Source: Phallusia mammillata (lineage: Eukaryota). From it: DNA of 64,000 bases. The stretch spans positions 3,348,001 to 3,412,000 of the forward strand of contig OZ281496.1 of the NCBI GenBank assembly GCA_965637545.1. The letters are read 5' to 3'. This document shows positions 1-64,000 of this stretch, piece by piece. The first letter of the stretch is position 1, and each line of letters opens with the position of its first letter. A program made the translations under genes and the position numbers. The notes beneath the pieces were generated by a model, which ran no database searches, was not told the origin of the DNA, and worked only from the letters and a program-made list of their open reading frames with translations.

Positions 1-504
1 AACATGCAGACGCACAAGAAACAAAATCAATACATTGGCCACTCATGTCACACTTTGACGCACAACTTCCAGGATGTGACGTAAAACCTTCTCAAAATGA
101 AGTGCAAATATGGTATCGTACTTTCATCAGACGCTCTTATCGGATAAGCTGTACATTTTGCATAGCTTGATTACTTAAATTTTGCGATTTTTATTTCAGA
201 CGGAAAGTTTGAAAGCCACGCATCATGATATTAATAGCTACTTGTTGAAAGAAACATATATTGATTGAATATTATTTGATACATGCCTTATAGTTCAAAA
301 ACATACCGTTCTACGTGCAATGAGAGTTTATTCTTTACATCCCCTAACCACATTTATGACAGAAGCTTTTCCAAATCGTAATTAGGTTAATACAATAAGG
401 TGTATTACAATTTCATCCATCTGCATTGGAAAAGACCAACAGTATTCTAAACCTTTGGCAAATAAACGCAAAAGCATAGTTTTTTATGTACATTTAGGCA
501 AGCA

Positions 505-3500
505 TTAGTTCTCATGAGGCTGGTTTTGTTCTGTTTGCAACTGATTATCCGGGTTTCGACCATCATCGCCATCTATTTGTGATGGTTCTTCTGCTGGGGG
601 TGCACCAGGGTCGAAGTTGTCAAATGCAACTCGGGCTGAAATGATGATTGTTTGGTTACATAAAAAATAGTGTCCAACTACGACATCAATATTTTTCAAA
701 GTAAATCTACTCACATTGGTTTACAGGTGGCGGTGGTGGAATGTTTGGATTAAATTCTCTCATCTTAACTTTATCGAAAATCTATACAAAATAATTTTGA
801 GCTTAACTTGTTGTCAAAGATATTTAACAGTTTTGATTTTGTAAGTTTGTTCGTGCTGAATATTAACTTATTAACTCGAACTCAAAAACACATTTCAAAC
901 AAAGTTGATGCCATGAAGTTAAATTTCCTGTAATGCGTAATGCAGTCCTCATTTTTGACTAAAAATTATTTTGAAAAATACATTGTAATTTAATCATCAA
1001 CGCAAGTGCAAGGAACTGGTGTATATAGAATACATTGCGAAGACGTTTCAACAACCTCTCTTTTCATCTGACGAGCAGGGTTGGAACTTCTTGTTTGCAA
1101 GAATGTCCATCAATTTCGAAACATAGTCAGTACGATTCATTAAAACTACTTCGTTTACTGATGACAATACTCTTGTCCGCTTGCAGTAAGTGCAGGGCAT
1201 CCCGTTCTTCATCAGACAAAGCAGCTGCTTTCGCTCACGAAAGAAATAACCTATGTACCGACTGTACAGACTCATCAGCTTTTGTTTCAAGAGAAATCGA
1301 TTTGCATGATTGAGATGTAGATGCAGTTGGAGATAAATATATTCAAATTCTGCTCTAATTTGAAGTACCATGATTGTAGTTGGTACCCGCACTGATGATG
1401 ACAACAGAGATTGTTAAAACGTCTGCGTGATGTATTCTATATACACCAGTACCTTGGCACTTGGGTTTGTGATTAAATTACTTTTCAAGTCCGTATGTAG
1501 AGTTCCTAAGTATATTGTATTATTTTACTAAATACTACTTTTATTATTCTTACTTGGGGTGGCTGAACTGCTGCAGAGCCCCGTCTCTATGAAACAAAAT
1601 AACATCAATATTGAAAACGGAAGTTTATAGTTCACTTACGACGACTTTGCAATCCAACTCGAAAGTATTTTCGCAGTCACGCAGTCACGCAGTCACGCAG
1701 TCACGCAGTCACGCAGTCACGCAGTCACGCAGTCACGCAGTCACGCAGTCACGCAGTCACGCAGTCACGCAGTCACGCAGTCACGCAGTCACGCAGTCAC
1801 GCAGTCACGCAGTCACGCAGTCACGCAGTCACGCAGTCACGCAGTCACGCAGTCACGCAGTCACGCAGTCACGCAGTTACTTGGTATGGCTGAACAGGTG
1901 GACAAGGCAGATGCTGTGAAACAAAAGATCAACAAAATTGCAAAACAATTGGTATATAATAGTGACGTATGCCAATATGTTTTGTCAATAAATGCAATAC
2001 ATTAATTCGCTCGTTGATATATAGCATGTCGAAACGAGATGTTATATCTTAAAAAGGGGTATAGCATATGTAGCACACCTTTCATTAGAAACTGCTAGCC
2101 TGCAAGTATTACATAATATTTCAAAGACGGTCTGAAAAAATCGAACCTAAAGATATTATTTGCTGACACCAGTTCATTTCAGTAAATAAATGTTTATCTT
2201 ACTAATTATCTAACCTGTGTCGCTAAATGTTGTATATATTCTGATGAGATTTGATGCTCATTGCCATCCAATTGCCCTGGTTGGTCTGGGATTCCGTTGG
2301 GGTCAAAGTTGTCAAATGCTGTCACCGAAAATGATGTAGTATATTTAGATACAACAATATGCAATATCACAAAATCATGCAACTAATCGAAATCTCTGGC
2401 AAATTCACAATAAATGTCATGTCCGTATTTGTAGATGTTCACCACATTTAAGTATTATGTACCATCAGGTCGGTTTTGTTCTGGTTGCAGATGGTTGTTT
2501 GGGTTTTTATTCGTATTAACATCCATTTGAGCTGGTTCATTTGCTGGTGGTCCGAAAGGTGGGGGCGGTATGACTGATTCCTCTTTATATGCAAACTTAT
2601 AAACAAAACGTATTTCTTTTTTAACATTTTTTGCCCAATTAGCAACTATTTAGTTTGCTAGAACCCGTATTTGTTACGAATTGCAAATAAATTTATAGTT
2701 TAATGATGAAAATAACGGCCAAATAAACGTCAAATAGTGACATGCTTTTTTACAGCAATAAGTGTGTAACTCATGTGGCCTTCATATCGCTGATGATAGC
2801 ATGAGCATTTACCGAAACGTTTGAACACTTAAGCATGTTGTTTTTTACGTTTATTAAGACCGTTATTTTCACAATATAATAGGGTTGCCATATTTTATGA
2901 AATACAATCCCTGACAAAATTCTCAGTTGCGTGAACCCAGTTTTTCTCAAACTTTAAGTCTAAATGGGTTGACGTACGTCTGAGTGTGTATTTCAGAAAA
3001 ACGAAAGTTGATTGCAGGATTTTAGCTAGTTATACAAAATTGCGCATAACAAGGATCCAAATCTGACATCACAGACAGAACAAAAAACATTACAATTGTG
3101 CGCGAACAATTGCATTTTGTTAGTTGTCAATTGTCATGCAATAAAGCCTGTTGTTTAACAATGGGGACGGTCGATTCTCACTTGAACTTTGATTTCAACT
3201 TATCCAGTTGCACAAACTGACGCCAAATAAGGTTATAGAATTACTTCCACCTTTTCGAGGTCCCCGCAAAATGCCCTAAAGGACCGCGGACCCCAGTCTG
3301 AGAACCGCTGCGTTGATCATTTTTGCGATCCAAACACTTCTATTCCGGAATAAATTAGAATATTGGGAAGTCACACGGACAGCGACAAGAGAAAACGTTA
3401 CATACGATACTCTGATCCTTGTCAATTAACTTTCTGCTCGCGCTTCTGTTTAGTCAAGTTTTTTTTAACCAAAAAAATTAAACGATGGGAGTCACAAGAA

Positions 3501-4498
3501 GCATTTTAAATTTGAAGAAAAATGCCACTGTAAAAATGTTCCACTGCAAAAATTCCACTGTAAAAATGACTTTTAGTTGTTTGTTAGTTCCCTGCATATT
3601 AGGTACACAGTTAAAAATGAAATTTTCCACGTTCTCATGTAGCTTCGAATGCTGTGTTTTCTTGAAACGCGGATTTTTATTTGTGTATTTAACGCGTATT
3701 GTTAAACATCTAGTAACAAACAGGTATTGTTACGCGCGCACACACATTAAACAGTAACAGGTACATTAACCTACGCGCCGCCAGTTTACCTCTTATCGTT
3801 TCATGGTATGGACGCGGTTGTAGCTATCTACTAGAAACTTTATCCGTTGGTACATTAATTTTATAATATATACAAATATTTTTTCTTGAATTCCGGACTT
3901 TTAAGTACATTTTACCATTTCTCCCTGACACAGATTTAAACACTAAATTCCCGGACATGTCAGGGAAAATCCGGACGAATGGCAACCCTACAATATAACT
4001 TATGAACAGTTCTCTATATAGTGTTCTAAAATTCATAGTTATATTTTAAATTATGAAAGGATTATGAATGAAATAGTTCTTGCCTGTACATAATTACCTT
4101 GGACATGTATAGCAATGTATTACCACATCTGAAAGTTGTACCGTTGGGATATGCATTGCCTGGTGCCCGTGGTGCTGGCATTGCTTGTAAATATGACTGC
4201 GATGGCAATGGCGGTGGTGTTGGTATTGGTTGTGAATATAATGGAGGTGGTGATGGCTGTAGATGTAGTGGAGAAGTCAGATTCTGAAAAACATTGGATT
4301 TAAAACAATTCGATTCTAAGAACAAAAGCAAAACTGATACACATGACAGCGCTGACAAACTGTGATGTTTATATTAAACTACTTTAAAGATCCATAAACA
4401 CATGTTACCACTTAGCACGATAAACACATGTTTCATTTCGCATTAATCGTACTTACTTCATTTGTATGTGGTGAATGCTTCATTTCTTCATGTGACAT
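505..4498 (-). CDS. Small Pro/Gln-rich disordered protein, family member 1 (8 coding exons, 223 aa predicted)
   Basis: Exons 4457-4498, 4142-4283, 2463-2582, 2215-2318, 1881-1913, 1554-1586, 715-781, 505-635. All are GT-AG with consistent phases (0,1,1,0,0,0,1) and give one open frame: [32 protein letters not shown]...[43 protein letters not shown]. The last exons are conserved in paralogues at 5906-6180 and 42671-42942. Confidence 0.7.
988..1510 (-). mobile_element. Penelope-like retroelement fragment enclosed by imperfect inverted repeats
   Basis: Minus-strand frames give [19 protein letters not shown] and [22 protein letters not shown], resembling the region just upstream of the RT core in Penelope-like elements. 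About 80-bp inverted repeats at about 986-1068 and 1397-1481. Absent from the paralogous intron near 6380. Confidence 0.6.
1672..1876. repeat. Perfect octamer microsatellite (CGCAGTCA)x~25
   Basis: Directly visible; intronic, abutting the donor site of gene 1 exon 5. Confidence 0.99.
2880..3990. mobile_element. Non-autonomous hAT (Tip100-like) DNA transposon
   Basis: TIRs TAGGGTTGCCA...TGGCAACCCTA; 8-bp TSD CAATATAA at 2872-2879 and 3991-3998; lies in gene 1 intron 2. Confidence 0.9.
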
Positions 4499-5905
4499 TG
4501 TTGTATTCAAAGCTTTTTCGATGAATCAAATCAGACAAGAATGTTTAGATTTTAAACAATTTGCTAGAAACTCACTCATGTAAACTATAACACAATATAA
4601 TTGTTTTTTTGAATAAATTTTGCATAGAAAACGTTTAAGTTTTGTTTTAGAACGATTCAAGCAAATCGGTAGGAAAAGTTCTGTTCGTTGTGTAACAAAG
4701 TCCGCTGAAAAGTGAAAGAATGAATTTACTGCGCAATATGTATTGTTTCCCTAATACTTACGTTTACACAAAGTGACTTGTCAAGTCACTGATGATAAAA
4801 CAGTCAGATGTAGAATAAAAAAGTCTTCAATTCTCAGGTAACGTTTAAACACAATTGGAAATGGTTTGAAAGTTTTTTTTATCTTTGGCAAAAAAGTCAC
4901 ATGTTTAATTATATATATCGTCTTCTTTTATCCAACTTCGAACACATTCACCCACTGTGTACAAAGGGTGTCATATTTGAATTATATACTTGCTTTAGTA
5001 TTGCAAATGATTTGATTGTTATCTTCTAAACCTTGTTAAATATCTAAAACCCCTAGTTTATAGCACTTTGCAGATTGGTCCATATTGATCTTGTGTCTAA
5101 AAAATGTCCATGATGTCGTATTTAGTGTTATAAACAACTTAGACAAATCGAATTTTCGAAGTTTCAATGTCAGCAATTATGCTGTTTAAATCCTGTGCCC
5201 TTCAAGGACTGTCTGTATACATGTAATAGCTTTTAACATTAGGATAATAAAATATTCGTTTACATTTTCTATAACTGCTGTATATGTTAGTATATCTTGA
5301 ACTTCACAAAAGCACATTTATTTTCTGCCTGGTAACAGTAGAACTGATAATTTGCACAAATAGAAGTGCAGACAAGTGCTGTAGAAGATTTAACCTCGAG
5401 AAACATGCAGCCACACAAGAAACAAAATCAAAACATTGGCCACGTCATGTCACACTTTGACGCGCAACTTCCAGGATGTGACGTAAAACCTTCTCAAAAT
5501 GAAGTGAAAATATGGTATCGTACTTTCAACAGTCGCTCTTATCGGATAAGCTGTACATTTTTTAGCTTGATTACTTAAATTTTGCGATTTTTAATTCAGA
5601 CAATTCGTTTAAAAGCCACGCATCAAGATATTAATAGCTACTTGTTGGAAGAAACATATATTGATTGAATATTATATAGATACATGCCTTATAGTTCAAA
5701 AACATACAGTTCTACGTACAATGAGAGTTTAATCTTCACATCCCCTAACCACATTTATGACAGAAGCTTTTCCAAATCGTAATTAGTCCAATACAATAAA
5801 GTGTATTACAAATTCATCCATCTGCATTGGAAAGGACCAACAATATTCTAAACCTATGGCAAATAAACGCAAAAGCATAATTTTTAATGTACATTTAGGC
5901 AAACA

Positions 5906-6757
5906 TTAGTTGCTACGAGGCTGGTTTTGTTCTGGTTGCAACTGATTAACCGGGTTTTGACTTTCATCGCCATTCATTTGTGATGGTTCTTCTGCTGGGG
6001 TTCCATTAGGATCGAAGTTGTCAAATGCAACTCGGGCTGAAATGATTGTTTGGTGACATAAAAAAATAGTGTCCAACTACGACATCAACATTTTTCAAGG
6101 CACATCTACTTACATTGGTTCACAGGTGGCGGTGGTGGAATGTTTGGATTAAATTCTCTCATCTTAACTTTATCGAAAATCTGTACAAACTAATTTTGAG
6201 CTTAACTTGGTGTCAAAGATATTTAACAGTTTTGATTTAGTTTGTTTGTACCTGCTAAATATTAGGTTATTAAATGGGATTCAAAAACACATTTCAAACA
6301 AAGTTGGTGGCATTATAGTTAAATTTTCGGAAGTAATGCGGTCTCCATTTTTGACTAAAATTTATTTAGAAGAATATATTGTAGTAAATACTATTTTTAT
6401 TATTCTTACTTGGCGTGGCTGAACTGCTGGACAACCCACCATCTAGAAAACAAAAGGGCAACAAAATTGCAAANNNNNNNNNNNNNNNNNNNNNNNNNNN
6501 NNNNNNNNNNNNNNNNNNNNNNNNNNNNNNNNNNNNNNNNNNNNNNNNNNNNNNNNNNNNNNNNNNNNNNNNNNNNNNNNNNNNNNNNNNNNNNNNNNNN
6601 NNNNNNNNNNNNNNNNNNNNNNNNNNNNNNNNNNNNNNNNNNNNNNNNNNNNNNNNNAAACACCCATTCACGAACTCACCGGCTCACGAAATCCACCACG
6701 CACCACGTCCTCTTTTTGCTTATCATCGCACTTCTGCTTCGAAATGCATTTACCCAT
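5906..6757 (-). CDS. Small disordered protein, family member 2, with N-terminal acylation-like motif MGKCISK
   Basis: Exons 6680-6757 (MGKCISKQKCDDKQKEDVVRGGFREP, donor GTGAGT), 6410-6442 (MVGCPAVQPRQ), 6114-6180 and 5906-6036 ([20 protein letters not shown]...QPRSN*). Phases are consistent. An assembly gap lies in intron 1 and could hide exons. Confidence 0.65.
6474..6657. other. Assembly gap (184 N)
   Basis: Run of N. Confidence 1.
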
Positions 6758-7149
6758 TTTGTATAAAGGTCCTACTTTTTTACATTAACACTTTTATTAA
6801 AAGTTACTAATTTACTATTTTTACTTAAACTTTTTCACTGGAAAATTGTAAACATTGTTGTGCATTTTAAACCGTTTTTTTTTTGCAATCAGCACATCAG
6901 AATCTATTTTATAATCACAAAATGATAGCAATGAAACAGTTAAATTCCCAATCGCTGCATGCTTGTCTGTGTACATATAATAGCTTTTGACATCAGCTGT
7001 AAATATGTTGATTTAACATATATCGGATAAACAACTTGTTAGAAGAAACATATTTGTTGTAAAATCAAAACAGCCTTATAATAAGAGTATGACATAAAAG
7101 AATTATTATCATAATTTTGTTATATCCTAAAGGTAACTTTTTCGACATT

Positions 7150-7607
7150 ATAAAAAACTCATCACTCCGGTCTTCACAGTCGTCAACTCCGTTGCATTGT
7201 TTACTTTTTGGCAGACAGCTGTTATGTAAATTGCCATCACTGCAGTTGATTGTTTTGTAACAATCACATTCGAACTTACTAGCTGGACAAGAGCAGTTAA
7301 ATTCATCACTGCCATCCAAACAGTCCATCTCTTTATTGCATACGCGATTGTCTGGTATACAGCTACGTTTGCCTTTACAAGTAGTGTTGAAACAGTCACA
7401 CTGAAACCAGCCTTCTTGACAAACATGATTACATTCGTCGTACCAATCTTCACAGTCATTCGACCAGTTGTTTACCCTGGACATCTTTAATGCATCCTGG
7501 TTGTTTACACCGACCAAACTTGTGACATTCACATTCGAACATTGAAGAAGGACAGGTGCAGTTGGGACCGCGGTAAGGTTTCTCGCAGACCGAAAGATTT
7601 TCAGGTT
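7150..7607 (-). pseudogene. Inverted, truncated copy of the LDLa-receptor exon 2 (about 3 Cys-rich modules)
   Basis: Homologous to 11563-12010. The acceptor reads TACGG instead of CAG; a 1-nt insertion (TGCATTAAAG vs TGCATAAAG) shifts the frame; homology ends after the third module. Confidence 0.85.
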
Positions 7608-9004
7608 CCGTAATTCGAAAACAGCAAATAATACTAAACACAATTTTTGTGTTTAAAAAAATAAGCTTTATATTCACTTACTGAATTATCAAGCAATAAC
7701 TTTTTGTTTGTTGCAACCAAATTAAATAGAAATTTATTCACATTAGTTGTTGCGGTATATTTTATATATATAGGCATTGATTAAATTTAGCTTATTAATG
7801 CGCAATCAGTTTGCAGGCAGAATTTAATGAGAAGTCAATTGATTAATGCGTCTTTGGCGTTTAATTACGCTCACGTTTTTTGTAAGGGGCTTTCCCTCAA
7901 ACCATAGGCGTTAGCTACGCATACGGACTGCCAAGCTAATTATCAAACTCATTCAAGTGATCATAAAAAGTTTAATGTATCTCTTAATAATGCTGAATCA
8001 GGCTGATTTGTTTAAATGATGTTGATTATTTAAAACTAGAAAAAACTTTTATTGCTTTGTTTTGTGTATATAAGTTATGTTTATCATTTACTACGCAGTA
8101 CAAAAATATCAGATTAAAAAGAATCATTCCTATACACGAAAACTGAAATTTGGTGCATTTGCAAGTTAGTATCCAACTTTACGTTTGGATATACATCTAG
8201 ATTCATGAAGTATCATAGTTTGGTCTGTACTAAATTTGATAACTTTAACACTTAACGTAAATACGTTTTGAATTTTTACTACACTACCTACGTTGGCACT
8301 GCTAAGCCACAGTTTTATTTTGCCGTTTTTTTGCGTTTTTGAGCGGAAAACATTTTCCTTAATTTACCTAAAATATGATTTTTTGCCTGAAGCATTTTGA
8401 TTAAAATCTTTCCTGATTTAACTGAATAGAATCATAGTATAAATTTACCTTAATACAATACCAATCTGCCTGTCCGTAACCTATGTGATTTTGAATTAAA
8501 TATTCCACTAATCGCAGCTGTTTGAAACTCCTTCCAACGCAATATTTTTGCACGCCCATTTAACTTTCATGCCAGTTTCCGGTTCGTGACGAATTAGGGG
8601 TCATTGCGTCACAGCGTGTCAAGAGAATCAGTGCTGGATTAACCATTAGGCCAAGTAGGCACATGCCTACAGGCCAATCAAAAATCCAGGCCACTTTCTT
8701 GTGATAATGATTTGGCAACACCGATAATTCTATTTCTTAGTTGGCAACCCTGATTTTCAGGCCACTTATAAAATGTGCCTAAAAGCCAGCAGACCTTGAA
8801 GAGAATGGCTTCACAAAAAAAGCGCGGATCACTGAAAAACTCGCTCGCGATTTTATTTCATCATCGCTATGCTCACATTGTAACACAATATCAATGTAAA
8901 TTGCCTAGTTAAGACAGACTACAAGGCAAAGTAAGTTTAGCCAGAGGCGGTTGAGCAAAAAAATGTGAAGCGATGCTTTGGTTGATACCAACTAAGGCTT
9001 TTGT

Positions 9005-9290
9005 TTAAAGCACGACTTTGTATGCTTTAAAGTGCGTTTTAACAAGCTTCATGCAGTTAACAATGACGCTTGTTACATGCACGACTGTGCACTCATAAAT
9101 TGGGTTCCCTAACAATCTTCTTGCAGTCAACATATGCCTTTGTTTTATGCGCAACTTTGAACGCTTAAAAGCGCGTTTTAACGAGGCGTTTATGTTATGC
9201 ACGACTTTGCAAGTCTAAAGCGAATTTTCTAACGGGTTTAGTGCAGTCAATCTTCAGTCCTTTTATGTGCAACGTTAACTCGAACGGTTG
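9005..9290. repeat. Degenerate minisatellite with about 50-70 bp units
   Basis: Recurring ATGCACGACTTTG-like (9010, 9077, 9148, 9197) and TGCAGTCAA-like (9052, 9122, 9242) motifs. Confidence 0.5.
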
Positions 9291-10202
9291 AAGCAGGATT
9301 ATATCATAACTGTCAATCATAGCGTGCATTTTGTCTGTCTGCCGTTCGCTCAAGCGCGTCAGACACCCGTCGCGACTGACGTGCATTTCTCTTCACTGCG
9401 AGTCATAGTTAATGACGTAAAACTTTTTTCTCACTTGAGGCGGCGGCGTGTTTACAATATCCCCTGATAGATTTATTTATCATGCTGTTGTTGTTCTTAC
9501 CTCAATCGTATATACTGCTGCTGTTCTTGTGATTTGTTATTATTGTATTTTATTTGTAGTGCATGGTTTAAAATATGTGATATATGACAATGTAAAGTAT
9601 ATGGTAACTGACCTATGTGACTTTGCGTTATAAGGTAATGATTTTGTGTTGAACGAAATACCCGAGTCGTTCATGGCCTCAGGTTGTTTAGGCAATAAGA
9701 GCAAGTCAAAAACAAATTGGTAGAGCCAAGTTTGTAATTGAATATTGAATGGTAAAACTAAGGCAGTATGATTCAATATAAAGTCAAATAAGTCAACTTA
9801 TTTGCTGTTTTAAGACACCACAAGCAGCAATAGACCAGACTTGGGTTAGTTTGTTGATTCAGTAGCCACCAACAGTAATGCAACTTAAACGTGGCCAGAC
9901 ATAGCGTGATTCTACGTAAAGCCGAAATGGAAAACTTACAAGTCACGTTCGCTCTCACTTCTGTCGTCAGTGCGAAACAGTAGGTTATTTACGTTACACA
10001 TTCCAGTTTGTTGGGCCTTACAGTTTGCAGCTAACTTTGTATTGTATTCAAGCATCGCTGTTAAGTTTATCTGGTTTGCAAGTTTTTGCTTTAAAATATT
10101 GTTAGGATACTTGTCTGTTTTTACCGACAACTATATAAACATTATTAGTGCATTGGTATTAGGAAAGTGTGCTAAATACCGTATTTTTCAGGTGTCACAG
10201 CA

Positions 10203-13200
10203 ATGTTACTAATATTTCTTGTAATGCTGTCTGGTATAATCGGATGCTTGGAAAGTAAATGTCCGGGAGAGGATTTCAGCATAGCTCCACGTCCCTATAA
10301 AAGTAAGATGAGTTGATTGAATTATTCAGTAGGTTGAGTTTTTGCTGTGACATTCTAAACCTCTAAAGCTTAAGTGGTCAGTTAATACTCAGTCAAAAGG
10401 GCAACCAGATCTCTTGGGTTCAATTGCCCAATCTCTTATCTCATAGCATCTACTGCATGTCGGAATGTAGTAAAATGGCAAACAAAATTCGTGAAATGCA
10501 CGGCTCTAAGTTACTGTCAAATAGCGATAATGTAATGATTGCAGATATATGTTTTTTTGCCCTGAAGGCTAGTAAGTCGAGGGCAGCACTATCGAAACAC
10601 CAGTTACAGTGTAACATAACACCACAAAAAAATTTATGCCATCAACTATATTTAAAAAAACAATATTGTGACAAACAACAAACATATATACATTGTAGCA
10701 TAGTAATACAGCCAACTGTGCTTAAATTCTTTGTGTAAAAATGATAGCAATTGCTGATTATAAACACAGGCTATTTCGATCATTCTATAAAAACGTTGCA
10801 TATGATAGACAATGATTGTATCATGTAAATTCACTGGCCTGCCTAAGTAAAACACATAACTTCTAAAAGTTATGCACAAACCTCTTGGGGGGCCGCTGGG
10901 TTGACATCCCTGGGCTACAGTTTCCGCTTTGACATATATTGTTAAACAACCCTTCAAACCAGTGAATCTTAACTTTTTTGTGCGTTTTCTTTTTTCGTAT
11001 TTTTTATTGTTTTCGTATTTTGATTTTAATGACATACATATGCAGCCTATACCGAAATGTAACAATTGTCATTTAATTCAGTGGTAATACAAATGTTTAT
11101 TCGTATACTGAAGTCTATCCGTCGCACGTTTTTGTCAGCGTTCACGTACTTCAACAGGTCGATGTGTTTCAACCACACTTAAGGTGTCTTCTAAAAACAA
11201 TGCAGGTGTGTTGTTACCGCGATACTGAATGTGTATTCGATTAACAACACGCCGCACAGGACAGACAACACGTCAGGGGTGTTGATTCAAGTCCAGGTGA
11301 TCAGTTTCAAGTCTAGAAAACACAGAACAACACGCCGCTTGACAACACTTCTTAGTGTGTCGTGTGTTGTATAGCGTTTAGAATTGGCGCGTTGCACCGG
11401 TTTTCTAGTGATACTGGTCAGTTTTGTTAAACAATCTAGGTTTTTATGTTCGTTTACAAATCAAATCGATTGTGTTACTTATGTTTACAGAAAATAAATA
11501 TAGAGAACAATTTTTACGACAATAAATTTTTCCAACATTTAACTGAAACCTTTTCAATGCAGAACCTAAAAATCTCCCGGTATGCGAGAAACCATACCGC
11601 GGTCCCAACTGCACCTGCCCTTCTTCAATGTTCGAATGTGCTTGTCACAAATTTGGTCGGTGTGGAGACAAACCAGGATGCATAAAGATGTCCAAGGTTA
11701 ACAACTGGGGAAATGCATGTGAAGATTGGAGCGACGAGTTAAGTGACATTTGCCCTTCAGGCAGTTTTGAGTGTGACTGCTTCAATACAACTTGTAAAGA
11801 TAGACGTAGCTGTATTCCAAAGGGTCGTCGATGCAATCGGGAAATAGATTGTTTAGATGGCAGTGATGAGATTAATTGCTCTTGTCCGGATAATCAGTTT
11901 GAATGTGATTGTTACAAAACAAGCAACTGCAGTTCCCCATTTTTCGTCGCTGGCTGCTTCCCCAAAACCAAACAATGTAATGGAATAAACGACTGTGAAG
12001 ATTGGAGTGACGAACTTTACTGCACTTGTCCGACTGATCAGTTCAAATGTAATTGTTACAAAACTAACCACTGTGAATTGGACAAAATTTGCATCAACAA
12101 AAATCAGTTATGTGATGGAAGTAACGACTGTGGAAATTGGATTGATGAGATAAACTGCACATGTCCAGTTGATCATTTTGAATGCGATTGTTATAAAACA
12201 AATAATTGCACAAACCGTCAATATTGTTTACGCAAAGACTTACAATGTGACGGAAATAATGACTGTGGAGATTGGAGTGATGAAGTTAATTGCACTTGTC
12301 CTGATCACAAGTTTAAATGCGAGTGTTATAAAACAAACAGTTGTAAAATTGGCAACGGTTGCATTGAGAACAGCTGGCAATGTAATGGAAAAGATGACTG
12401 TGGTGATTGGAGTGATGAGGCTAATTGCACTTGTCCTGATCATAAGTTTGAATGCGATTGTTACAAAACAAAGAACTGCAAAAATGGATTGGGCTGTTTT
12501 ACAAAAGACTGGCAGTGTAACGATATTCATGAATGTGGAGATGGCAGTGATGAAAAGAATTGCACTTGTCCTGCTCATCAGTTTAAATGTGCATGTGTTG
12601 GTACAAAATGCTACAGTGGTATGGAGGGAAGTTGTATTCATCGATCTTTGTTGTGCGATGGAAATCGAGATTGTTTTGATGGCAGTGACGAGACACATTA
12701 CACATGTAACTGCTCTGGAGTTGATGCAAGATGTTCGTCTGATCCTGGTAACAAACACCGCCTATCTACTGGCAGATGCATACCTTTCGACTGGTTAGGT
12801 GACGGAGTAAAAGATTGTTCTGATGGGAGTGACGAAATCTGTTCAGTATCAAACTATACATGTCAGTCTTGCAAAATGTTTGCCACAGCCTGCAAAGGTG
12901 TAAAACATAATAACTACCTTGTCCATTCCCCAATTCCGTCAGTGTGCAATGCAGTAATGCAACCATCGTGTGCTGATGACATTAATAATTGCACAATCAC
13001 AACAGGTTATTGTGTGTCTACGGAATGCGAAACTCCACAAACATTTTGCTGGGATACATTTGTTTGTGAAAATGAACAGGTTGCTAATGTGAATGACTTT
13101 TGTAATTTAGTTAATGGTTGCAGTGATAATAGCGACGAAATTGTAAATGGATTTGGATTTAAGTGTTCTGGATTATCGAGACAAGGTGTTTGCGTTTTAC

Positions 13201-15272
13201 CACAAGTCAACGTCTACGATTCAGTGGCTCAATGTTCGGATAAATCCGATCTCTGTTTTGTGAACGGACAGTTTAGTTGTTTTCAGTGCTTAGATAAGAA
13301 GTTGATCATATCGCCAAAGCAAGTATGTGATGGTATAGTGGATTGCTTTGATATGTCTGATGAGTGTTTGTGTTTAAATCAGAGTTTGTGTAACGATATT
13401 AGAGGTACTTGTCCATCAAATCAGATACACTGCCAAAACAAATCTGACTGTTCGCACTTAAACGGAAAGTTGTGTAATTCAAGCGTGAAATGTGTTGACC
13501 AAATCAACATGAAATATTGTTCGTCTTTAAAGGAACAAGGACAGACACAATGTTTAGCAAACAATGAAGGCTTCGGAATTGAAAACATTTTAAGTTCCAG
13601 AAAATACAACAAGTTGTTAAGGCCATGATATGATCATATTTCTGGTTTTGTAGTGGACACAAACAAACTCTTATGCTCAATTTGTGACGGAGTTATTTGG
13701 GATGCAATGTGGCTTCAAGGTGAATTGGATTGTCCAGATATGTTTTATTGTTTTTCAAGTGGAGAAATCAACATCAAATACACTCGGGTGTGTGATGGAA
13801 CAATCGATTGCCACGATGGTTCTGATGAATTTGTAGAACTTTGTCACAACACCCGGTATTATTGCAAAACAAACGATAAAGTTTCTATCCACAAAAATTC
13901 TGTTTGTGACGGAATTATCGACTGTGACGATAAAACAGATGAAAGCAGATGTCGCTGTGAAAAGGAAAGATTTTATTGTAAAAAGAAACAACCTTTATCA
14001 GTTGATTTGAAACTTGTGAATAATGGAATTCAAGATTGTTCAGACGGAAGTGATGAATGTGTGGATTTGATTGACAATGCTTTTGCAGATGTTAACGAAA
14101 TGATTGCCAATCCCATATATCGAGTAATGTTTTGGATAACAGCCGTCTTAGCATTGGGAGGAAATTTGTTTGTTTTGATTGCAATTAGTTACAGCCTATG
14201 GACAGTAAAGAAGAACCAAAAAGGTTTTATTAACACCAGTGTTTTCATCATTAACCTCTGTTGCTCAGATCTTCTAATGGGAATTTATCTGCTTGCAATT
14301 ATAGTGCAAGGAACACGATTTTCTGGCTCCTACTGTTTATTTGACAAAGAATGGAGATCAAGTAGTTTGTGTTCAGGACTTGGAGCGCTTGCAATCATAT
14401 CGTCTGAAGCATCGGCCTTTACAATGACAACCATGACCACATTTCGCCTTCTAACAACATTTAATCCATTACTTCATCGAACTACAAGAGTTCGCACCAT
14501 CGTGTATTTGGAGTTGTGTTGTTGGATTTCAGCTGTGGTTTTGGCAATTGTTCCTTTACTTCAGGTCTCCTCAGAATATTTTGCAAATGGCGTTTGGTTT
14601 CCAAACCATTTTTTTGAAACCGATTTTGTTTCCAGGGAGAACATGTCATTGCTTGCCACAAGAATTAAAAGTAAAACACCGCAGGATTGGAACGCTGTTA
14701 TACAAACAATTAAAGAGACATTTCCTCGTAATCCAATCAAAGGAGAGTTTGGATATTATGGAGAAACAAGCGTCTGTTTGCCACGTTTATTTGTCACAAC
14801 TGGTTAATTTGCTTGGGAATATTCAACTTTTCTCATTACAATCAACTTCCTTATGTTTATCTACATGGTGATTGCGTATGTTTTTATCTACAAACAGAGC
14901 AATCGCATGAATGGAGCCAGAAACACTGATATAAGTTCAAGTATGCAGAAAAGAATCTCGAGGTTGATTCTGACCGACTTCTGTTGCTGGATTCCAATTT
15001 GTTGCATGGGATATTTGAACCTTGGAGGAATCAAGATGCCACCAGATGCTTATGTGTTAAGCGCTTGTCTGTTGCTTCCAATCAACAGCGCCCTTAATCC
15101 TTTGATTTATTCCAAATCGATTCAAGATAATTTAAACAAAGCCAAAAATAGCGTTAAAGATAAATTGACGTCTCTTTGGGGATCCATGTTTCGCTCATCA
15201 GATTTTACTGTCAGGTACGACGCTTGTGCAGCCACTGAAAGCAACAGAGTGATTGAGATAATAAAATCGTAA
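10203..15272 (+). pseudogene. LDLa-repeat-rich rhodopsin-class GPCR (RXFP/GRL101-like 7TM, no LRRs) with two in-frame stops
   Basis: Exon 10203-10302 encodes a signal peptide (MLLIFLVMLSGIIGC) and splices in phase 1 to 11563-15272. Many LDLa-like modules (CDGxxDCxDxSDE), then 7TM motifs NLCCSDLLMGIYL, LTDFCCWIPI and PINSALNPLIYS. TGA at 13626-13628 and TAA at 14805-14807 interrupt a single reading frame. Confidence 0.85.
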
Positions 15273-17229
15273 TAGCTTTCTAAAATTTAATTCAACCTGA
15301 ATCTTAAAACATTTGAGGTCCTGGGAGATCCTTATGTTTTAAATTCTTAATGAAATCGTACTGCATATGCTTTCTGCCTACATGTACATAACTACTTAGC
15401 ATGGTAATTCATCTGTGTACAATATTTCACCGGCGCCCATGCAAATGTTTTAAATTTCCTTTTTTTAATCTCCACTTAGCGGGTATTCCCATGCGTTCTA
15501 GAACCTTATTTACTCTGCTTGACATAGACTAATTGATACTACACTTTGCTTTTTGTGAAAAAAAAATACCTTCGCCTAAAATTTTGGCACACATGTTTAC
15601 ATCCTTTTACAATCATTTTTAATGTAAGTTGTGTGATTTGTTTTGTAAGTCAATCAACTATTTTTACTTTCTGTGGTTTGCATGAATTTCAAAATTTGAA
15701 ATGTTATTGAAAAAGTGTGAGGAAAAGACTGCAATGAAATTAGGTTTGCTTGCATCCTTTATAACAGTTAGTTGTCTTTACCAACAACTAATCAGATTCC
15801 AAACACAGATACTTTTTGCAAATGTATTGTTGTTGCAAATTGTTTATGCAAGGTATAACCAACTAGAAAGACACAATGTACGAATACGCAGCATTAGACG
15901 AGAATGAAAGAAAGAAGGCAATCTGTCCGGTACGCTGTATTTATGAGCAATCTCTGTGCGCAAGGAAACTGTAAACGCAGTGAAGGATTGTTATTAGACT
16001 TGATTTTTTTTGCGAACCGCACCAGATTAAACAGTTGTGCTCTTATGCTTTGAAATCCTACTAACTCGTATTGGACAATGTTTGCTAAATACCGATAGAT
16101 GGCGCAAAGAGGGTCTGTAATTATTCAAAGAAAATTGTATGCAAGCTGACGTTTAGGGCAATTAGAGATGGTGTGACGGTTTGTAATAAAAAGAAATTTA
16201 ACCTGTAAACTTAGGTTCTCATTTTAAATTTAATTCCTAACTCTATCCAAGTCTCAATGTTTATTTAAATAACTATGCTCTTAACACCACCAATTGGAAC
16301 TTAGTACCTGTCTTAAAGAATATTACTAGTAGCTCTACCCTGATATATACCCTTGTATAGGTAAAAATTTAAAGGTGTTAATTGAAAGCTGATTTCATCA
16401 AAATACAGATTTTTAACTGATGCAACAAGAAACCTATACAACAAACAACAATGTTACACATAAGAACATAGCACACCAAACAACCGTCTTGGAATATCAC
16501 AATTTAGAGTGTTTTGTTTGTCAGCCACATTGACCAGAAACAAAACATCACAACTGTAATCTTTTCATGAAAACCAGTATAGATATTTTTAAAGTAATTC
16601 TAAATCGATTGCCCATTTGCACTATAATAATTTCGTGCAACTTTTACAGACGTCCTTACATGATGCGTTAATTTAGCTTGGTTAAAGCACATATAGCGTC
16701 ACGAAGGATTTGACAAATCACCAAGCTTGAAATATATGGGTAAAGTTGAAACGTTATGGAGTGCAAAATCGTAGCTGGCGTAGTTGATGGACCGTGACTA
16801 AACGATCTAAAGCTACACTGTATTATGAAGCGTTATGTGGCGGGAGCTCACCAGGGAGTGAGATTGACGTGTTGTTTGTATAGCTAGATTGGGGGAAAGT
16901 GGGGCGTTGGTGGGACCAGGTTTGGGCGGCCTACAGGCTAACCACCAGTGTTAGGAAAATGAGCTGCAACCACACTCAGCCACGCTCTTTAATAACATCA
17001 CAAAACGCATTGCTCAGCAAATCACATGAGAATTTTTCAGCTATTAAAAGCAATAAAACATTACGTGCAATTGCCCATTTCGATGTTAAACTTGTGCGCC
17101 AAACGACATATGCAAGTTCTTTTTGTATCATGTAGACCAAGGCAAAATACAGTCTTGCCAAATTAAATCAAAATTCTGCGAAGCTTACTGTTAAACTTTC
17201 AGTATGGGTTTTAGTACATATGGACAATT

Positions 17230-17560
17230 TAATTCAGCCTGTTACTCCCAACAAAAGAACGCTGACGACTAACGTGAGGTACATAATACGCGTTTAACAC
17301 AGTTAGATGTAGCGGCATCGGTTCAGGATAAGCGTCGCAACTGTATTGATCTGGTTTGAATCACCTGCTTTGTGTTGCGGGGCTTGCAGTGTTTACGACT
17401 GCGAGTCCACCGTGTTATAATGTAGAAAAGGAAACCCGCTTGTCGCATATGAAGTGTTGCAGCTGAGAATAGCATTATAATACTGGTATTGTTAAAATGA
17501 TTTAGACAAAGTTGTAGCCACACTTGACTCAACAAGTTCAAATAAAACATGTTAAAATAG
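17230..17560 (+). promoter_or_regulatory. Conserved upstream block of CUB-ZP gene A
   Basis: Non-coding similarity to 28370-28580 and to the reverse complement of 53335-53760; core CTGTATTGATCTGGTTTGAATCACCTGC at 17341-17368. Confidence 0.55.
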
Positions 17561-17731
17561 AGAAAGGCAAGAATATGCGTACGTACTAGTATATGTGCAA
17601 ATACATATAGTTGTAAGTTGTATTGATAAGCTTAGTACTAAATCAGTATTTTTAATACTTTATTCGCATTGTATATTAGCAGGTAGTTAATGGTATAAAA
17701 CAGTTGTCTTTTGTCCAACAAAACGATCAAA

Positions 17732-20700
17732 ATGTCAATTCAGCTGATAAACTTTGCTCTTTTAGTCTGCTCTATGAGTTTATTACATCGAGGTGAGTAC
17801 GTTTTGGCAAAAGCAATGCAATATAGTCATTAGAAACTACCTTCTTTTAATAGCAGCATATAAAACTTACAAACTTAGACCTAAATGACATTTTACTTTA
17901 ACTTATCAAATGAAACCTAAATTGTGTAAGTTTAAATATTGCATTTGCACGAAGAGTCGTCATCAAAAACGAGATTAAAAAACAAACTATAAGTTTTAAT
18001 GATTTTCGAACGATTTAAATTAAACAAATACTTTGGCAAAACCTGTTTATTCGGGTCTTAAAGACTCGGTGCAAAATGTTGTACAAATAAACTGGTAAAA
18101 AATATTCATTAGGCCTACAATAGCGACGCAAAGTTGCGCTGTCATAAACCGCCACGAAGCGGATGGCACATTTGTGGATAAATAGAAAACGCGCAGCAGC
18201 TATGCCGAACTCCCTATGTAGCAGTTTATTGGTGTCATGGTTTTATATGAGTTCGCGCTTGTTTTTTTCTAATTATGAATGTAATGTTCAGTTTCAGGTA
18301 TACAGTGTCGTAGGCCTGATGTAAACTGGAATGTTTTTTCTGCAACCATTCAAGACACATGCACATCGTGGACTCGACGTTTTACTCACAATCAGCGTTC
18401 AAATATATTCGTTGCTTATTTTCGTGCAGGAGAGCTTGCTACAGACAACTTTTGTAGGGTATGAGATTTGTATCGATGTTTCACTTTTAACCTCTAGGAC
18501 GAGAAACACATGATTGAGTTATGTTCACAATGAGCTTTCGAACTGTCTGCACCTCATTGCTATTTTCTGGTACTGTTTTTCGTTTTTCGCCCTCAGGGAA
18601 TAAATTACTTCAGAAACACGAAAAACTGTAATGTAAAGTAATATTAAAAACATTTTTCTAAACATTACTTTTTTAATTAGGAAGTCAAATCACCATTAAA
18701 ACAGTTTAAAAACATAAGTATGCATCGAAACACTATTACACCTATGCGAAAATAACAAGTCATTATAATTTGACTTTCGATAATATCTTCTGTTTACAAT
18801 CTTACACTTGTATTTGTAATTCAGTGCGAATACTCTTTTTAAACTTGATTTACAACAAGTAAAAAGTCATTTCAACCAGCATTGTTACTGGGCCGGGTTT
18901 GGGCTGATGTCTGATGTTGCAATCGGACATATTTGTGTCGTAATTTCAGAGTGGTAAAAAAATCTGGTGGGTATGCTCAAGTTCGGAATACGTTACAGAC
19001 ATGTATCTTCGGGATTAGTGAGAATTCGGGGGCAATTATAACTGTGATTAAAATTAAACCAATTCCACTGAAATGTACGTTAACTTGATTCTTTTTTATT
19101 AAGATTTATGAGGGAACGGATGATCAAGGTAAATTGGTTGGTACGTTGTTAGGTGGAGATTTCTCTTGCCCGATTGTCGTTAACATCTCGTCTGTCAGCG
19201 TGGTTTGTGTCACTAACCTTACAGCTGTATCTGTGATTATTGAAATACTGCCTGGTAAGTCGGATTTAATAAGTTTCTCAGGAAAGTTTAACTGAGTCTG
19301 TTTTGAAACTTTGCGAATCCCAGTTTCGATTTGAACACATTAAGATCAGTCAACTGCTTATGAACTGAAGTCACCACTTGCACTGTCACCAGCTTAACTA
19401 TTTTGTGTATTTTAGTTGTACAGTGCGGGGAAGATGTTACCGGCCCAGTTTATAACTTAAAATCTCCCAACTTTCCGAGTAACTACTCAACTTTCTCTGA
19501 TTGTGTTTGGAGATTTCACTTCAAAAGCAACACGTCTTTGGTGTTTCAATTCTCCAGTTTTGTCACGCAGGGTGGATTTGACTTTCTATACGTAAGTCAT
19601 TGTGTGTGTTTTGTTAAATCCCAAATCAGAACCCCAAAATAGACTGAATCCAAATTTTTTTAACAAGCCTGTCAAGCAAGGTCTACATAAGACTTTCAAG
19701 TAATGCGACATACATGACACTTTCTGGTTTCAGTTCAAGGACGCTGAAGGAGATGGGAACAGATTGTCTGGGTCATATGATGGGGGATTCAATCACACAG
19801 TTACTACAACAAATCTTACTGTCATCTTTATCAGTGACGGAAGCATTGCAGCGCAGGGATTTAATGCCACAGTCAACATTGGAGCAGGTGAATAGAACTC
19901 GATTTTTAACAGGAAGAAAACGTTAGTTAGCGCAGTAATTTGCTATGTCAATCAACTAAGAACTATATCAATCATTTTGCTATGTCAATCATTAAGAACC
20001 GGTAGTATGTTTATAAAAATCAACTCCTGAAGGTTTTAGCTTTTACCACTACTTCACGTAATGTGCTGAAGCATAACTGTATCCTTCAAATGTAGAAAAC
20101 GCCTGTAATTTGTTTCGCAAGTTGTTGTTTAAAAATAACCTAATAATTTTATTTTTTTGGGAATAGAACAATCAATGAGTGTTTGTAGTACCAAAGATTT
20201 AACCATCACGTAAGTTTTTGTTTGTTTTTCTTGTTTGTTGTAACATTACATAGATTTAATCAAATAGTGATTTTGGCATGGTTGTTGAAATTCCTGCAGA
20301 AAGATGTCATTTATAAACAAAATGTCTTCGTATGTCTTCGATTGAAATGTCACAGTTTATAACAGTGTGTAGTCCAAACGCAGTCATCGTCCACCAATTC
20401 CGTTTCCCACTGTGTTGAGCTCCATAACATTTACCGCTTGCACAGCTGTTTCCGGCATGGTGATTGGAATGGTGCAATTGTGTTGCTATATATGTTCTTT
20501 CCCCATGCAAATAAAACTAGCCAACAACCAAAATGGGCTATACTAAAAATATATTGTTAATGTAATGGACAGTTTATTTGACGATGGTATATTAGAAAAG
20601 TTATCAAGCCAATATTCGCAGAGTAACAGCTGAAGAGCAAAACACATTAGATTACGAACTCGGCGACACGCTTTACATCGCTTTGGACAGGGAAACTCCC

Positions 20701-23700
20701 CTTTCTGAACTCAATGACAGCTGCAAGTTCACGGGGTCAGACCCGGTGTTCGTGTTTGACATTGGCCAATGTGAAGCTTTCTACAAGGTAAAACGATCCT
20801 GATTTTTTTGCCATTTTAGATTTCATCATCGAGCCACTGTTAGCAAACACGTCATTTAGCATTTAGACGTTCGTTAAAACCATACAGACCTGGATCATCT
20901 ATACAGATATGTTCGACACATACTTATTTCGAGAATAGTAGTTACAATAAGTTTGTTTTTATTGCGGTTAAATTTTTGCTACCCTTTCAAAATGTTTTTT
21001 TTTTGTATGAACAGAATGAGAACGGAATGTTGTCGGTTTCCTTTCTGATTTGGAGATTCCTAGCTCCGTCCCCAGCAGTGATCCAACGCGACGTTCAAAA
21101 CAAACTTAATGTCACTTGTCTGTTCGACTCGGAACTACTTATCTCGTCATCAAACGTCCAGCCACAATCAGGGTAGGAAGACATCTACGGCACATGTCAC
21201 ATGCCACATGCCAACAAAGCACGCAGTATGCAAACTATAAACATGACATGTCATTGCATAAGTAAGCACATGCCAAACATGGAACATAGACTGAATATTT
21301 CACCAAATATTTCTGAGAAATTTTTATTTTATTATTAGTGCGAGTCAAACAACTCGGAAAGTAAACGGTTAAGTTAAAAACAATAAATGACAGCTATTAG
21401 TTTTCCATATTCCAAGAATTTCCCATAAACGTGTCAATTAATGTCGTAAACGTTAAAGTTTGTAACAGATCCATTGGAATTTCTGCTGAGAGTACAGGAA
21501 ACTTTGACGTCGCTCTAAATCTCTTTACGAACGAAAACTTTAACGAAAGCTTGCCCGGGGAAGTCACTGTGCCCAACTACATCTTTGCTGAAGTTAAACT
21601 TGATGAAATTTCTGCAAGCAACGATGACTTCATTGTCCAGGTAAAAAGTAAAACAAACTTATTGAAGCAAAATGGATAACAAACTCCCATGATACACCTA
21701 GTGTTTTTAAGTTAAACAGAAAGGTGTTGCTTAAGTCATTGTTTCGCTGTGTGTAACATAGTTGAGAGCTGGCCCGCAACTCATACCACAACCCTACCCG
21801 AACCCTAAAGCATAAGCGATAAGGCACAGACCCTACTCGTTTTTTATAGCTTGTATATGGCCGAAAGTCTGATTGACAGGCCTTTCCATGAAAGCCCACA
21901 AAAAGTACATAATATGTGAAATAATACAAATGGCTAAAACAAAAACGTTTCAGGGTTATTGGGCATTATATTTGAGTGTCAGAATCTTTTAAAACTGGAA
22001 GTTACCCAAAATGTAAAGTCAGGCCGAATTAAATTAATAAATTAAACTAATTTAAAACAAACCTTATTTCTTGATTCAATATTTTGACACATTTGTGCAC
22101 AGCTTGAAGAATGTTGGGCAACACGCGTCGAAAATTCCAGTGGTTTGCCAAGTTATCTGATTGTACAAAGCGGGTAAGCTGAGCAGGGGATGGATTTGCT
22201 GTTTTGTGATATTGTTGTGCTAAAATTGAACGACAGTAAGTGTTTCACAAAGCGTAAGATTGTCTTAAAATTGTTAGATGCATTGCGCCACCCAGTGGAA
22301 GCGAGTCCGCCGACGCAAAGGCGTTGATACGAAATTACAAATCCAATTTTGCAACTTTCAAACTGATGAGCTTTGTGTGGACAAACTTTACCGACGCAGG
22401 ACAATTTATCTACATCCACTGCGACGTGACCGTCTGTCATAATTCAACTGGACAATGCCCTGGACATGTGAGTTGAGTTCGGCAAAGTCTCACAGTCTTG
22501 ATGGACTAAAAACAAATATTTATTCTGTACTCAAATACATGGGCGTCGAGTTTAACAAGAATGCAAGGTAGCGGACGTAAATTGTAACGCCACTTCATGT
22601 GACGGCACTAAAGCGTGCAATCACACGAGCTCCAACTCAAAGCCAAATCAATAGAATGTAATGTTCGTCAAATTCTTATAAAAGTTTTTTTTTTTTTTAA
22701 CAATATTCATTTGAAACACTTTGCTTTAACGTTATTATTGGTTTAGCAACGTTTAGAAAATTTCGTCAACTTGTTGCTCTTGTATCACCTAAAATAACCA
22801 TTTGTACAGTACAATCGCATTGTACACAATAATGGCTATACATTCATTGCCAACAACTGTGTGTTTGACGTCAAAAACAAAGCACTAACCAAATCAGGTT
22901 GCAGTTTCGACTCGTTTTGGTGCTTTTTCGCCAGCGCGTTTGTTTTAAAGCAAAATTGTTCCCAAATTTTATCAGATTTGACGATGTTTCGTACGATACC
23001 GCTACAAGCAAATCAAATATCTGCGGTGGCCGCCTAGAGGCTTTACAAACCCAAGGTGACGGCACCATCCCGCCACCGCCCACTTGACGCCTATGCTCAA
23101 ATATGTTAAGATTTAAAACACAACATGTGACCTAAAATCTTTGAATTATTAATAAGAATCACGCTGTAACATATGAATGTCAACTTACTTGCAGATGTGT
23201 GGAGGTGTAGGACGACGATCTGTTGACAACAATGGACGCAACCAACGACTTTCTGCAGGACCAGTTCACATTTTACAAACTACCAAGTATTTGCTTGTGC
23301 AAGGTAACAAAAGCATAATAAAATGCTTTCATCCTGTCATGCTATTATTTTGAAATCAACAAGCGTAAGTTAGCTTGAATAAATGAATAAAATCAAATCC
23401 CACCAGAAAGTAGATTTTTTCTTGGCAATTATTTCTTCTCATTTGCTTAACCCTTGTATCATGAATACCTCTTAGCTTACCCTAAATCAGTATGACGTTC
23501 CTTGGTCTGGCGTACTGTGTTGTGTAGGTAGTCACATTTTTGGTGAAAAGCATATTGGAAGGCTGGTGCATGTAATAAGTATCCTTCCTTAAGTATGTTC
23601 ATATCTGTGTTAACATTTTCTTGCAGACACAACTAAAGAAAAAGATGAAGAAAATGAAGCAGCTTACAACATCTTCCAACTTGTGATGTTTGTTCTTCTG

Positions 23701-23790
23701 GTGGCTGTAGTGATGGGAGCTGGTTACATTGTGTGGGGCAACATTGCCCGAGATCCAAAGGCGAAATTAAAAAAAATCGTCTGTAGATAA
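17732..23790 (+). CDS. CUB-CUB-ZP-TM protein A (CUZD1-like architecture, 591 aa predicted)
   Basis: 13 GT-AG exons: 17732-17792, 18298-18458, 19104-19254, 19416-19591, 19734-19887, 20167-20209, 20622-20787, 21015-21172, 21469-21640, 22103-22173, 22278-22467, 23195-23303, 23627-23790. Signal peptide; CUB motifs LKSPNFPSNY..CVW and FISDGS..GF; ZP-C motif YIHCDVTVC; EHP-like LSAGPVHI; TM helix; open frame throughout. Confidence 0.9.
22538..23095. mobile_element. hAT-type MITE
   Basis: TIRs CATGGGCGTC...GACGCCTATG; 8-bp TSD CTCAAATA (22530-22537, 23096-23103). Confidence 0.85.
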
Positions 23791-25049
23791 ATTATCATGT
23801 ATGTTCAGCAATGTAGTTTGTATAGTTTTCGACAACAGTTGGTTTTTCATCAATTGAAGAAAAATCTTTGCAGCATTTATATAGACATCACTTTGAAAGT
23901 TGATGTTTGAAAATTCAATTGAGAAAATCGTTTGACAAGTTTCTGTAGTTCGTACTTTTGATTAATTGCTTTGTGTTTTCAGAAAATTACGTTGTCGAAA
24001 CAGTACATTGTGCCTGTAATTCTTATGCAATATAGTCAAGCTTAGTTCACATTGTGTCTTTATTATGTTTCGATTACTTGGAGTATTGGAGAAGGTTAAA
24101 TTGGATTTTAATTTGAACATCATTATCTTTTAACAAAAAGCCTTGTGTTAATGTTGTAAAACTCTCTCCCATTGTGATCCCAAACTTAAAAGCAAAATGC
24201 CCAAACCCGACCCACTACGCAGTACGGTATTCAGGTAAAATAAAGTCCTAGTTAGAGTTTTGTGCAGTGGCGGCTCGTGCCTAAAATATGTGGGGGTGCT
24301 GCTCAAAATTTTAGCCATTATTGAACATATATAACTTGGCAATATATAGAAAACCTACGTTTATAGTTTTCTAGCTATTGTTTTGTGCAGAAAAACAAGT
24401 AATACAAATCTTAATTAGAAACTCCATTGTGACTTTGTTACGCAATAATGTACACGAGTGTAAATAGCAGACGATATCATTTGTGTGTTTTGTTTACTTG
24501 CACAGCGACTGCTAAACTGTTTAGCCAAAACACCATAACATGCAGTAATAATGTGGAACAAAAACACACGTGACACAGACTCGAAACTAAGCGGTTGTAA
24601 ATATGGTAAAACACAACAAGAATATAGTAAAAAAGTAATGTTTCGAAAAAGGTCAAAGTATTTCAGTTCGACAACATTTAAAAAAATGGTCATGTTTCAT
24701 TTAAGTAACCTTATGGTCACAGTCAGCGTTTTCAACATATTATATAACACTTCACAGATTATAATTGTCACACAAAAATCTAGCCATACAGCTGTTTATT
24801 GGTATCATAACTGACAAATTTAACAACCACTTTACATTTGTGTCAGAACTTGTTTATTTTGACATATTTTTTTGAATTTTTGCGTACAGACTGTTATTTG
24901 TCTTTCAGATTTTTAACTGCTATAATTGCTGCTTTATTTGCTGGCAAATAGCTTATAATTGCTTTTTTAAGTGCAAAACTCTATCAAGCTTTAAAATTTA
25001 CAACACTCTCACTGAAATTTAAACCATATTATTAAACATGGTGCTTCCT

Positions 25050-26770
25050 TTTTACAACCAAAATGAATCATGAAGTTATAGTTTGGGCATAATAATTGAT
25101 AGCTTCTTCCTTGATTCCAAATGACAACTGAGAAACTGTTTTTCTATTTAGTAGTACTAGCACTGCAAGTGCAAGTCTTTTGGAAATAATGGTGTTCCTA
25201 ACAAAGGTTTGCATCAAAACTGTTTTGCCTTTGAAGGACTCATGGAAACAGCAAAAAGGATTTTTCATCCTAGTAATTTCACTTGTCAAAACAGAATCTA
25301 GATTATTTTCAAAGTAATTATGAACATCAGGTCTACAGAAACATTTTCATTTCAGTAACTAACATTTCTTTGTCAACAATAGGATGTGCTTGGTGGTTAC
25401 TACCATCTTGTCTGTAGAATGTTCATTCTTAAGAAACACTTCCTGTGAAGCAATTTAGCAGCTACTGTTTAGACAAACAGTACATGTCCATTATATCAAT
25501 ACTCATCTTTTTCATCATGTCCACGTAAGGGAGTTTTAAAGTTTCCACAGAACAAAATGCAGACTATTATTTTGGACAAAATTTCACGATTTTTTTTTCA
25601 CTTTTTGGTTGTGTTTAATAATTGAAAGTCTATGTACGCCTCACTAAGTTTTTCCTTAGGCCCCATCCACACTGCTCGTGCTCGCACGATCTTTGTTTAT
25701 TAATGTTTTGTCCGCACGCGGCGCGCGCTTGGTGTCACGCTGCGTGCGTCGCTCGCAGCCGAATTGAAAATCCATTGTTCGGGCAGCGCGTGCAGGCAAA
25801 CGTGAACAAATTCGCTGTGTTGGGTCGAGCCACATGGTGTTTATGTTAGTAAAACTGAATATTTTTGGTCATTGATATATGTTATGTATCCCAAACGATG
25901 TCATATACATACCAGATAATGTTAAACTTGTTATATTGTGGTAGCAAGTACATTTGGTTGATTTAAAAGTTTAGTCAGCTGTATTGTTGTGATTACTGTT
26001 TACACTTTTCTGTTGCGACTATTTCTAAAACCAGTACTGCTAGCAATTCCAAAAAATGACCAAGACGTGAGTTTTGCCCCAAACCAGGGCTATTTAGATG
26101 GTCTAGTGAAGTTGCATTACTTCATCTAAATTGATTAAGTTTAGCAGAAAGCTACTACATAAAGTTACTAAATGAAGTAACCAAAGTATTGATTTTATTT
26201 CTGCCTTGGCATGTTGGGAATTTGCAAGTGATGGTTTTCATATTATTTAGCCTTGACAACATGTTAGCAGTTAACCAAGCATGACGTAGACAATGTGGTC
26301 AACGCCGACGCAATTCCAAGCAAAGCAAGCGATCGTGCGTGCGAGCAATTAACCAGTGTGGATCGGGCCTTAATATTTACAGTTTCCGAAAGTGAAAGTG
26401 AAACATCATTGTTGTCCACATGCTTCTATGACTTCTCATGTTTTTCTGCTTTCTCACCTATTTTGGCTACATTTGTAAAACCATCTTTTGTCCAGCATTT
26501 TTCATCACCTCCAAACAGCAAACATGGAAAACAGAACAGTGCATTTTTAACTTCACAACCACAAAGCCATTTTTTCTTTTGATATCATTCAGAATTAAAA
26601 CTGCGTATATATTTCTTGTTGTGGCTCATTCCTGGCTGACAAAGTTGAATATCAGGCGTTGGACGCCCTTTTTTCTTTATACTTACCTTTACAGCACTTG
26701 ATAACTGCGAAATCTTAAGTTGCTGAAGCTCACTTACAGTCACCGAATTAGAATCTTGAAAAGCCATAAT
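25050..26770 (-). pseudogene. hAT transposase remnant (ZnF_TTF / DUF4371-like, ZMYM1-type)
   Basis: Minus strand reads RSFNSE*YQKKKWLCGCEVKNALFCFPCLLFGG...KHEKS*KH and NREILSKIIVCILFCGNFKTPLRGHDE; contains stops and deletions and is split by a MITE. Confidence 0.8.
25659..26369. mobile_element. PIF/Harbinger-type MITE nested in the hAT transposase
   Basis: TIRs GGCCCCATCCACACT / AGTGTGGATCGGGCC; 3-bp TSD TTA. Confidence 0.85.
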
Positions 26771-28369
26771 TAACCTTTCAATCAAAAACTGTAAAAATGT
26801 TTTAAAAAGACTAATTGTCGTACTGTACTCATTGTCGAATCTGATGATACACGTGATTTGCTTTGGCACACAATAAACGCAGAACAGACAACTACTTTCG
26901 CGTGCCCAGGTCACACGCTACGTGATTGGTGGAGCTGCGCGAGCCGAAGCACCCTGGCTCCTATTTCGCCCAGCATGTAGCTTTTCAAAGTCCGCATGCG
27001 CAGAACCGCGAAACGTCAGAAAACTGGAGCTGCAGTTCCAGCATACATATACATTAGTGTTTCAAAAAAAAAAAATTTTTCATGAAAAAAAGGTGATTAG
27101 GGCGAAAATTATGCTTATTACATATTACTAAGGAATCAAAAACAAAAATAATGAAAGTTATTTGTAATATTATGGTAGGTGTATTAAGTAAAATAGCAGC
27201 TTCGCAGCACCCTAGCACGACCCCGCCCCTGGTTTTGTGATACAAAACCATACACGATCTAATGCAGTGGTTCTTAACCAGGGGTACGTGTACCCCTTGG
27301 GGGTACGAAGCATCAAAGCAGGGGGTACGACATGCAGGGTGAAATTATATGCTATTTAATTATAAGCATATTTATGAAGAATGCATAACAAGTTACTTTG
27401 TTATATATCTAGAACGGGTTAGTTTAGTACCACTTATAATACTGTTTTTCATGCATGCATTCAACACCCAAGTTATAAATACACTAAGCTAACTCAGAAC
27501 GTTCCGTTTTAACTACAATGTGCTCAATCACTTCTAAAGATTATGCAAATGTTAGAGATCGAGTTCATGAGTTTGATCTGTAAAGTAAGTAAATAAAATG
27601 TGGTCAAAATTAAAATTAAATTTTTACTATCAAAATCGGTACAAAACACTTGGTGTGGGCGTAGATTAAAAGCTATGAAACAAAATAATGCTATGCATCA
27701 GCTAAATAAAACCGTACCGTAATCTATGCATGCATCCACAAGATAAAAGTGGAGCAATTTACAGTGCTACAGGTCAAATATCAAATCATATTTTGTTTCT
27801 CAACTGTGCTATTGCGAGCTGACAGCACATTATGCGAGCTGACAGCATTTGCCTTTTTTCCTACGTTACTATGAAGAGGAAGCTGGCGTATTGTCACGTG
27901 ATGGCACCGTATTGTTCTGTAGGTACCACGGAGAGCGTTTCTTCGAAAATTTGTTAATCATATTTCTGTGAAGCAATATATATCCTACGGTTCTGTATGC
28001 ATTGTAACACTGTGTACCTTGTTGTTGTGGACTTTGTACCAGCCAACAAATTTGGAACAAACCACATGAATGCAGTATCACAGACCTATCATATAGTAAC
28101 TACTAAAAAAAGTTAAAGGTTTTATTTGATTTTACCAAACATATTTGAAATTGGCTCCTGGGAATTCAAGCATCTTTACTCAGATGCGATTTAACAGTCC
28201 ATATTGTGGCGATTACGGCTAGTGTCTTGTCACCAGCAACATTGATGGGATTTCGTAGATTGAAACTGTGATGTGCACTGTGTATACATGTTGTTCTAAC
28301 ACGTTTTCAAAATGGACGTTGACGACTCTATACGCGTTAAAACAGTTGCACAGAGCGGCATTACCATAT

Positions 28370-28580
28370 AAGCGACGCAAACTGTATTGATCCGGTATGA
28401 ATCACCTGCATTGTGGTACGGGGTTTGCGATGGTTTGCGCCGATAATATCTAAGTAGGCCGCAGTGTGTTCTGATGTATATGAGGAAACCTGAAGCATAC
28501 GAAGCATTTGTGCTGAGAGGTAGCATTAAACGATTTAGACTAAGTTTTTGGCACACTTGATTCAACAAGCTTTGTTAGAT
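28370..28580 (+). promoter_or_regulatory. Conserved upstream block of CUB-ZP gene B
   Basis: Core CTGTATTGATCCGGTATGAATCACCTGC at 28382-28409, shared with A and C. Confidence 0.55.
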
Positions 28581-28687
28581 ATTTGCAACATGATAAGATT
28601 CTTGGGGCTGTGAAATCATGTATTGGTGATATACTGTCTTTTAACAGCTACAATCTGTGGTATCACAGTTCTTTAATTTGCATAAAA

Positions 28688-31600
28688 ATGCTAAAAATGT
28701 TACGAGGGCTATTAAAACTTGCTCTGTTTGTCTGTTCGATTAGTTTTTTGCATAAAGGTAAGTAGATTTGGTAAATGGTAAATTTTGAATTTGATAAAGT
28801 TTCTCTTCCAACTGGCATACTTCATACAAAATACTTGTTTTTGATTGATTGTCTGTGTTGTGCAATATCATTTTATGCACCCTACCAGCGTACTTAAGTG
28901 GTATACATGATCAGTCAAATTCTGGCAGTACGATAAAATTAAGCTTTGCTGTGCGGTTTTCTGGAGGACCACGAGTAAAAGCTTAGTAGAAACCATCAAA
29001 ACAGTAGTCGGGAACCGCCGGTACGCGGTCGGGTACGAGTCCGCGACGAGTTCGTTATCAGGCTGTATCATCTTTCAGGTTAAATGGTCTAAAATAATTC
29101 GCCATGTATCCCGGCGAATATAAACTAATTTAGGTTTTTTCAGTGCCAAATATTTGCAGTTTTTTTAAGACCGGTCCGCGATAAAACTTTAGTTTCAAAA
29201 ACGGCCAGCAGTAGAAAAAAGGTTGCCGACACCTGCTCCAAAAGACATTAATGTTGTGTTGCAAATATCACGGATGTTATATAAAGGGAGCTACGGGTCC
29301 CGAGGGTTACTTAAAGGGGTAATCAATCTATAAAAGGCTGGGAATCACTGTTCTAGTATTGAGAAATCAGAGAGAGTAACACGAAGACAAAAATTCAGGC
29401 CCCACTTTGATTAGATATAGTTTAGTATTTTTTGTAACATATTTCCTACTTTAGTATTAATGCGACATCTTTAGGCGAGCTTCTTTCTTGGCGAATACAT
29501 TTATATCAAAGGAAATATTGGTTGTGGCCAGGAGAAATCCTGCAAAGCATCGTTTTCAACTTGATATAGATTTTCGTTTTTTTAGTAGCTTCCTGTCATG
29601 ATAAACAGAGTGTCAATATCCATCTTTGCACCTCTTTTATTTTTCATGTTTTTATTTGTGCACCAAATATGTTGCATCCCATTAACCCTTTATGTCACAT
29701 AACAATACCTTGTCATACGACACAATGAGAGATTTTGCGTTATCTTTGCGGACATTGAAAGATACATATTTTCATAAATTAAAAGCTTCGGAATATGCTG
29801 GCTTAACCAACCAAATTGGGCGAAAGACGCCGTCATGCCAAACGTGGTACAGGATGTAATTGAGCATAAGCTTGTTATACTGTTTTACTTTTTTTAGTTT
29901 CGGACGCAGAGTGTGCAGTGCAAAATGTCAGCAGGACCTCATTTGCTTCAACAATTTCCCCAAACTATAACTCCTGGGTCCGACGATTTGTTTCAACTGG
30001 AGATTCCTCTCGGTTCATTGCCTATTTCGGTTCGGGACAGCTTGCTGCAAACAACTTTTGTAAGGTAAAAGTTTACAAACATTGTCCTTGAAATGAGCTT
30101 AATTCAAAATTCATCTCTTAGTTATCCGGTAATTTCGAATTTCATTTCTTAAAATTATGATTTAAGTGCCTGTTCCTAACCTCATGCGTAAATCGTAAAC
30201 AAAAAATTTAGATTTACGAGGGATCTGACGACCAAGGTAAATTGGTTGGAACGTTGGAAGGTGGAGGCTTATCTTTTCCAGTTATCGTTGAAAGCTCGTC
30301 TGCCTACATATCTTGTGTCACAAACCTCACATCGGAATCTGTGTGGTTTTATCTACAACCATGTAAGTCAGACTGACGATTCAATTTACAACCGAAACTT
30401 TAGGCATGTAGATAAAACATGTTTTCGGGTCGGTATCAAGAACAAATAAAATGACGTCAAATCTATTCTTTTGCTGACGGAAATGTTTGTATATTAATAA
30501 TTAATTGGTAAACGGATAATTATTAAACACAGTTTCAATGTACAATAAAATCGTAGTTTGTGAGCACTTTTAATCGACAACTAGATATAAGTCACAGAAA
30601 ATTGACAACACGATATTCAAAATAACTGCTTGGAACTATTCTTACTAGTTGCACTGTCTCAAGCTAATCTTTTTGTGTTTTATAGTTACTTCGTGCGGGG
30701 AAGATGTTGCTGATATACCGTACAATTTACTCTCTCCGATGTTTCCTAGTTACTACCCCAGCTATGCTGGTTGTGTTTGGAGATTTCAAATGGATAGCAG
30801 CAGAACCTTGGTGTTCCAATTCTCCACATTTTCCACTGAGAACTGCTGCGACTTTTTATACGTAAGTGTCTTAGAGCAGGGGTGTCACACTCGTGGGGCT
30901 TCGAGGGCCATATTGCAGTTGGAAATTATGCTAAGGGCCGCATGTGATTTTTAATCTAGTTTTATAAACTTCAACCAGGGGAGCACAGCCTTTTCTCCAC
31001 GACGGCCGCATTGCAGATCCTTATTTCACCTTGTTTTAAAATTACAGATGTAAAGAAATAGATTTATATCATACGTATACCATCTATTGATGCCCCAAAA
31101 GCTCAGACTAATTTTCAACTTGATGCGCAGATTGAGCTGCACAGTGTGAAGATCAGTCTTAACTGTTTATGACGTCATAATCTATATTGTGATGACAGTG
31201 GTACATGTTTTTCTCATACACAATACGCACACAAAAGTCTGACACATGTGGCTATTTAGGATGGTAATATTCTTTTCAGTACCACAAAATTTGTTTAGTG
31301 CAGTTTGAAAGTCAAAATATTTGGCAAATGTGTTTTATTTACGTCACGGCGCGCAGAACATGTAATGTATTTTAATAAACATGTTCATGGCTGCACAAAC
31401 TCGTCTCTATGGCCACATGTGTCCGTACGGCCGCAAGTTGTGCAACCCTGACTGAAACTAAACGCTTTTTATAGTTAGAGGAACGGTTTACTATCGTTTC
31501 TATTCACAACATGTGAATTTTTATTTCTTTATTAAAGTTCTAGCTGTAAATGACTGTTTAATGAATAGCTTCAACTTTGAATAGTTACAAAAATTATTAT

Positions 31601-34600
31601 ATTTTGATAAAAATCTGACGGTACTACAATTTTTCTGACTAAGTACTGCAATTGTTGATTGTTTGAGGGCCGCATGCGGCCCGCGGGCCGCACGTTTGAC
31701 ACCCCTGTCTTAGAGCATATTATAAACTAATTTAGAGGTTCCAGGAGAGGGAATCCCGACATGAGAAAATTTTGCTTGTAAAATGAGGGTAGTGTAAAGA
31801 AACTATTTTTTTCTCTCTTTTTTAAAAATGGTAATGTTGTCGACGCAAATAATCGAGTGGAAACGGTTTGTTATTTTTAGGAGATTTCCTGCCGTACGCA
31901 CTGAAATTCATATATGTATAAGTTTTTTTTTTTTAAATGATTTTTGAGTAACATATTTATTATAAACTGCTTTTCCAGTTTGCTTCTAATATTGAGAAAA
32001 GCAATCAATATGCTTAAGGTGGCAGAAATCTTATTTTTGTCAAGCGCCTAATTTTATGATGAGAAACTTGCTGGCTTAAGGAGGTATGCGGCCTTTTAGG
32101 ACATCAAGTGTGGCCTTCGGGAATAAATGTTAACATTTGTATTGTTTTTAGTTCAAGAACGAAGCAGGTAAAGTGGACAAATTTTCGGGGGAGCTTGAGT
32201 CATTTGATTACACGGTGACAGCAACTAATCTCACTGTCTTGTTTTTGAGCGACTCTAGTGGACCGAGTACTGGATTTAGTGCGACAGTAGGTGAGACAAC
32301 TCTCCTTCTAGTTACAAACTGTCAACATGCAAATGATTAAAATACACTTGAACTCAGCCAGCATGCGTTATAGGTTGAGGGTGATCTGAAAATAAATTTT
32401 CAATATATATTTTAAAAACTTGAATTAACAAATTTAATTTGATGTGCAGAAGTAAATTTTAATCCACAAAACGCAGAATAGTGCTCGAACTTCTATATTT
32501 CGTTCACAAATTGTTTTTTTATATATATACAGTAGAAACACAATCATCAGTTGAATGTAGGACTGAAAACTTGATCATCAGGTAGGTTACTATTTTCTTT
32601 TTAATTATTTTGTGAAATTTATTGATAATTGTTGAAAGTAATATTCAGAAGATTGTTGAAAAAAATTGTAGTACTTCAAGCATTTTGTTGTGCTGCCTGT
32701 TTTGTCATAAGCCTGCAATTGCTTGTTTTTTATTGATTGAGACATCTTTTACTTATCAGCAATGGGTCTTCTAATGCAGTGGTCTTCAACCATTTTTATA
32801 GGCGACCCCAATTTAAGGGAAAATGAAATCAGAATTTGCATGCGACCCCATTTTTATCAACACCGAGAAAAATGTTTTAAGTAATGCTGAACCGAAAGAA
32901 CAAGTAGGCTACACTAACTGTACATAATTACAAACAAATTTGGCGATACAAAAGTATTCCGAAAAAGTGGCTATACAAAAGTGTTATAAAAAATTTTTTA
33001 AGGCGTTTCATTTAATACATAAACCCAATTTTCGGAACACAAACTTGCCAAATTGTTCAACATTTAGTTTGCACTGTTAGTGAGATGGTTGCGCCTGTAT
33101 ACTGCCCACAAGTTTTTGAAGCCGCGGCTTGACTTTGCACAAGCTTAACAGCATGTCATGCATTCCAATCAATTACGATGTTTCGTTTCTAATACACTCG
33201 TTGCACTAAATCCTGCTTAACACAGCAACGTGGTTGAAAACGGGATTAGAAAAATTTGACATAGTTGGGTACGTTACATAAATAACTATTCACTGGTTCT
33301 GGTGTCACCTTAAATAATACAAACTTGAAGTGTCATAATACACGTTGTCCAAACCCATTGTTACGCGATAAAGGCATTTCGTGTTTTTTCACTACCACGA
33401 TTTAATTGCAACATGAGGTAGCAAGCTGTACCACAATTCAAGAGCAAAAGTTGCGATCTAAAGGAACATAATATTAGTTTTATTTTCTGTGATCAATTTT
33501 GAAATGCAATAAATCAAGCGACTTATTGCGACCCCAGAAAAGTTTAGGCGACCCCACTTGCGGTCGCGACCCATAGGTTGACGACCACTGTTCTAATGGG
33601 ATGCCGCTATAAAAACTGCAACATAGTATAGATGTTTGGAAAATGAAAAAAATAACTGGTTGTCTAGACGGGTGACACTAAAACGCTGAATGGGCGGGAC
33701 GGGCGGGATGGGCGGGACGAGTGGGCAACCGCTAAATATCGGGTAAATTGCTGACGGTTAGAGCTATTAGGGTTGGGTTGAGGTTTTATAATAGTATATG
33801 AATCAAAAAAATGTCCCTGCCTAAAACTTATTCAGCAATTTCCTGACATTCGGCAAAAATGCTATGGCGGGAGATTGCTTGACGTCTCAGGCGCAGGATG
33901 TTTAACTCGGTTGCGGAATGTATCCGGCGGAATTATTTTTAACGATTTTCTATTACAAAACCTTATCCCAACCTTAATAGCTCTAACCGTCAGCAATTTA
34001 ACCCGATATTCAGCAGTTTTCACGACGTCCCGCCCGTCCCGCCCATTCAGCGTTTTAGTGTCACCCGTCTAGACTTATAAAATGTACATAAAGTTAACAA
34101 TCTAATATTCGCAGAGTACCAGCTTATCAACAAAACAGATTAGATTACGAACTCGACGACACTCTTTACATCGCATTGGACAGGGAAACCTCCCTTTCTC
34201 AACTCAATGACAGCTGCAAGGTCACGGGGTCAAACCCAGTGTTTACGTTTGACATTGGCCAATGCAAAGGTGTTTTTAAGGTAAAATTGGATTTTGTTCT
34301 GAACTCATAGACTATATGTCCTTATTATTTTTTAAGACAACATTATCTGTTAGGGGTAATAATAAAGTGTAATAAGCTTTTATTGCTGCATAATAAAAAG
34401 CTGACAATTTTGAAATATGTAATTTTCGTGCTCTGATACAGAATGCAAACGGTACGGTGTCGGTGTCTTTCCTGATCTGGAGATACCTAGCTTCATCCCC
34501 TGCAGTGATCCAGCGTGACGTTCAAAACAAGCTCAATGTGACTTGTTTATTTGACGCGGACCTTCTTATCTCGTCATCCAAAATTAGTACACAAATCGGG

Positions 34601-37443
34601 TAAGGAAAAGAAAAACAAACCATTATATAACAGCTATGGAGTGGCATTCGGCACAAGACAACATGTACAAGACACACAGTAGGCGTCATAAAACGTAACA
34701 CGTGGTCTTTTGTTGACCACACTTGGAAATAAATTGACAAAAGTAAAACAGGATGTTGCACATGACAAAAACATCTAACCACTCCACGAATGGCATACGG
34801 CTTTGAACACATTACACACGACACAGAACACATAAATCTACCCTTGGCACAATACACCTGGCCCCCACGACATGAAATACGGTAAAACTATATCACATCT
34901 GCAACATGTCACAAAGCATGCACCCAACAGCACCTGCCACACTATGTATGACACGGATCACAGTTTGTCTGTCCTTCCTTTTTTCGGTAATTTCGGTTGT
35001 TATGTGCACTTTGCCATATTAGGTGGCAAAATCGTTACGGGGTGGCTTAGTACTTCTCAGATAATGCCAAAATGTTGTGGAGAGTGTGTTTGTATTGCTT
35101 TTTTTGTAGATACAATTTCTGATACAATCAAAGCACAACATGATGATACAAAAAAGGACAGAATTGATTCTGTACGTTTCTAAAGACATAGTTATAATGA
35201 AGTTTGTTATTTTGCTTTTAAACACCCCGCGAGCACCTAAGGGAGTTAAAAACAGTGAGCTGTTTGTTAAACTTTTATATGTTTTAGATTTGACGAAATT
35301 TTTGCAAAGAAAGCAGGAACGTTGGATGTCGCCCTAAATCTATTTAGCAACGAATACTTCAACGAGAGCTTGCCCAGAGAAGTAACTGTACCCAACTACA
35401 TTTTTGCTAAACTTAAACTTGATGAGATCTCTGCAGCCGATGATTACTTTATTGTCCAGGTGAATTGAAAATAAACTGCTTTTAGTGCAGGAAAACATTG
35501 CATTCTTTGATTTAATATACATTATTCTGGCATCTTTGGTCTAGTTTCCAATTTATACTTTAAAGTGGAATACCTTTTTGCACAGCTGGAAGGCTGTTGG
35601 GCGACACGCAATGAAAACTCCGATAGTTTGCCGAGTTACCAAATTGTACAAAGCGGGTAAGATATACTTGAATTACCTCAACACATGTTTTTCTTAGTAG
35701 CGAGTTTATTTGTTTAGTATTTAATTTTGTATCTGTATTTCACTATGATTAACCCAGCATCGAAACTATTAGATGCGTTGCGCCACCCAGTGGAGGAGAG
35801 GCTGCCGACGCGAAGACGTTGATACGAAATTACGAATCCAACTTTGCAACGTTCAAGCTGATGAGCTTTGTGTGGACAAACTTTACCGACGCAGAACAAT
35901 TTATCTACATCCACTGCGACGTGACCGTCTGTCATAATTCAACTGGACAATGCCCTGGACAGGTGACTTGATTAGAGTAGATTTTGGACTTGCAACAGAG
36001 AATAAAGTTTAGCAAAATAGTGTTGGTCGAAAAAAAAGGTCAAGGAAAATGATATGTTTTTTTTTAGATCAAAATTCCTGGGTATTGCTCTAAAACAATC
36101 GAGACAGTATGTCTCTAAATAAATAAGAATTTCTTTGGCGTTTATGTCCAGTTGTAGCATTAAAAATATTAGGGTGGAATGGCTTTATATTCTGTTGCTT
36201 CCATACCAAAGTTTTCTAGGTTCGCTTGCCAATACGGTATATTTCCTGTCACCAGCTGATTTTATGTGGCTAGTTAGCAAAAAGGCTGAATGGTCCGGCG
36301 CGCCTGAATCATAACATAACCTTGATAGGAATTCGACCCCCATCCACCTATATTTTATTTTAATCCGAACCACAATAAAAATACGAGGTTTACTGTGTGT
36401 AGCTTACATACAAATTGAAAAGTAATTTTAACCCTCTAATTTGGTTTTGTGCGAGCAACGGTAAATATTCCGCCACAGGCTACGCTGTCCTATGTTGAAA
36501 TCGCTAGGGAGACTGGCCCTTAATCGGCCTGGAGAACTATGATGTAAATATATGTGTGCCGTGATGGGCTTAATTCTGTATGACGCCTTCAATAAAACTG
36601 ATGTACAATGAAATATCAATATTTGTATAATTCTTTTTGCAGTCTTGTTCTGGTAAGAAACGGCGATCTGTTGAAAACAATGGTCGCAATCAACGGCTTT
36701 CTGCAGGACCAGTGCACATCATTCAAGGTACCGCTTTCCTACTTGGTAAGACAATGATAAAAATTTAATTTCTATTCTAGATAATATTGCTGATACACGT
36801 GCTTTTGCTAAACAAATTTGTAGTTCTAGCAAGCAAGTCGCACCTCTTGGGGCATAATAACACAGGTTTTCGAAATATTTTCTCGGTTTAATATACTGTG
36901 TCTTGGTGATTGATTAGTTTGATGTATATGTGATTAACTTGACTGGTAACATTACCAACCGCAGCTTTTATTCGATTTCCATAAGTTGTTTTAAAAATAA
37001 GACTGTAACTAGCATTAAAGGACACATATAAAAGGCAAATAAAATAAATAATTGTCACAAAATATATTTCATGAGTTCGAATCCCATCACTTGTTTTCTT
37101 TTTCTTGTATCCGTTGCTTTAACAACCAAACTGATTCGGTGGCCTTTTTGCAATCTCAAAGTGTACCGTGATTGTAGCCAACACATGAGTATAGCCAACA
37201 CATGTCCGTTTCGTGACTGGCTAATCAATCAGTACAGTTCTTCCCATATTTTTTTGCTATATTTGTTAATCATGACTTTTTGTCTCTTATACAACAGGAG
37301 AAAGAAATGAAGCTATGGAAGGAGCCGGCAACAGCTACCAACTTGTGATGTTTGTTCTGCTGGCTGTGATTGTTATTGGAGCTGGTTACATCGTATGGGG
37401 CAAACTGACCCGGGATCGCAATGCGAGACAAAATCGCCAGTAG
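28688..37443 (+). CDS. CUB-CUB-ZP-TM protein B (585 aa predicted)
   Basis: 13 exons: 28688-28757, 29898-30064, 30212-30362, 30686-30861, 32152-32290, 32533-32581, 34115-34280, 34442-34599, 35288-35459, 35586-35656, 35773-35962, 36643-36745, 37298-37443. Same phases as A; basic site KKRR before LSAGPVHI; TM helix. Confidence 0.9.
29002..29235. mobile_element. Short hAT-type MITE (degenerate)
   Basis: Ends CAGTAGTCGGGAACC...GGTTGCCGACACCTG; flanks CATCAAAA / CTCCAAAA are only an imperfect TSD. Confidence 0.55.
30877..31707. mobile_element. hAT (Charlie-like) non-autonomous element
   Basis: TIRs CAGGGGTGTCA...TGACACCCCTG; TSD TCTTAGAG (30869-30876, 31708-31715). Confidence 0.92.
32777..33590. 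mobile_element. hAT (Charlie-like) non-autonomous element
   Basis: TIRs CAGTGGTCTTCAACC...GGTTGACGACCACTG; TSD TTCTAATG (32769-32776, 33591-33598). Confidence 0.92.
33662..34074. mobile_element. Foldback-type MITE with long TIRs
   Basis: GTCTAGACGGGTGACACTAAAACGCTGAATGGGCGGGACGGGCGGGA mirrored at 34027-34074; inverted similarity continues for roughly 140 bp. Confidence 0.85.
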
Positions 37444-38458
37444 ATGAACTTTTTATTATTCTTAACATGGCATTGTTTGTATGCATGTAAAAACTGTTCT
37501 TTCTAAAGATAAAAACAAATAACAAATTAAAGCTGTTTTCCATAAAGCTGTTTGTTAATTTAGTTATCAAATAAATATTATGCATCATTTCACTTATTAC
37601 ATGCATCATTCATAGCTGACATGAAATTACTTTGTCAAAGTATTGTTGTGTTTCTGTTTAACTGTTATATACTGTACAATATAATCAGATGGGGTCAAAA
37701 CTGTGTCCTTTGAATTAGCTGATATCATGAGTCAGAAAAAAACATTGTTAAATATTTTAGCGTGGTAGCCTGTGTTGAGCGAGGTTATATTGGATTTTCG
37801 CACAAACCAGGTTATACTGATCTCTGTATTTTTCGTGTTTTTCGCAAAATGTTTTTCGTTTTGAAACACTATCTGTTTATGAGTATCTTTTGACATGTGG
37901 TAGAAAACCACTGGTGGGGCATAATCTAGTGGCTTATTTGTTTATGCATTCATGCCAGTATCTAAGTCTCATTGTTTTTAGTTCCATGAACGTCAATCGC
38001 TGCAATCGCATAACCCACGCAACAATCGTGACGTAACAAAGAGATAGCAAACAGTAAACAGGAAAGAAGGCGTTGATAACTGATCTTAACCGTTGTCTTT
38101 GTACTGCCAAATGATTAGCAAAGAGAAGTTTATTGGTTGGGTGAAGTTTTTATACCTGGCTACAAACTTGCTTGGTTGGCGGTGAAAAGTTATTTGTAGC
38201 AGCGTAAACAGTTAATCCTTGCACATTTTCATTGAATCAAAATCATACAGCTCGTGTCATCGGTCATGCCAAGTTTTAAACGGTTTGTTTTGTGACGAGC
38301 GTCTGTTTCGTTTCAGTGCTATATATTTTGCAATTTGTACCTTGCTTTAGTGAAAAAAAGTATCATTGGCTGCTTTGCATTAACTATGGGTTCATGTTTT
38401 TCGAGAAACGTGCTAGAAAACAAGAAAACATCAGGAAAAACAAACGAGTTTTGCCACA

Positions 38459-41400
38459 ATGGTAAGTCTTTCATTGATCAGTGAGATTTTTCCGTCGTCC
38501 CAAAAATTAGCTCAGTAATTCCAGTTGTAACGCAGTTACCAGTTATTTATAGCATAGTTTTTTGCAAGAATTCCTATGTGAGATCTATGAAAATTAGAGA
38601 TTTTAAATGATGTGAGATTTTTTTATGTCCCGTTTGCTGGACGAAATTAGCAATATTTTTTACCAGCTTACATGAACCGTTGTCAGTAGATACGATTATT
38701 CTCTTTTGCGTAGATACGGTTAGACGTCCACTCTGGTGTTTCAAATTAGATTTAAAAACGCGCCTGCCAGATCTCAACTATAGGCTTCTTCCCACTAACA
38801 CTCCACACAAGGTTCCAACAGTTTACTTGTAACAAATCCCTTGCTGGCTTCAATTAGCAAGATGCAGTTTCTTCAACGGAAACCAGATGGATAAACTGGC
38901 GGACGGTTTTCAAAGGAAATATCAGGCCATAAACACAATAGAAAAATGCCGATCTAAACAATATAACCGTAGCTTTTGGACGAGGACTTTAAAACAGTTA
39001 CTTGTTGACGAGCTACGTCATACTGCAGGTAACAAAGTACACTTCAAATCAGGCATATTGTCACAACAAAAGGTTTAACAATACAAGACGATGGTTATTG
39101 GCGTAATATTGACAAAGATACAAAAGCAAACAAAACAACTTGGTCATGAATTGCTGGCAGACTTCAGACGGTAGACAAAGAATTAATTTGTAACTTAACA
39201 AATATATTACTATCATGTTTATGTGTTTTTCCTGCAAATTCCTTGAACATAAAACGTTTTTTTTAATGTTAAAATGTTTTTTTCTTTTTGACATATAAGC
39301 TAAAGACCTGTTTTTGTTTAATTTAGTTGAGAAAAAAGCGATAAGAATAAGTTTGAAGAAGGAAACAGGGCATCCCCCACCACTTACTATAATCCCTACA
39401 CCAGAAATTGGTGATGACGTGAGTAGAGTGGATAGAAGGTTTATGGTTTAGATCCTTACATACTAGAACTAGTTTGCAAATGACAACAAGGCGTAGGAGA
39501 CCGGCTTAACTTGGTATAACGCCTTATTGGGCCCGGAGTATTATGGTTTGTACATGAGTGTGCCGTGATCGCTGGTCTGCATGACCGCTACAGAATTCCA
39601 GTATGAATATATGTTTAACTAAGCTATGTTGTTTTTATTGCTAACTTTTAAATCTTAGGAATGGTCCTCTGCATCAACACTGAACGAGTTTTATATGCGG
39701 GTGAGAACATAAACTTCATTTGCTAACATTCGGAAATACCTGTATTATATTCGGAAATAACATTTGGAAATAACGATTATATTGTCGGGTGTGTTACCTG
39801 TCGTTACCTGTGACAGTCGCTTTTACATCTCAAAAGCAGCAATTTCGTAATTGGACGGAGTTTCATTTAGTATTACTACATTTACCAACAAGTAAATTAC
39901 GCTTTTTAGCGTGAGTAAAATGGATAACAAATAAGGTGTAAAATCGAACATAATTTATATGATCCAAATATAATTAACCAACGAAATACGAAACTGCGCG
40001 TTTTTATAATATCTCTGTAAAACTTATTTTGTGGTAAACCACTAAATCAATCCAGAAAACCTAATATTGATAAAAGATTCGACAAAAATAGTTAGCTGAA
40101 ATTGCGTGTTTTTTGTATTTTAAATGTATCATATTCAACCAAACTGACTTGAAAAATATAGCTTTTAAATACTATGTAAACTCCCAGAGATAAAACGTTG
40201 TAATGAATGTCCTAACACCGTGATGTGTTGTTTTCAGGAGACGGAGTCGGCACGTAGGAGGGTAAGTAAAAATTATTTGTGGTTTTAAAACATGCAACAC
40301 TGTTGATAGATAATGTCAATTTCAAAGACACATTTTACAAAAAAAAGTATGCTTGGGGTTGATAACTACCGGTAAATGTTTGTTGTGTATTTGGTTACCA
40401 GTTATATATTTGCTGGCTGTTACAAACCAACAAAAGACAAAAAGTTGTAATAATTTCGTGAACTCCATGTTTTGTTCCTTTCAGGAGATAGAGTTGGACT
40501 CGAGAGAGAAAGTGAGTAAAAATTTACGTTGTGCGGTAAAAACGCAAGTCTGTTGAGAGATAATTTCAAGTCCAAAGACAATATTGCCTTTCTTTTTATC
40601 CGCAGTACTTGCAACATCCCCAACTATTAACCACGCTAATGTCATGAAATAAAAGCAACGGCGTGCAGTCTCGAGAAAAAATACTACATCATCATCATTT
40701 TATTTTCAGTTGCGTACGCGGTTGTTGCATGCAAATAAAATATAATAGGCAAGCAACTGGTGGATGGCGAAGGGACCATATAGGTCATCAAGTCAGCCAC
40801 CCGTGTACAGAAATAATAATAAATAGGCAAAAAGGCTCTAATACAGCGCTTCCCAACATTTATGGTGCGTGTCCCCTTCATAACTTTATCCCCTTCATTT
40901 TCCAAGTTGTGCCGACCCGAAGAATAAAATTAGTTTGCTATTTTACAGTTACATTTAAATATCCGAAAATTTAATCCGCACTATACTTTTTTTCCCTAAT
41001 CCTTGTTTTTCGATTCATTAATGGTAGTCTAAACTGTTACAAATTACATTTTAGTTTAGTTGACTTTAGTTGAATTTCTGATAAAATTCGTATTGTAAAT
41101 AACGCAACAAATAACGTAATATTTCCTTATTTATGCTGTCCATTATTAATGCTTCGGATAATTTTATATAAATGCTGGCAATATTCTTTACCGCCAATAT
41201 GCTTTACCGCCAATATGCTTCGGTAAAAATGAAAAAGAATCCATAAAACGTCTTAAAGTTGATATTTTTGGTGTAAACTCAATTCATGCTTAGATCTCTG
41301 TGAGAAAAAAGTTAATTTGTATTATTTTTACATATCTATCACACCGATTTCGCAGAAAAAAAAACTAAATATTAAATTTGTGAAATCTATAATCAGTCAT

Positions 41401-42942
41401 ACCAAAAACATAAGTCGAACCAAAGCGGCCTGATGTAAAATTTATTTTTGACTATGAATATGACATAATCAACAACAACGTTTGGCGTTACATGATCCGA
41501 TACAGAATAAAGTCATCTAAGAATCAATGAACAAAAACCAAGAACAGAGTTCATAATGTAAAGAACAAGTTTGTTTCGAGATAAAGCAAGCACAGCAAAA
41601 TGTGTCCTGTGTTAGAGGGAAATGCCCGGAAAGATTCCTGACGTGGGTTCAAATCCCACAACAGGCTAGATTTGTTTGTCTTTGCCTTGTCGGATGGGAA
41701 TGCTTGGGAGACCGACTTAACTCGATATAATGCCTCATTGTGCCTGGCGTACTATGATTTGTATGTGAGATTTTTCGTGATCGAAGGTTTGCATGAACGC
41801 TTCAGAATCCAGTAGGAATGTATGTTTATCTTAGCTAATTTGCTTTGATTGTTAAGTTTTGATTCTCAATAGCTCTCCCCAGCACCAACCCTAAACATAA
41901 ACACTTTGCAACTTAGCTCAAAATGCAAAGTAATTATGTGTTGATAGCCAAAACGTTCTAAACGTATCTATGTAGAAGAACGTCACTGAAACTTATAAAG
42001 AAACCATCCAAGTAAGAAGCAAAAGAAAAACATTCAGGGTTTATATCTCCTCCCGACCTTTGTAATAAAAGCCCAAAGATTGCGTTTTGTATTGTTCAGG
42101 AGGACGTTTATGAGTTCGAATTTGACATGCCGGTAAGTAAAAAAATTACTTCTAAAGCAGTAAGTATGCCTGACCACTTTTTGACCATCATGATTTTGCC
42201 AGTTCGAATTTTCAACCTTTTATCTGCAAATTTTTTTTAAAAGTTTAATTAAAAACCAATATGGAAACTATCAATCTAAATCTAAAATCTAAATCGTGTT
42301 TGTTACGACAAAAAACACACGATGGCGTTCAGACCCCTGGAGGAACAATGTCTGAGAGTGCAACCAGTTTTTTTGATATTCGTAATTTTTTATTCTTTTC
42401 TTTTTAGCTTCCGCGTTTCAGGCGATCATCGTCCAGCTCGTCTGAAGAGGTACAGTCACCAAGTAGTACAACCCTTGGCTACAAACATAATTCTATTTTA
42501 GTGAAACGATTTTTAGGTGTAATTTATTCCGTATTGCTGAAACAAGTGTTCCATATTTCAAGTCATGTTGGTCTTCAGTTAATGCACAAACTGTTGGAGT
42601 TATTCAAAAGTTGTTTAGAAATGCAAACTTAAGACACATTGAAAATTTCAGATCAAATTTTCTTGTCTAGATATATGTAGAAAATATCGTGGAACCTCCA
42701 CACAACGTAAACCGACCACTTCCAAACCAAGGTAGGAAATATAACTCGACGAATGCCCGCATATCTACTTTTTGTTCAACTTTTGTTTGCCAATAAGTAG
42801 ATATTTTTTTGGCCTATTTGCATTTGACATTTTTGATCCTGCTGCACCCCCAGCAGAAGAACCAGCTCAAACAGATGGCGATGATGGTCGAAACCCGTAC
42901 GATCAGTTGAAACCAGAACAAAACCAACCTCATAACAATTAA
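38459..42942 (+). CDS. Micro-exon gene, family member 3 (terminal exon 1 nt out of frame as assembled)
   Basis: CCACAATG|GTAAGT at 38459-38461; phase-0 exons 40238-40261, 40485-40511, 42100-42132 and 42408-42449 (candidates 39362-39418, 39659-39700); 42671-42731; terminal exon about 42801-42942 encoding [40 protein letters not shown], clearly paralogous to genes 1 and 2. Confidence 0.55.
39494..39660 (+). mobile_element. SINE body fragment
   Basis: Similar to 41700-41870, to about 36505-36600 and to the reverse complement of 63870-63960. Confidence 0.6.
41620..41870 (+). mobile_element. tRNA-derived SINE
   Basis: B-box-like GGTTCAAATCCC followed by a body (GGGAATGCTTGGGAGACC) shared with 63870-64000 (-). 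Confidence 0.7.
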
Positions 42943-44266
42943 TGTTTGTATCGACGTAATTAAACCATGCAGCACCAAGGAAAAAGGAAAGTTCTGCAAT
43001 AAGTTTTTGCACCTATTAAAAGATTAAACGGTCGAACCAAACAATTATACAAATGGGCTCAAAACTGCAGCACCATGCGCACCAGTCGTACCTGGCAAAT
43101 ATTTAGTTACATTGTGTCCTTCCAAACAAAGCGAAGTTGTTGTACGTACCTTACCGTATTACATTATTTTGACCGAAAGTATTCTCGATTGACCATTTAA
43201 CATTTAATTAATTAGAATGTAAAATGGATCAGACAATAAAAATCCAAACCTGCAAAATAGCATGTCAAATGATTATTTGTTTGTGAATAAAATATAACAT
43301 GTAGAATGATTATTTGTTGTTTTGTGAATATATTGATTCAACTGATTATAGATGTTTGCAGAAGGTTGGTTTGTATCTAAAACTAAATAAAACGTTGGAT
43401 ACAATCGATAAACTAGGTGGAAGCATTAAGTTGTACAATCAATCGTATACAGTCATCGAAAGAAACAATCCCAACTTGCAAACCAAATCCACCACAAATA
43501 AGCTTGTTAAGATTATTTCCTCTCTACATCCAAAAACTTTTTTAAAACTTAACCGGTAAATGTTTTGACCATAAAACTTTATTCCGCCTATGACTGCCAT
43601 TTCTAATCTTTCAGTTCTGTTAGTTGTTCCCATACATTGTGCAAATTTAGCAATTATTAAAAAATAGCAAGTTTAACTCATAATTAAATGTTTTGACTAT
43701 AAAACTCATTGTGCCTGTGATTGGAATTTCTAAACTTTCATTTCAGTTTTATTTAATGGTTTCCATGAATTGTGTAAATTCAGCAATTATTTTGAAAAAA
43801 GCTCGTTTGAAAGAAAGTAAAATTGTGTAACAGGCAAAAAAGTTGAGAACAATCTTTCAAACTTCGTAATATTTCCTATCACAATTTAATTAGGAGACAC
43901 ATGCTACTCTGAACTGCAGTTCCATGGTTAACCATGGTTAATTCAAACGTGTCAAGCGCAAATGTAACTTTGGTGGACATATAACGAACACACACACACA
44001 GTATCAATTGCATCCGATTATATTGTTCTACAGTCATACAAACAAAAACACTTTGACAAGCCATTTTTCGGACAACAATAAAGCAGTAAATATTACATGT
44101 ACTGTAATGACTAGTTTTAAAACCTCTAGCAAATTTAACAAGCAACGAATTTTAGAATAAATTGCGGAATAATTTGTTGTTTCGAAGAAAATTTTAAGCG
44201 TTTTTATGTCGTGAGAAACAATTCAATGTTGAGCATTTCTGACATTTCATCCACAGATCAATTTGT

Positions 44267-47200
44267 TTATATTCTACTGTAGATCTTGGGCATTTTTGCC
44301 CATACGAGGGAACCGGCTCCGATAATTATAGCAGCCAGAAGAACAAACATCACAAGTTGGAAGATGTTGTAAGCGGCATCATTTACTTCATCTCTGTCTC
44401 CTGGAGTGTCTGCGATAAAAAGAATGTTTAACTTAGATAAACATATATGTGTGCGAAAGCATTTGATACTGGAACTAGAGATTAACACCTCAGACAGACT
44501 AAAAATAATGCCACTCTTGTATACACTTGGAAGTGGGCCAAGCTTGCGAGAGATTGAAAGCCAATACGAGAAGTAACTTTAAACTTTGATTCCTGGTTAA
44601 GGCAATGTCGAGTATGTTTCTTACACACAAAACAAAACGAAAAAGTGACTTTAGGAGTCAAGCTATGCATAAGTTTGCCAAGATGGTCGAGTTGTAAGTA
44701 AAACCACTTGTGTTCAATAGTTTGTGGGTTCTAATACTGTCTCGGCAGCCTGTGTTTCCCTGGGCAAGAAACTTGATTTGCATTGCTCCAACCCAGTGAA
44801 AATCCACGTATTGCACTACATTAACGTCCCCTCCGCTATAACGTAGTTGCTATAAATCTAGCAGCTCGACCGTGGACTGACTGTTAGTTAACGCATTCAG
44901 GCGTTGCAGGCTCATCGAGGATTAAAATAAATAGAAACATGCGAATTATTTGATAATTGAGGCCTAATATAGCTGAAGTAAACATGTCCCCAAAGGTTTT
45001 AGTTGATAAATACAACAATTTGAGTAGTTGGAACATAAGCAACTAAAGTATTTGGTCCAGAACTAAGTTAATATGTAGGAAAGAAGAGTTTAATTATTGT
45101 CTTGGTACCTTGCACAAGCAAATACTTGGTAGTTTTCACGATACGAACTGGCCCCGCAGAAAGTCGTTGGCTGCGTCCATTGTTGTCAACAGATCGTCTT
45201 TTTTTCCCACCACACATCTTCAAATCAGTTTCATATTAATATTTTTTTTCATGTATATATATATATATACTATTAAGGATAAACAAAGCAGCTAAATGGA
45301 ATCAGAAAAAACTTAGGCATGTAATGGTTTTTCCCTGTTTATTTCAACTAAAGCAAACTTATTGGAGAATAAATTAATCGAATATAATCCACTTTACTTG
45401 CAATGATGCAAGCAGCTCGACGGCGGACTTATTATTAGAATACACACCACACAAACTCAATTCACCTGTCCAGGGCATTCTCCAGTCGAGTTTTGACAGA
45501 CGGTCACGTCGCAGTGGATGTAGATGAACTGTTCTGCATCAGTAAAGTTTGTCCACACAAAGCTCTTCAGCTTGAAAGTTGCAGAGTTGGATTCGTAATT
45601 TCGTATCAACATTTTTGCGCCGGCAACCTCACTTCCACTGGGTGGCGCAACACATCTAATAATATTTACAAAAATTTACGCAAGGTCAAATGCAATGTGC
45701 CGTTCAATATATTATGAGAAAGATCACACGTTGCAAATCAAACACAAGTAATGATGTAAAGCTTACCCGCTTACTACAACAGGGTAGTTCGGCAAACCAC
45801 TGGAGTTTTCAACGCGTGTCGCCCAACATTCTTCAAGCTGTATACAAAATGGTAAATAAATCAAATGTAGAAGCTCTATAGCACCCAAATGATGCTTACT
45901 GTAATGCAACAAGTGTAATGTGCATTTTTTATGAAACACGAACTAACATTTAGCAACCTCTGTTACCTTAATGCTTTTGTTTTTACCTGGACAATAAAGT
46001 CATCGTTGCTTGCAGAAATTTCATCAAGTTTCACTTCAGCAAAAATGTAGTTAGGCACAGTGACTTCTCCGGGAAAGCTTTCGTTGAAGTATTGGTTGGA
46101 AAAGAGATTTAAAGCAACGTCAAAGTTTCCTGTATTCTCAGCAGAAGTTTCAATGGATCTGTAACAAACTTCTACGTTTGAGAAATAAATGGACACGTTC
46201 CTGAGGAATTAGTCACATCAATAGACGTCATTTACTGTTTTTGACTTCACCGTTTATTTTCCGAGTTGTTTGACTAGCACTAATAACAGAATACAAATTA
46301 ATCAACAGACCGTTGGAGTCTCTGTGCCATGTTTGGCATGTGCTTACACATGCAATGACATGTGTCATGATTATAGTTTGCATTCTACGTGCTTTGCAGC
46401 ATGTTACATCTGCTATTGCATTACATGACAAGTATTATGTATATGTTTTGCATATTGTGCGCTTTGTTGGCATGTGACATGTTTGGCATGTGCCGTAGAT
46501 GTCTTCTTACCCGGCTTGTGATTGGACGTTGGATGACGAGAGAAGTAGTTCCGAGTCAAACAGACAAGTGACATTGAGCCTGTTTTGAACGTCGCGTTGG
46601 ATCACTGCTGGGGACGGAGCTAGGAATCTCCAGATAAGGAAGAACACCGACACCTTTCCGTTCTCATTCTGTTAATAAATAAATAAAAAATATTTTTAGA
46701 AGGGTAGCAAGAAAGTTGACAGCAATAAAAAGCACCAAAACTTAATCGTAACTACTGTGGACGAAATGAATATGTGTCGATACATGGTGATGCCTGCCTG
46801 TATTTTTACTAAATGACATGTTGGGTGGAAGTGGCTCGATGAAGAAAACAGAAATGAGTTTTACCTGATAGAGGCCTTCGCATTGTCCAATGTCAAACAC
46901 GAACACCGGGTCTGACCCCGTGACCTTGCAGTTGTCATTAAGTTGAGAAAGGGGAGTTTGCCTGTCCAGTGCGATGTAAAGTGTGTCACCGTGTTCGTAA
47001 TCTAATGTGTTCTGTTCATCAGCTGTTACTCTGCGAATGATGGCTTTATTAGTTTACATGGACAACTATACAATACTGGAAACACGCCATCGCCAAATAA
47101 AATGACTATTTATCAGTATTTAGTCAGCTGCGCAACGTTAAAACGTTGTGGAGTGCAAGACAGTGAGGATTCCACTGCTGGACAATTACTGAGCGCGCAG

Positions 47201-50200
47201 TAGCTTGTAATAAATGTTTCCTGCTTAAGGCGAGAGTTCTATTAAGTGACTTTATTGTTCAGGATTTCAAAAATAAACAAAAACATGCCTAAAAGCAAAG
47301 ACAAACTTACGCGATGGTCAAGTCTTTGGTCCTGCACACACTCATTGATTGTTCCATTCCTACAAAGAACTATTAGTTTGCATGTAAGATGTGGTTCTTA
47401 ACCAATTTATTTTCGTTACCCATTAGAAGAAACCGGGGAGTTTTAACAACGTAAAAAAATTACGGCTTGTCGAAAATTGTTAAATGGCCACATACTGGTA
47501 AATCCATAAGTTTTAATTCCTGAAAAAGACTCGGAGTTTATTTTATGAACATATAAACTGTTAGAAACTGTCCCTCCTACAAATTACTGCTCAAACTAAG
47601 ATTTTTCCTGTTGTTGAAATTTGAGTTCTACCTGATTCAATGTTGACTGTCGCATTAAATCCCTGTGCTTGACCGCTTACGTCGCTGACAAAGATTAATG
47701 TAAGAATTGTTGCAGTAACTGTATGATTCAACCCCCCAATATAATTTCCAGTCAATCTTTCCACATTACCTTCTTCATTCTGGAACTGAAAATAAAATCA
47801 CCGACCAATGTATAAACCAGTGAACAAGTGTGATGTATGTTGTTGTTATAAAAGCTCAAATGTATTTTTTGGTTTGGGTTCAGTTTTTGTTTCGCATCTA
47901 AATTCATGCTCAGTCAAATTAATTTCATCGTTTTATATTGGCAGATCTAACTTTAAACAAAAATTCTGTCTTGTTTAAAAATCGGGTGATGCCTGGTTTT
48001 TGGTTCTTTAGTGGGATTTAACGAAAATGACAAAACGACAATCACTTACGTAAAGAAAGTCGAATCCATCCTCGATGTTATAAGTGGAGAATTGAAACAT
48101 CAAGGACGAGCTGCTTTGCAATTGAAATCTCCAAACACACCCAGCACAAGCGGAGTAGTCACCCGGAAACATAGGAGATAACAAATTATACGGCAGGCTG
48201 TCAACATCTTCACCACACTCTTCAGCTGAATTGCACATAAAGCGTCAATGGTTGATAGTTACGCTGCGGACGGACAGTGCAGATGGTGCACAAAACTTTG
48301 GTTTCTAAACAATTGCCAAATTACTTATGCTTTCAAATCTACTCTGTGTTATGTAAGCTGGGGTGCCGTGTGGCCAATCTCTTGTCACCAGCTGCACTGA
48401 AGAGACGACAAAGGTTAAAACAGAATTAACAAGCTGGATCTAAATACACAAAATACATTTTGCAGACTCCCCAAATGGTGGGTGGTCAAGTACATGATCT
48501 CATATTTTAGATTAACACATAGTTAAGCTTTTCCGTAAACATCCGACTTACCGGGATCTATAAACACTTTTATTTCGACTGTTGTCAGGTTGAGGACACA
48601 TGATACATAGACAGACGAGCTTTCAACGATAACCGGAAAAGATAAGCCTCCACCTAACAACGTACCAGCCAATGTGCCCGAATTGTCGATTCCCTCGTAT
48701 ATCTAGATTAAACCTAGATTGTATCTTAGTCAAAAAACATTTACAATTTTAGCAAAAAACATTTAACGCTCTTTTGGTTTGATGTGCTACTTCAATGTAG
48801 GTTTTTTCTAGCCTTTTTTGTCCACTTAGATCTTACCTAATGGCACAATAGTAGGTCAGAGGCAATCACATACATACATTAGCAAACATAGGATATCACA
48901 AGTTACTTGTGTGGGTTCCAAAATCAACCAAATTAATGCCCATGTTCCAAGTTATCCAATGCAAAAGTGCGTAAATAAGCATAAAGTGAAGATGTTAAAC
49001 ATTTGAAAGATTAAAATCACAAATTTAGTAATAGATCAAAACCATCAACAACATGGCTTAAACTGACGATCACTGTTTGCCTTTTTAACTAGAGTACAGT
49101 AAAACCAATGGACGATAAAATCCTTGGTTTAGCATTACACCAGTTGAACGACAAATTTGGTAAAATGCAACCTGGTGGACGAAACACTTGTTCGGTATTT
49201 TCTGAGGATCTTAATGCAACTTACAAACAAAACCATTACCGACCCAAGTCATAATATACGAAATTCTACCTGACAAAAGTTGTTTGTAGCAAGCTCTCCT
49301 GAAGGAAAATAAGCAACCAATCTAGGGAAGTCGTCTCGGGAAACAAAACTAATAGTCCACGTGTCACATATAGCTGGAATATATTCAGTCAGTCGTGAAG
49401 AGATTGCTAGCCCAACATCACACCGTGCATCTGAAACTTAACATTGCATTTGCCAATAAGACAAAATTGAACCAATCCAAAAAATATATATTAAGGTTAA
49501 ACGAAATATGCCCTTTTCGTATTTTTATGGTTAAACGAATATGCCCCTTTTCGTACGTTTCGTATTTGTTTACAAATATTTCAACAGTTTTGATACAATT
49601 AAACATTTCTACGTTTAAGAACAGATATTGATTAGTTTTTCTTTTCAATTTTGTTTCCTGGTACGGCAGAGCACTGAAATTTCTAAGATTGAAACAGTAT
49701 GGGTGCATTGTGCTGTTGTCAAACGAGGATTGTCTTCTCAATTTCGGGATTTTAGTTAAGAAACGGATTAAATATAGGTAATATTTATTGGGAATGGAAC
49801 GTTCAATACTAAAAGAAAAAGGAACAGTGATTGTTTGAGTATTTATCTGAAGTGAATCGAAACACGCCGCATAAGACGAGAGTGAAATAAAGAGAAAAGA
49901 ACCGTTTGAGGGTGAAGGTTCGTGATGTTCTGGGCGAAAAAAATCACCAGGAACGGTGATGGCACAACCGTAAACAAGTTCGGCCGATGAAGCCAGCAGG
50001 TATTTTTTTGGAGCTGTGCGAATACCAAACTCAACTTAACCTATGGTGGTCCCCTTGCCGACACCAAATCTTCTATGGTTTCGTTTATGCCCATGAATCT
50101 GTCCCTCCGTGTCACTCTCAAGATTGTTCTGAGGCATTTCATTTTAAACTCCAGCAGAGCTGTTAACTCCTGTTCTCTGAGAGTTCAAGACTCAGAACCG

Positions 50201-53200
50201 CATATGGCTATACGAAGGATTAAAGCCTTATATAACCTAAGTTTTAGGGTTCTGGTCATGTCACTGGAGGTCCAGATAGTGCTCCTTAGACCACCACATG
50301 CCTGTGACGCCATGGATATTCTCTGGAGGACGTCAGAGGCACAGTTCGGGATCAAACATCCGAGGAACTTGAACAATTTAACTTTTGCGAACTTGACGTT
50401 GCACTTGCAAGCCGTGCCAAACAAAATTTGAAGAGACAAGTTTTCGTGTTCACCGTATGGATGGGTGCAATGAAACGTGTATGAAATCAAAAACTTTAAG
50501 TTGCCATGATGTTGGGACAATTGGACGAGGCGACTCAAAAGGAAACGTCACAAATGATGGTAGCTCTAGATCAGGGGTTCTTAACCAGGGGTGCACGCAC
50601 CCCCAAGGGGTGCAAGAACTTTTCCTAGGGGGTGGCGGGAATGCTGAATCATTAAGGTTGGTTAGGTCTTTTTTTATAAACACAAAACCCAGGTGGGTGC
50701 TAAAATTGGTTGGTGATTTGAAAGGGGTGCAGTAAGGAAAAAAGGTTTAAGAACCACTGCTCTAGATTGATCGATCTACATGTCATTTAGTTGAGGGTTA
50801 GTGACTGAAGTACGGTGTGCTTGAACCTCTGAGGCGACCTGAGCAGCTGCCAGTGACAAATAATCAAAATCGAAAAGGAATCAAACTGCATCGATGAAAA
50901 CGCGGGAGAGGGCGTCGGCCACGTGTTTTTGTTTGCCTTCGCACATCTGTGGTAAACTCAGAAATGGCGGTTAAATGACGTTGTTGGTGTGCTGACCACG
51001 GAGCCCACACTTCGGTTAATGCAAAGGTCAACGGCTTGTGATGTGTGTAAGGTCAACCAAAGAACCAACTCTAACTGGTCATCCAAAGAACGCTGTAGGA
51101 TTACCCATAGGTCTCGTATAAATAGGAGACCTGATGCGTGCAGCGCCAGAAATAAAACGATGGTACAAGTTTACGATACCTGCAAATTACTGAAGCCCGT
51201 TAGCAGCAGAGGGGTGCGGAAAAGTTTGAAAAGCTTCGACTTTGTTGGGAAGGGGTCGGGCACGGGTATTGTCAACTCGATGTCCCGTCAAAGTACCTCC
51301 CTGGAAGGTCCTTATGTTTTATGTAATAAGGTCCAAATACCTCCCTGGAGGTCCTCGGTTTGCGACGGCGTTTACAAGTCCAAATGCCTCCCTTGAAGGT
51401 ATAAGTTGCGCCAGCGTAACTACCGCGGAGCAACGGAGAGGAGCAACGGCGCGGCCCGGAGCAACTGAGCAACTCAAACGTTGCAAAGGGAAAAAAGGCG
51501 TTGAATTCTATGCAACAGAAACCAGGGTATTGCTTTGAGCTGTATCATACGCTTCAAAGTTACAAACGGTGACTTTTATGTGCAATATCATTGTTTACTT
51601 TTGTTGACTGAACAATAAACTTCATGTTTTTTGTTTGGTGTATGGTAATTGATTTTAGAATTGATTGGTTTGGTAAAAACTAAGGCTGTCTTAGCATCGG
51701 CTACATAGAAAAAAGCCATATTTGAAATGTCTATAAAAAAATAAATCATTTGAACTTAGGAATAAAACCTTTTAGATCGTGTTTTGTATGTATTAGGGTA
51801 TTTGGAAAAGCATTTGGACCTCTGTGAGATTTTTTTTGGAAAAAGCTTGGACCTCAAAGGGTCAATGGTCGCAGTACTCCGAAAGTGGCTTGCTCGCGAC
51901 GAGCTCCCACCATGACTTAAACCGAATGACATGCTAAGGAATCCAAAAAGGCCGAAAGGAGTAATGACCGCGGTTTTCGCAATATCACCTGGGCCACAGG
52001 TACCTGGTGGTAACCACTAAAAGTCTTGAATGTGAGGAATTGGCAGAACGATCAGGCCGGGTAGCTGCGTTAAGACCGGGTAGATGCGTTAAGATCGGGT
52101 AGCTGTGTAAATCATTGCGGTCGCAAAGCCCATGGACTGGAAGAACGTCTAATAATACCTCGTTGCAGCTCGTTTTATATTCTTTTTTAGCAAAGCCGAG
52201 TTTCCCGGGAGGGCGAAATCGAGCGCGAAAGTGCACGAGTAGGCCATTAGCTGGGAAAAATGCTGAAGTCCATGCTTGGTTTACGACTGTGAAAAATGGG
52301 AAAAAGTAATTCCTTGCAATTTGACCGACAACCGAGCATGAGCTGAAGTGCTCGCGGAAACGGCGTTAAGGTTTGGTTCGATGCTTTATCCAGTGCAACG
52401 CTGGAGAAGGTGTCGGCATTGATGAGACGTCGATGCTTGAGGTCCATGCAAAAAAAATGAGCCCCTGGGCAAGCATAAACTGTCATTGAAGTTTGCCGGA
52501 AGGTAAATGCATAGTTAACAAACGTGACCCGTACGTCCGGATATGGGTGCCATTCGCAGCAACGAAGTTTTTTTAGGATTGTTGCGGCGCTTCAATCCTA
52601 TGGCTGTATTGACGCTTATCTCGGAGTAGCGAGATGTTTATTCGAGGTACATGAAAATAGAATAACACAATGTACTAATACGTCGCAAAGGACGAGAGTG
52701 AAACAAAGAAGGCATTCTGTCCGGTTCGCTGTAGGTATACAAGAACATGATAATCATAGTGAGAGAAGCCGCCACATATGTAGACTTTTTCAGCTCACTA
52801 AAACGAGTCCAAATCGTATTTCTATTTGCTTTTTGCATGCGATAAGTGAATCATGATCAAATAAGGCATTCTCTGCATGAACGAAATGCATAAGCTGTTA
52901 GGGTACGTAAAATAAAATTATACCACACAGCCAAAGTAACCATTGAAATCCAACTATAGTTTCCACTGTATGTTGTCATACTGTTTATTTGTTCGCAACT
53001 ATTTTGCTTCATTGCTCTATGTATACCCGTGTGCAGAAAAACGGCAAAACGTTTGCAAAATAATTAGTTCTTTAACCAAAAACGAGTATTTTGTGTAACT
53101 TTATGCCAGTTAAAGGAGAAACGTTACTAAATCAAAAAAAAATTATCAAATCAACTTACCTTTGTGCAAAAAACTAATCGAACAGACAAACAGAGCCAGT

Positions 53201-53220
53201 TTCAATAGCCCTTGTGACAT
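44267..53220 (-). CDS. CUB-CUB-ZP-TM protein C (586 aa predicted)
   Basis: 13 exons: 53160-53220, 49270-49430, 48552-48702, 48050-48225, 47632-47785, 47311-47359, 46865-47030, 46511-46668, 45987-46158, 45767-45837, 45466-45655, 45109-45217, 44267-44409. Same phases as A and B; open frame; KKRR site; TM helix. Confidence 0.9.
44680..44930 (+). mobile_element. Probable tRNA-derived SINE (different family)
   Basis: Degenerate A/B boxes followed by GTGTTTCCCTGGGCAAGAAACTT, resembling the conserved central domain of V-SINE-like elements, and an A-rich end. Confidence 0.45.
49850..50420 (-). mobile_element. RTE-clade-like LINE 3' RT fragment
   Basis: Minus strand FKFLGCLI...RISMASQACGGLRSTIWTSSDMTRTLKLRLYKALILRIAICGSES*...KMKCLRTILRV. 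Confidence 0.75.
50572..50759. mobile_element. hAT (Charlie-like) MITE
   Basis: TIRs CAGGGGTTCTTAACC...GGTTTAAGAACCACTG; TSD CTCTAGAT, which fits the NTCTAGAN target preference. Confidence 0.92.
50885..52650 (-). mobile_element. Decayed Ty3/gypsy pol (CsRN1-like): protease-RT-RNaseH remnants
   Basis: Minus-strand motifs AANGTHIRTYG, GIIRRSSSPW, YHQVPVAPGDIAKTAVITPFGLF, PLPNKVEAF, HKPLTFAL...QQRHLTAISEFTTD...VADALSR. Frameshifted, with an insert at about 51290-51880. Confidence 0.85.
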
Positions 53221-53334
53221 TTTTATACAAATGAATTAACTGTATTACCATAAATTGTAACTGTAAAAAGACAGTAAGTATATATCACCAAAACTGATTT
53301 CACACCCACAAGAATCTTATCATGTTGCAAAAAT

Positions 53335-53760
53335 CTAACAAAGTTTATGAATCAAGGGTGCCGAAAACTCAGTCTACATCGTTTCAGCAATGCCAGTATC
53401 ATAACGCTGATACCTCTTAGCTAATACGCTTCGTAGGCTTCAGGTTTTCTCATAAACATCAGAACACACTGCTGCTTACATAGAGCTTACCAACGTAAAC
53501 ACTGCAAACGCCGTAACACAATGCAGGTGATTCAAACCGGATCAATACAGGTTCATTGTTTGTTCTGTAACCATGCAGTTCTATCTAAGCGTGTTAGGCT
53601 CTTGTTACGTTATTCACGTGAGTCGTCAGCGTTCTTTGTCGCACTCTGTGGAAGCAAGCTGCAGATAGTGCACACTGTTTTGATCTATTAAGTCCCACCA
53701 TTGCAACTACTGTACCAACTAACAACACTCCAGTTTGATGGGAGTAACAGGCTGAAGCAA
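53335..53760 (-). promoter_or_regulatory. Conserved upstream block of CUB-ZP gene C
   Basis: Reverse complement of CTGTATTGATCCGGTTTGAATCACCTGC at 53523-53550, with extended similarity to the A and B upstream regions. Confidence 0.55.
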
Positions 53761-54381
53761 ATTGTTACTTTAAGGACCCTTGCTATATATATATGTACTA
53801 AATCCCAAACTGGTAGTTAATTAATAAGATTCGCAGAATATATTTTCGGGTTTTAGCAGTTCCTATCATTTGTATGTTTTCTTTAACATATGCTACGTCT
53901 CATTCAATGCTTAATCATATACACAACTTAATATATCTCAATCAATTTCCAAATTTATTTCCAACAAGAAATTAGATTTACAAGTTTTTGTAGAAAGTCT
54001 ACCCAAACCTTAAAGATGCATTTAGTCGCTAATAGATGCCGTGGGGGTTGAAACACGGACAACCAGTGGGGAAACTCCCTTGAAGCCAGCCGCAGACAGT
54101 GCACACTGTTTTAACCTGTAGCGTCCCATCTGTGCAGCTGGCGACAAGACGTAGACCGTATTGGCTCGTGTAGCCATCTAACGGAACTCTAGTTTGTTGG
54201 GATTAAAAGGCTGAAGCAAATCGTTACATTTAAGACTTTGTCTATTTGTACTAAACCAAAACTACAAGTTAAACAATAAGCTCCGCAGATAATATTTTCG
54301 GGTCTACAGCAGTTTGTACCATAGTTAATTTCATTAGGCAAGGCAGCATTTTGCCTAAATTCTACAAAAAACCTTGCATAT

Positions 54382-57300
54382 TGCAGCGAGCTACTAAGCA
54401 ATTTACGCTCGTGGGCTCCGCTCTGTATTTTGTTCACTCTGTGCCTTAAAGGTTATTTGTATTCCTGCGCAGTTTAATTACATTCCTTAGTTCCGCTTAA
54501 ATTCTCTCGTTTTCGTGTTGCTTTCCTCAGTTGTAGTTTTCGCGTTTACTTGACATTTTGTGTTAATTTCTATTTCACATTACAGGACTTATAGTGTCGA
54601 TCTCTGTTGTTTGAAGCTAATAAACATTATTGCGTTAATGTAGTCAATTACTGCAATTTAAACAACAGAAGATATACGATGGACAAGCTGCTTTTACGCC
54701 CAAATGCTGGCAGACACTTTACGCATTGGCTTCGCACTGTTACAGATTACATTGACCATCTCGCTGAAGGCGAAAACACCGTTACTGCCGCTCACAAGAC
54801 TCGAATTATTATAAACTGTCTGTCACCTGATTCTTTTTCTTGTGTAGAAGATGCCGATTCTTTTGAAGATATCGTCGTGGCGCTAAAGCGAATATACGTA
54901 AAAACGAAAAACAACTTATTTGCTAGATATCTACTTGTGAGTCGCATTCAAAATTCCGACGAATCCATATCTGAGTATCTAACTGAAAACTCTTGCCAGA
55001 GATTGCACTTTACTTCTGTGACTGCTGATAAATACAAAGACGACTTAACGCGAGATGCCTTCATTAATGGTCTTTCTTCTTCTTTGATTAGGCAGCGTCT
55101 TTTGAAAATTGAAGATTTAAACCTACTTAAAGCCGCCGAAATCGCTGAAAATCTTGCCAAATCACAACAACAATCTCTCTTGATGGGTAAAAATGCATTA
55201 GTTGCTTCGGCACCCTCGAAAAGCGCCGCCAGCACTCAATTCGCCGGCGGCAGTACTGAAAGCGCCGCTAGTTCATCTGCTCAGTCTCAGTTGTACCACG
55301 ATGCTCCTCTGGCCACTGCTCGACGTACAAATCGACCCTAGGCAAAGTCATGTTATTTCTGTGGTGGTGCAATGCATCGTAGCCGATCTGCTTTTTCGGC
55401 ACTTGAAGCTGTGTGTTATAACTGCGGGAAAAGAGGACATTTCTCTCAGGTTTGTCGAAGCAGCCCCTCTTCTAATCAAAGCAGCTCTCGTTTCCGTCCC
55501 ACCTCAGCTGTGTGTTTTTCTGCACTAAGCTATATTTCAAACGCTTTCAAACTTCACTCTCTCGCTGGGGCTCCTTTAAGTCTGGGACCCGCTCTCGTAG
55601 ACGGCTCGTTGGAGTCTAATCCAGTAAAAGTCTTGATTGATTCTGGTGCCTCCGGTAACTTTATCTGCAAACAGGTAGCTCATTCACTTCACTTCCGGCC
55701 CTCATACGCCCATTAGTATGGCTTCTACTTGTTTATCTATGGCCACCTCTGGCTTTACATCGGCTACAATCTCTTTACTTGGCCGTTCGTGTTCAATGAC
55801 TTTCGGTATTTTAAAAGACCTTTGCGAACGCCCGTATACCCCGTTTGAAGCGTGAGGAAGACTTTATCAATACAAACGGCTTCCATTTGGCGTGACGAAT
55901 GGCGTGACTGCCTTCCAACGCGTCATTGATGATTTTATTCAAGACAATAAGTTGCATAAGGTATACGCGCACCTTGATGACATCACCGTTACCGGTGCTA
56001 CGTTAGAGGAACACGATCTCAACCTTCGTCGTCTTCTTGAAGCTGCTTGCAAAAATAACATCACTATAAATCAATAAAAGTCCAGAATTAGAATAACTAC
56101 TTTGGACATTCTTGGGCATCGCATTTCCTTCAATGAAATTCGACCTGACCCAAATCGTTTGCAGCGTTTATTAGAGTTGTCACCTCCAGCTTCACCAAAG
56201 GAACTAAAAGGAGTACTAGGAATGTTTTCTTACTACGCTAAGTGGATTAAGAATTTTTCACGACGTGCAGCCCCTCTTTTGAATGCAAAAGACTTCCCGC
56301 TAGACGATGATGCCGTTCTATCATTTAACGATTTAAAAGACGAGCTCGACAAAGTCACTCTTGGTGCAATTCTTGACGACTGTCTTCTTGAAGTGGAAAC
56401 AGACGCCTCTGATTTTGCTGTAGCTGCCGTCTTGTCGCAAACGGAACGACCTGTGGCTTTCATGTCTCGTACATTTAACCGTTGCGAACGCAATTACCCC
56501 GCTATTGAAACGGAAGCCTCTGCTATTATTAAAGCTGTAAGAAAGTGGTCGCATTTCTTAAAGGGTCGGCATTTCACTTTAATCACGGACCAAAAATCTG
56601 TCGCTTACATGTTTGAACGAAGAAACCGCGACAAGATTAAAAATGTTAAAATGATATCGTGGAGATTAGAGTTGGGCCAATATTCCTACGATATCCGCCA
56701 CCAACCAGGGACGCTGAATATTGTTCCCGATGCGTTTTCTCGAGTATGTGCGTCTTCAAAGTCTCTTCAAGATCTTTCTGCACTCCATGCATCACTTGGA
56801 CACCCTAGATACGCCCGTATGTATCATTTTGTTAAATCTCACACTTTGCCTTATACTAGTGATGAAACTAAATCGGCTGGCAACAGATGCCGCGTGTGTG
56901 CCTCAAGCCACGATTCTACAAGCCTCAGGCAAGATAACTGATAAAAGCTACCAAACCGGTTAGCTTTGGGAAAGGATCAGTATGGACATCAAAGGCCCAG
57001 TATCTGGTCAAAATCCTTATCTTCTAATCGTTGTATATGAGTACAGTCGGTATCCTTTTGTTTTTCCTTGCATGAGAATGACTTCGTCCACCGTTTTGCC
57101 TCTCAAACCTATATTGCCTTTTTGGTTTTTCTGACTATATTGTGAAACGACAAACCAAACTGTCTGGAAGACGGTAAAACTTCTGCTTTGCAACCGCAAT
57201 TTACCCGATAGCCGTTGGGAGGAAGTGTTATCTGGTGCTCTACATGCCATGCGGACCCTACTGTGTACCGCCACTATCCAAACACCACACGAACGCTTTT

Positions 57301-57981
57301 TTAGTTTAGTTCTGTCTGATACCTCCATGCCCTCATGGCTGCTGAACCGTGGCACTGTACTTCTTCGTAGGTTTGTCTGCTCGAAAGGAGACCCGTTGTG
57401 TGATCCTGTGACCTTGCTGGATGCAAATCCATCTTACGCCCACGTGCGTCATTCCAACGGACGGGAAAGCACAGCCTCAAATTCTGACCTAGCTCCTTGT
57501 CCGAACTCTTCGAGCTCAGCAGAAGATGAGATATCTTCATCTGAAGATGACGTTGCTGTTGAAATAGACAGTCCCGCTCCCCTTGAATCTACTGAATCGG
57601 CTGACTCGCCGCCTAATCTTCGTCGTTCTACCTGTGAACGAAAGTCACCTGCTCGTTATGGCGGGTGGACTGTGTAGTTGTATATTGTGGTGATGTTTTG
57701 TGAACATTATTTTATCGAGGGAGAATGCAGCGAGCTACTGAGCAGTTTACGCTCGTGGGCTCCGCTCTGTATTTTGTTCACTCTGTGCTTTAAGGGTTAT
57801 TTGTATTCCTGCGCAGTTTAATTACATTCCTTAGTTTCGCTTAAAGTCTCTCGTTTTCGTGTTGGTTTCCTTAGTTGTAGTTTTTTTTTTAACTTCTATT
57901 TTACTATACATGACTTATAGTGTCGATCTCTGTTGGTTAAAACTAATAAACATTATTGCGTTTATGTAGTCAATTACTGCA
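54382..57981 (+). mobile_element. Internally deleted Ty3/gypsy LTR retrotransposon (Mag-like)
   Basis: LTRs 54382-54655 and 57726-57981 (TG...CA); PPT-like GAGGGAGAA before the 3' LTR; gag from ATG 54679 with CYNCGKRGHFSQVC knuckle; protease LIDSGASGNF; RT LPFGVTNG...HLDD; RNaseH ETDASDFA; integrase remnants. Contains stops and large deletions; no clean TSD. Confidence 0.93.
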
Positions 57982-59994
57982 AGCAGTAAAACATTAAAAC
58001 AAGATTTTACTGTTTCAAACTGTCAATGCTGTCTAAACCAACCTCAAACACAAACAGAACAAGCGGGGCTCCCTTGATTCATTGCCCGGAGTTTTCGCTA
58101 TTTATTTTAGCGTGTTTGTTTTAGCAATCAATTTTATATCGTATTGTATTTCGGTTTCAGGAACTGATGATGCCACATAGGCGAAATATATATTCCTTCA
58201 TCTAAAACCGACTGATTTTGTTTAACAAAGGATTTTACAGTCTATTGGTTTTAGTGTATTAAAGTTAAAAAAGCAAACAGTGAGCGTCAGTTTAAGACAT
58301 GCTGTTGATGGTTTTGATCTATTACCAAAGTTGCCATTTTGATCATTAAACAGTCGGTTGAATGCAAATCCTTTTGAAGTTTGGGTTGATGTTTTTTTAT
58401 GAATTAAAAATAAAATCTAAAAAAAGAATTGAAAACCTTTTTACCTTCGAGTAATTCGCACAAAAATCATGTGTGAGGGGACCCATTTGTTTTTCCTTCA
58501 AATCACGTTTGTAGATCAAATGGTGTGTAGACTAAATTGTTAAACAGGGTACAAACTATATCAAATTGAAATAGGAAACACACCTTTCTAGTTTTTTAAC
58601 GTTTGTCGATACAGTAGTAACAGTACAAGCCTAAAACGTTGCACCCAGGTATGCCCATAAGTTCAACGTTATAATGTTATGACTGTAACAGAAAAAAATT
58701 AGTGATGATAAGATTGAGGTATGCTTCTTAAACATTTAATATGGAGCAATTTATATTACAAACTTTCATATGTGTTGTTGTTTGGATTAAATATTACATA
58801 GAGTTGGATTATTTGATGTTAAGATTTATTTCATTTATTTTCAAACAAGATGATTCTAGATATTGTTTAAGGCCTAACTAGATTGTTGTATTCAAACCGA
58901 AGTGGCAGCCCTTTATGTGAAACTGGCATCTTTTTCGGTCGACGTGACTGAGAAAATGATAGCATTTCTTTGTGATTTTTCATCAATTAATGGTAAAATG
59001 AATTTGTTTACCGGCAATAGCTCGTTCACATCAGACTTATTTCACAAAGTGGGTGACTTTCTTGGCTTCGCCATAGTTACAACCCGACTGCTAACCAGTC
59101 TCTGTCAACCGAGTTCGCTGAACACACCAACGAACACACTGTAACGTAATTTGTGCTGATTTTCGGAATTTCTACAAATGTCATGTTTGGCTGTTGTTTA
59201 CTAGCAATGAGCTGCTGGAATTTGAATGACGAACACCCTAAATAAAGTTTATCCACTAACGGCTTCGTTACTGATTGCAGTAACTGTCTTTTGTTCCAAT
59301 GGTAACTCATTGTGTACGAAGTTGTTTGTGTTTACTCAGACCGCATTGGTCCTCCTAAAGCGCAGTCGTTGGAAAGTTGTTAAGCTGTTGGTCGTTAATT
59401 TGGACAATAGCTTCTGAGTACGTTATTGCCCAATCGTTCTGCATTGGTAAAAATACATTTGAAAAAACTGACGTTATGCTTAGATCTATGTATTTTAGTA
59501 AGTTGTGTCGAGCATTCTTTCTAATTCTACTTCATTTGACATCTGTCGCACTGCATTGATTGAACTGATGTGCGTGTATTGAGTAGAACGGGAACAAACA
59601 ACCAAACTTCTGGAGCGTTTAATAATCCTGACCACACAAGGTTGTAAGGCATCAATCCTACAACGCAAAATCAGTCAGGCGGAAAGTCGGCAAAAAATCT
59701 AATTCTAGTTGATATATTTATATATTCGCTATTGCTCCATTTAATCTTAGTGTAACATGTGGATTCTACCAAATCTTACTTGCTACAATTGGCTATTCAA
59801 CAACATTATCGAGCCCACAAATGCTCTATATGAGTCAAACAGCAAAAAAAATTGTTTCAAAAATTTTAATCAATTGCGAAGTAAACAGGTTTTTGTAAAG
59901 TTTAGATTGTGTGATATTTCCCATTAAATATTATTTATCATTTATTTTGGTTTGAACATTAGGTTGAAAAAGATCTGGAAAATGAATTCAGCAA

Positions 59995-60110
59995 TTAAAG
60001 AAATTTCAAAAGTCTCTGTTGTTGACCAGACCGTTGGCCTGACTGTTGGCCAGACTGTTGTTCGGCAGGATTAGGGGCAGGGTTAAACCCTTTTTTACAT
60101 ATGCATATAG
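59995..60110 (-). pseudogene. Decayed paralogue of the gene 4 terminal exon
   Basis: Encodes FNPAPNPAEQQSGQQSGQRSGQQQRLLKFL*. Flank 59870-60010 matches 61655-61780. The acceptor CTAG reads CTAT and there is a 1-nt deletion relative to gene 4. Confidence 0.6.
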
Positions 60111-60379
60111 AAACCATTAATGTCTTCAGGATAGCAAAGAAGCAAAATTTACTGCATTTTAATTACCATTCGCTTAGTCGACGTTTAATGACAAGTCAAC
60201 AGTATGGCGACATGTAGCAGACCAACGTCTAATGATTAACCATGGGTTTTATTTGCTTAATTGGGATTAACAGTGCACTCACATTTATATCTGAACTAAT
60301 CAAGCCTTAGATATAAAACCAAATACCTAAACCTTTTTGCAACACATGCCAATGACCATACAAAAACACGGTATATCTA

Positions 60380-60455
60380 GGGTGCGGGGGGGATACGAAC
60401 CCACGACTGAAACTTTTCGGGACTCCAGCTTTTCTACATGAGCTACACTAGCTCA
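60380..60455 (-). mobile_element. tRNA-like SINE head
   Basis: Reverse complement has TAGCTCATGTAG and GGTTCGTATCCC boxes but no pairing acceptor stem. Confidence 0.5.
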
Positions 60456-60805
60456 CTCAGTGGTTCGCCCGTCTTCGATCGAATCACAACCATTGCCTGC
60501 CTAGTATGCTGTATATTTCAGAAGTTTGTACTAACTTGCTACTGAGCGTGTGCAGTCCCGTAGCTGCAATGACCTTCCAAATCTGACGTCATCACATGCT
60601 CTCGCATTTACCCAGGTGCTTTTGCATTTGGAAACACTATGAAGAGACCTATTGTGACAAAGTTCAAGCCATGATGACAACTGCCAGGGTGGTCTTCAAC
60701 ACAAAGGGTCCTCAATACACTACCTGTCAATTTTGCTTCACATTTGTATGAATTTATTACGCAACACATCGAGAAGCAATGTCTTATATTTTGGTGTAAT
60801 ATGAT

Positions 60806-61100
60806 AAACCGCGGCACTGTATTTCTTCGTAGGTTCGTATGCTCAAAAGAAGAGCCGTTGTGGGATCCTGTGACTTTGCTGCATGCAAATCCATCTTACG
60901 CCTATGTGCGGCATTCCAACGGACTGGGAAGCACAGTCTCAACTTCTGACCAAGCTCGTTCAATCTACTGAATCGGCTGACATGTCACTTAAAGCACGTT
61001 ATGGCGAGTGGACTGTGTAGATTTATATTTTTGGTACTTTTTGTTGACAATTTTACACAGAGAGAGAGTGCAGCAAGCCATTGAGCAATTTGCACTCGTG
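60806..61100 (+). mobile_element. 3' fragment of the same Mag-like LTR family (integrase tail, PPT, LTR start)
   Basis: Matches 57345-57760 (NRGTVFLRRFVCSK...ANPSYA; GAGAGAGAG then TGCAGCAAG). Confidence 0.85.
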
Positions 61101-61754
61101 TCAAAGTACGCTCAATCAGGGCAAGAGTGTAACCTTCATTCGAAATGCAAAGCAAACATCACCTTTTATTTACATTTCTTTAACTTTTTAGGAAACCTTA
61201 GTGCAAACATTGAATTGCATTCGACACTTCGAAGGCAAATTTTAAGATCAGGTAACAACGCGTTCTTTCCTGTTTGCTATTTCATTTATGTCACCATATC
61301 TTGTCGTGGATTGTGAGATTACCATTGTTGCGTAAACAAAAAGTGTGTTTGTAACAAACTTTGATCGGTTCCGAAACTGTTAATGCGAGGAATCTAAAAT
61401 AACCTAAAATAAAAAGTCGGTGTGGATCAGTTGTTTCCTGCTTGCGTTCAATTGCAGAAAACAAAATTACAATGGAAAGGACCTGCACAATTTCAAACGC
61501 AATACAAGGATACTGTGCCAAGTTGGCTCGTAAACCATGAAAGGTTTTGGAAAAACGTTGGTGTTAGCCAAAAAACAACCCAAAATTCTCAGACTGATAA
61601 ACCAATAGAACTTACAGGTACCGAAATATTGATGAACTCGCTATTTTATTTGATTGCGAAGTAAACAAATCTTTTATGCATTTCGGATTGGTTGATATTT
61701 TCGATTAAATATTATTTATCGCTCATTATAAGTTAAACATTAAGGATTTAGCAA

Positions 61755-63175
61755 TTAATGAAATCTTGAACGCCTCGTTTGTTGGGCAGACTGTTGGCCA
61801 GACTGGTGGTGAGACCGGTAGCCAGACTGGTGGTGAGACCGGTGGCCAGGCTGGTGGCGAGACACTTGGCCAGACCGTTGTCGAAACTGTTGGTCAAACG
61901 GTTGGCGAGAACGTTGGTCAAACGGTTGGCGATGCTGTGGGCCAAACTGTCGTCGAGAAAGTTGGTCAGTGTCCGAGTCTGTATTCAAGTCTGTATCCGA
62001 ATCTGCACCCGTGTCAGTATCCGGCTCAGCAGGGTTATACCTTGGCAGCACATATGGCTCTAGAAAAACGATTTTGTGTCAAGCATGCTACATGTAAACC
62101 ACGTTGACTAATGGACATTTAATAGTTAAAAAGAAACATTTCACCTGCACGTGACGGCCGTGGTGGTGGTAGTTCAGTGACTCTTGATGTAGCCTAAAGT
62201 GAAAAAAAGGTATTGATTGGCAAATACACAAAGCCTTAAATCCCTAATTGCATTATTTTTACCTCATATGAATCTAGCATCGGAGGATGGTGGTAACAGG
62301 CTGACGGGTCTGAAAAAGACACAGCGTTGAAATATTATAGCTGCTACAGTTGTAAAATGTTGTAATAAATTGAGTGTCAGTTTGCCCATGTCAGTGGAAA
62401 TTAAGTCGTGGAAACGGTTTCAAAATTTAAGAAAGTAAAAGGGTTGTACGGCGACAGGATAATGCCCAAATAGAAGTGATTGTACCAGTTAACATCCTAC
62501 ATCAGAACATAAATATTTATATCTTCCAATTACTTTACACCGAGCCAGTATTGTTGTCAGATTTTGTTTATTTAGCAAAAACATTAACCTTTAAAACAAA
62601 ATAGTTTTATTACTTTTTGTCATAATCATGACAAAATCGTCTAAAAAAAGTTTTTTCAAAAAATATTGCAATTAGTTAAAAAAAATTGCTGCAAGCACAC
62701 AGCAGACTAGCACAAAGTTACCATAACGATCCATGTAGCCAAAACGATTCATAATGTTTTTTTGCAGATTAATATCCTGGCGAAGACAACATTTATTTCA
62801 ACTGTCAAAGATAAACCAGCAGGACAAAACTCTGAAGCAGCAAAAAACATGTTATAACAAATATTTATCAATAATAAATGACTGTTTATTTCGAACATGC
62901 ACACAAACAAACATAAATATAAGACTCTACAGTTGATCATCTAGCTAAAACCATTTGTTGTCAATGTGAATCAAGCATGTCGTTAGGTTAATGCTACAAG
63001 AACTTATAAGACGCATATTCAAATTGAATACCTTCGAGTGACAAACTCTGGTAAGCGTCTTACGAACTGAATTACACAGAATAGGTGGAGTGCTTTGGTG
63101 CAGTAATATTTATTGATCGTGTTTGCGTAACGTTTTTACAACTAATGCAAGCAACGACTATTTACCTCGTTCCAT
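61755..63175 (-). CDS. Small low-complexity protein, gene 4 (6 short coding exons, 166 aa predicted)
   Basis: Exons 63166-63175, 63032-63066, 62722-62776, 62263-62309, 62145-62193, 61755-62059. All are GT-AG and phase-consistent: MERVRKTLTRVCHSK-DINLQKNIMNRFGYMDRY-DPSACYHHPPMLDSYE-ATSRVTELPPPRPSRA-EPYVLPRYNPAEPDTDT...QQSAQQTRRSRFH*. Confidence 0.65.
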
Positions 63176-63869
63176 TCCAACGACAAATTTACGGGTCACT
63201 GCCAGTAATATCAATGCACTTTACTTGCCTGAAACTTATTTGTGTTTGACCTAAACATTAGAGTTACAAAATCAGCGTCTTGATAAATCAGCACTGATAA
63301 CAGAAATCTACAGCAAATAATAATCGTTGTGTACCAAGCTACAGTGACTTTGCCCAGAAGTGTTTGTCTCGTATGTACTTTTGCTTTGCAGTGGGGTTTA
63401 TGTGTTTAACTTCAACTCTTTCCAGAATGGAGACGGGGATGCGAAGGTTTAATTTATCTTAGTTCGTTTACGTGTTAGAACGAATAAGGTATATTAAAAG
63501 AAACTGATTCTATCGCGATGACGGTTGTGCCCGCGTAGTTATGTATGATGTTCACTTCTTAATTTCGTTTCGCTAACATGAACAGACTGAAACTTCGCAA
63601 ACTATATCTGACTGCAATTCCAAGTTGGAACATGACATTCGTTCAATTTTATCATTGTTCGTTCCGCTTTTAGAGCCAATAAGTTATATTTAGCGCGACC
63701 TTCTTCATCGTGCTAACGGAATCGACATATTCGGCCGACATGTGTCGGACAACTGAAACTTCTGTACATCACTTGTTGTAACCATAGGTTTGGAATCATT
63801 TCTTTGTCTACGTTACAGTGTAGCTGAATGGAATTAATGCATTTCAAAAAAGTTTGTGCGTAATTTAGT

Positions 63870-64000
63870 GTGATCATAGTACGCCAGGCCTGTTCAAGGC
63901 GTTATACCGAATCAGCTGGTCTCCCAAGCATTCCCATATGGCAAGGCATACACTAGAAAAATCTAGCCTGCGGTGGGATTCGAACCCACGACAGGAGTCT
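63870..64000 (-). mobile_element. tRNA-derived SINE, truncated by the window end
   Basis: Reverse complement GTGGGTTCGAATCCCACC (B box) plus a body shared with 41640-41760. Confidence 0.75.

What the first reader, a model, noticed from the sequence alone, without database searches (positions are those of the whole stretch)
505..42942. Unrecognised short-exon gene family with a shared C-terminal module and interchangeable N-termini
Seen: genes at 505-4498, 5906-6757 and 38459-42942 all end in a phase 0-1 exon finishing in NQ plus a phase-1 terminal exon AFD(N/I)FDPxxxPAEEPxQxxGDxxxNPxxQLxxEQNQP. Their N-termini are unrelated: Pro-rich with PPLY, acylation-like MGKCISK, and acidic/basic micro-exons. 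I recognise no domain. Inference: a lineage-specific modular adaptor family in which exon shuffling retargets a common tail to different compartments or partners.
Basis: partly seen in the sequence, partly recalled or inferred. Interest (0 to 1): 0.75.

Follow-up and report, generated by a model that had tools for sequence, protein, structure and literature searches.

The report
Orphan sea-squirt genes sharing one tail
A sea-squirt genome holds a small local cluster of apparently species-group-specific genes that share their last two exons, coding for a floppy acidic tail; the repeat is real, but no transcript or relative was found, and most of it is explained by local duplication rather than exon shuffling.

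Summary
The repeated terminal exon is real. Three full 131-nt copies end at 505 (-), 5906 (-) and 42942 (+). Two partial copies lie at 2463-2573 and 2215-2318 (-). Each full copy follows a homologous 61-67-nt exon ending in NQ. No relative exists: Pfam gave nothing, the word search gave nothing, and a profile search of 1.84 billion proteins gave 0 hits, although ascidian proteomes are in the protein collection.

- Gene 2 is a 90% identical tandem duplicate of the 3' part of gene 1.
Genes 2 and 3 therefore share a myristoylation/palmitoylation-like start.
- Gene 3's last intron ends in TG, not AG.
- Between the tandem copies the tail exon diverged faster than its flanks (dN/dS about 3). Against the old copy, dN/dS is 0.3-0.4.

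Four RNA-like runs covered only an intronic transposon and no exon.

Best reading (0.5): a young, taxon-restricted family of small, lipid-anchored, disordered proteins that grew by local duplication, with some copies decaying. Spliced models were not searched joined. The gap at 6474-6657 lies in a presumed intron and was left unread.

The parts
505..635 (-). Terminal exon c1 of gene 1 (131 nt, phase 1, cag acceptor, TAA at 505-507). It encodes [10 protein letters not shown]...EQNQPHEN.
715..781 (-). Penultimate exon of gene 1 (67 nt, phase 0 to 1, ends ...PPPPPVNQ, donor GTGAGT).
1554..1586 (-). 33-nt symmetric micro-exon of gene 1 (ends VQPPQ). It is homologous to 6410-6442.
1881..1913 (-). 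Second copy of the 33-nt micro-exon (ends VQPYQ), just upstream of the 8-nt microsatellite.
2215..2318 (-). Partial module copy c5. It has a cag acceptor and encodes (A)[22 protein letters not shown]..., then diverges. It is either spliced at CAG|GTTAGA or ends at the TAA at 2209-2211.
2463..2573 (-). Partial module copy c4 ([15 protein letters not shown]...EQNRPD). It lacks AFDNFDP, is 49% identical to c1 and is phase-compatible with c5.
4142..4283 (-). Pro-rich exon with PPLY (a PPxY-type motif), the proposed exon 2 of gene 1.
4457..4498 (-). Proposed first coding exon of gene 1 ([14 protein letters not shown], donor GTAAGT).
5906..6036 (-). Terminal exon c2 of gene 2 (131 nt). This is the fast-diverging copy: 11 copy-specific changes, 10 of them nonsynonymous.
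6114..6180 (-). Penultimate exon of gene 2. The protein is identical to gene 1's, with one synonymous change.
6410..6442 (-). 33-nt micro-exon of gene 2.
6474..6657 (.). Assembly gap inside the presumed first intron of gene 2. It was not read or filled.
6680..6757 (-). First coding exon of gene 2 (MGKCISK..., 26 codons, A at -3 and G at +4, donor GTGAGT, phase 0).
38386..38461 (+). Probable first coding exon of gene 3 (MGSCFSRN..., 25 codons plus 1 nt, A at -3 and G at +4, donor GTAAGT).
39327..39418 (+). Candidate exon 2 of gene 3 (92 nt). It converts phase 1 to phase 0 and has donor GTGAGT. It is a model only.
40238..40261 (+). 24-nt micro-exon candidate (ETESARRR), a paralogue of the 27-nt one.
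40485..40511 (+). 27-nt micro-exon candidate (EIELDSREK).
42408..42449 (+). 42-nt micro-exon candidate (basic residues, a Ser run, then acidic residues).
42671..42731 (+). Penultimate exon of gene 3 (61 nt, phase 0 to 1, ends ...PLPNQ, donor GTAGGA).
42812..42942 (+). Terminal exon c3 of gene 3 (131 nt if spliced at the homologous place). It is preceded by TG instead of AG.

Best explanation
This is a young family of small protein-coding genes restricted to an ascidian lineage. The nearest annotated relative of the host is Phallusia.

The ancestral gene plan is a first exon MG-x-C-x-S-K/R, which is a consensus for N-myristoylation with a nearby palmitoylatable Cys. It is followed by a few short, fast-changing exons. 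The gene ends with two conserved exons: a 61-67-nt exon ending in a Pro-rich stretch plus NQ, and a 131-nt exon. These last two encode an acidic tail rich in Pro, Gln and Asn that is intrinsically disordered. The tail has conserved islands: AFDxFDP, PPAEEPxQ, NPxxQL and EQNQP.

Inferred mechanism: the protein is pinned by lipids to the cytosolic face of a membrane and offers the tail islands as short docking motifs for an unknown partner.

The family grew by local duplication. There was one old duplication (gene 3 versus genes 1 and 2). There was a recent tandem duplication of the last three exons plus the 3' flank (gene 1 versus gene 2). There were also internal duplications of the module (c4, c5). 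Not all copies are healthy: c3 has TG at its last acceptor, and c2 is piling up amino-acid changes.

Shown: the copies, their boundaries, the phases, the duplication structure, the absence of relatives and the predicted disorder. Inferred: transcription, splicing, lipidation and docking function.
For: Copies and boundaries:
- There are three full and two partial copies, and only one frame is open in all three full copies.
- The similarity between c1 and c3 is confined to 131 nt. That is the length of the terminal exon; the similar stretch ends 6 nt past the stop codon. The flanks are unalignable.
- The penultimate exons are homologous, with an in-frame 6-nt indel.

Gene models:
- Canonical GT-AG, phase-consistent chains exist for gene 1 (8 exons) and gene 2 (4 exons).
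- A chain from MGSCFSR to the tail exists for gene 3.
- MG.C.[ST] is expected 0.39 times per window from shuffles. It was observed twice, both times on the right strand upstream of a module, with A at -3 and G at +4 and a strong donor in frame.

Selection:
- The penultimate exon shows 1 synonymous change in 67 nt between the tandem copies, against 6.5% divergence in the 3' flank (P = 0.07 at a 6.5% neutral rate, 0.009 at 10%).
- dN/dS between c1 and c3 is 0.32-0.44.

Tail properties:
- Net charge is -6 to -9, P+Q+N+D+E make up 60-65%, and the tail lies far below the charge-hydropathy boundary.
- AlphaFold2 gave pTM 0.16, mean pLDDT 61 and no secondary structure.

Absence of relatives:
- No relative appeared in Pfam, the word search, the 1.84-billion-protein profile search or metagenomes.
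- The positive control found Phallusia at 71% identity and Ciona at about 42%.
Against: - No transcript evidence. Four RNA-like contig runs from three studies covered only 2651-4036, an interspersed repeat, and none of the proposed exons in 1881-6473. No listed RNA run held more than 3% of the stretch's words.
- No predicted protein of any database carries the module, not even one derived from a transcriptome.
- Between the tandem copies the tail exon is more diverged (13%) than the intron and 3' flank (6.5%; Fisher P = 0.02), with dN/dS about 3. That means neutral or faster evolution, not purifying selection.
- c3 lacks a canonical acceptor in the right phase.
- The dN/dS values rest on only 40 codons.
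- The tail matches no known docking-motif definition.
- Gene 1's Pro-rich head does not fit the common plan.
Confidence: 0.5

Rival explanations
1. This is a decaying cluster. The module belongs to one gene, past or present, and most of what is seen are unexpressed partial duplicates and pseudogenes. Their open frames persist only because the duplications are recent.
For: - No exon was covered in the RNA-like runs.
- c3 has TG instead of AG at its acceptor.
- c2 carries 11 copy-specific changes, 10 of them nonsynonymous, and its tail exon diverges faster than its flanks.
- c4 and c5 are truncated versions.
- The 3' part of gene 1 (1913-505) has no first exon of its own.
- A MITE-like insertion and a microsatellite sit in gene 1's introns.
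Against: - c1 and c3 keep 86% identity over exactly the exon while everything around them is unalignable. This points to long-term constraint or to conversion limited to the exon.
- All splice sites and frames of genes 1 and 2 are intact.
- The penultimate exon is nearly unchanged.
- Two independent MGxCxS starts are kept.
Confidence: 0.3
2. A common two-exon tail has been moved by exon shuffling onto unrelated genes, retargeting it to different compartments or partners.
For: - Gene 1 (Pro-rich head with PPLY) and gene 2 (MGKCISK head) carry near-identical last three exons, so one tail does sit behind two different heads if gene 1 is a single unit.
- The similarity between c1 and c3 is exon-limited.
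- No polyadenylation hexamer lies between c5 and the next exon, which weakly favours one long gene 1.
Against: - Genes 2 and 3 share the same kind of head.
- The gene 1 / gene 2 relation is a contiguous tandem segmental duplication that includes introns and 500 nt of 3' flank, not a transfer of exons alone.
- Gene 1 may be an upstream gene ending at c5's own stop codon plus a headless duplicate.
- There is no transcript to show which head is joined to which tail.
Confidence: 0.15
3. The 131-nt block is not coding. It is a fragment of a dispersed repeat or a conserved non-coding or RNA element.
For: - There is no protein relative anywhere.
- The window is rich in transposons.
Against: - No contig at 90% identity or more from four runs lands on c2, c4 or c5, whereas the true repeat at 2651-4036 attracts 21-92 contigs per run.
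- Rfam gave no match.
- The block's edges coincide with an acceptor and a stop codon, and one frame is open in all copies.
- An upstream exon with matching phase is also conserved.
Confidence: 0.05

Closest known systems
SH4-type dual-acylation N-termini (Src-family kinases such as Yes/Lyn MGCIKSK; Leishmania HASPB MGSSCTK; from my own knowledge)
   Same: It has Met-Gly, a Cys within the first five residues, Ser at position 6 and Lys/Arg at position 7. This is the arrangement that directs N-myristoylation followed by palmitoylation and membrane anchoring.
   Different: Only a 7-residue motif is shared and there is no sequence homology. No kinase or other domain follows. Lipidation is untested here. 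Gene 2 has Lys at position 3, which the PROSITE pattern excludes, although myristoylated visinin-like proteins (MGKQNSK) have it.
Disordered motif-array tails of endocytic accessory proteins (Eps15, epsin, amphiphysin: DPF/DPW, FxDxF, NPF motifs; from my own knowledge)
   Same: The tail is acidic, Pro-rich and structure-less, with conserved Phe/Asp/Pro and Asn-Pro islands separated by variable linkers.
   Different: AFDNFDP fits neither F.D.F nor DP[FW]. The NP islands are NPD, NPV or NPY, not NPF. No partner is known.
Taxonomically restricted (orphan) gene families expanded by tandem duplication
   Same: There are no relatives outside the lineage. The products are short and disordered, the genes are locally clustered, some copies are broken and evolution is fast.
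   Different: This is a description rather than a family. Here expression is not shown at all.
TG dinucleotides used as 3' splice sites (Szafranski et al. 2007, PMC2374985)
   Same: The last intron of gene 3 ends in TG at the place where its paralogues have AG. An AG lies 11 nt upstream.
   Different: In that paper TG sites are rare alternative sites in 36 human genes (abstract). A TG site that must be used to keep the frame is unproven here. It may equally be an inactivating mutation or an assembly error.

Membership tests
N-myristoylated / palmitoylated (SH4-like) proteins | Initiator Met followed by Gly2, small or uncharged residues, and Ser/Thr at position 6 (NMT consensus) | tested here: met
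   Gene 2 starts MGKCISK (6757-6680) and gene 3 starts MGSCFSR (38386-38461). Gene 1's proposed start, MSHEEM, does not fit.
N-myristoylated / palmitoylated (SH4-like) proteins | Cys near Gly2 available for palmitoylation | tested here: met
   Both have Cys4.
N-myristoylated / palmitoylated (SH4-like) proteins | Actual lipid attachment and membrane association | not testable with these tools
   This needs labelling with a myristate or palmitate analogue and a G2A / C4S mutant.
AP-2 / EH-domain binding motif arrays | Matches to F.D.F, DP[FW] or NPF | tested here: not met
   Reading the three tails shows FDNFDP or FDIFDP, DPG/DPN/DPA, and NPD/NPV/NPY. None fits these patterns.
WW-domain ligands (PPxY) | A PP.Y motif in an accessible region | tested here: met
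   PPLY lies in the Pro-rich exon 4142-4283 of gene 1 only. Binding is untested.
Any Pfam family | Score above the gathering threshold | tested here: not met
   There were 0 families at E up to 10 for the three tails, the MGKCISK exon and the Pro-rich ORF.
Expressed protein-coding gene | Spliced transcript joining the proposed exons | tested here: not met
   For 1881-6473, four RNA-like contig runs covered only the intronic repeat. This is inconclusive as proof of silence, because the runs are small and hold contigs only.
Expressed protein-coding gene | Purifying selection on the coding sequence | tested here: inconclusive
   c1 versus c3 gives dN/dS 0.32-0.44 and c1 versus c2 gives about 3. 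The penultimate exon is 97% identical against 93.5% in the flank. Only 40 and 22 codons are available.

The most novel reading that the evidence does not exclude
This is a previously unseen, ascidian-restricted family of dually lipidated, membrane-pinned disordered proteins. Its two-exon tail would be a new docking motif (AFDxFDP / NPxxQL / EQNQP). Linker residues would be under diversifying selection between tandem copies (dN/dS above 1), and a partial tandem duplication would have put the tail behind a new Pro-rich PPxY head, which would be exon shuffling caught early.
Probability: 0.12. Interest if true: 0.5.

Novelty: new member of a known kind. Interest (0 to 1): 0.25.

Why it matters
If the genes are expressed, they would be a compact example of how a lineage-specific protein family is born and diversifies. 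The elements are a lipid-anchor head, a variable middle made of micro-exons and a conserved disordered tail, copied by tandem duplication, with one copy perhaps fused to a different head. That would give ascidian cell biologists a new candidate membrane-docking motif to test. If they are not expressed, the locus is an ordinary patch of duplicated and decaying sequence. The main practical result is a corrected annotation: the MGSCFSR start of gene 3, the TG acceptor of c3, two extra module copies, and gene 2 as a tandem duplicate.

Tried and rejected
1. RNA support. The stretch beside it, 1881-6473, showed coverage only on 2651-4036, at 90-99% identity, on both strands and with many loose ends. 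That is a transposon, not exons. The cap then prevented laying 505-1671 or gene 3.
2. Word search with the 71-residue open stretch around c1, scoring residues 32-71: no candidate.
3. Profile of four module copies against 1.84 billion proteins: 0 hits.
4. Metagenome scan: one locus (L001, 69% G+C) matching 13 Pro/Ala/Glu residues of a bacterial membrane protein. This is a chance match.
5. Synteny attempt. Contigs L002-L005 carry distant relatives of the neighbouring receptor gene, but they hold no module, NQ exon or MGxCxS exon.
6. Search for a relic of the MGKCISK exon in gene 1, or for any similarity between the middle exons of gene 3 and genes 1/2: none.
7. Rfam and tRNA scans of the window: nothing.
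8. Full-text search for the motif strings: only irrelevant hits.
9. Earlier notes of this scan, searched by sequence and by words: nothing on this module.
10. Antisense coding: rejected, because stops occur in at least one copy in every other frame.

Full report
**1. What is there**

The copies are c1 at 508-627 (-), c2 at 5909-6028 (-) and c3 at 42820-42939 (+). A self-comparison of the window gives 86% identity for c1/c3 and 82% for c2/c3 over 131 nt, with E-values of 3e-38 and 5e-30. Only the AFD frame is open in all three copies. Every other sense or antisense frame has a stop in at least one copy.

- c4 (2463-2573, -) keeps the second half of the module and is 49% identical to c1. It lacks AFDNFDP.
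- c5 (2215-2318, -) keeps AFDNFDPNG... and then diverges.

**2. Exon boundaries**

In c1 and c2 a cag acceptor lies 8 nt before AFD. The terminal exon is therefore 131 nt long, in phase 1, and reads S-RV-AFD....

Each copy is preceded, 69-80 nt upstream, by an exon-like block with a pyrimidine-rich acceptor and a GT donor. The block starts in phase 0 and ends ...NQ plus one base. These blocks are 715-781 and 6114-6180 (67 nt each) and 42671-42731 (61 nt). The gene-3 block aligns with the other two. It shares about half of the columns, has an in-frame 6-nt gap and matches 12 of the last 16 bases before the donor.

In c3, however, the position homologous to the cAG of c1/c2 reads tTG (42810-42811). 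Splicing there would give an exon of exactly 131 nt in the correct frame. The only AGs within the open stretch (42796-42797 and 42799-42800) lead into the +1 frame, which ends after 37 codons and is not conserved in c1/c2. TG 3' splice sites are documented only as rare alternative sites (PMC2374985). A run of seven T lies just upstream. I could not check reads there. The c3 acceptor is therefore either mutated, non-canonical or mis-assembled.

**3. Duplication structure**

Region 1-987 matches 5402-6383 at 90% identity, and 1521-1617 matches 6377-6473 at 80%. Gene 2 is thus a tandem segmental duplicate of the last three exons, their introns and about 500 nt of 3' flank of gene 1. Homology runs into the assembly gap at 6474.

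Gene 1 has two features within this unit that gene 2 lacks over the part that can be read. One is a roughly 500-bp insertion bounded by 85-nt inverted repeats (985-1068 and 1397-1481). The other is a second copy of the 33-nt exon beyond an 8-nt microsatellite.

By contrast, c3 shares only the two exons with c1/c2 and nothing else is alignable.

**4. The gap**

The gap at 6474-6657 lies between gene 2's first coding exon (6680-6757, donor GTGAGT, phase 0) and its next exon (6410-6442, phase 0). No reading frame is carried through the gap, and the phases on both sides agree. Whether the two sides are truly adjacent, or whether an exon is hidden in the gap, cannot be told. I did not try to fill it.

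**5. N-termini**

That ATG is in fact the end of a 25-codon ORF in another frame. The ORF is MGSCFSRN... at 38386-38461, with A at -3 and G at +4, and it runs into the same GTAAGT donor. This is the first AUG with a good context, and it reproduces the MG-x-C-x-S-K/R start of gene 2.

The pattern MG.C.[ST] is expected 0.39 times in the whole window on both strands (200 shuffles). It occurs twice, both times upstream of a module and on its strand. A phase-consistent chain with canonical sites leads from this exon to the penultimate exon. This chain is a model, not an observation.

Gene 1 is different. An 8-exon canonical chain runs from MSHEEM... through the PPLY exon, c4, c5, the two 33-nt exons and the NQ exon to c1. 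But c5 also has its own stop codon 6 nt past the proposed weak donor (GTTAGA). No relic of an MGxCxS exon exists in gene 1. Gene 1 may therefore be one gene with 2.5 copies of the module, or an upstream gene ending at c5 followed by a headless duplicate. The absence of AATAAA or ATTAAA between c5 and the next exon weakly favours the single-gene version.

**6. Is it coding and constrained?**

For:
- The exon-limited conservation between c1 and c3.
- The conserved phases and the in-frame indel.
- dN/dS of 0.32-0.44 for c1/c3.
- A penultimate exon with a single synonymous change between the tandem copies, where 4-7 changes would be expected (P = 0.07 to 0.009).

Against:
- Between c1 and c2 the terminal coding part is 86.9% identical, while the intron is 93.7% and the 3' flank 93.5% identical (Fisher P = 0.02).
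- dN/dS for that pair is about 3.
- With c3 as outgroup, c2 carries 11 private changes, 10 of them nonsynonymous, against 4 in c1 (P = 0.12).

The changes avoid the islands AFDxFDP, PAEEP, NP, QL and EQNQP. This fits short motifs in a variable linker. It also fits relaxed constraint in c2, or conversion between c1 and c3. c2 shares NG with c5 and M with c4 at positions where c1 resembles c3. Forty codons cannot settle this.

**7. Expression**

The run search listed no RNA holder. The best RNA-like runs held 2-3% of the words of 505-6473. I laid four of them, from three studies, on 1881-6473. All contigs fell in 2651-4036, mostly at 90-99% identity, on both strands and with many loose ends. That region is an interspersed repeat in the long intron. 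No contig touched c2, c4, c5, the PPLY exon or the MSHEEM exon. These are small contig sets, so silence is not proven, but there is no positive evidence.

**8. Relatives**

- Pfam: none for five pieces.
- Word search: none.
- HMMER profile of the four copies against 1.84 billion representative proteins: 0 hits at E up to 0.001.
- Metagenome scan: one high-GC bacterial chance match.

As a control, the receptor ORF at 13653-14807 finds a Phallusia mammillata protein at 71% identity and Ciona proteins at about 42%. The genome is therefore an ascidian near Phallusia, and the protein collection holds ascidian proteomes. The blank for the module is then informative. Either the family is confined to a narrow lineage or it has never been annotated. 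Contigs carrying distant relatives of the receptor hold no module.

**9. Properties of the tail**

- Net charge is -6 to -9.
- P+Q+N+D+E make up 60-65% of residues.
- Mean hydropathy is 0.30-0.33, against a disorder boundary of 0.47-0.49.
- AlphaFold2 on the alignment gave pTM 0.16, mean pLDDT 61 and no secondary structure apart from one four-residue helical turn.

The tail is disordered. It does not match F.D.F, DP[FW] or NPF.

**10. Verdict**

The most likely reading (0.5) is a young, taxon-restricted family of small lipid-anchored disordered proteins that grew by local duplication, with some members decaying.

Interest is modest. Orphan tandem families with disordered products are common, and nothing here is yet tied to a function.

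All searches were made exon by exon and by reference.

Noticed in passing
window 11628-15272 (+); also 7065-7643 (-): A receptor gene with many LDL-receptor class A repeats followed by a rhodopsin-type 7TM domain. It has three long open stretches and few introns. Its best database relative is a Phallusia mammillata protein at 71% identity. An inverted partial copy of the LDLa part (79% identity) lies at 7159-7608.
   Followed up: partly
window 19094-23813 (+), 30205-37448 (+), 44224-48712 (-): Three diverged copies (72-86% identity in the exons) of a multi-exon gene for a CUB plus ZP-C domain membrane protein. Copies two and three flank gene 3 in inverted orientation.
   Followed up: partly
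window 2651-4036: An interspersed repeat in the long intron of gene 1. It attracts 21-92 contigs per RNA-like run, mostly at 90-99% identity and on both strands, so it is a transcribed multi-copy element.
   Followed up: partly
window 985-1481: A roughly 500-bp insertion bounded by 85-nt inverted repeats (86% identical). It is present in gene 1's intron and absent from the duplicate in gene 2. It looks like a MITE or a small DNA transposon that arrived after the duplication.
   Followed up: no
window 1672-1880: A near-perfect microsatellite of the 8-nt unit GTGACTGC (about 26 copies) between the two copies of the 33-nt micro-exon. It blocked the first read-laying run.
   Followed up: no
window 54382-57982 (+): A Ty3/gypsy-type retrotransposon remnant. 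It has gag-like and zinc-knuckle ORFs and an RT RNase H domain (56102-56941). Direct repeats 54382-54656 and 57726-57982 (87% identical) may be its LTRs. G+C here rises to 43%.
   Followed up: partly
window 40238-40261 and 40485-40511 (+): Two micro-exon candidates (24 and 27 nt, ETESARRR and EIELDSREK) with similar flanking intron sequence. This looks like a tandem duplication of a micro-exon inside gene 3.
   Followed up: no

Follow-up and report, generated by a model that had tools for sequence, protein, structure and literature searches.

The vertebrate protein CUZD1, about which little is understood, starts with a signal peptide, continues with two CUB units and a single ZP module, and finishes with a membrane span followed by a short tail. 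Uromodulin, of the kidney, and GP2, of pancreas and gut, are polymerising ZP glycoproteins that are GPI-anchored. DMBT1/gp340 (SRCR-CUB-ZP) is a mucosal pattern-recognition protein, which serves as a precedent for the binding of microbes on epithelial surfaces. In ascidians, the vitelline-coat proteins HrVC70/HrVC120 and CiVC57 have a ZP module, a membrane anchor, proteolytic processing and recognition-linked variable N-termini (PMC9265791, PMC8849226). HrVC70 and CiVC57 carry EGF repeats, to which CiVC57 adds a von Willebrand factor domain, and neither has a CUB domain (PMC8849226).

Here we compare these systems with three paralogous genes, designated A, B and C, which lie within a 64,000-nucleotide stretch of the Phallusia mammillata genome (contig OZ281496.1; this stretch is the window, and coordinates are counted from its first letter). 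The encoded proteins are similar in size to CUZD1. From the N-terminus they are predicted to carry a signal peptide, then two heads, the first degenerate and CUB-like and the second a canonical CUB domain, then a uromodulin-type ZP module, a dibasic site, an external hydrophobic strand and a membrane span, which is followed, as in CUZD1, by a short tail. The genes are probably intact CUZD1-like genes of an ascidian, arranged in tandem and specific to its lineage, coding for type I membrane glycoproteins with a polymerising ZP stalk and drifting heads. The preliminary description of this DNA put the cluster forward as the best candidate for an undescribed system. This is not supported, because the domain plan is that of CUZD1; NCBI names one relative CUZD1, and the ESM Atlas places another beside the CUZD1 clusters. 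We see in the trio an ordinary enlargement of a known type of protein, and no sign of a new recognition system is shown.

Gene models and the ZP stalk

Each of the three paralogues is intact and has 13 exons. Gene A (17732..23790, forward strand, with its ATG at 17732) encodes 591 residues, in exons at 17732-17792, 18298-18458, 19104-19254, 19416-19591, 19734-19887, 20167-20209, 20622-20787, 21015-21172, 21469-21640, 22103-22173, 22278-22467, 23195-23303 and 23627-23790. Gene B (28697..37443, forward strand) encodes 581 residues, in exons at 28697-28757, 29898-30064, 30212-30362, 30686-30861, 32152-32290, 32536-32581, 34115-34280, 34442-34599, 35288-35459, 35586-35656, 35773-35962, 36643-36745 and 37298-37443. 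Gene C (44267..53220) is on the reverse strand with its ATG at 53220 and encodes 586 residues, in exons at 53160-53220, 49270-49430, 48552-48702, 48050-48225, 47632-47785, 47311-47359, 46865-47030, 46511-46668, 45987-46158, 45767-45837, 45466-45655, 45109-45217 and 44267-44409. The frames are open across the exons, running uninterrupted for about 585 codons in each gene, all 36 introns have canonical GT-AG splice sites, and the intron phases (1,0,1,0,1,2,0,2,0,2,0,1) are identical in A, B and C. Searches for RNA genes gave no tRNA and no Rfam match anywhere in the window.

Gene C was considered as a pseudogene, since the acceptor homologous to that of exon 6 is GG, but this was dropped because an AG lies 6 nt further upstream than the acceptor of A; its use preserves the frame and adds two residues. 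Exon 13 of gene C has a 1-nt deletion, which alters only the tail beyond the membrane span.

Domain and structure searches were run exon by exon, and the joined coding sequences were used in local computations only. The gene models, the Pfam matches to CUB and ZP-C and the membrane span seen in the translations bear out the earlier reading of the locus as a cluster of three CUB-CUB-ZP-TM genes, with a first CUB that is only CUB-like. The exon 2 peptides quoted in that reading were recovered at 18297-18383 (forward), 29897-29989 (forward) and 49345-49431 (reverse) for A, B and C respectively.

The ZP module (ZP-N and ZP-C) is encoded by exons 6-11 (20167..22467 on the forward strand in A, 32536-35962 in B, 45466-47359 in C). 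It is complete, with ten cysteines arranged as four plus six in the expected order. Pfam identifies ZP-C on exon 11 (E 2.2e-6). ZP-N was not detected on single exons by Pfam or by PDB sequence search, the latter giving nothing for exons 7 and 8 taken singly and only marginal matches for exon 11. The ZP exons and their cysteine pattern align in register with tunicate ZP modules. A model of the ZP module of a relative (pLDDT 82), for which the window exons were in the input alignment, matches the polymerisation region of uromodulin across both ZP-N and ZP-C, with E 4.8e-13.

Exon 12 (23195..23303 on the forward strand in A, 36643-36745 in B, 45109-45217 in C) contains a dibasic cleavage site, which is GRRS in A and KKRRS in B and C, and an EHP-like strand, LSAGPV. 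When the Phallusia fragment P0001 is aligned with human uromodulin, KKRRS falls on the RFRS cleavage site and RLSAGPV on the EHP strand LNLGPI, and both motifs of P0001 are retained in A, B and C. In translation, exon 13 (23627..23790 on the forward strand in A, 37298-37443 in B, 44267-44409 in C) gives an acidic spacer, then some 22 hydrophobic residues taken as the membrane span, a short tail of 8-20 mostly basic residues, and the stop codon. The earlier picture, in which a conserved ZP module bears variable heads at the N-terminus, is upheld, and the module looks competent for polymerisation.

Uromodulin and GP2 are the best solved-structure matches, both by sequence and by fold. They share with A, B and C the ten-cysteine ZP module, and the cleavage site and EHP are in the same positions. 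The differences are that A, B and C have a membrane span in place of the GPI anchor, and a CUB-CUB head in place of EGF and D8C domains, so they may act like uromodulin and GP2 at most, and are not members of that family. By analogy with these two proteins, A, B and C would be carried to the apical or outer cell surface, where a cut at the dibasic site would remove the blocking strand. The ZP modules could then assemble into filaments, holding the two glycosylated CUB heads outward, where they would bind a ligand. Tissue and function are proposed here by analogy only.

The N-terminal heads

Exon 1 codes for 20 residues in all three genes, which the translations show to have a hydrophobic core and which form the putative signal peptide. 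The better defined of the two head domains is CUB2, encoded by exons 4-5 (19416..19887 on the forward strand in A, 30686-32290 in B, 47632-48225 in C). Exon 4 is matched by Pfam PF00431, with E 2.4e-8 in A, 2.7e-7 in B and 7e-7 in C, each exceeding the gathering score. In gene A, exon 5 weakly matches the same profile, at positions 66-109 (E 0.051).

The distal domain, CUB1, is encoded by exons 2 and 3. Exon 2 (18298..18458 forward in A, 29898..30064 forward in B, 49270..49430 reverse in C) carries the variable tip and the first half of the domain, and neither its length nor its phase changes from copy to copy. Exon 3 (19104..19254 on the forward strand in A, 30212-30362 in B, 48552-48702 in C) encodes the second half, which is 56-64% identical among the copies and has a motif in common with a distant relative (30% identity). 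Neither exon gives a Pfam match in A, B or C, even at E ≤ 10, and CUB1 is therefore only CUB-like. The preliminary description had called it a CUB domain. The same description had CUB1 lacking the SPNYP motif, which is correct for A and C, but B retains an SPNY remnant.

CUB1 and CUB2 are both two-exon modules, with phase-1 introns at their edges and a phase-0 intron inside. In an alignment of fragments, exon 2 occupies the same columns as exon 4, and the C..C-x-W pattern is common to both. A comparison of CUB1 with CUB2 using hhalign gave the expected register, with an E of 0.13 that is not significant. Some further evidence comes from the Phallusia relative P0009, which is 30% identical. Its stretch equivalent to exon 3 has a weak Pfam CUB match (E 0.11, profile positions 58-96), and the AlphaFold model of its N-terminal half, a low-confidence one (pLDDT 57.5), matches the tandem-CUB structures of PCPE-1, neuropilin a1a2 and Neto2 along its full length, with E between 1e-10 and 1e-7. 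From the shared exon and phase module and the C..C-x-W pattern, CUB1 is probably related to CUB2, and its putative CUB fold is taken from P0009.

The CUB1 cysteine counts are odd in A and B: the second cysteine, a member of the first pair, is gone from B, whereas A carries an additional odd cysteine. N-glycan sequons number 13, 9 and 8 in the three copies.

Divergence and selection in heads and stalk

The exon 2 peptides were originally described as differing greatly, while ZP exons 7-11 are highly similar, and this is what was found. Exon 2 is 39% (A-B), 33% (A-C) and 41% (B-C) identical, and ZP exons 7-11 are 78%, 85% and 75% identical for the same pairs; the Fisher p for the contrast is 4e-8, 1e-13 and 3e-6. 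The hypervariable part comprises only the first 35 or so mature residues (17-31% identity), the remainder of CUB1 being 56-61% identical. CUB2 is itself only 51-58% identical among the copies, and the gradient of variability therefore spans both heads.

The values of dN/dS (by part, 0.20-0.32 for ZP, 0.31-0.60 for CUB2 and 0.34-1.47 for the tip) were calculated from three near-saturated sequences (tip pS 0.48-0.71), and they could miss positive selection acting on individual residues. Purifying selection on the ZP module is strong, and the first 35 or so mature residues evolve at about the synonymous rate. For CUB1 as a whole, dN/dS is 0.63 for A-B, 0.90 for A-C and 0.45 for B-C; for exon 2 alone it is 0.64, 1.53 and 0.42 respectively, and for the second half of CUB1 about 0.5-0.7. 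The value of 1.53 has a bootstrap range of 0.92-2.70 and a Fisher p of 0.18, and is not significant. None of the pairwise comparisons of A, B and C gave a dN/dS significantly above 1. Adaptive diversification of CUB1, as first proposed, is not supported by these numbers: dN/dS is at or below 1 in all three paralogue pairs, the outcome chosen beforehand as counting against it, and the sole exon-level value above 1 is the non-significant one. Averaged over the domain, the rate in the tip fits weak constraint and adaptive diversification alike.

A, B and C have a mosaic history, in which the closest pair shifts between exons. It is B-C in exon 1 (92% of nucleotides), A-C in exons 4-9, and A-B in exon 11 (93%), and some ZP exons have lowered synonymous divergence. 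Permutation gave p values for the mosaic pattern of 0.011 (A-C), 0.031 (B-C) and 0.078 (A-B), which is modest support for gene conversion. The lower dS in the ZP exons and the changing closest pair suggest that gene conversion adds to the contrast between head and stalk.

These observations bear on two further explanations. One is that the CUB tips are adaptively diversified surfaces for recognition of microbes, gametes or allogeneic partners, displayed on co-polymerising filaments of nearly identical ZP modules. The low identity of the tips is in its favour, given that the structural C..C-x-W pattern is kept in A and C, as are the varying number of N-glycan sequons and the exon 2 value for A-C, the youngest pair, which exceeds 1 in 94% of bootstraps. 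With 75-85% identity, ZP modules of different copies might plausibly share a filament. However, the best Fisher p is that quoted above, exon 2 is below 1 in the other two pairs, as is the whole of CUB1 in every pair, and the lower dS in the ZP exons explains part of the contrast. In addition, the variable part is one third of the domain rather than a discrete loop, and the cysteine lost in B and the one gained in A look like relaxed constraint. We consider this explanation unlikely.

The other is that the N-terminal domain is decaying and functionless, leaving CUB2 and ZP as the working protein, with at least one copy on the way to becoming a pseudogene. The roughly neutral rate of the tip would be expected from this, and the odd cysteine numbers, the failure of Pfam to find CUB1, and the shifted acceptor and frameshifted tail of gene C point the same way. 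It is nevertheless highly improbable, given the open frames and 36 canonical splice sites, the dN/dS of the second half of CUB1 with its motif common to a distant relative, and the constant length and phase of exon 2. Intact CUZD1-like genes with drifting heads remain our preferred description.

Relatives, possible roles and regulation

The nearest public proteins to A, B and C are all from tunicates. The best is P0001, a fragment from Phallusia mammillata itself, which is 69-73% identical to the three and forms one clade with them (support 100/100). A word-index protein search with the seven-sequence alignment and P0001 as queries returned only the queries themselves. In the ESM Atlas feature search, the clusters nearest to P0009 were CUZD1 (0.93 and 0.92), with DMBT1 third (0.90), and the NCBI name of P0023, a relative from Clavelina, is CUZD1. 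The ZP module alone is no nearer in shape to CUZD1 than to the ZP2, uromodulin-like or ZP3 clusters.

The likeness to CUZD1 is one of domain plan and of the naming and Atlas placement of relatives; A, B and C are at most candidate orthologues of vertebrate CUZD1, the shape of the ZP module not being specific to CUZD1. A, B and C differ from CUZD1 in forming a tandem trio, and in having a degenerate first CUB that Pfam misses. Because the CUB units are phase 1-1 exon modules, the CUZD1-like plan could also have come about independently by exon shuffling. DMBT1 resembles A, B and C in that its CUB adjoins the ZP module, but it has SRCR domains, which they lack, and is much larger.

The independent origin is part of a broader proposal, in which a large, multi-locus and ascidian-specific CUZD1-like expansion arose separately from the vertebrate protein as phase 1-1 CUB exons were shuffled, and the fast tips form a germline repertoire of surfaces for binding, carried on filaments of mixed ZP proteins and acting as a microbe filter at mucosal or tunic surfaces or as a self/non-self marker. 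We regard this as quite doubtful.

A role in the egg has also to be considered, in which A, B and C would be vitelline-coat components from oocytes or follicle cells, concerned with sperm binding or self-sterility. ZP proteins make up the ascidian vitelline coat; its proteome in Ciona includes eleven of them, and ZP proteins that vary between individuals are reported from Ciona oocytes and follicle cells (PMC8849226). HrVC70 and CiVC57 are from the same animal group as A, B and C, and Ciona ZP proteins are among the nearest ZP-C relatives of exon 11. Against this, the translations of A, B and C contain no EGF-like sequence N-terminal to ZP, in contrast to the EGF repeats of HrVC70 and CiVC57. 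By sequence, the ZP module is slightly nearer to uromodulin (E 3e-11) and GP2 (E 5e-10) than to ZP2 (E 1.5e-9), although the preference is only slight. A CUB-ZP protein is not mentioned in the ascidian fertilisation papers searched, reviews included, nor in those on haemocyte allorecognition and the gut barrier, and the searchable literature gave nothing on CUZD1 in Ciona or other tunicates, or on LOC100182005. We consider an egg-coat role very unlikely.

For a tandem trio with a conserved stalk and drifting heads, the interest is more general. Such a family is tractable for studying how ZP proteins acquire new ligand specificities, and how gene conversion and selection come to set fast-evolving parts of a gene apart from slow ones. 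Should the heads turn out to bind microbes or gametes, a simple chordate model would be available in ascidians for surface defence of the uromodulin/GP2/DMBT1 kind or for egg-coat recognition.

Three relatives from Clavelina lepadiformis (P0023, P0002 and P0010; 635-645 residues, 27-33% identical to A) likewise combine a ZP module with an N-terminal region, about 250 residues long, and with a cleavage site, theirs being of the furin type (RRRR). They differ from A, B and C in having an extra EGF-like module after ZP. Their genes are single and dispersed, with unrelated neighbours within 10 kb, which rules out tandem arrays as a general ascidian feature for these three relatives.

Upstream of each gene in the window is a conserved 28-nt element, found at 17341..17368 (forward strand) in A, 28382..28409 (forward) in B and 53523..53550 (reverse) in C, respectively 391, 315 and 303 nt before the ATG. 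There are three matches in the window, compared with 0 expected from 100 shuffles. In A the element lies within a conserved promoter block of about 250 nt (17254-17536), and the upstream blocks of A, B and C align at 67-78%. The conserved block points to similar regulation of A, B and C.

Structure of genes A, B and C

When all open frames were compared with each other, about 13 similar pieces recurred in the same order in three sets, two of them on the + strand and the third on the − strand. Gene models were made by aligning homologous exons and picking the splice sites common to the copies. They give three 13-exon paralogues, namely gene A (17732-23790, + strand, 591 aa), gene B (28697-37443, + strand, 581 aa) and gene C (53220-44267, − strand, 586 aa), in which 36/36 introns have GT-AG ends and all copies show one phase series (1,0,1,0,1,2,0,2,0,2,0,1). 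Database searches were run on single exons, the joined coding sequences serving for local calculations. The cluster as delimited in the preliminary description begins and ends at the ATGs of A and C, and the three peptides quoted there were located at 18297-18383 (+), 29897-29989 (+) and 49345-49431 (−). Its overall observation, a three-gene cluster with a variable exon 2 on a conserved ZP module, is confirmed.

Gene C was considered as a possibly broken copy, having GG at the homologous acceptor of exon 6. This was rejected: splicing at an AG six bases further upstream preserves the frame, with two additional residues. A one-base deletion in its last exon alters only the short tail beyond the membrane span. 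Intron 1 of gene C (49431-53159) measures 3.7 kb, against 0.5 kb (A) and 1.1 kb (B) for its counterparts, and part of it is rich in G+C (44.5% at 50-52 kb). It may hold an inserted element; its open frames of 118-135 aa have no Pfam match.

Most intron sequence cannot be aligned between the genes, unlike a block of 250-300 nt lying some 300-400 nt upstream of each ATG, which has 67-78% identity. Within this block is a 28-nt element with exactly three matches in the window and none in 100 shuffles. The conserved block and its element suggest that the three genes may be regulated in common.

CUB domains and divergence between the copies

The second CUB domain, CUB2 (exons 4-5; 19416-19887 in A, 30686-32290 in B and 47632-48225 in C), is matched by Pfam on exon 4 with E values of 2.4e-8 (A), 2.7e-7 (B) and 7e-7 (C), and weakly on exon 5 of A. 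In CUB2 of B and C, the putative positions of the ligand-binding triad of calcium-binding CUB domains are occupied by acidic residues (E, the D of DFLYF and the D of SD); A has Q at the first.

CUB1 (exons 2 and 3) has no Pfam match in A, B or C at E up to 10, and a profile comparison with CUB2, in the expected register, is not significant (E 0.13). There is indirect support for reading CUB1 as a degenerate CUB domain. CUB1 and CUB2 are each a two-exon module with phase-1 introns at the borders and a phase-0 intron inside, and exon 2 shares alignment columns with exon 4, C..C-x-W being common to both. The absence of SPNYP from CUB1, noted in the preliminary description, does not hold for B, where an SPNY remnant persists. 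In P0009, a Phallusia relative of 597 aa, the stretch equivalent to CUB1 touches positions 58-96 of the CUB profile (E 0.11), and the AlphaFold model of residues 22-245 matches the tandem-CUB structures of PCPE-1, neuropilin a1a2, Neto2 and cubilin over its whole length (E 1.5e-10 to 1.5e-7), the model being weak overall (mean pLDDT 57.5; 60-78 in the first domain). There are five, three and four cysteines in CUB1 of A, B and C, and 13, 9 and 8 sequons in the respective proteins.

Amino acid identities (A-B/A-C/B-C) are 39/33/41% in exon 2, 49/44/52% in CUB1, 51/58/56% in CUB2 and, for the ZP exons, 78/85/75%; exon 2 differs significantly from ZP in every pair (Fisher p 4e-8, 1e-13 and 3e-6 respectively). 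The distal CUB had been called hypervariable; this applies to the first ~35 mature residues, the tip, with 17-31% identity, but not to the rest of CUB1, with 56-61%.

Pairwise dN/dS by the Nei-Gojobori method is 0.20-0.32 in ZP, 0.31-0.60 in CUB2, 0.63/0.90/0.45 (A-B/A-C/B-C) in CUB1 and 0.64/1.53/0.42 in exon 2. The sole value above 1, that of exon 2 in A-C, has a bootstrap range of 0.92-2.70 and a Fisher p of 0.18. In the tip, synonymous and nonsynonymous sites alike are close to saturation. Adaptive diversification of CUB1 is not upheld, the average dN/dS being at or below 1, the result that the preliminary description itself had set against it.

Which two copies are most alike depends on the position in the gene. 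B and C are closest in exon 1 (92% nt) and in the promoter, A and C in exons 4-9, 12 and 13, with introns 7-8 alignable, and A and B in exon 11 (93%). A runs test gave p values of 0.011 (A-C), 0.031 (B-C) and 0.078 (A-B). In pairs with B, synonymous divergence is 0.66-1.09 in the CUB exons against 0.43-0.49 in the ZP exons, a difference of about twofold. The pair switching and the runs test indicate that ZP conservation is probably owed in part to exchange between copies, so that the conserved scaffold appears to reflect purifying selection together with some exchange.

ZP module, relatives and likely function

Pfam places ZP-C on exon 11, and the ZP module (exons 6-11) has four plus six cysteines, as in the uromodulin/ZP1-2-4 type. 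In an alignment with tunicate ZP modules, the window exons are in register. The P0009 ZP module, modelled from this alignment with a pLDDT of 82, matches human uromodulin in the polymerisation region with an E value of 4.8e-13 over 320 columns. When P0001, a Phallusia mammillata fragment of 278 aa, is aligned to uromodulin, the uromodulin cleavage site RFRS is matched by KKRRS of P0001, the EHP strand LNLGPI by RLSAGPV and the linker strand DMKVSLK by DADVLLS. These motifs are also present in A, B and C, with GRRS as the dibasic site of A, and there a membrane span of ~22 residues and a short tail follow the cleavage site and EHP.

Exon 11 was used for an exhaustive HMMER scan, which at E<=0.001 yielded only 20 representatives, tunicate in every case looked up with a taxon on record. 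The best is P0001, whose identity to A, B and C over their C-terminal halves is 69-73%; P0009 has 30% over almost its full length, and three relatives from Clavelina lepadiformis (P0023, P0002 and P0010) have 27-33%. A tree of ZP halves groups A, B, C and P0001 with 100/100 support; inside this clade A and C pair weakly, and the positions of B and P0001 are not resolved. From this tree, either the split of B from A and C may be about as old as that from P0001, or P0001 may be another paralogue in the same species. The relatives from Clavelina lie dispersed, each a single gene on its own record with unrelated neighbors, which rules out the tandem arrangement as a general feature of ascidians, and they have an extra EGF-like module between ZP and membrane span that the window genes lack.

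P0023 is named CUZD1 by NCBI. In the ESM Atlas, P0009 adjoins CUZD1 clusters (0.93 and 0.92) and a DMBT1-like cluster (0.90); by shape of the ZP module alone, CUZD1 is no closer than ZP2, uromodulin-like or ZP3 clusters, and the CUZD1 label therefore rests on architecture. A literature search for a link between CUZD1 and tunicates found no paper. EGF-ZP coat proteins are described in the ascidian fertilisation literature, and the reviews covered name no CUB-ZP protein.

On the model of uromodulin and GP2, the dibasic site would most likely be cut, the EHP strand would then be lost, and the ZP proteins would assemble into filaments displaying CUB heads. We infer that these heads bind a ligand. 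It is concluded that A, B and C fit a known protein type. The proposal that they form a new recognition system diversified by adaptation finds only partial support: exon 2 is variable against a conserved ZP module, but no dN/dS is significantly above 1.

Other features of the window

Upstream of gene A, a gene at 11547-15272 (+) has very long exons that encode 11 or more LDL-receptor class A repeats and, after them, a rhodopsin-type seven-helix receptor (Pfam LDLa E 2.4e-46; 7tm_1 E 2e-9 and 1e-5). The opposite strand carries a related LDLa fragment at 7068-7652 (−). A micro-exon gene (38459-42731) is found between the 3′ ends of B and C; no counterpart of it is evident downstream of gene A in the window. 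Just upstream of the gene C promoter is a Ty3/gypsy-like LTR retroelement (54607-56938, +) with broken reading frames, comprising gag-like, zinc knuckle, aspartic protease and RT-RNase H parts. A repeat of ~1 kb is present at 1-965 and 5351-6442, the copies being roughly 70-90% alike in translated frames and the second ending beside an assembly gap (N run, 6474-6657). Finally, there is a perfect microsatellite at 1672-1877, (CGCAGTCA) x 25.8, with 100% matches.
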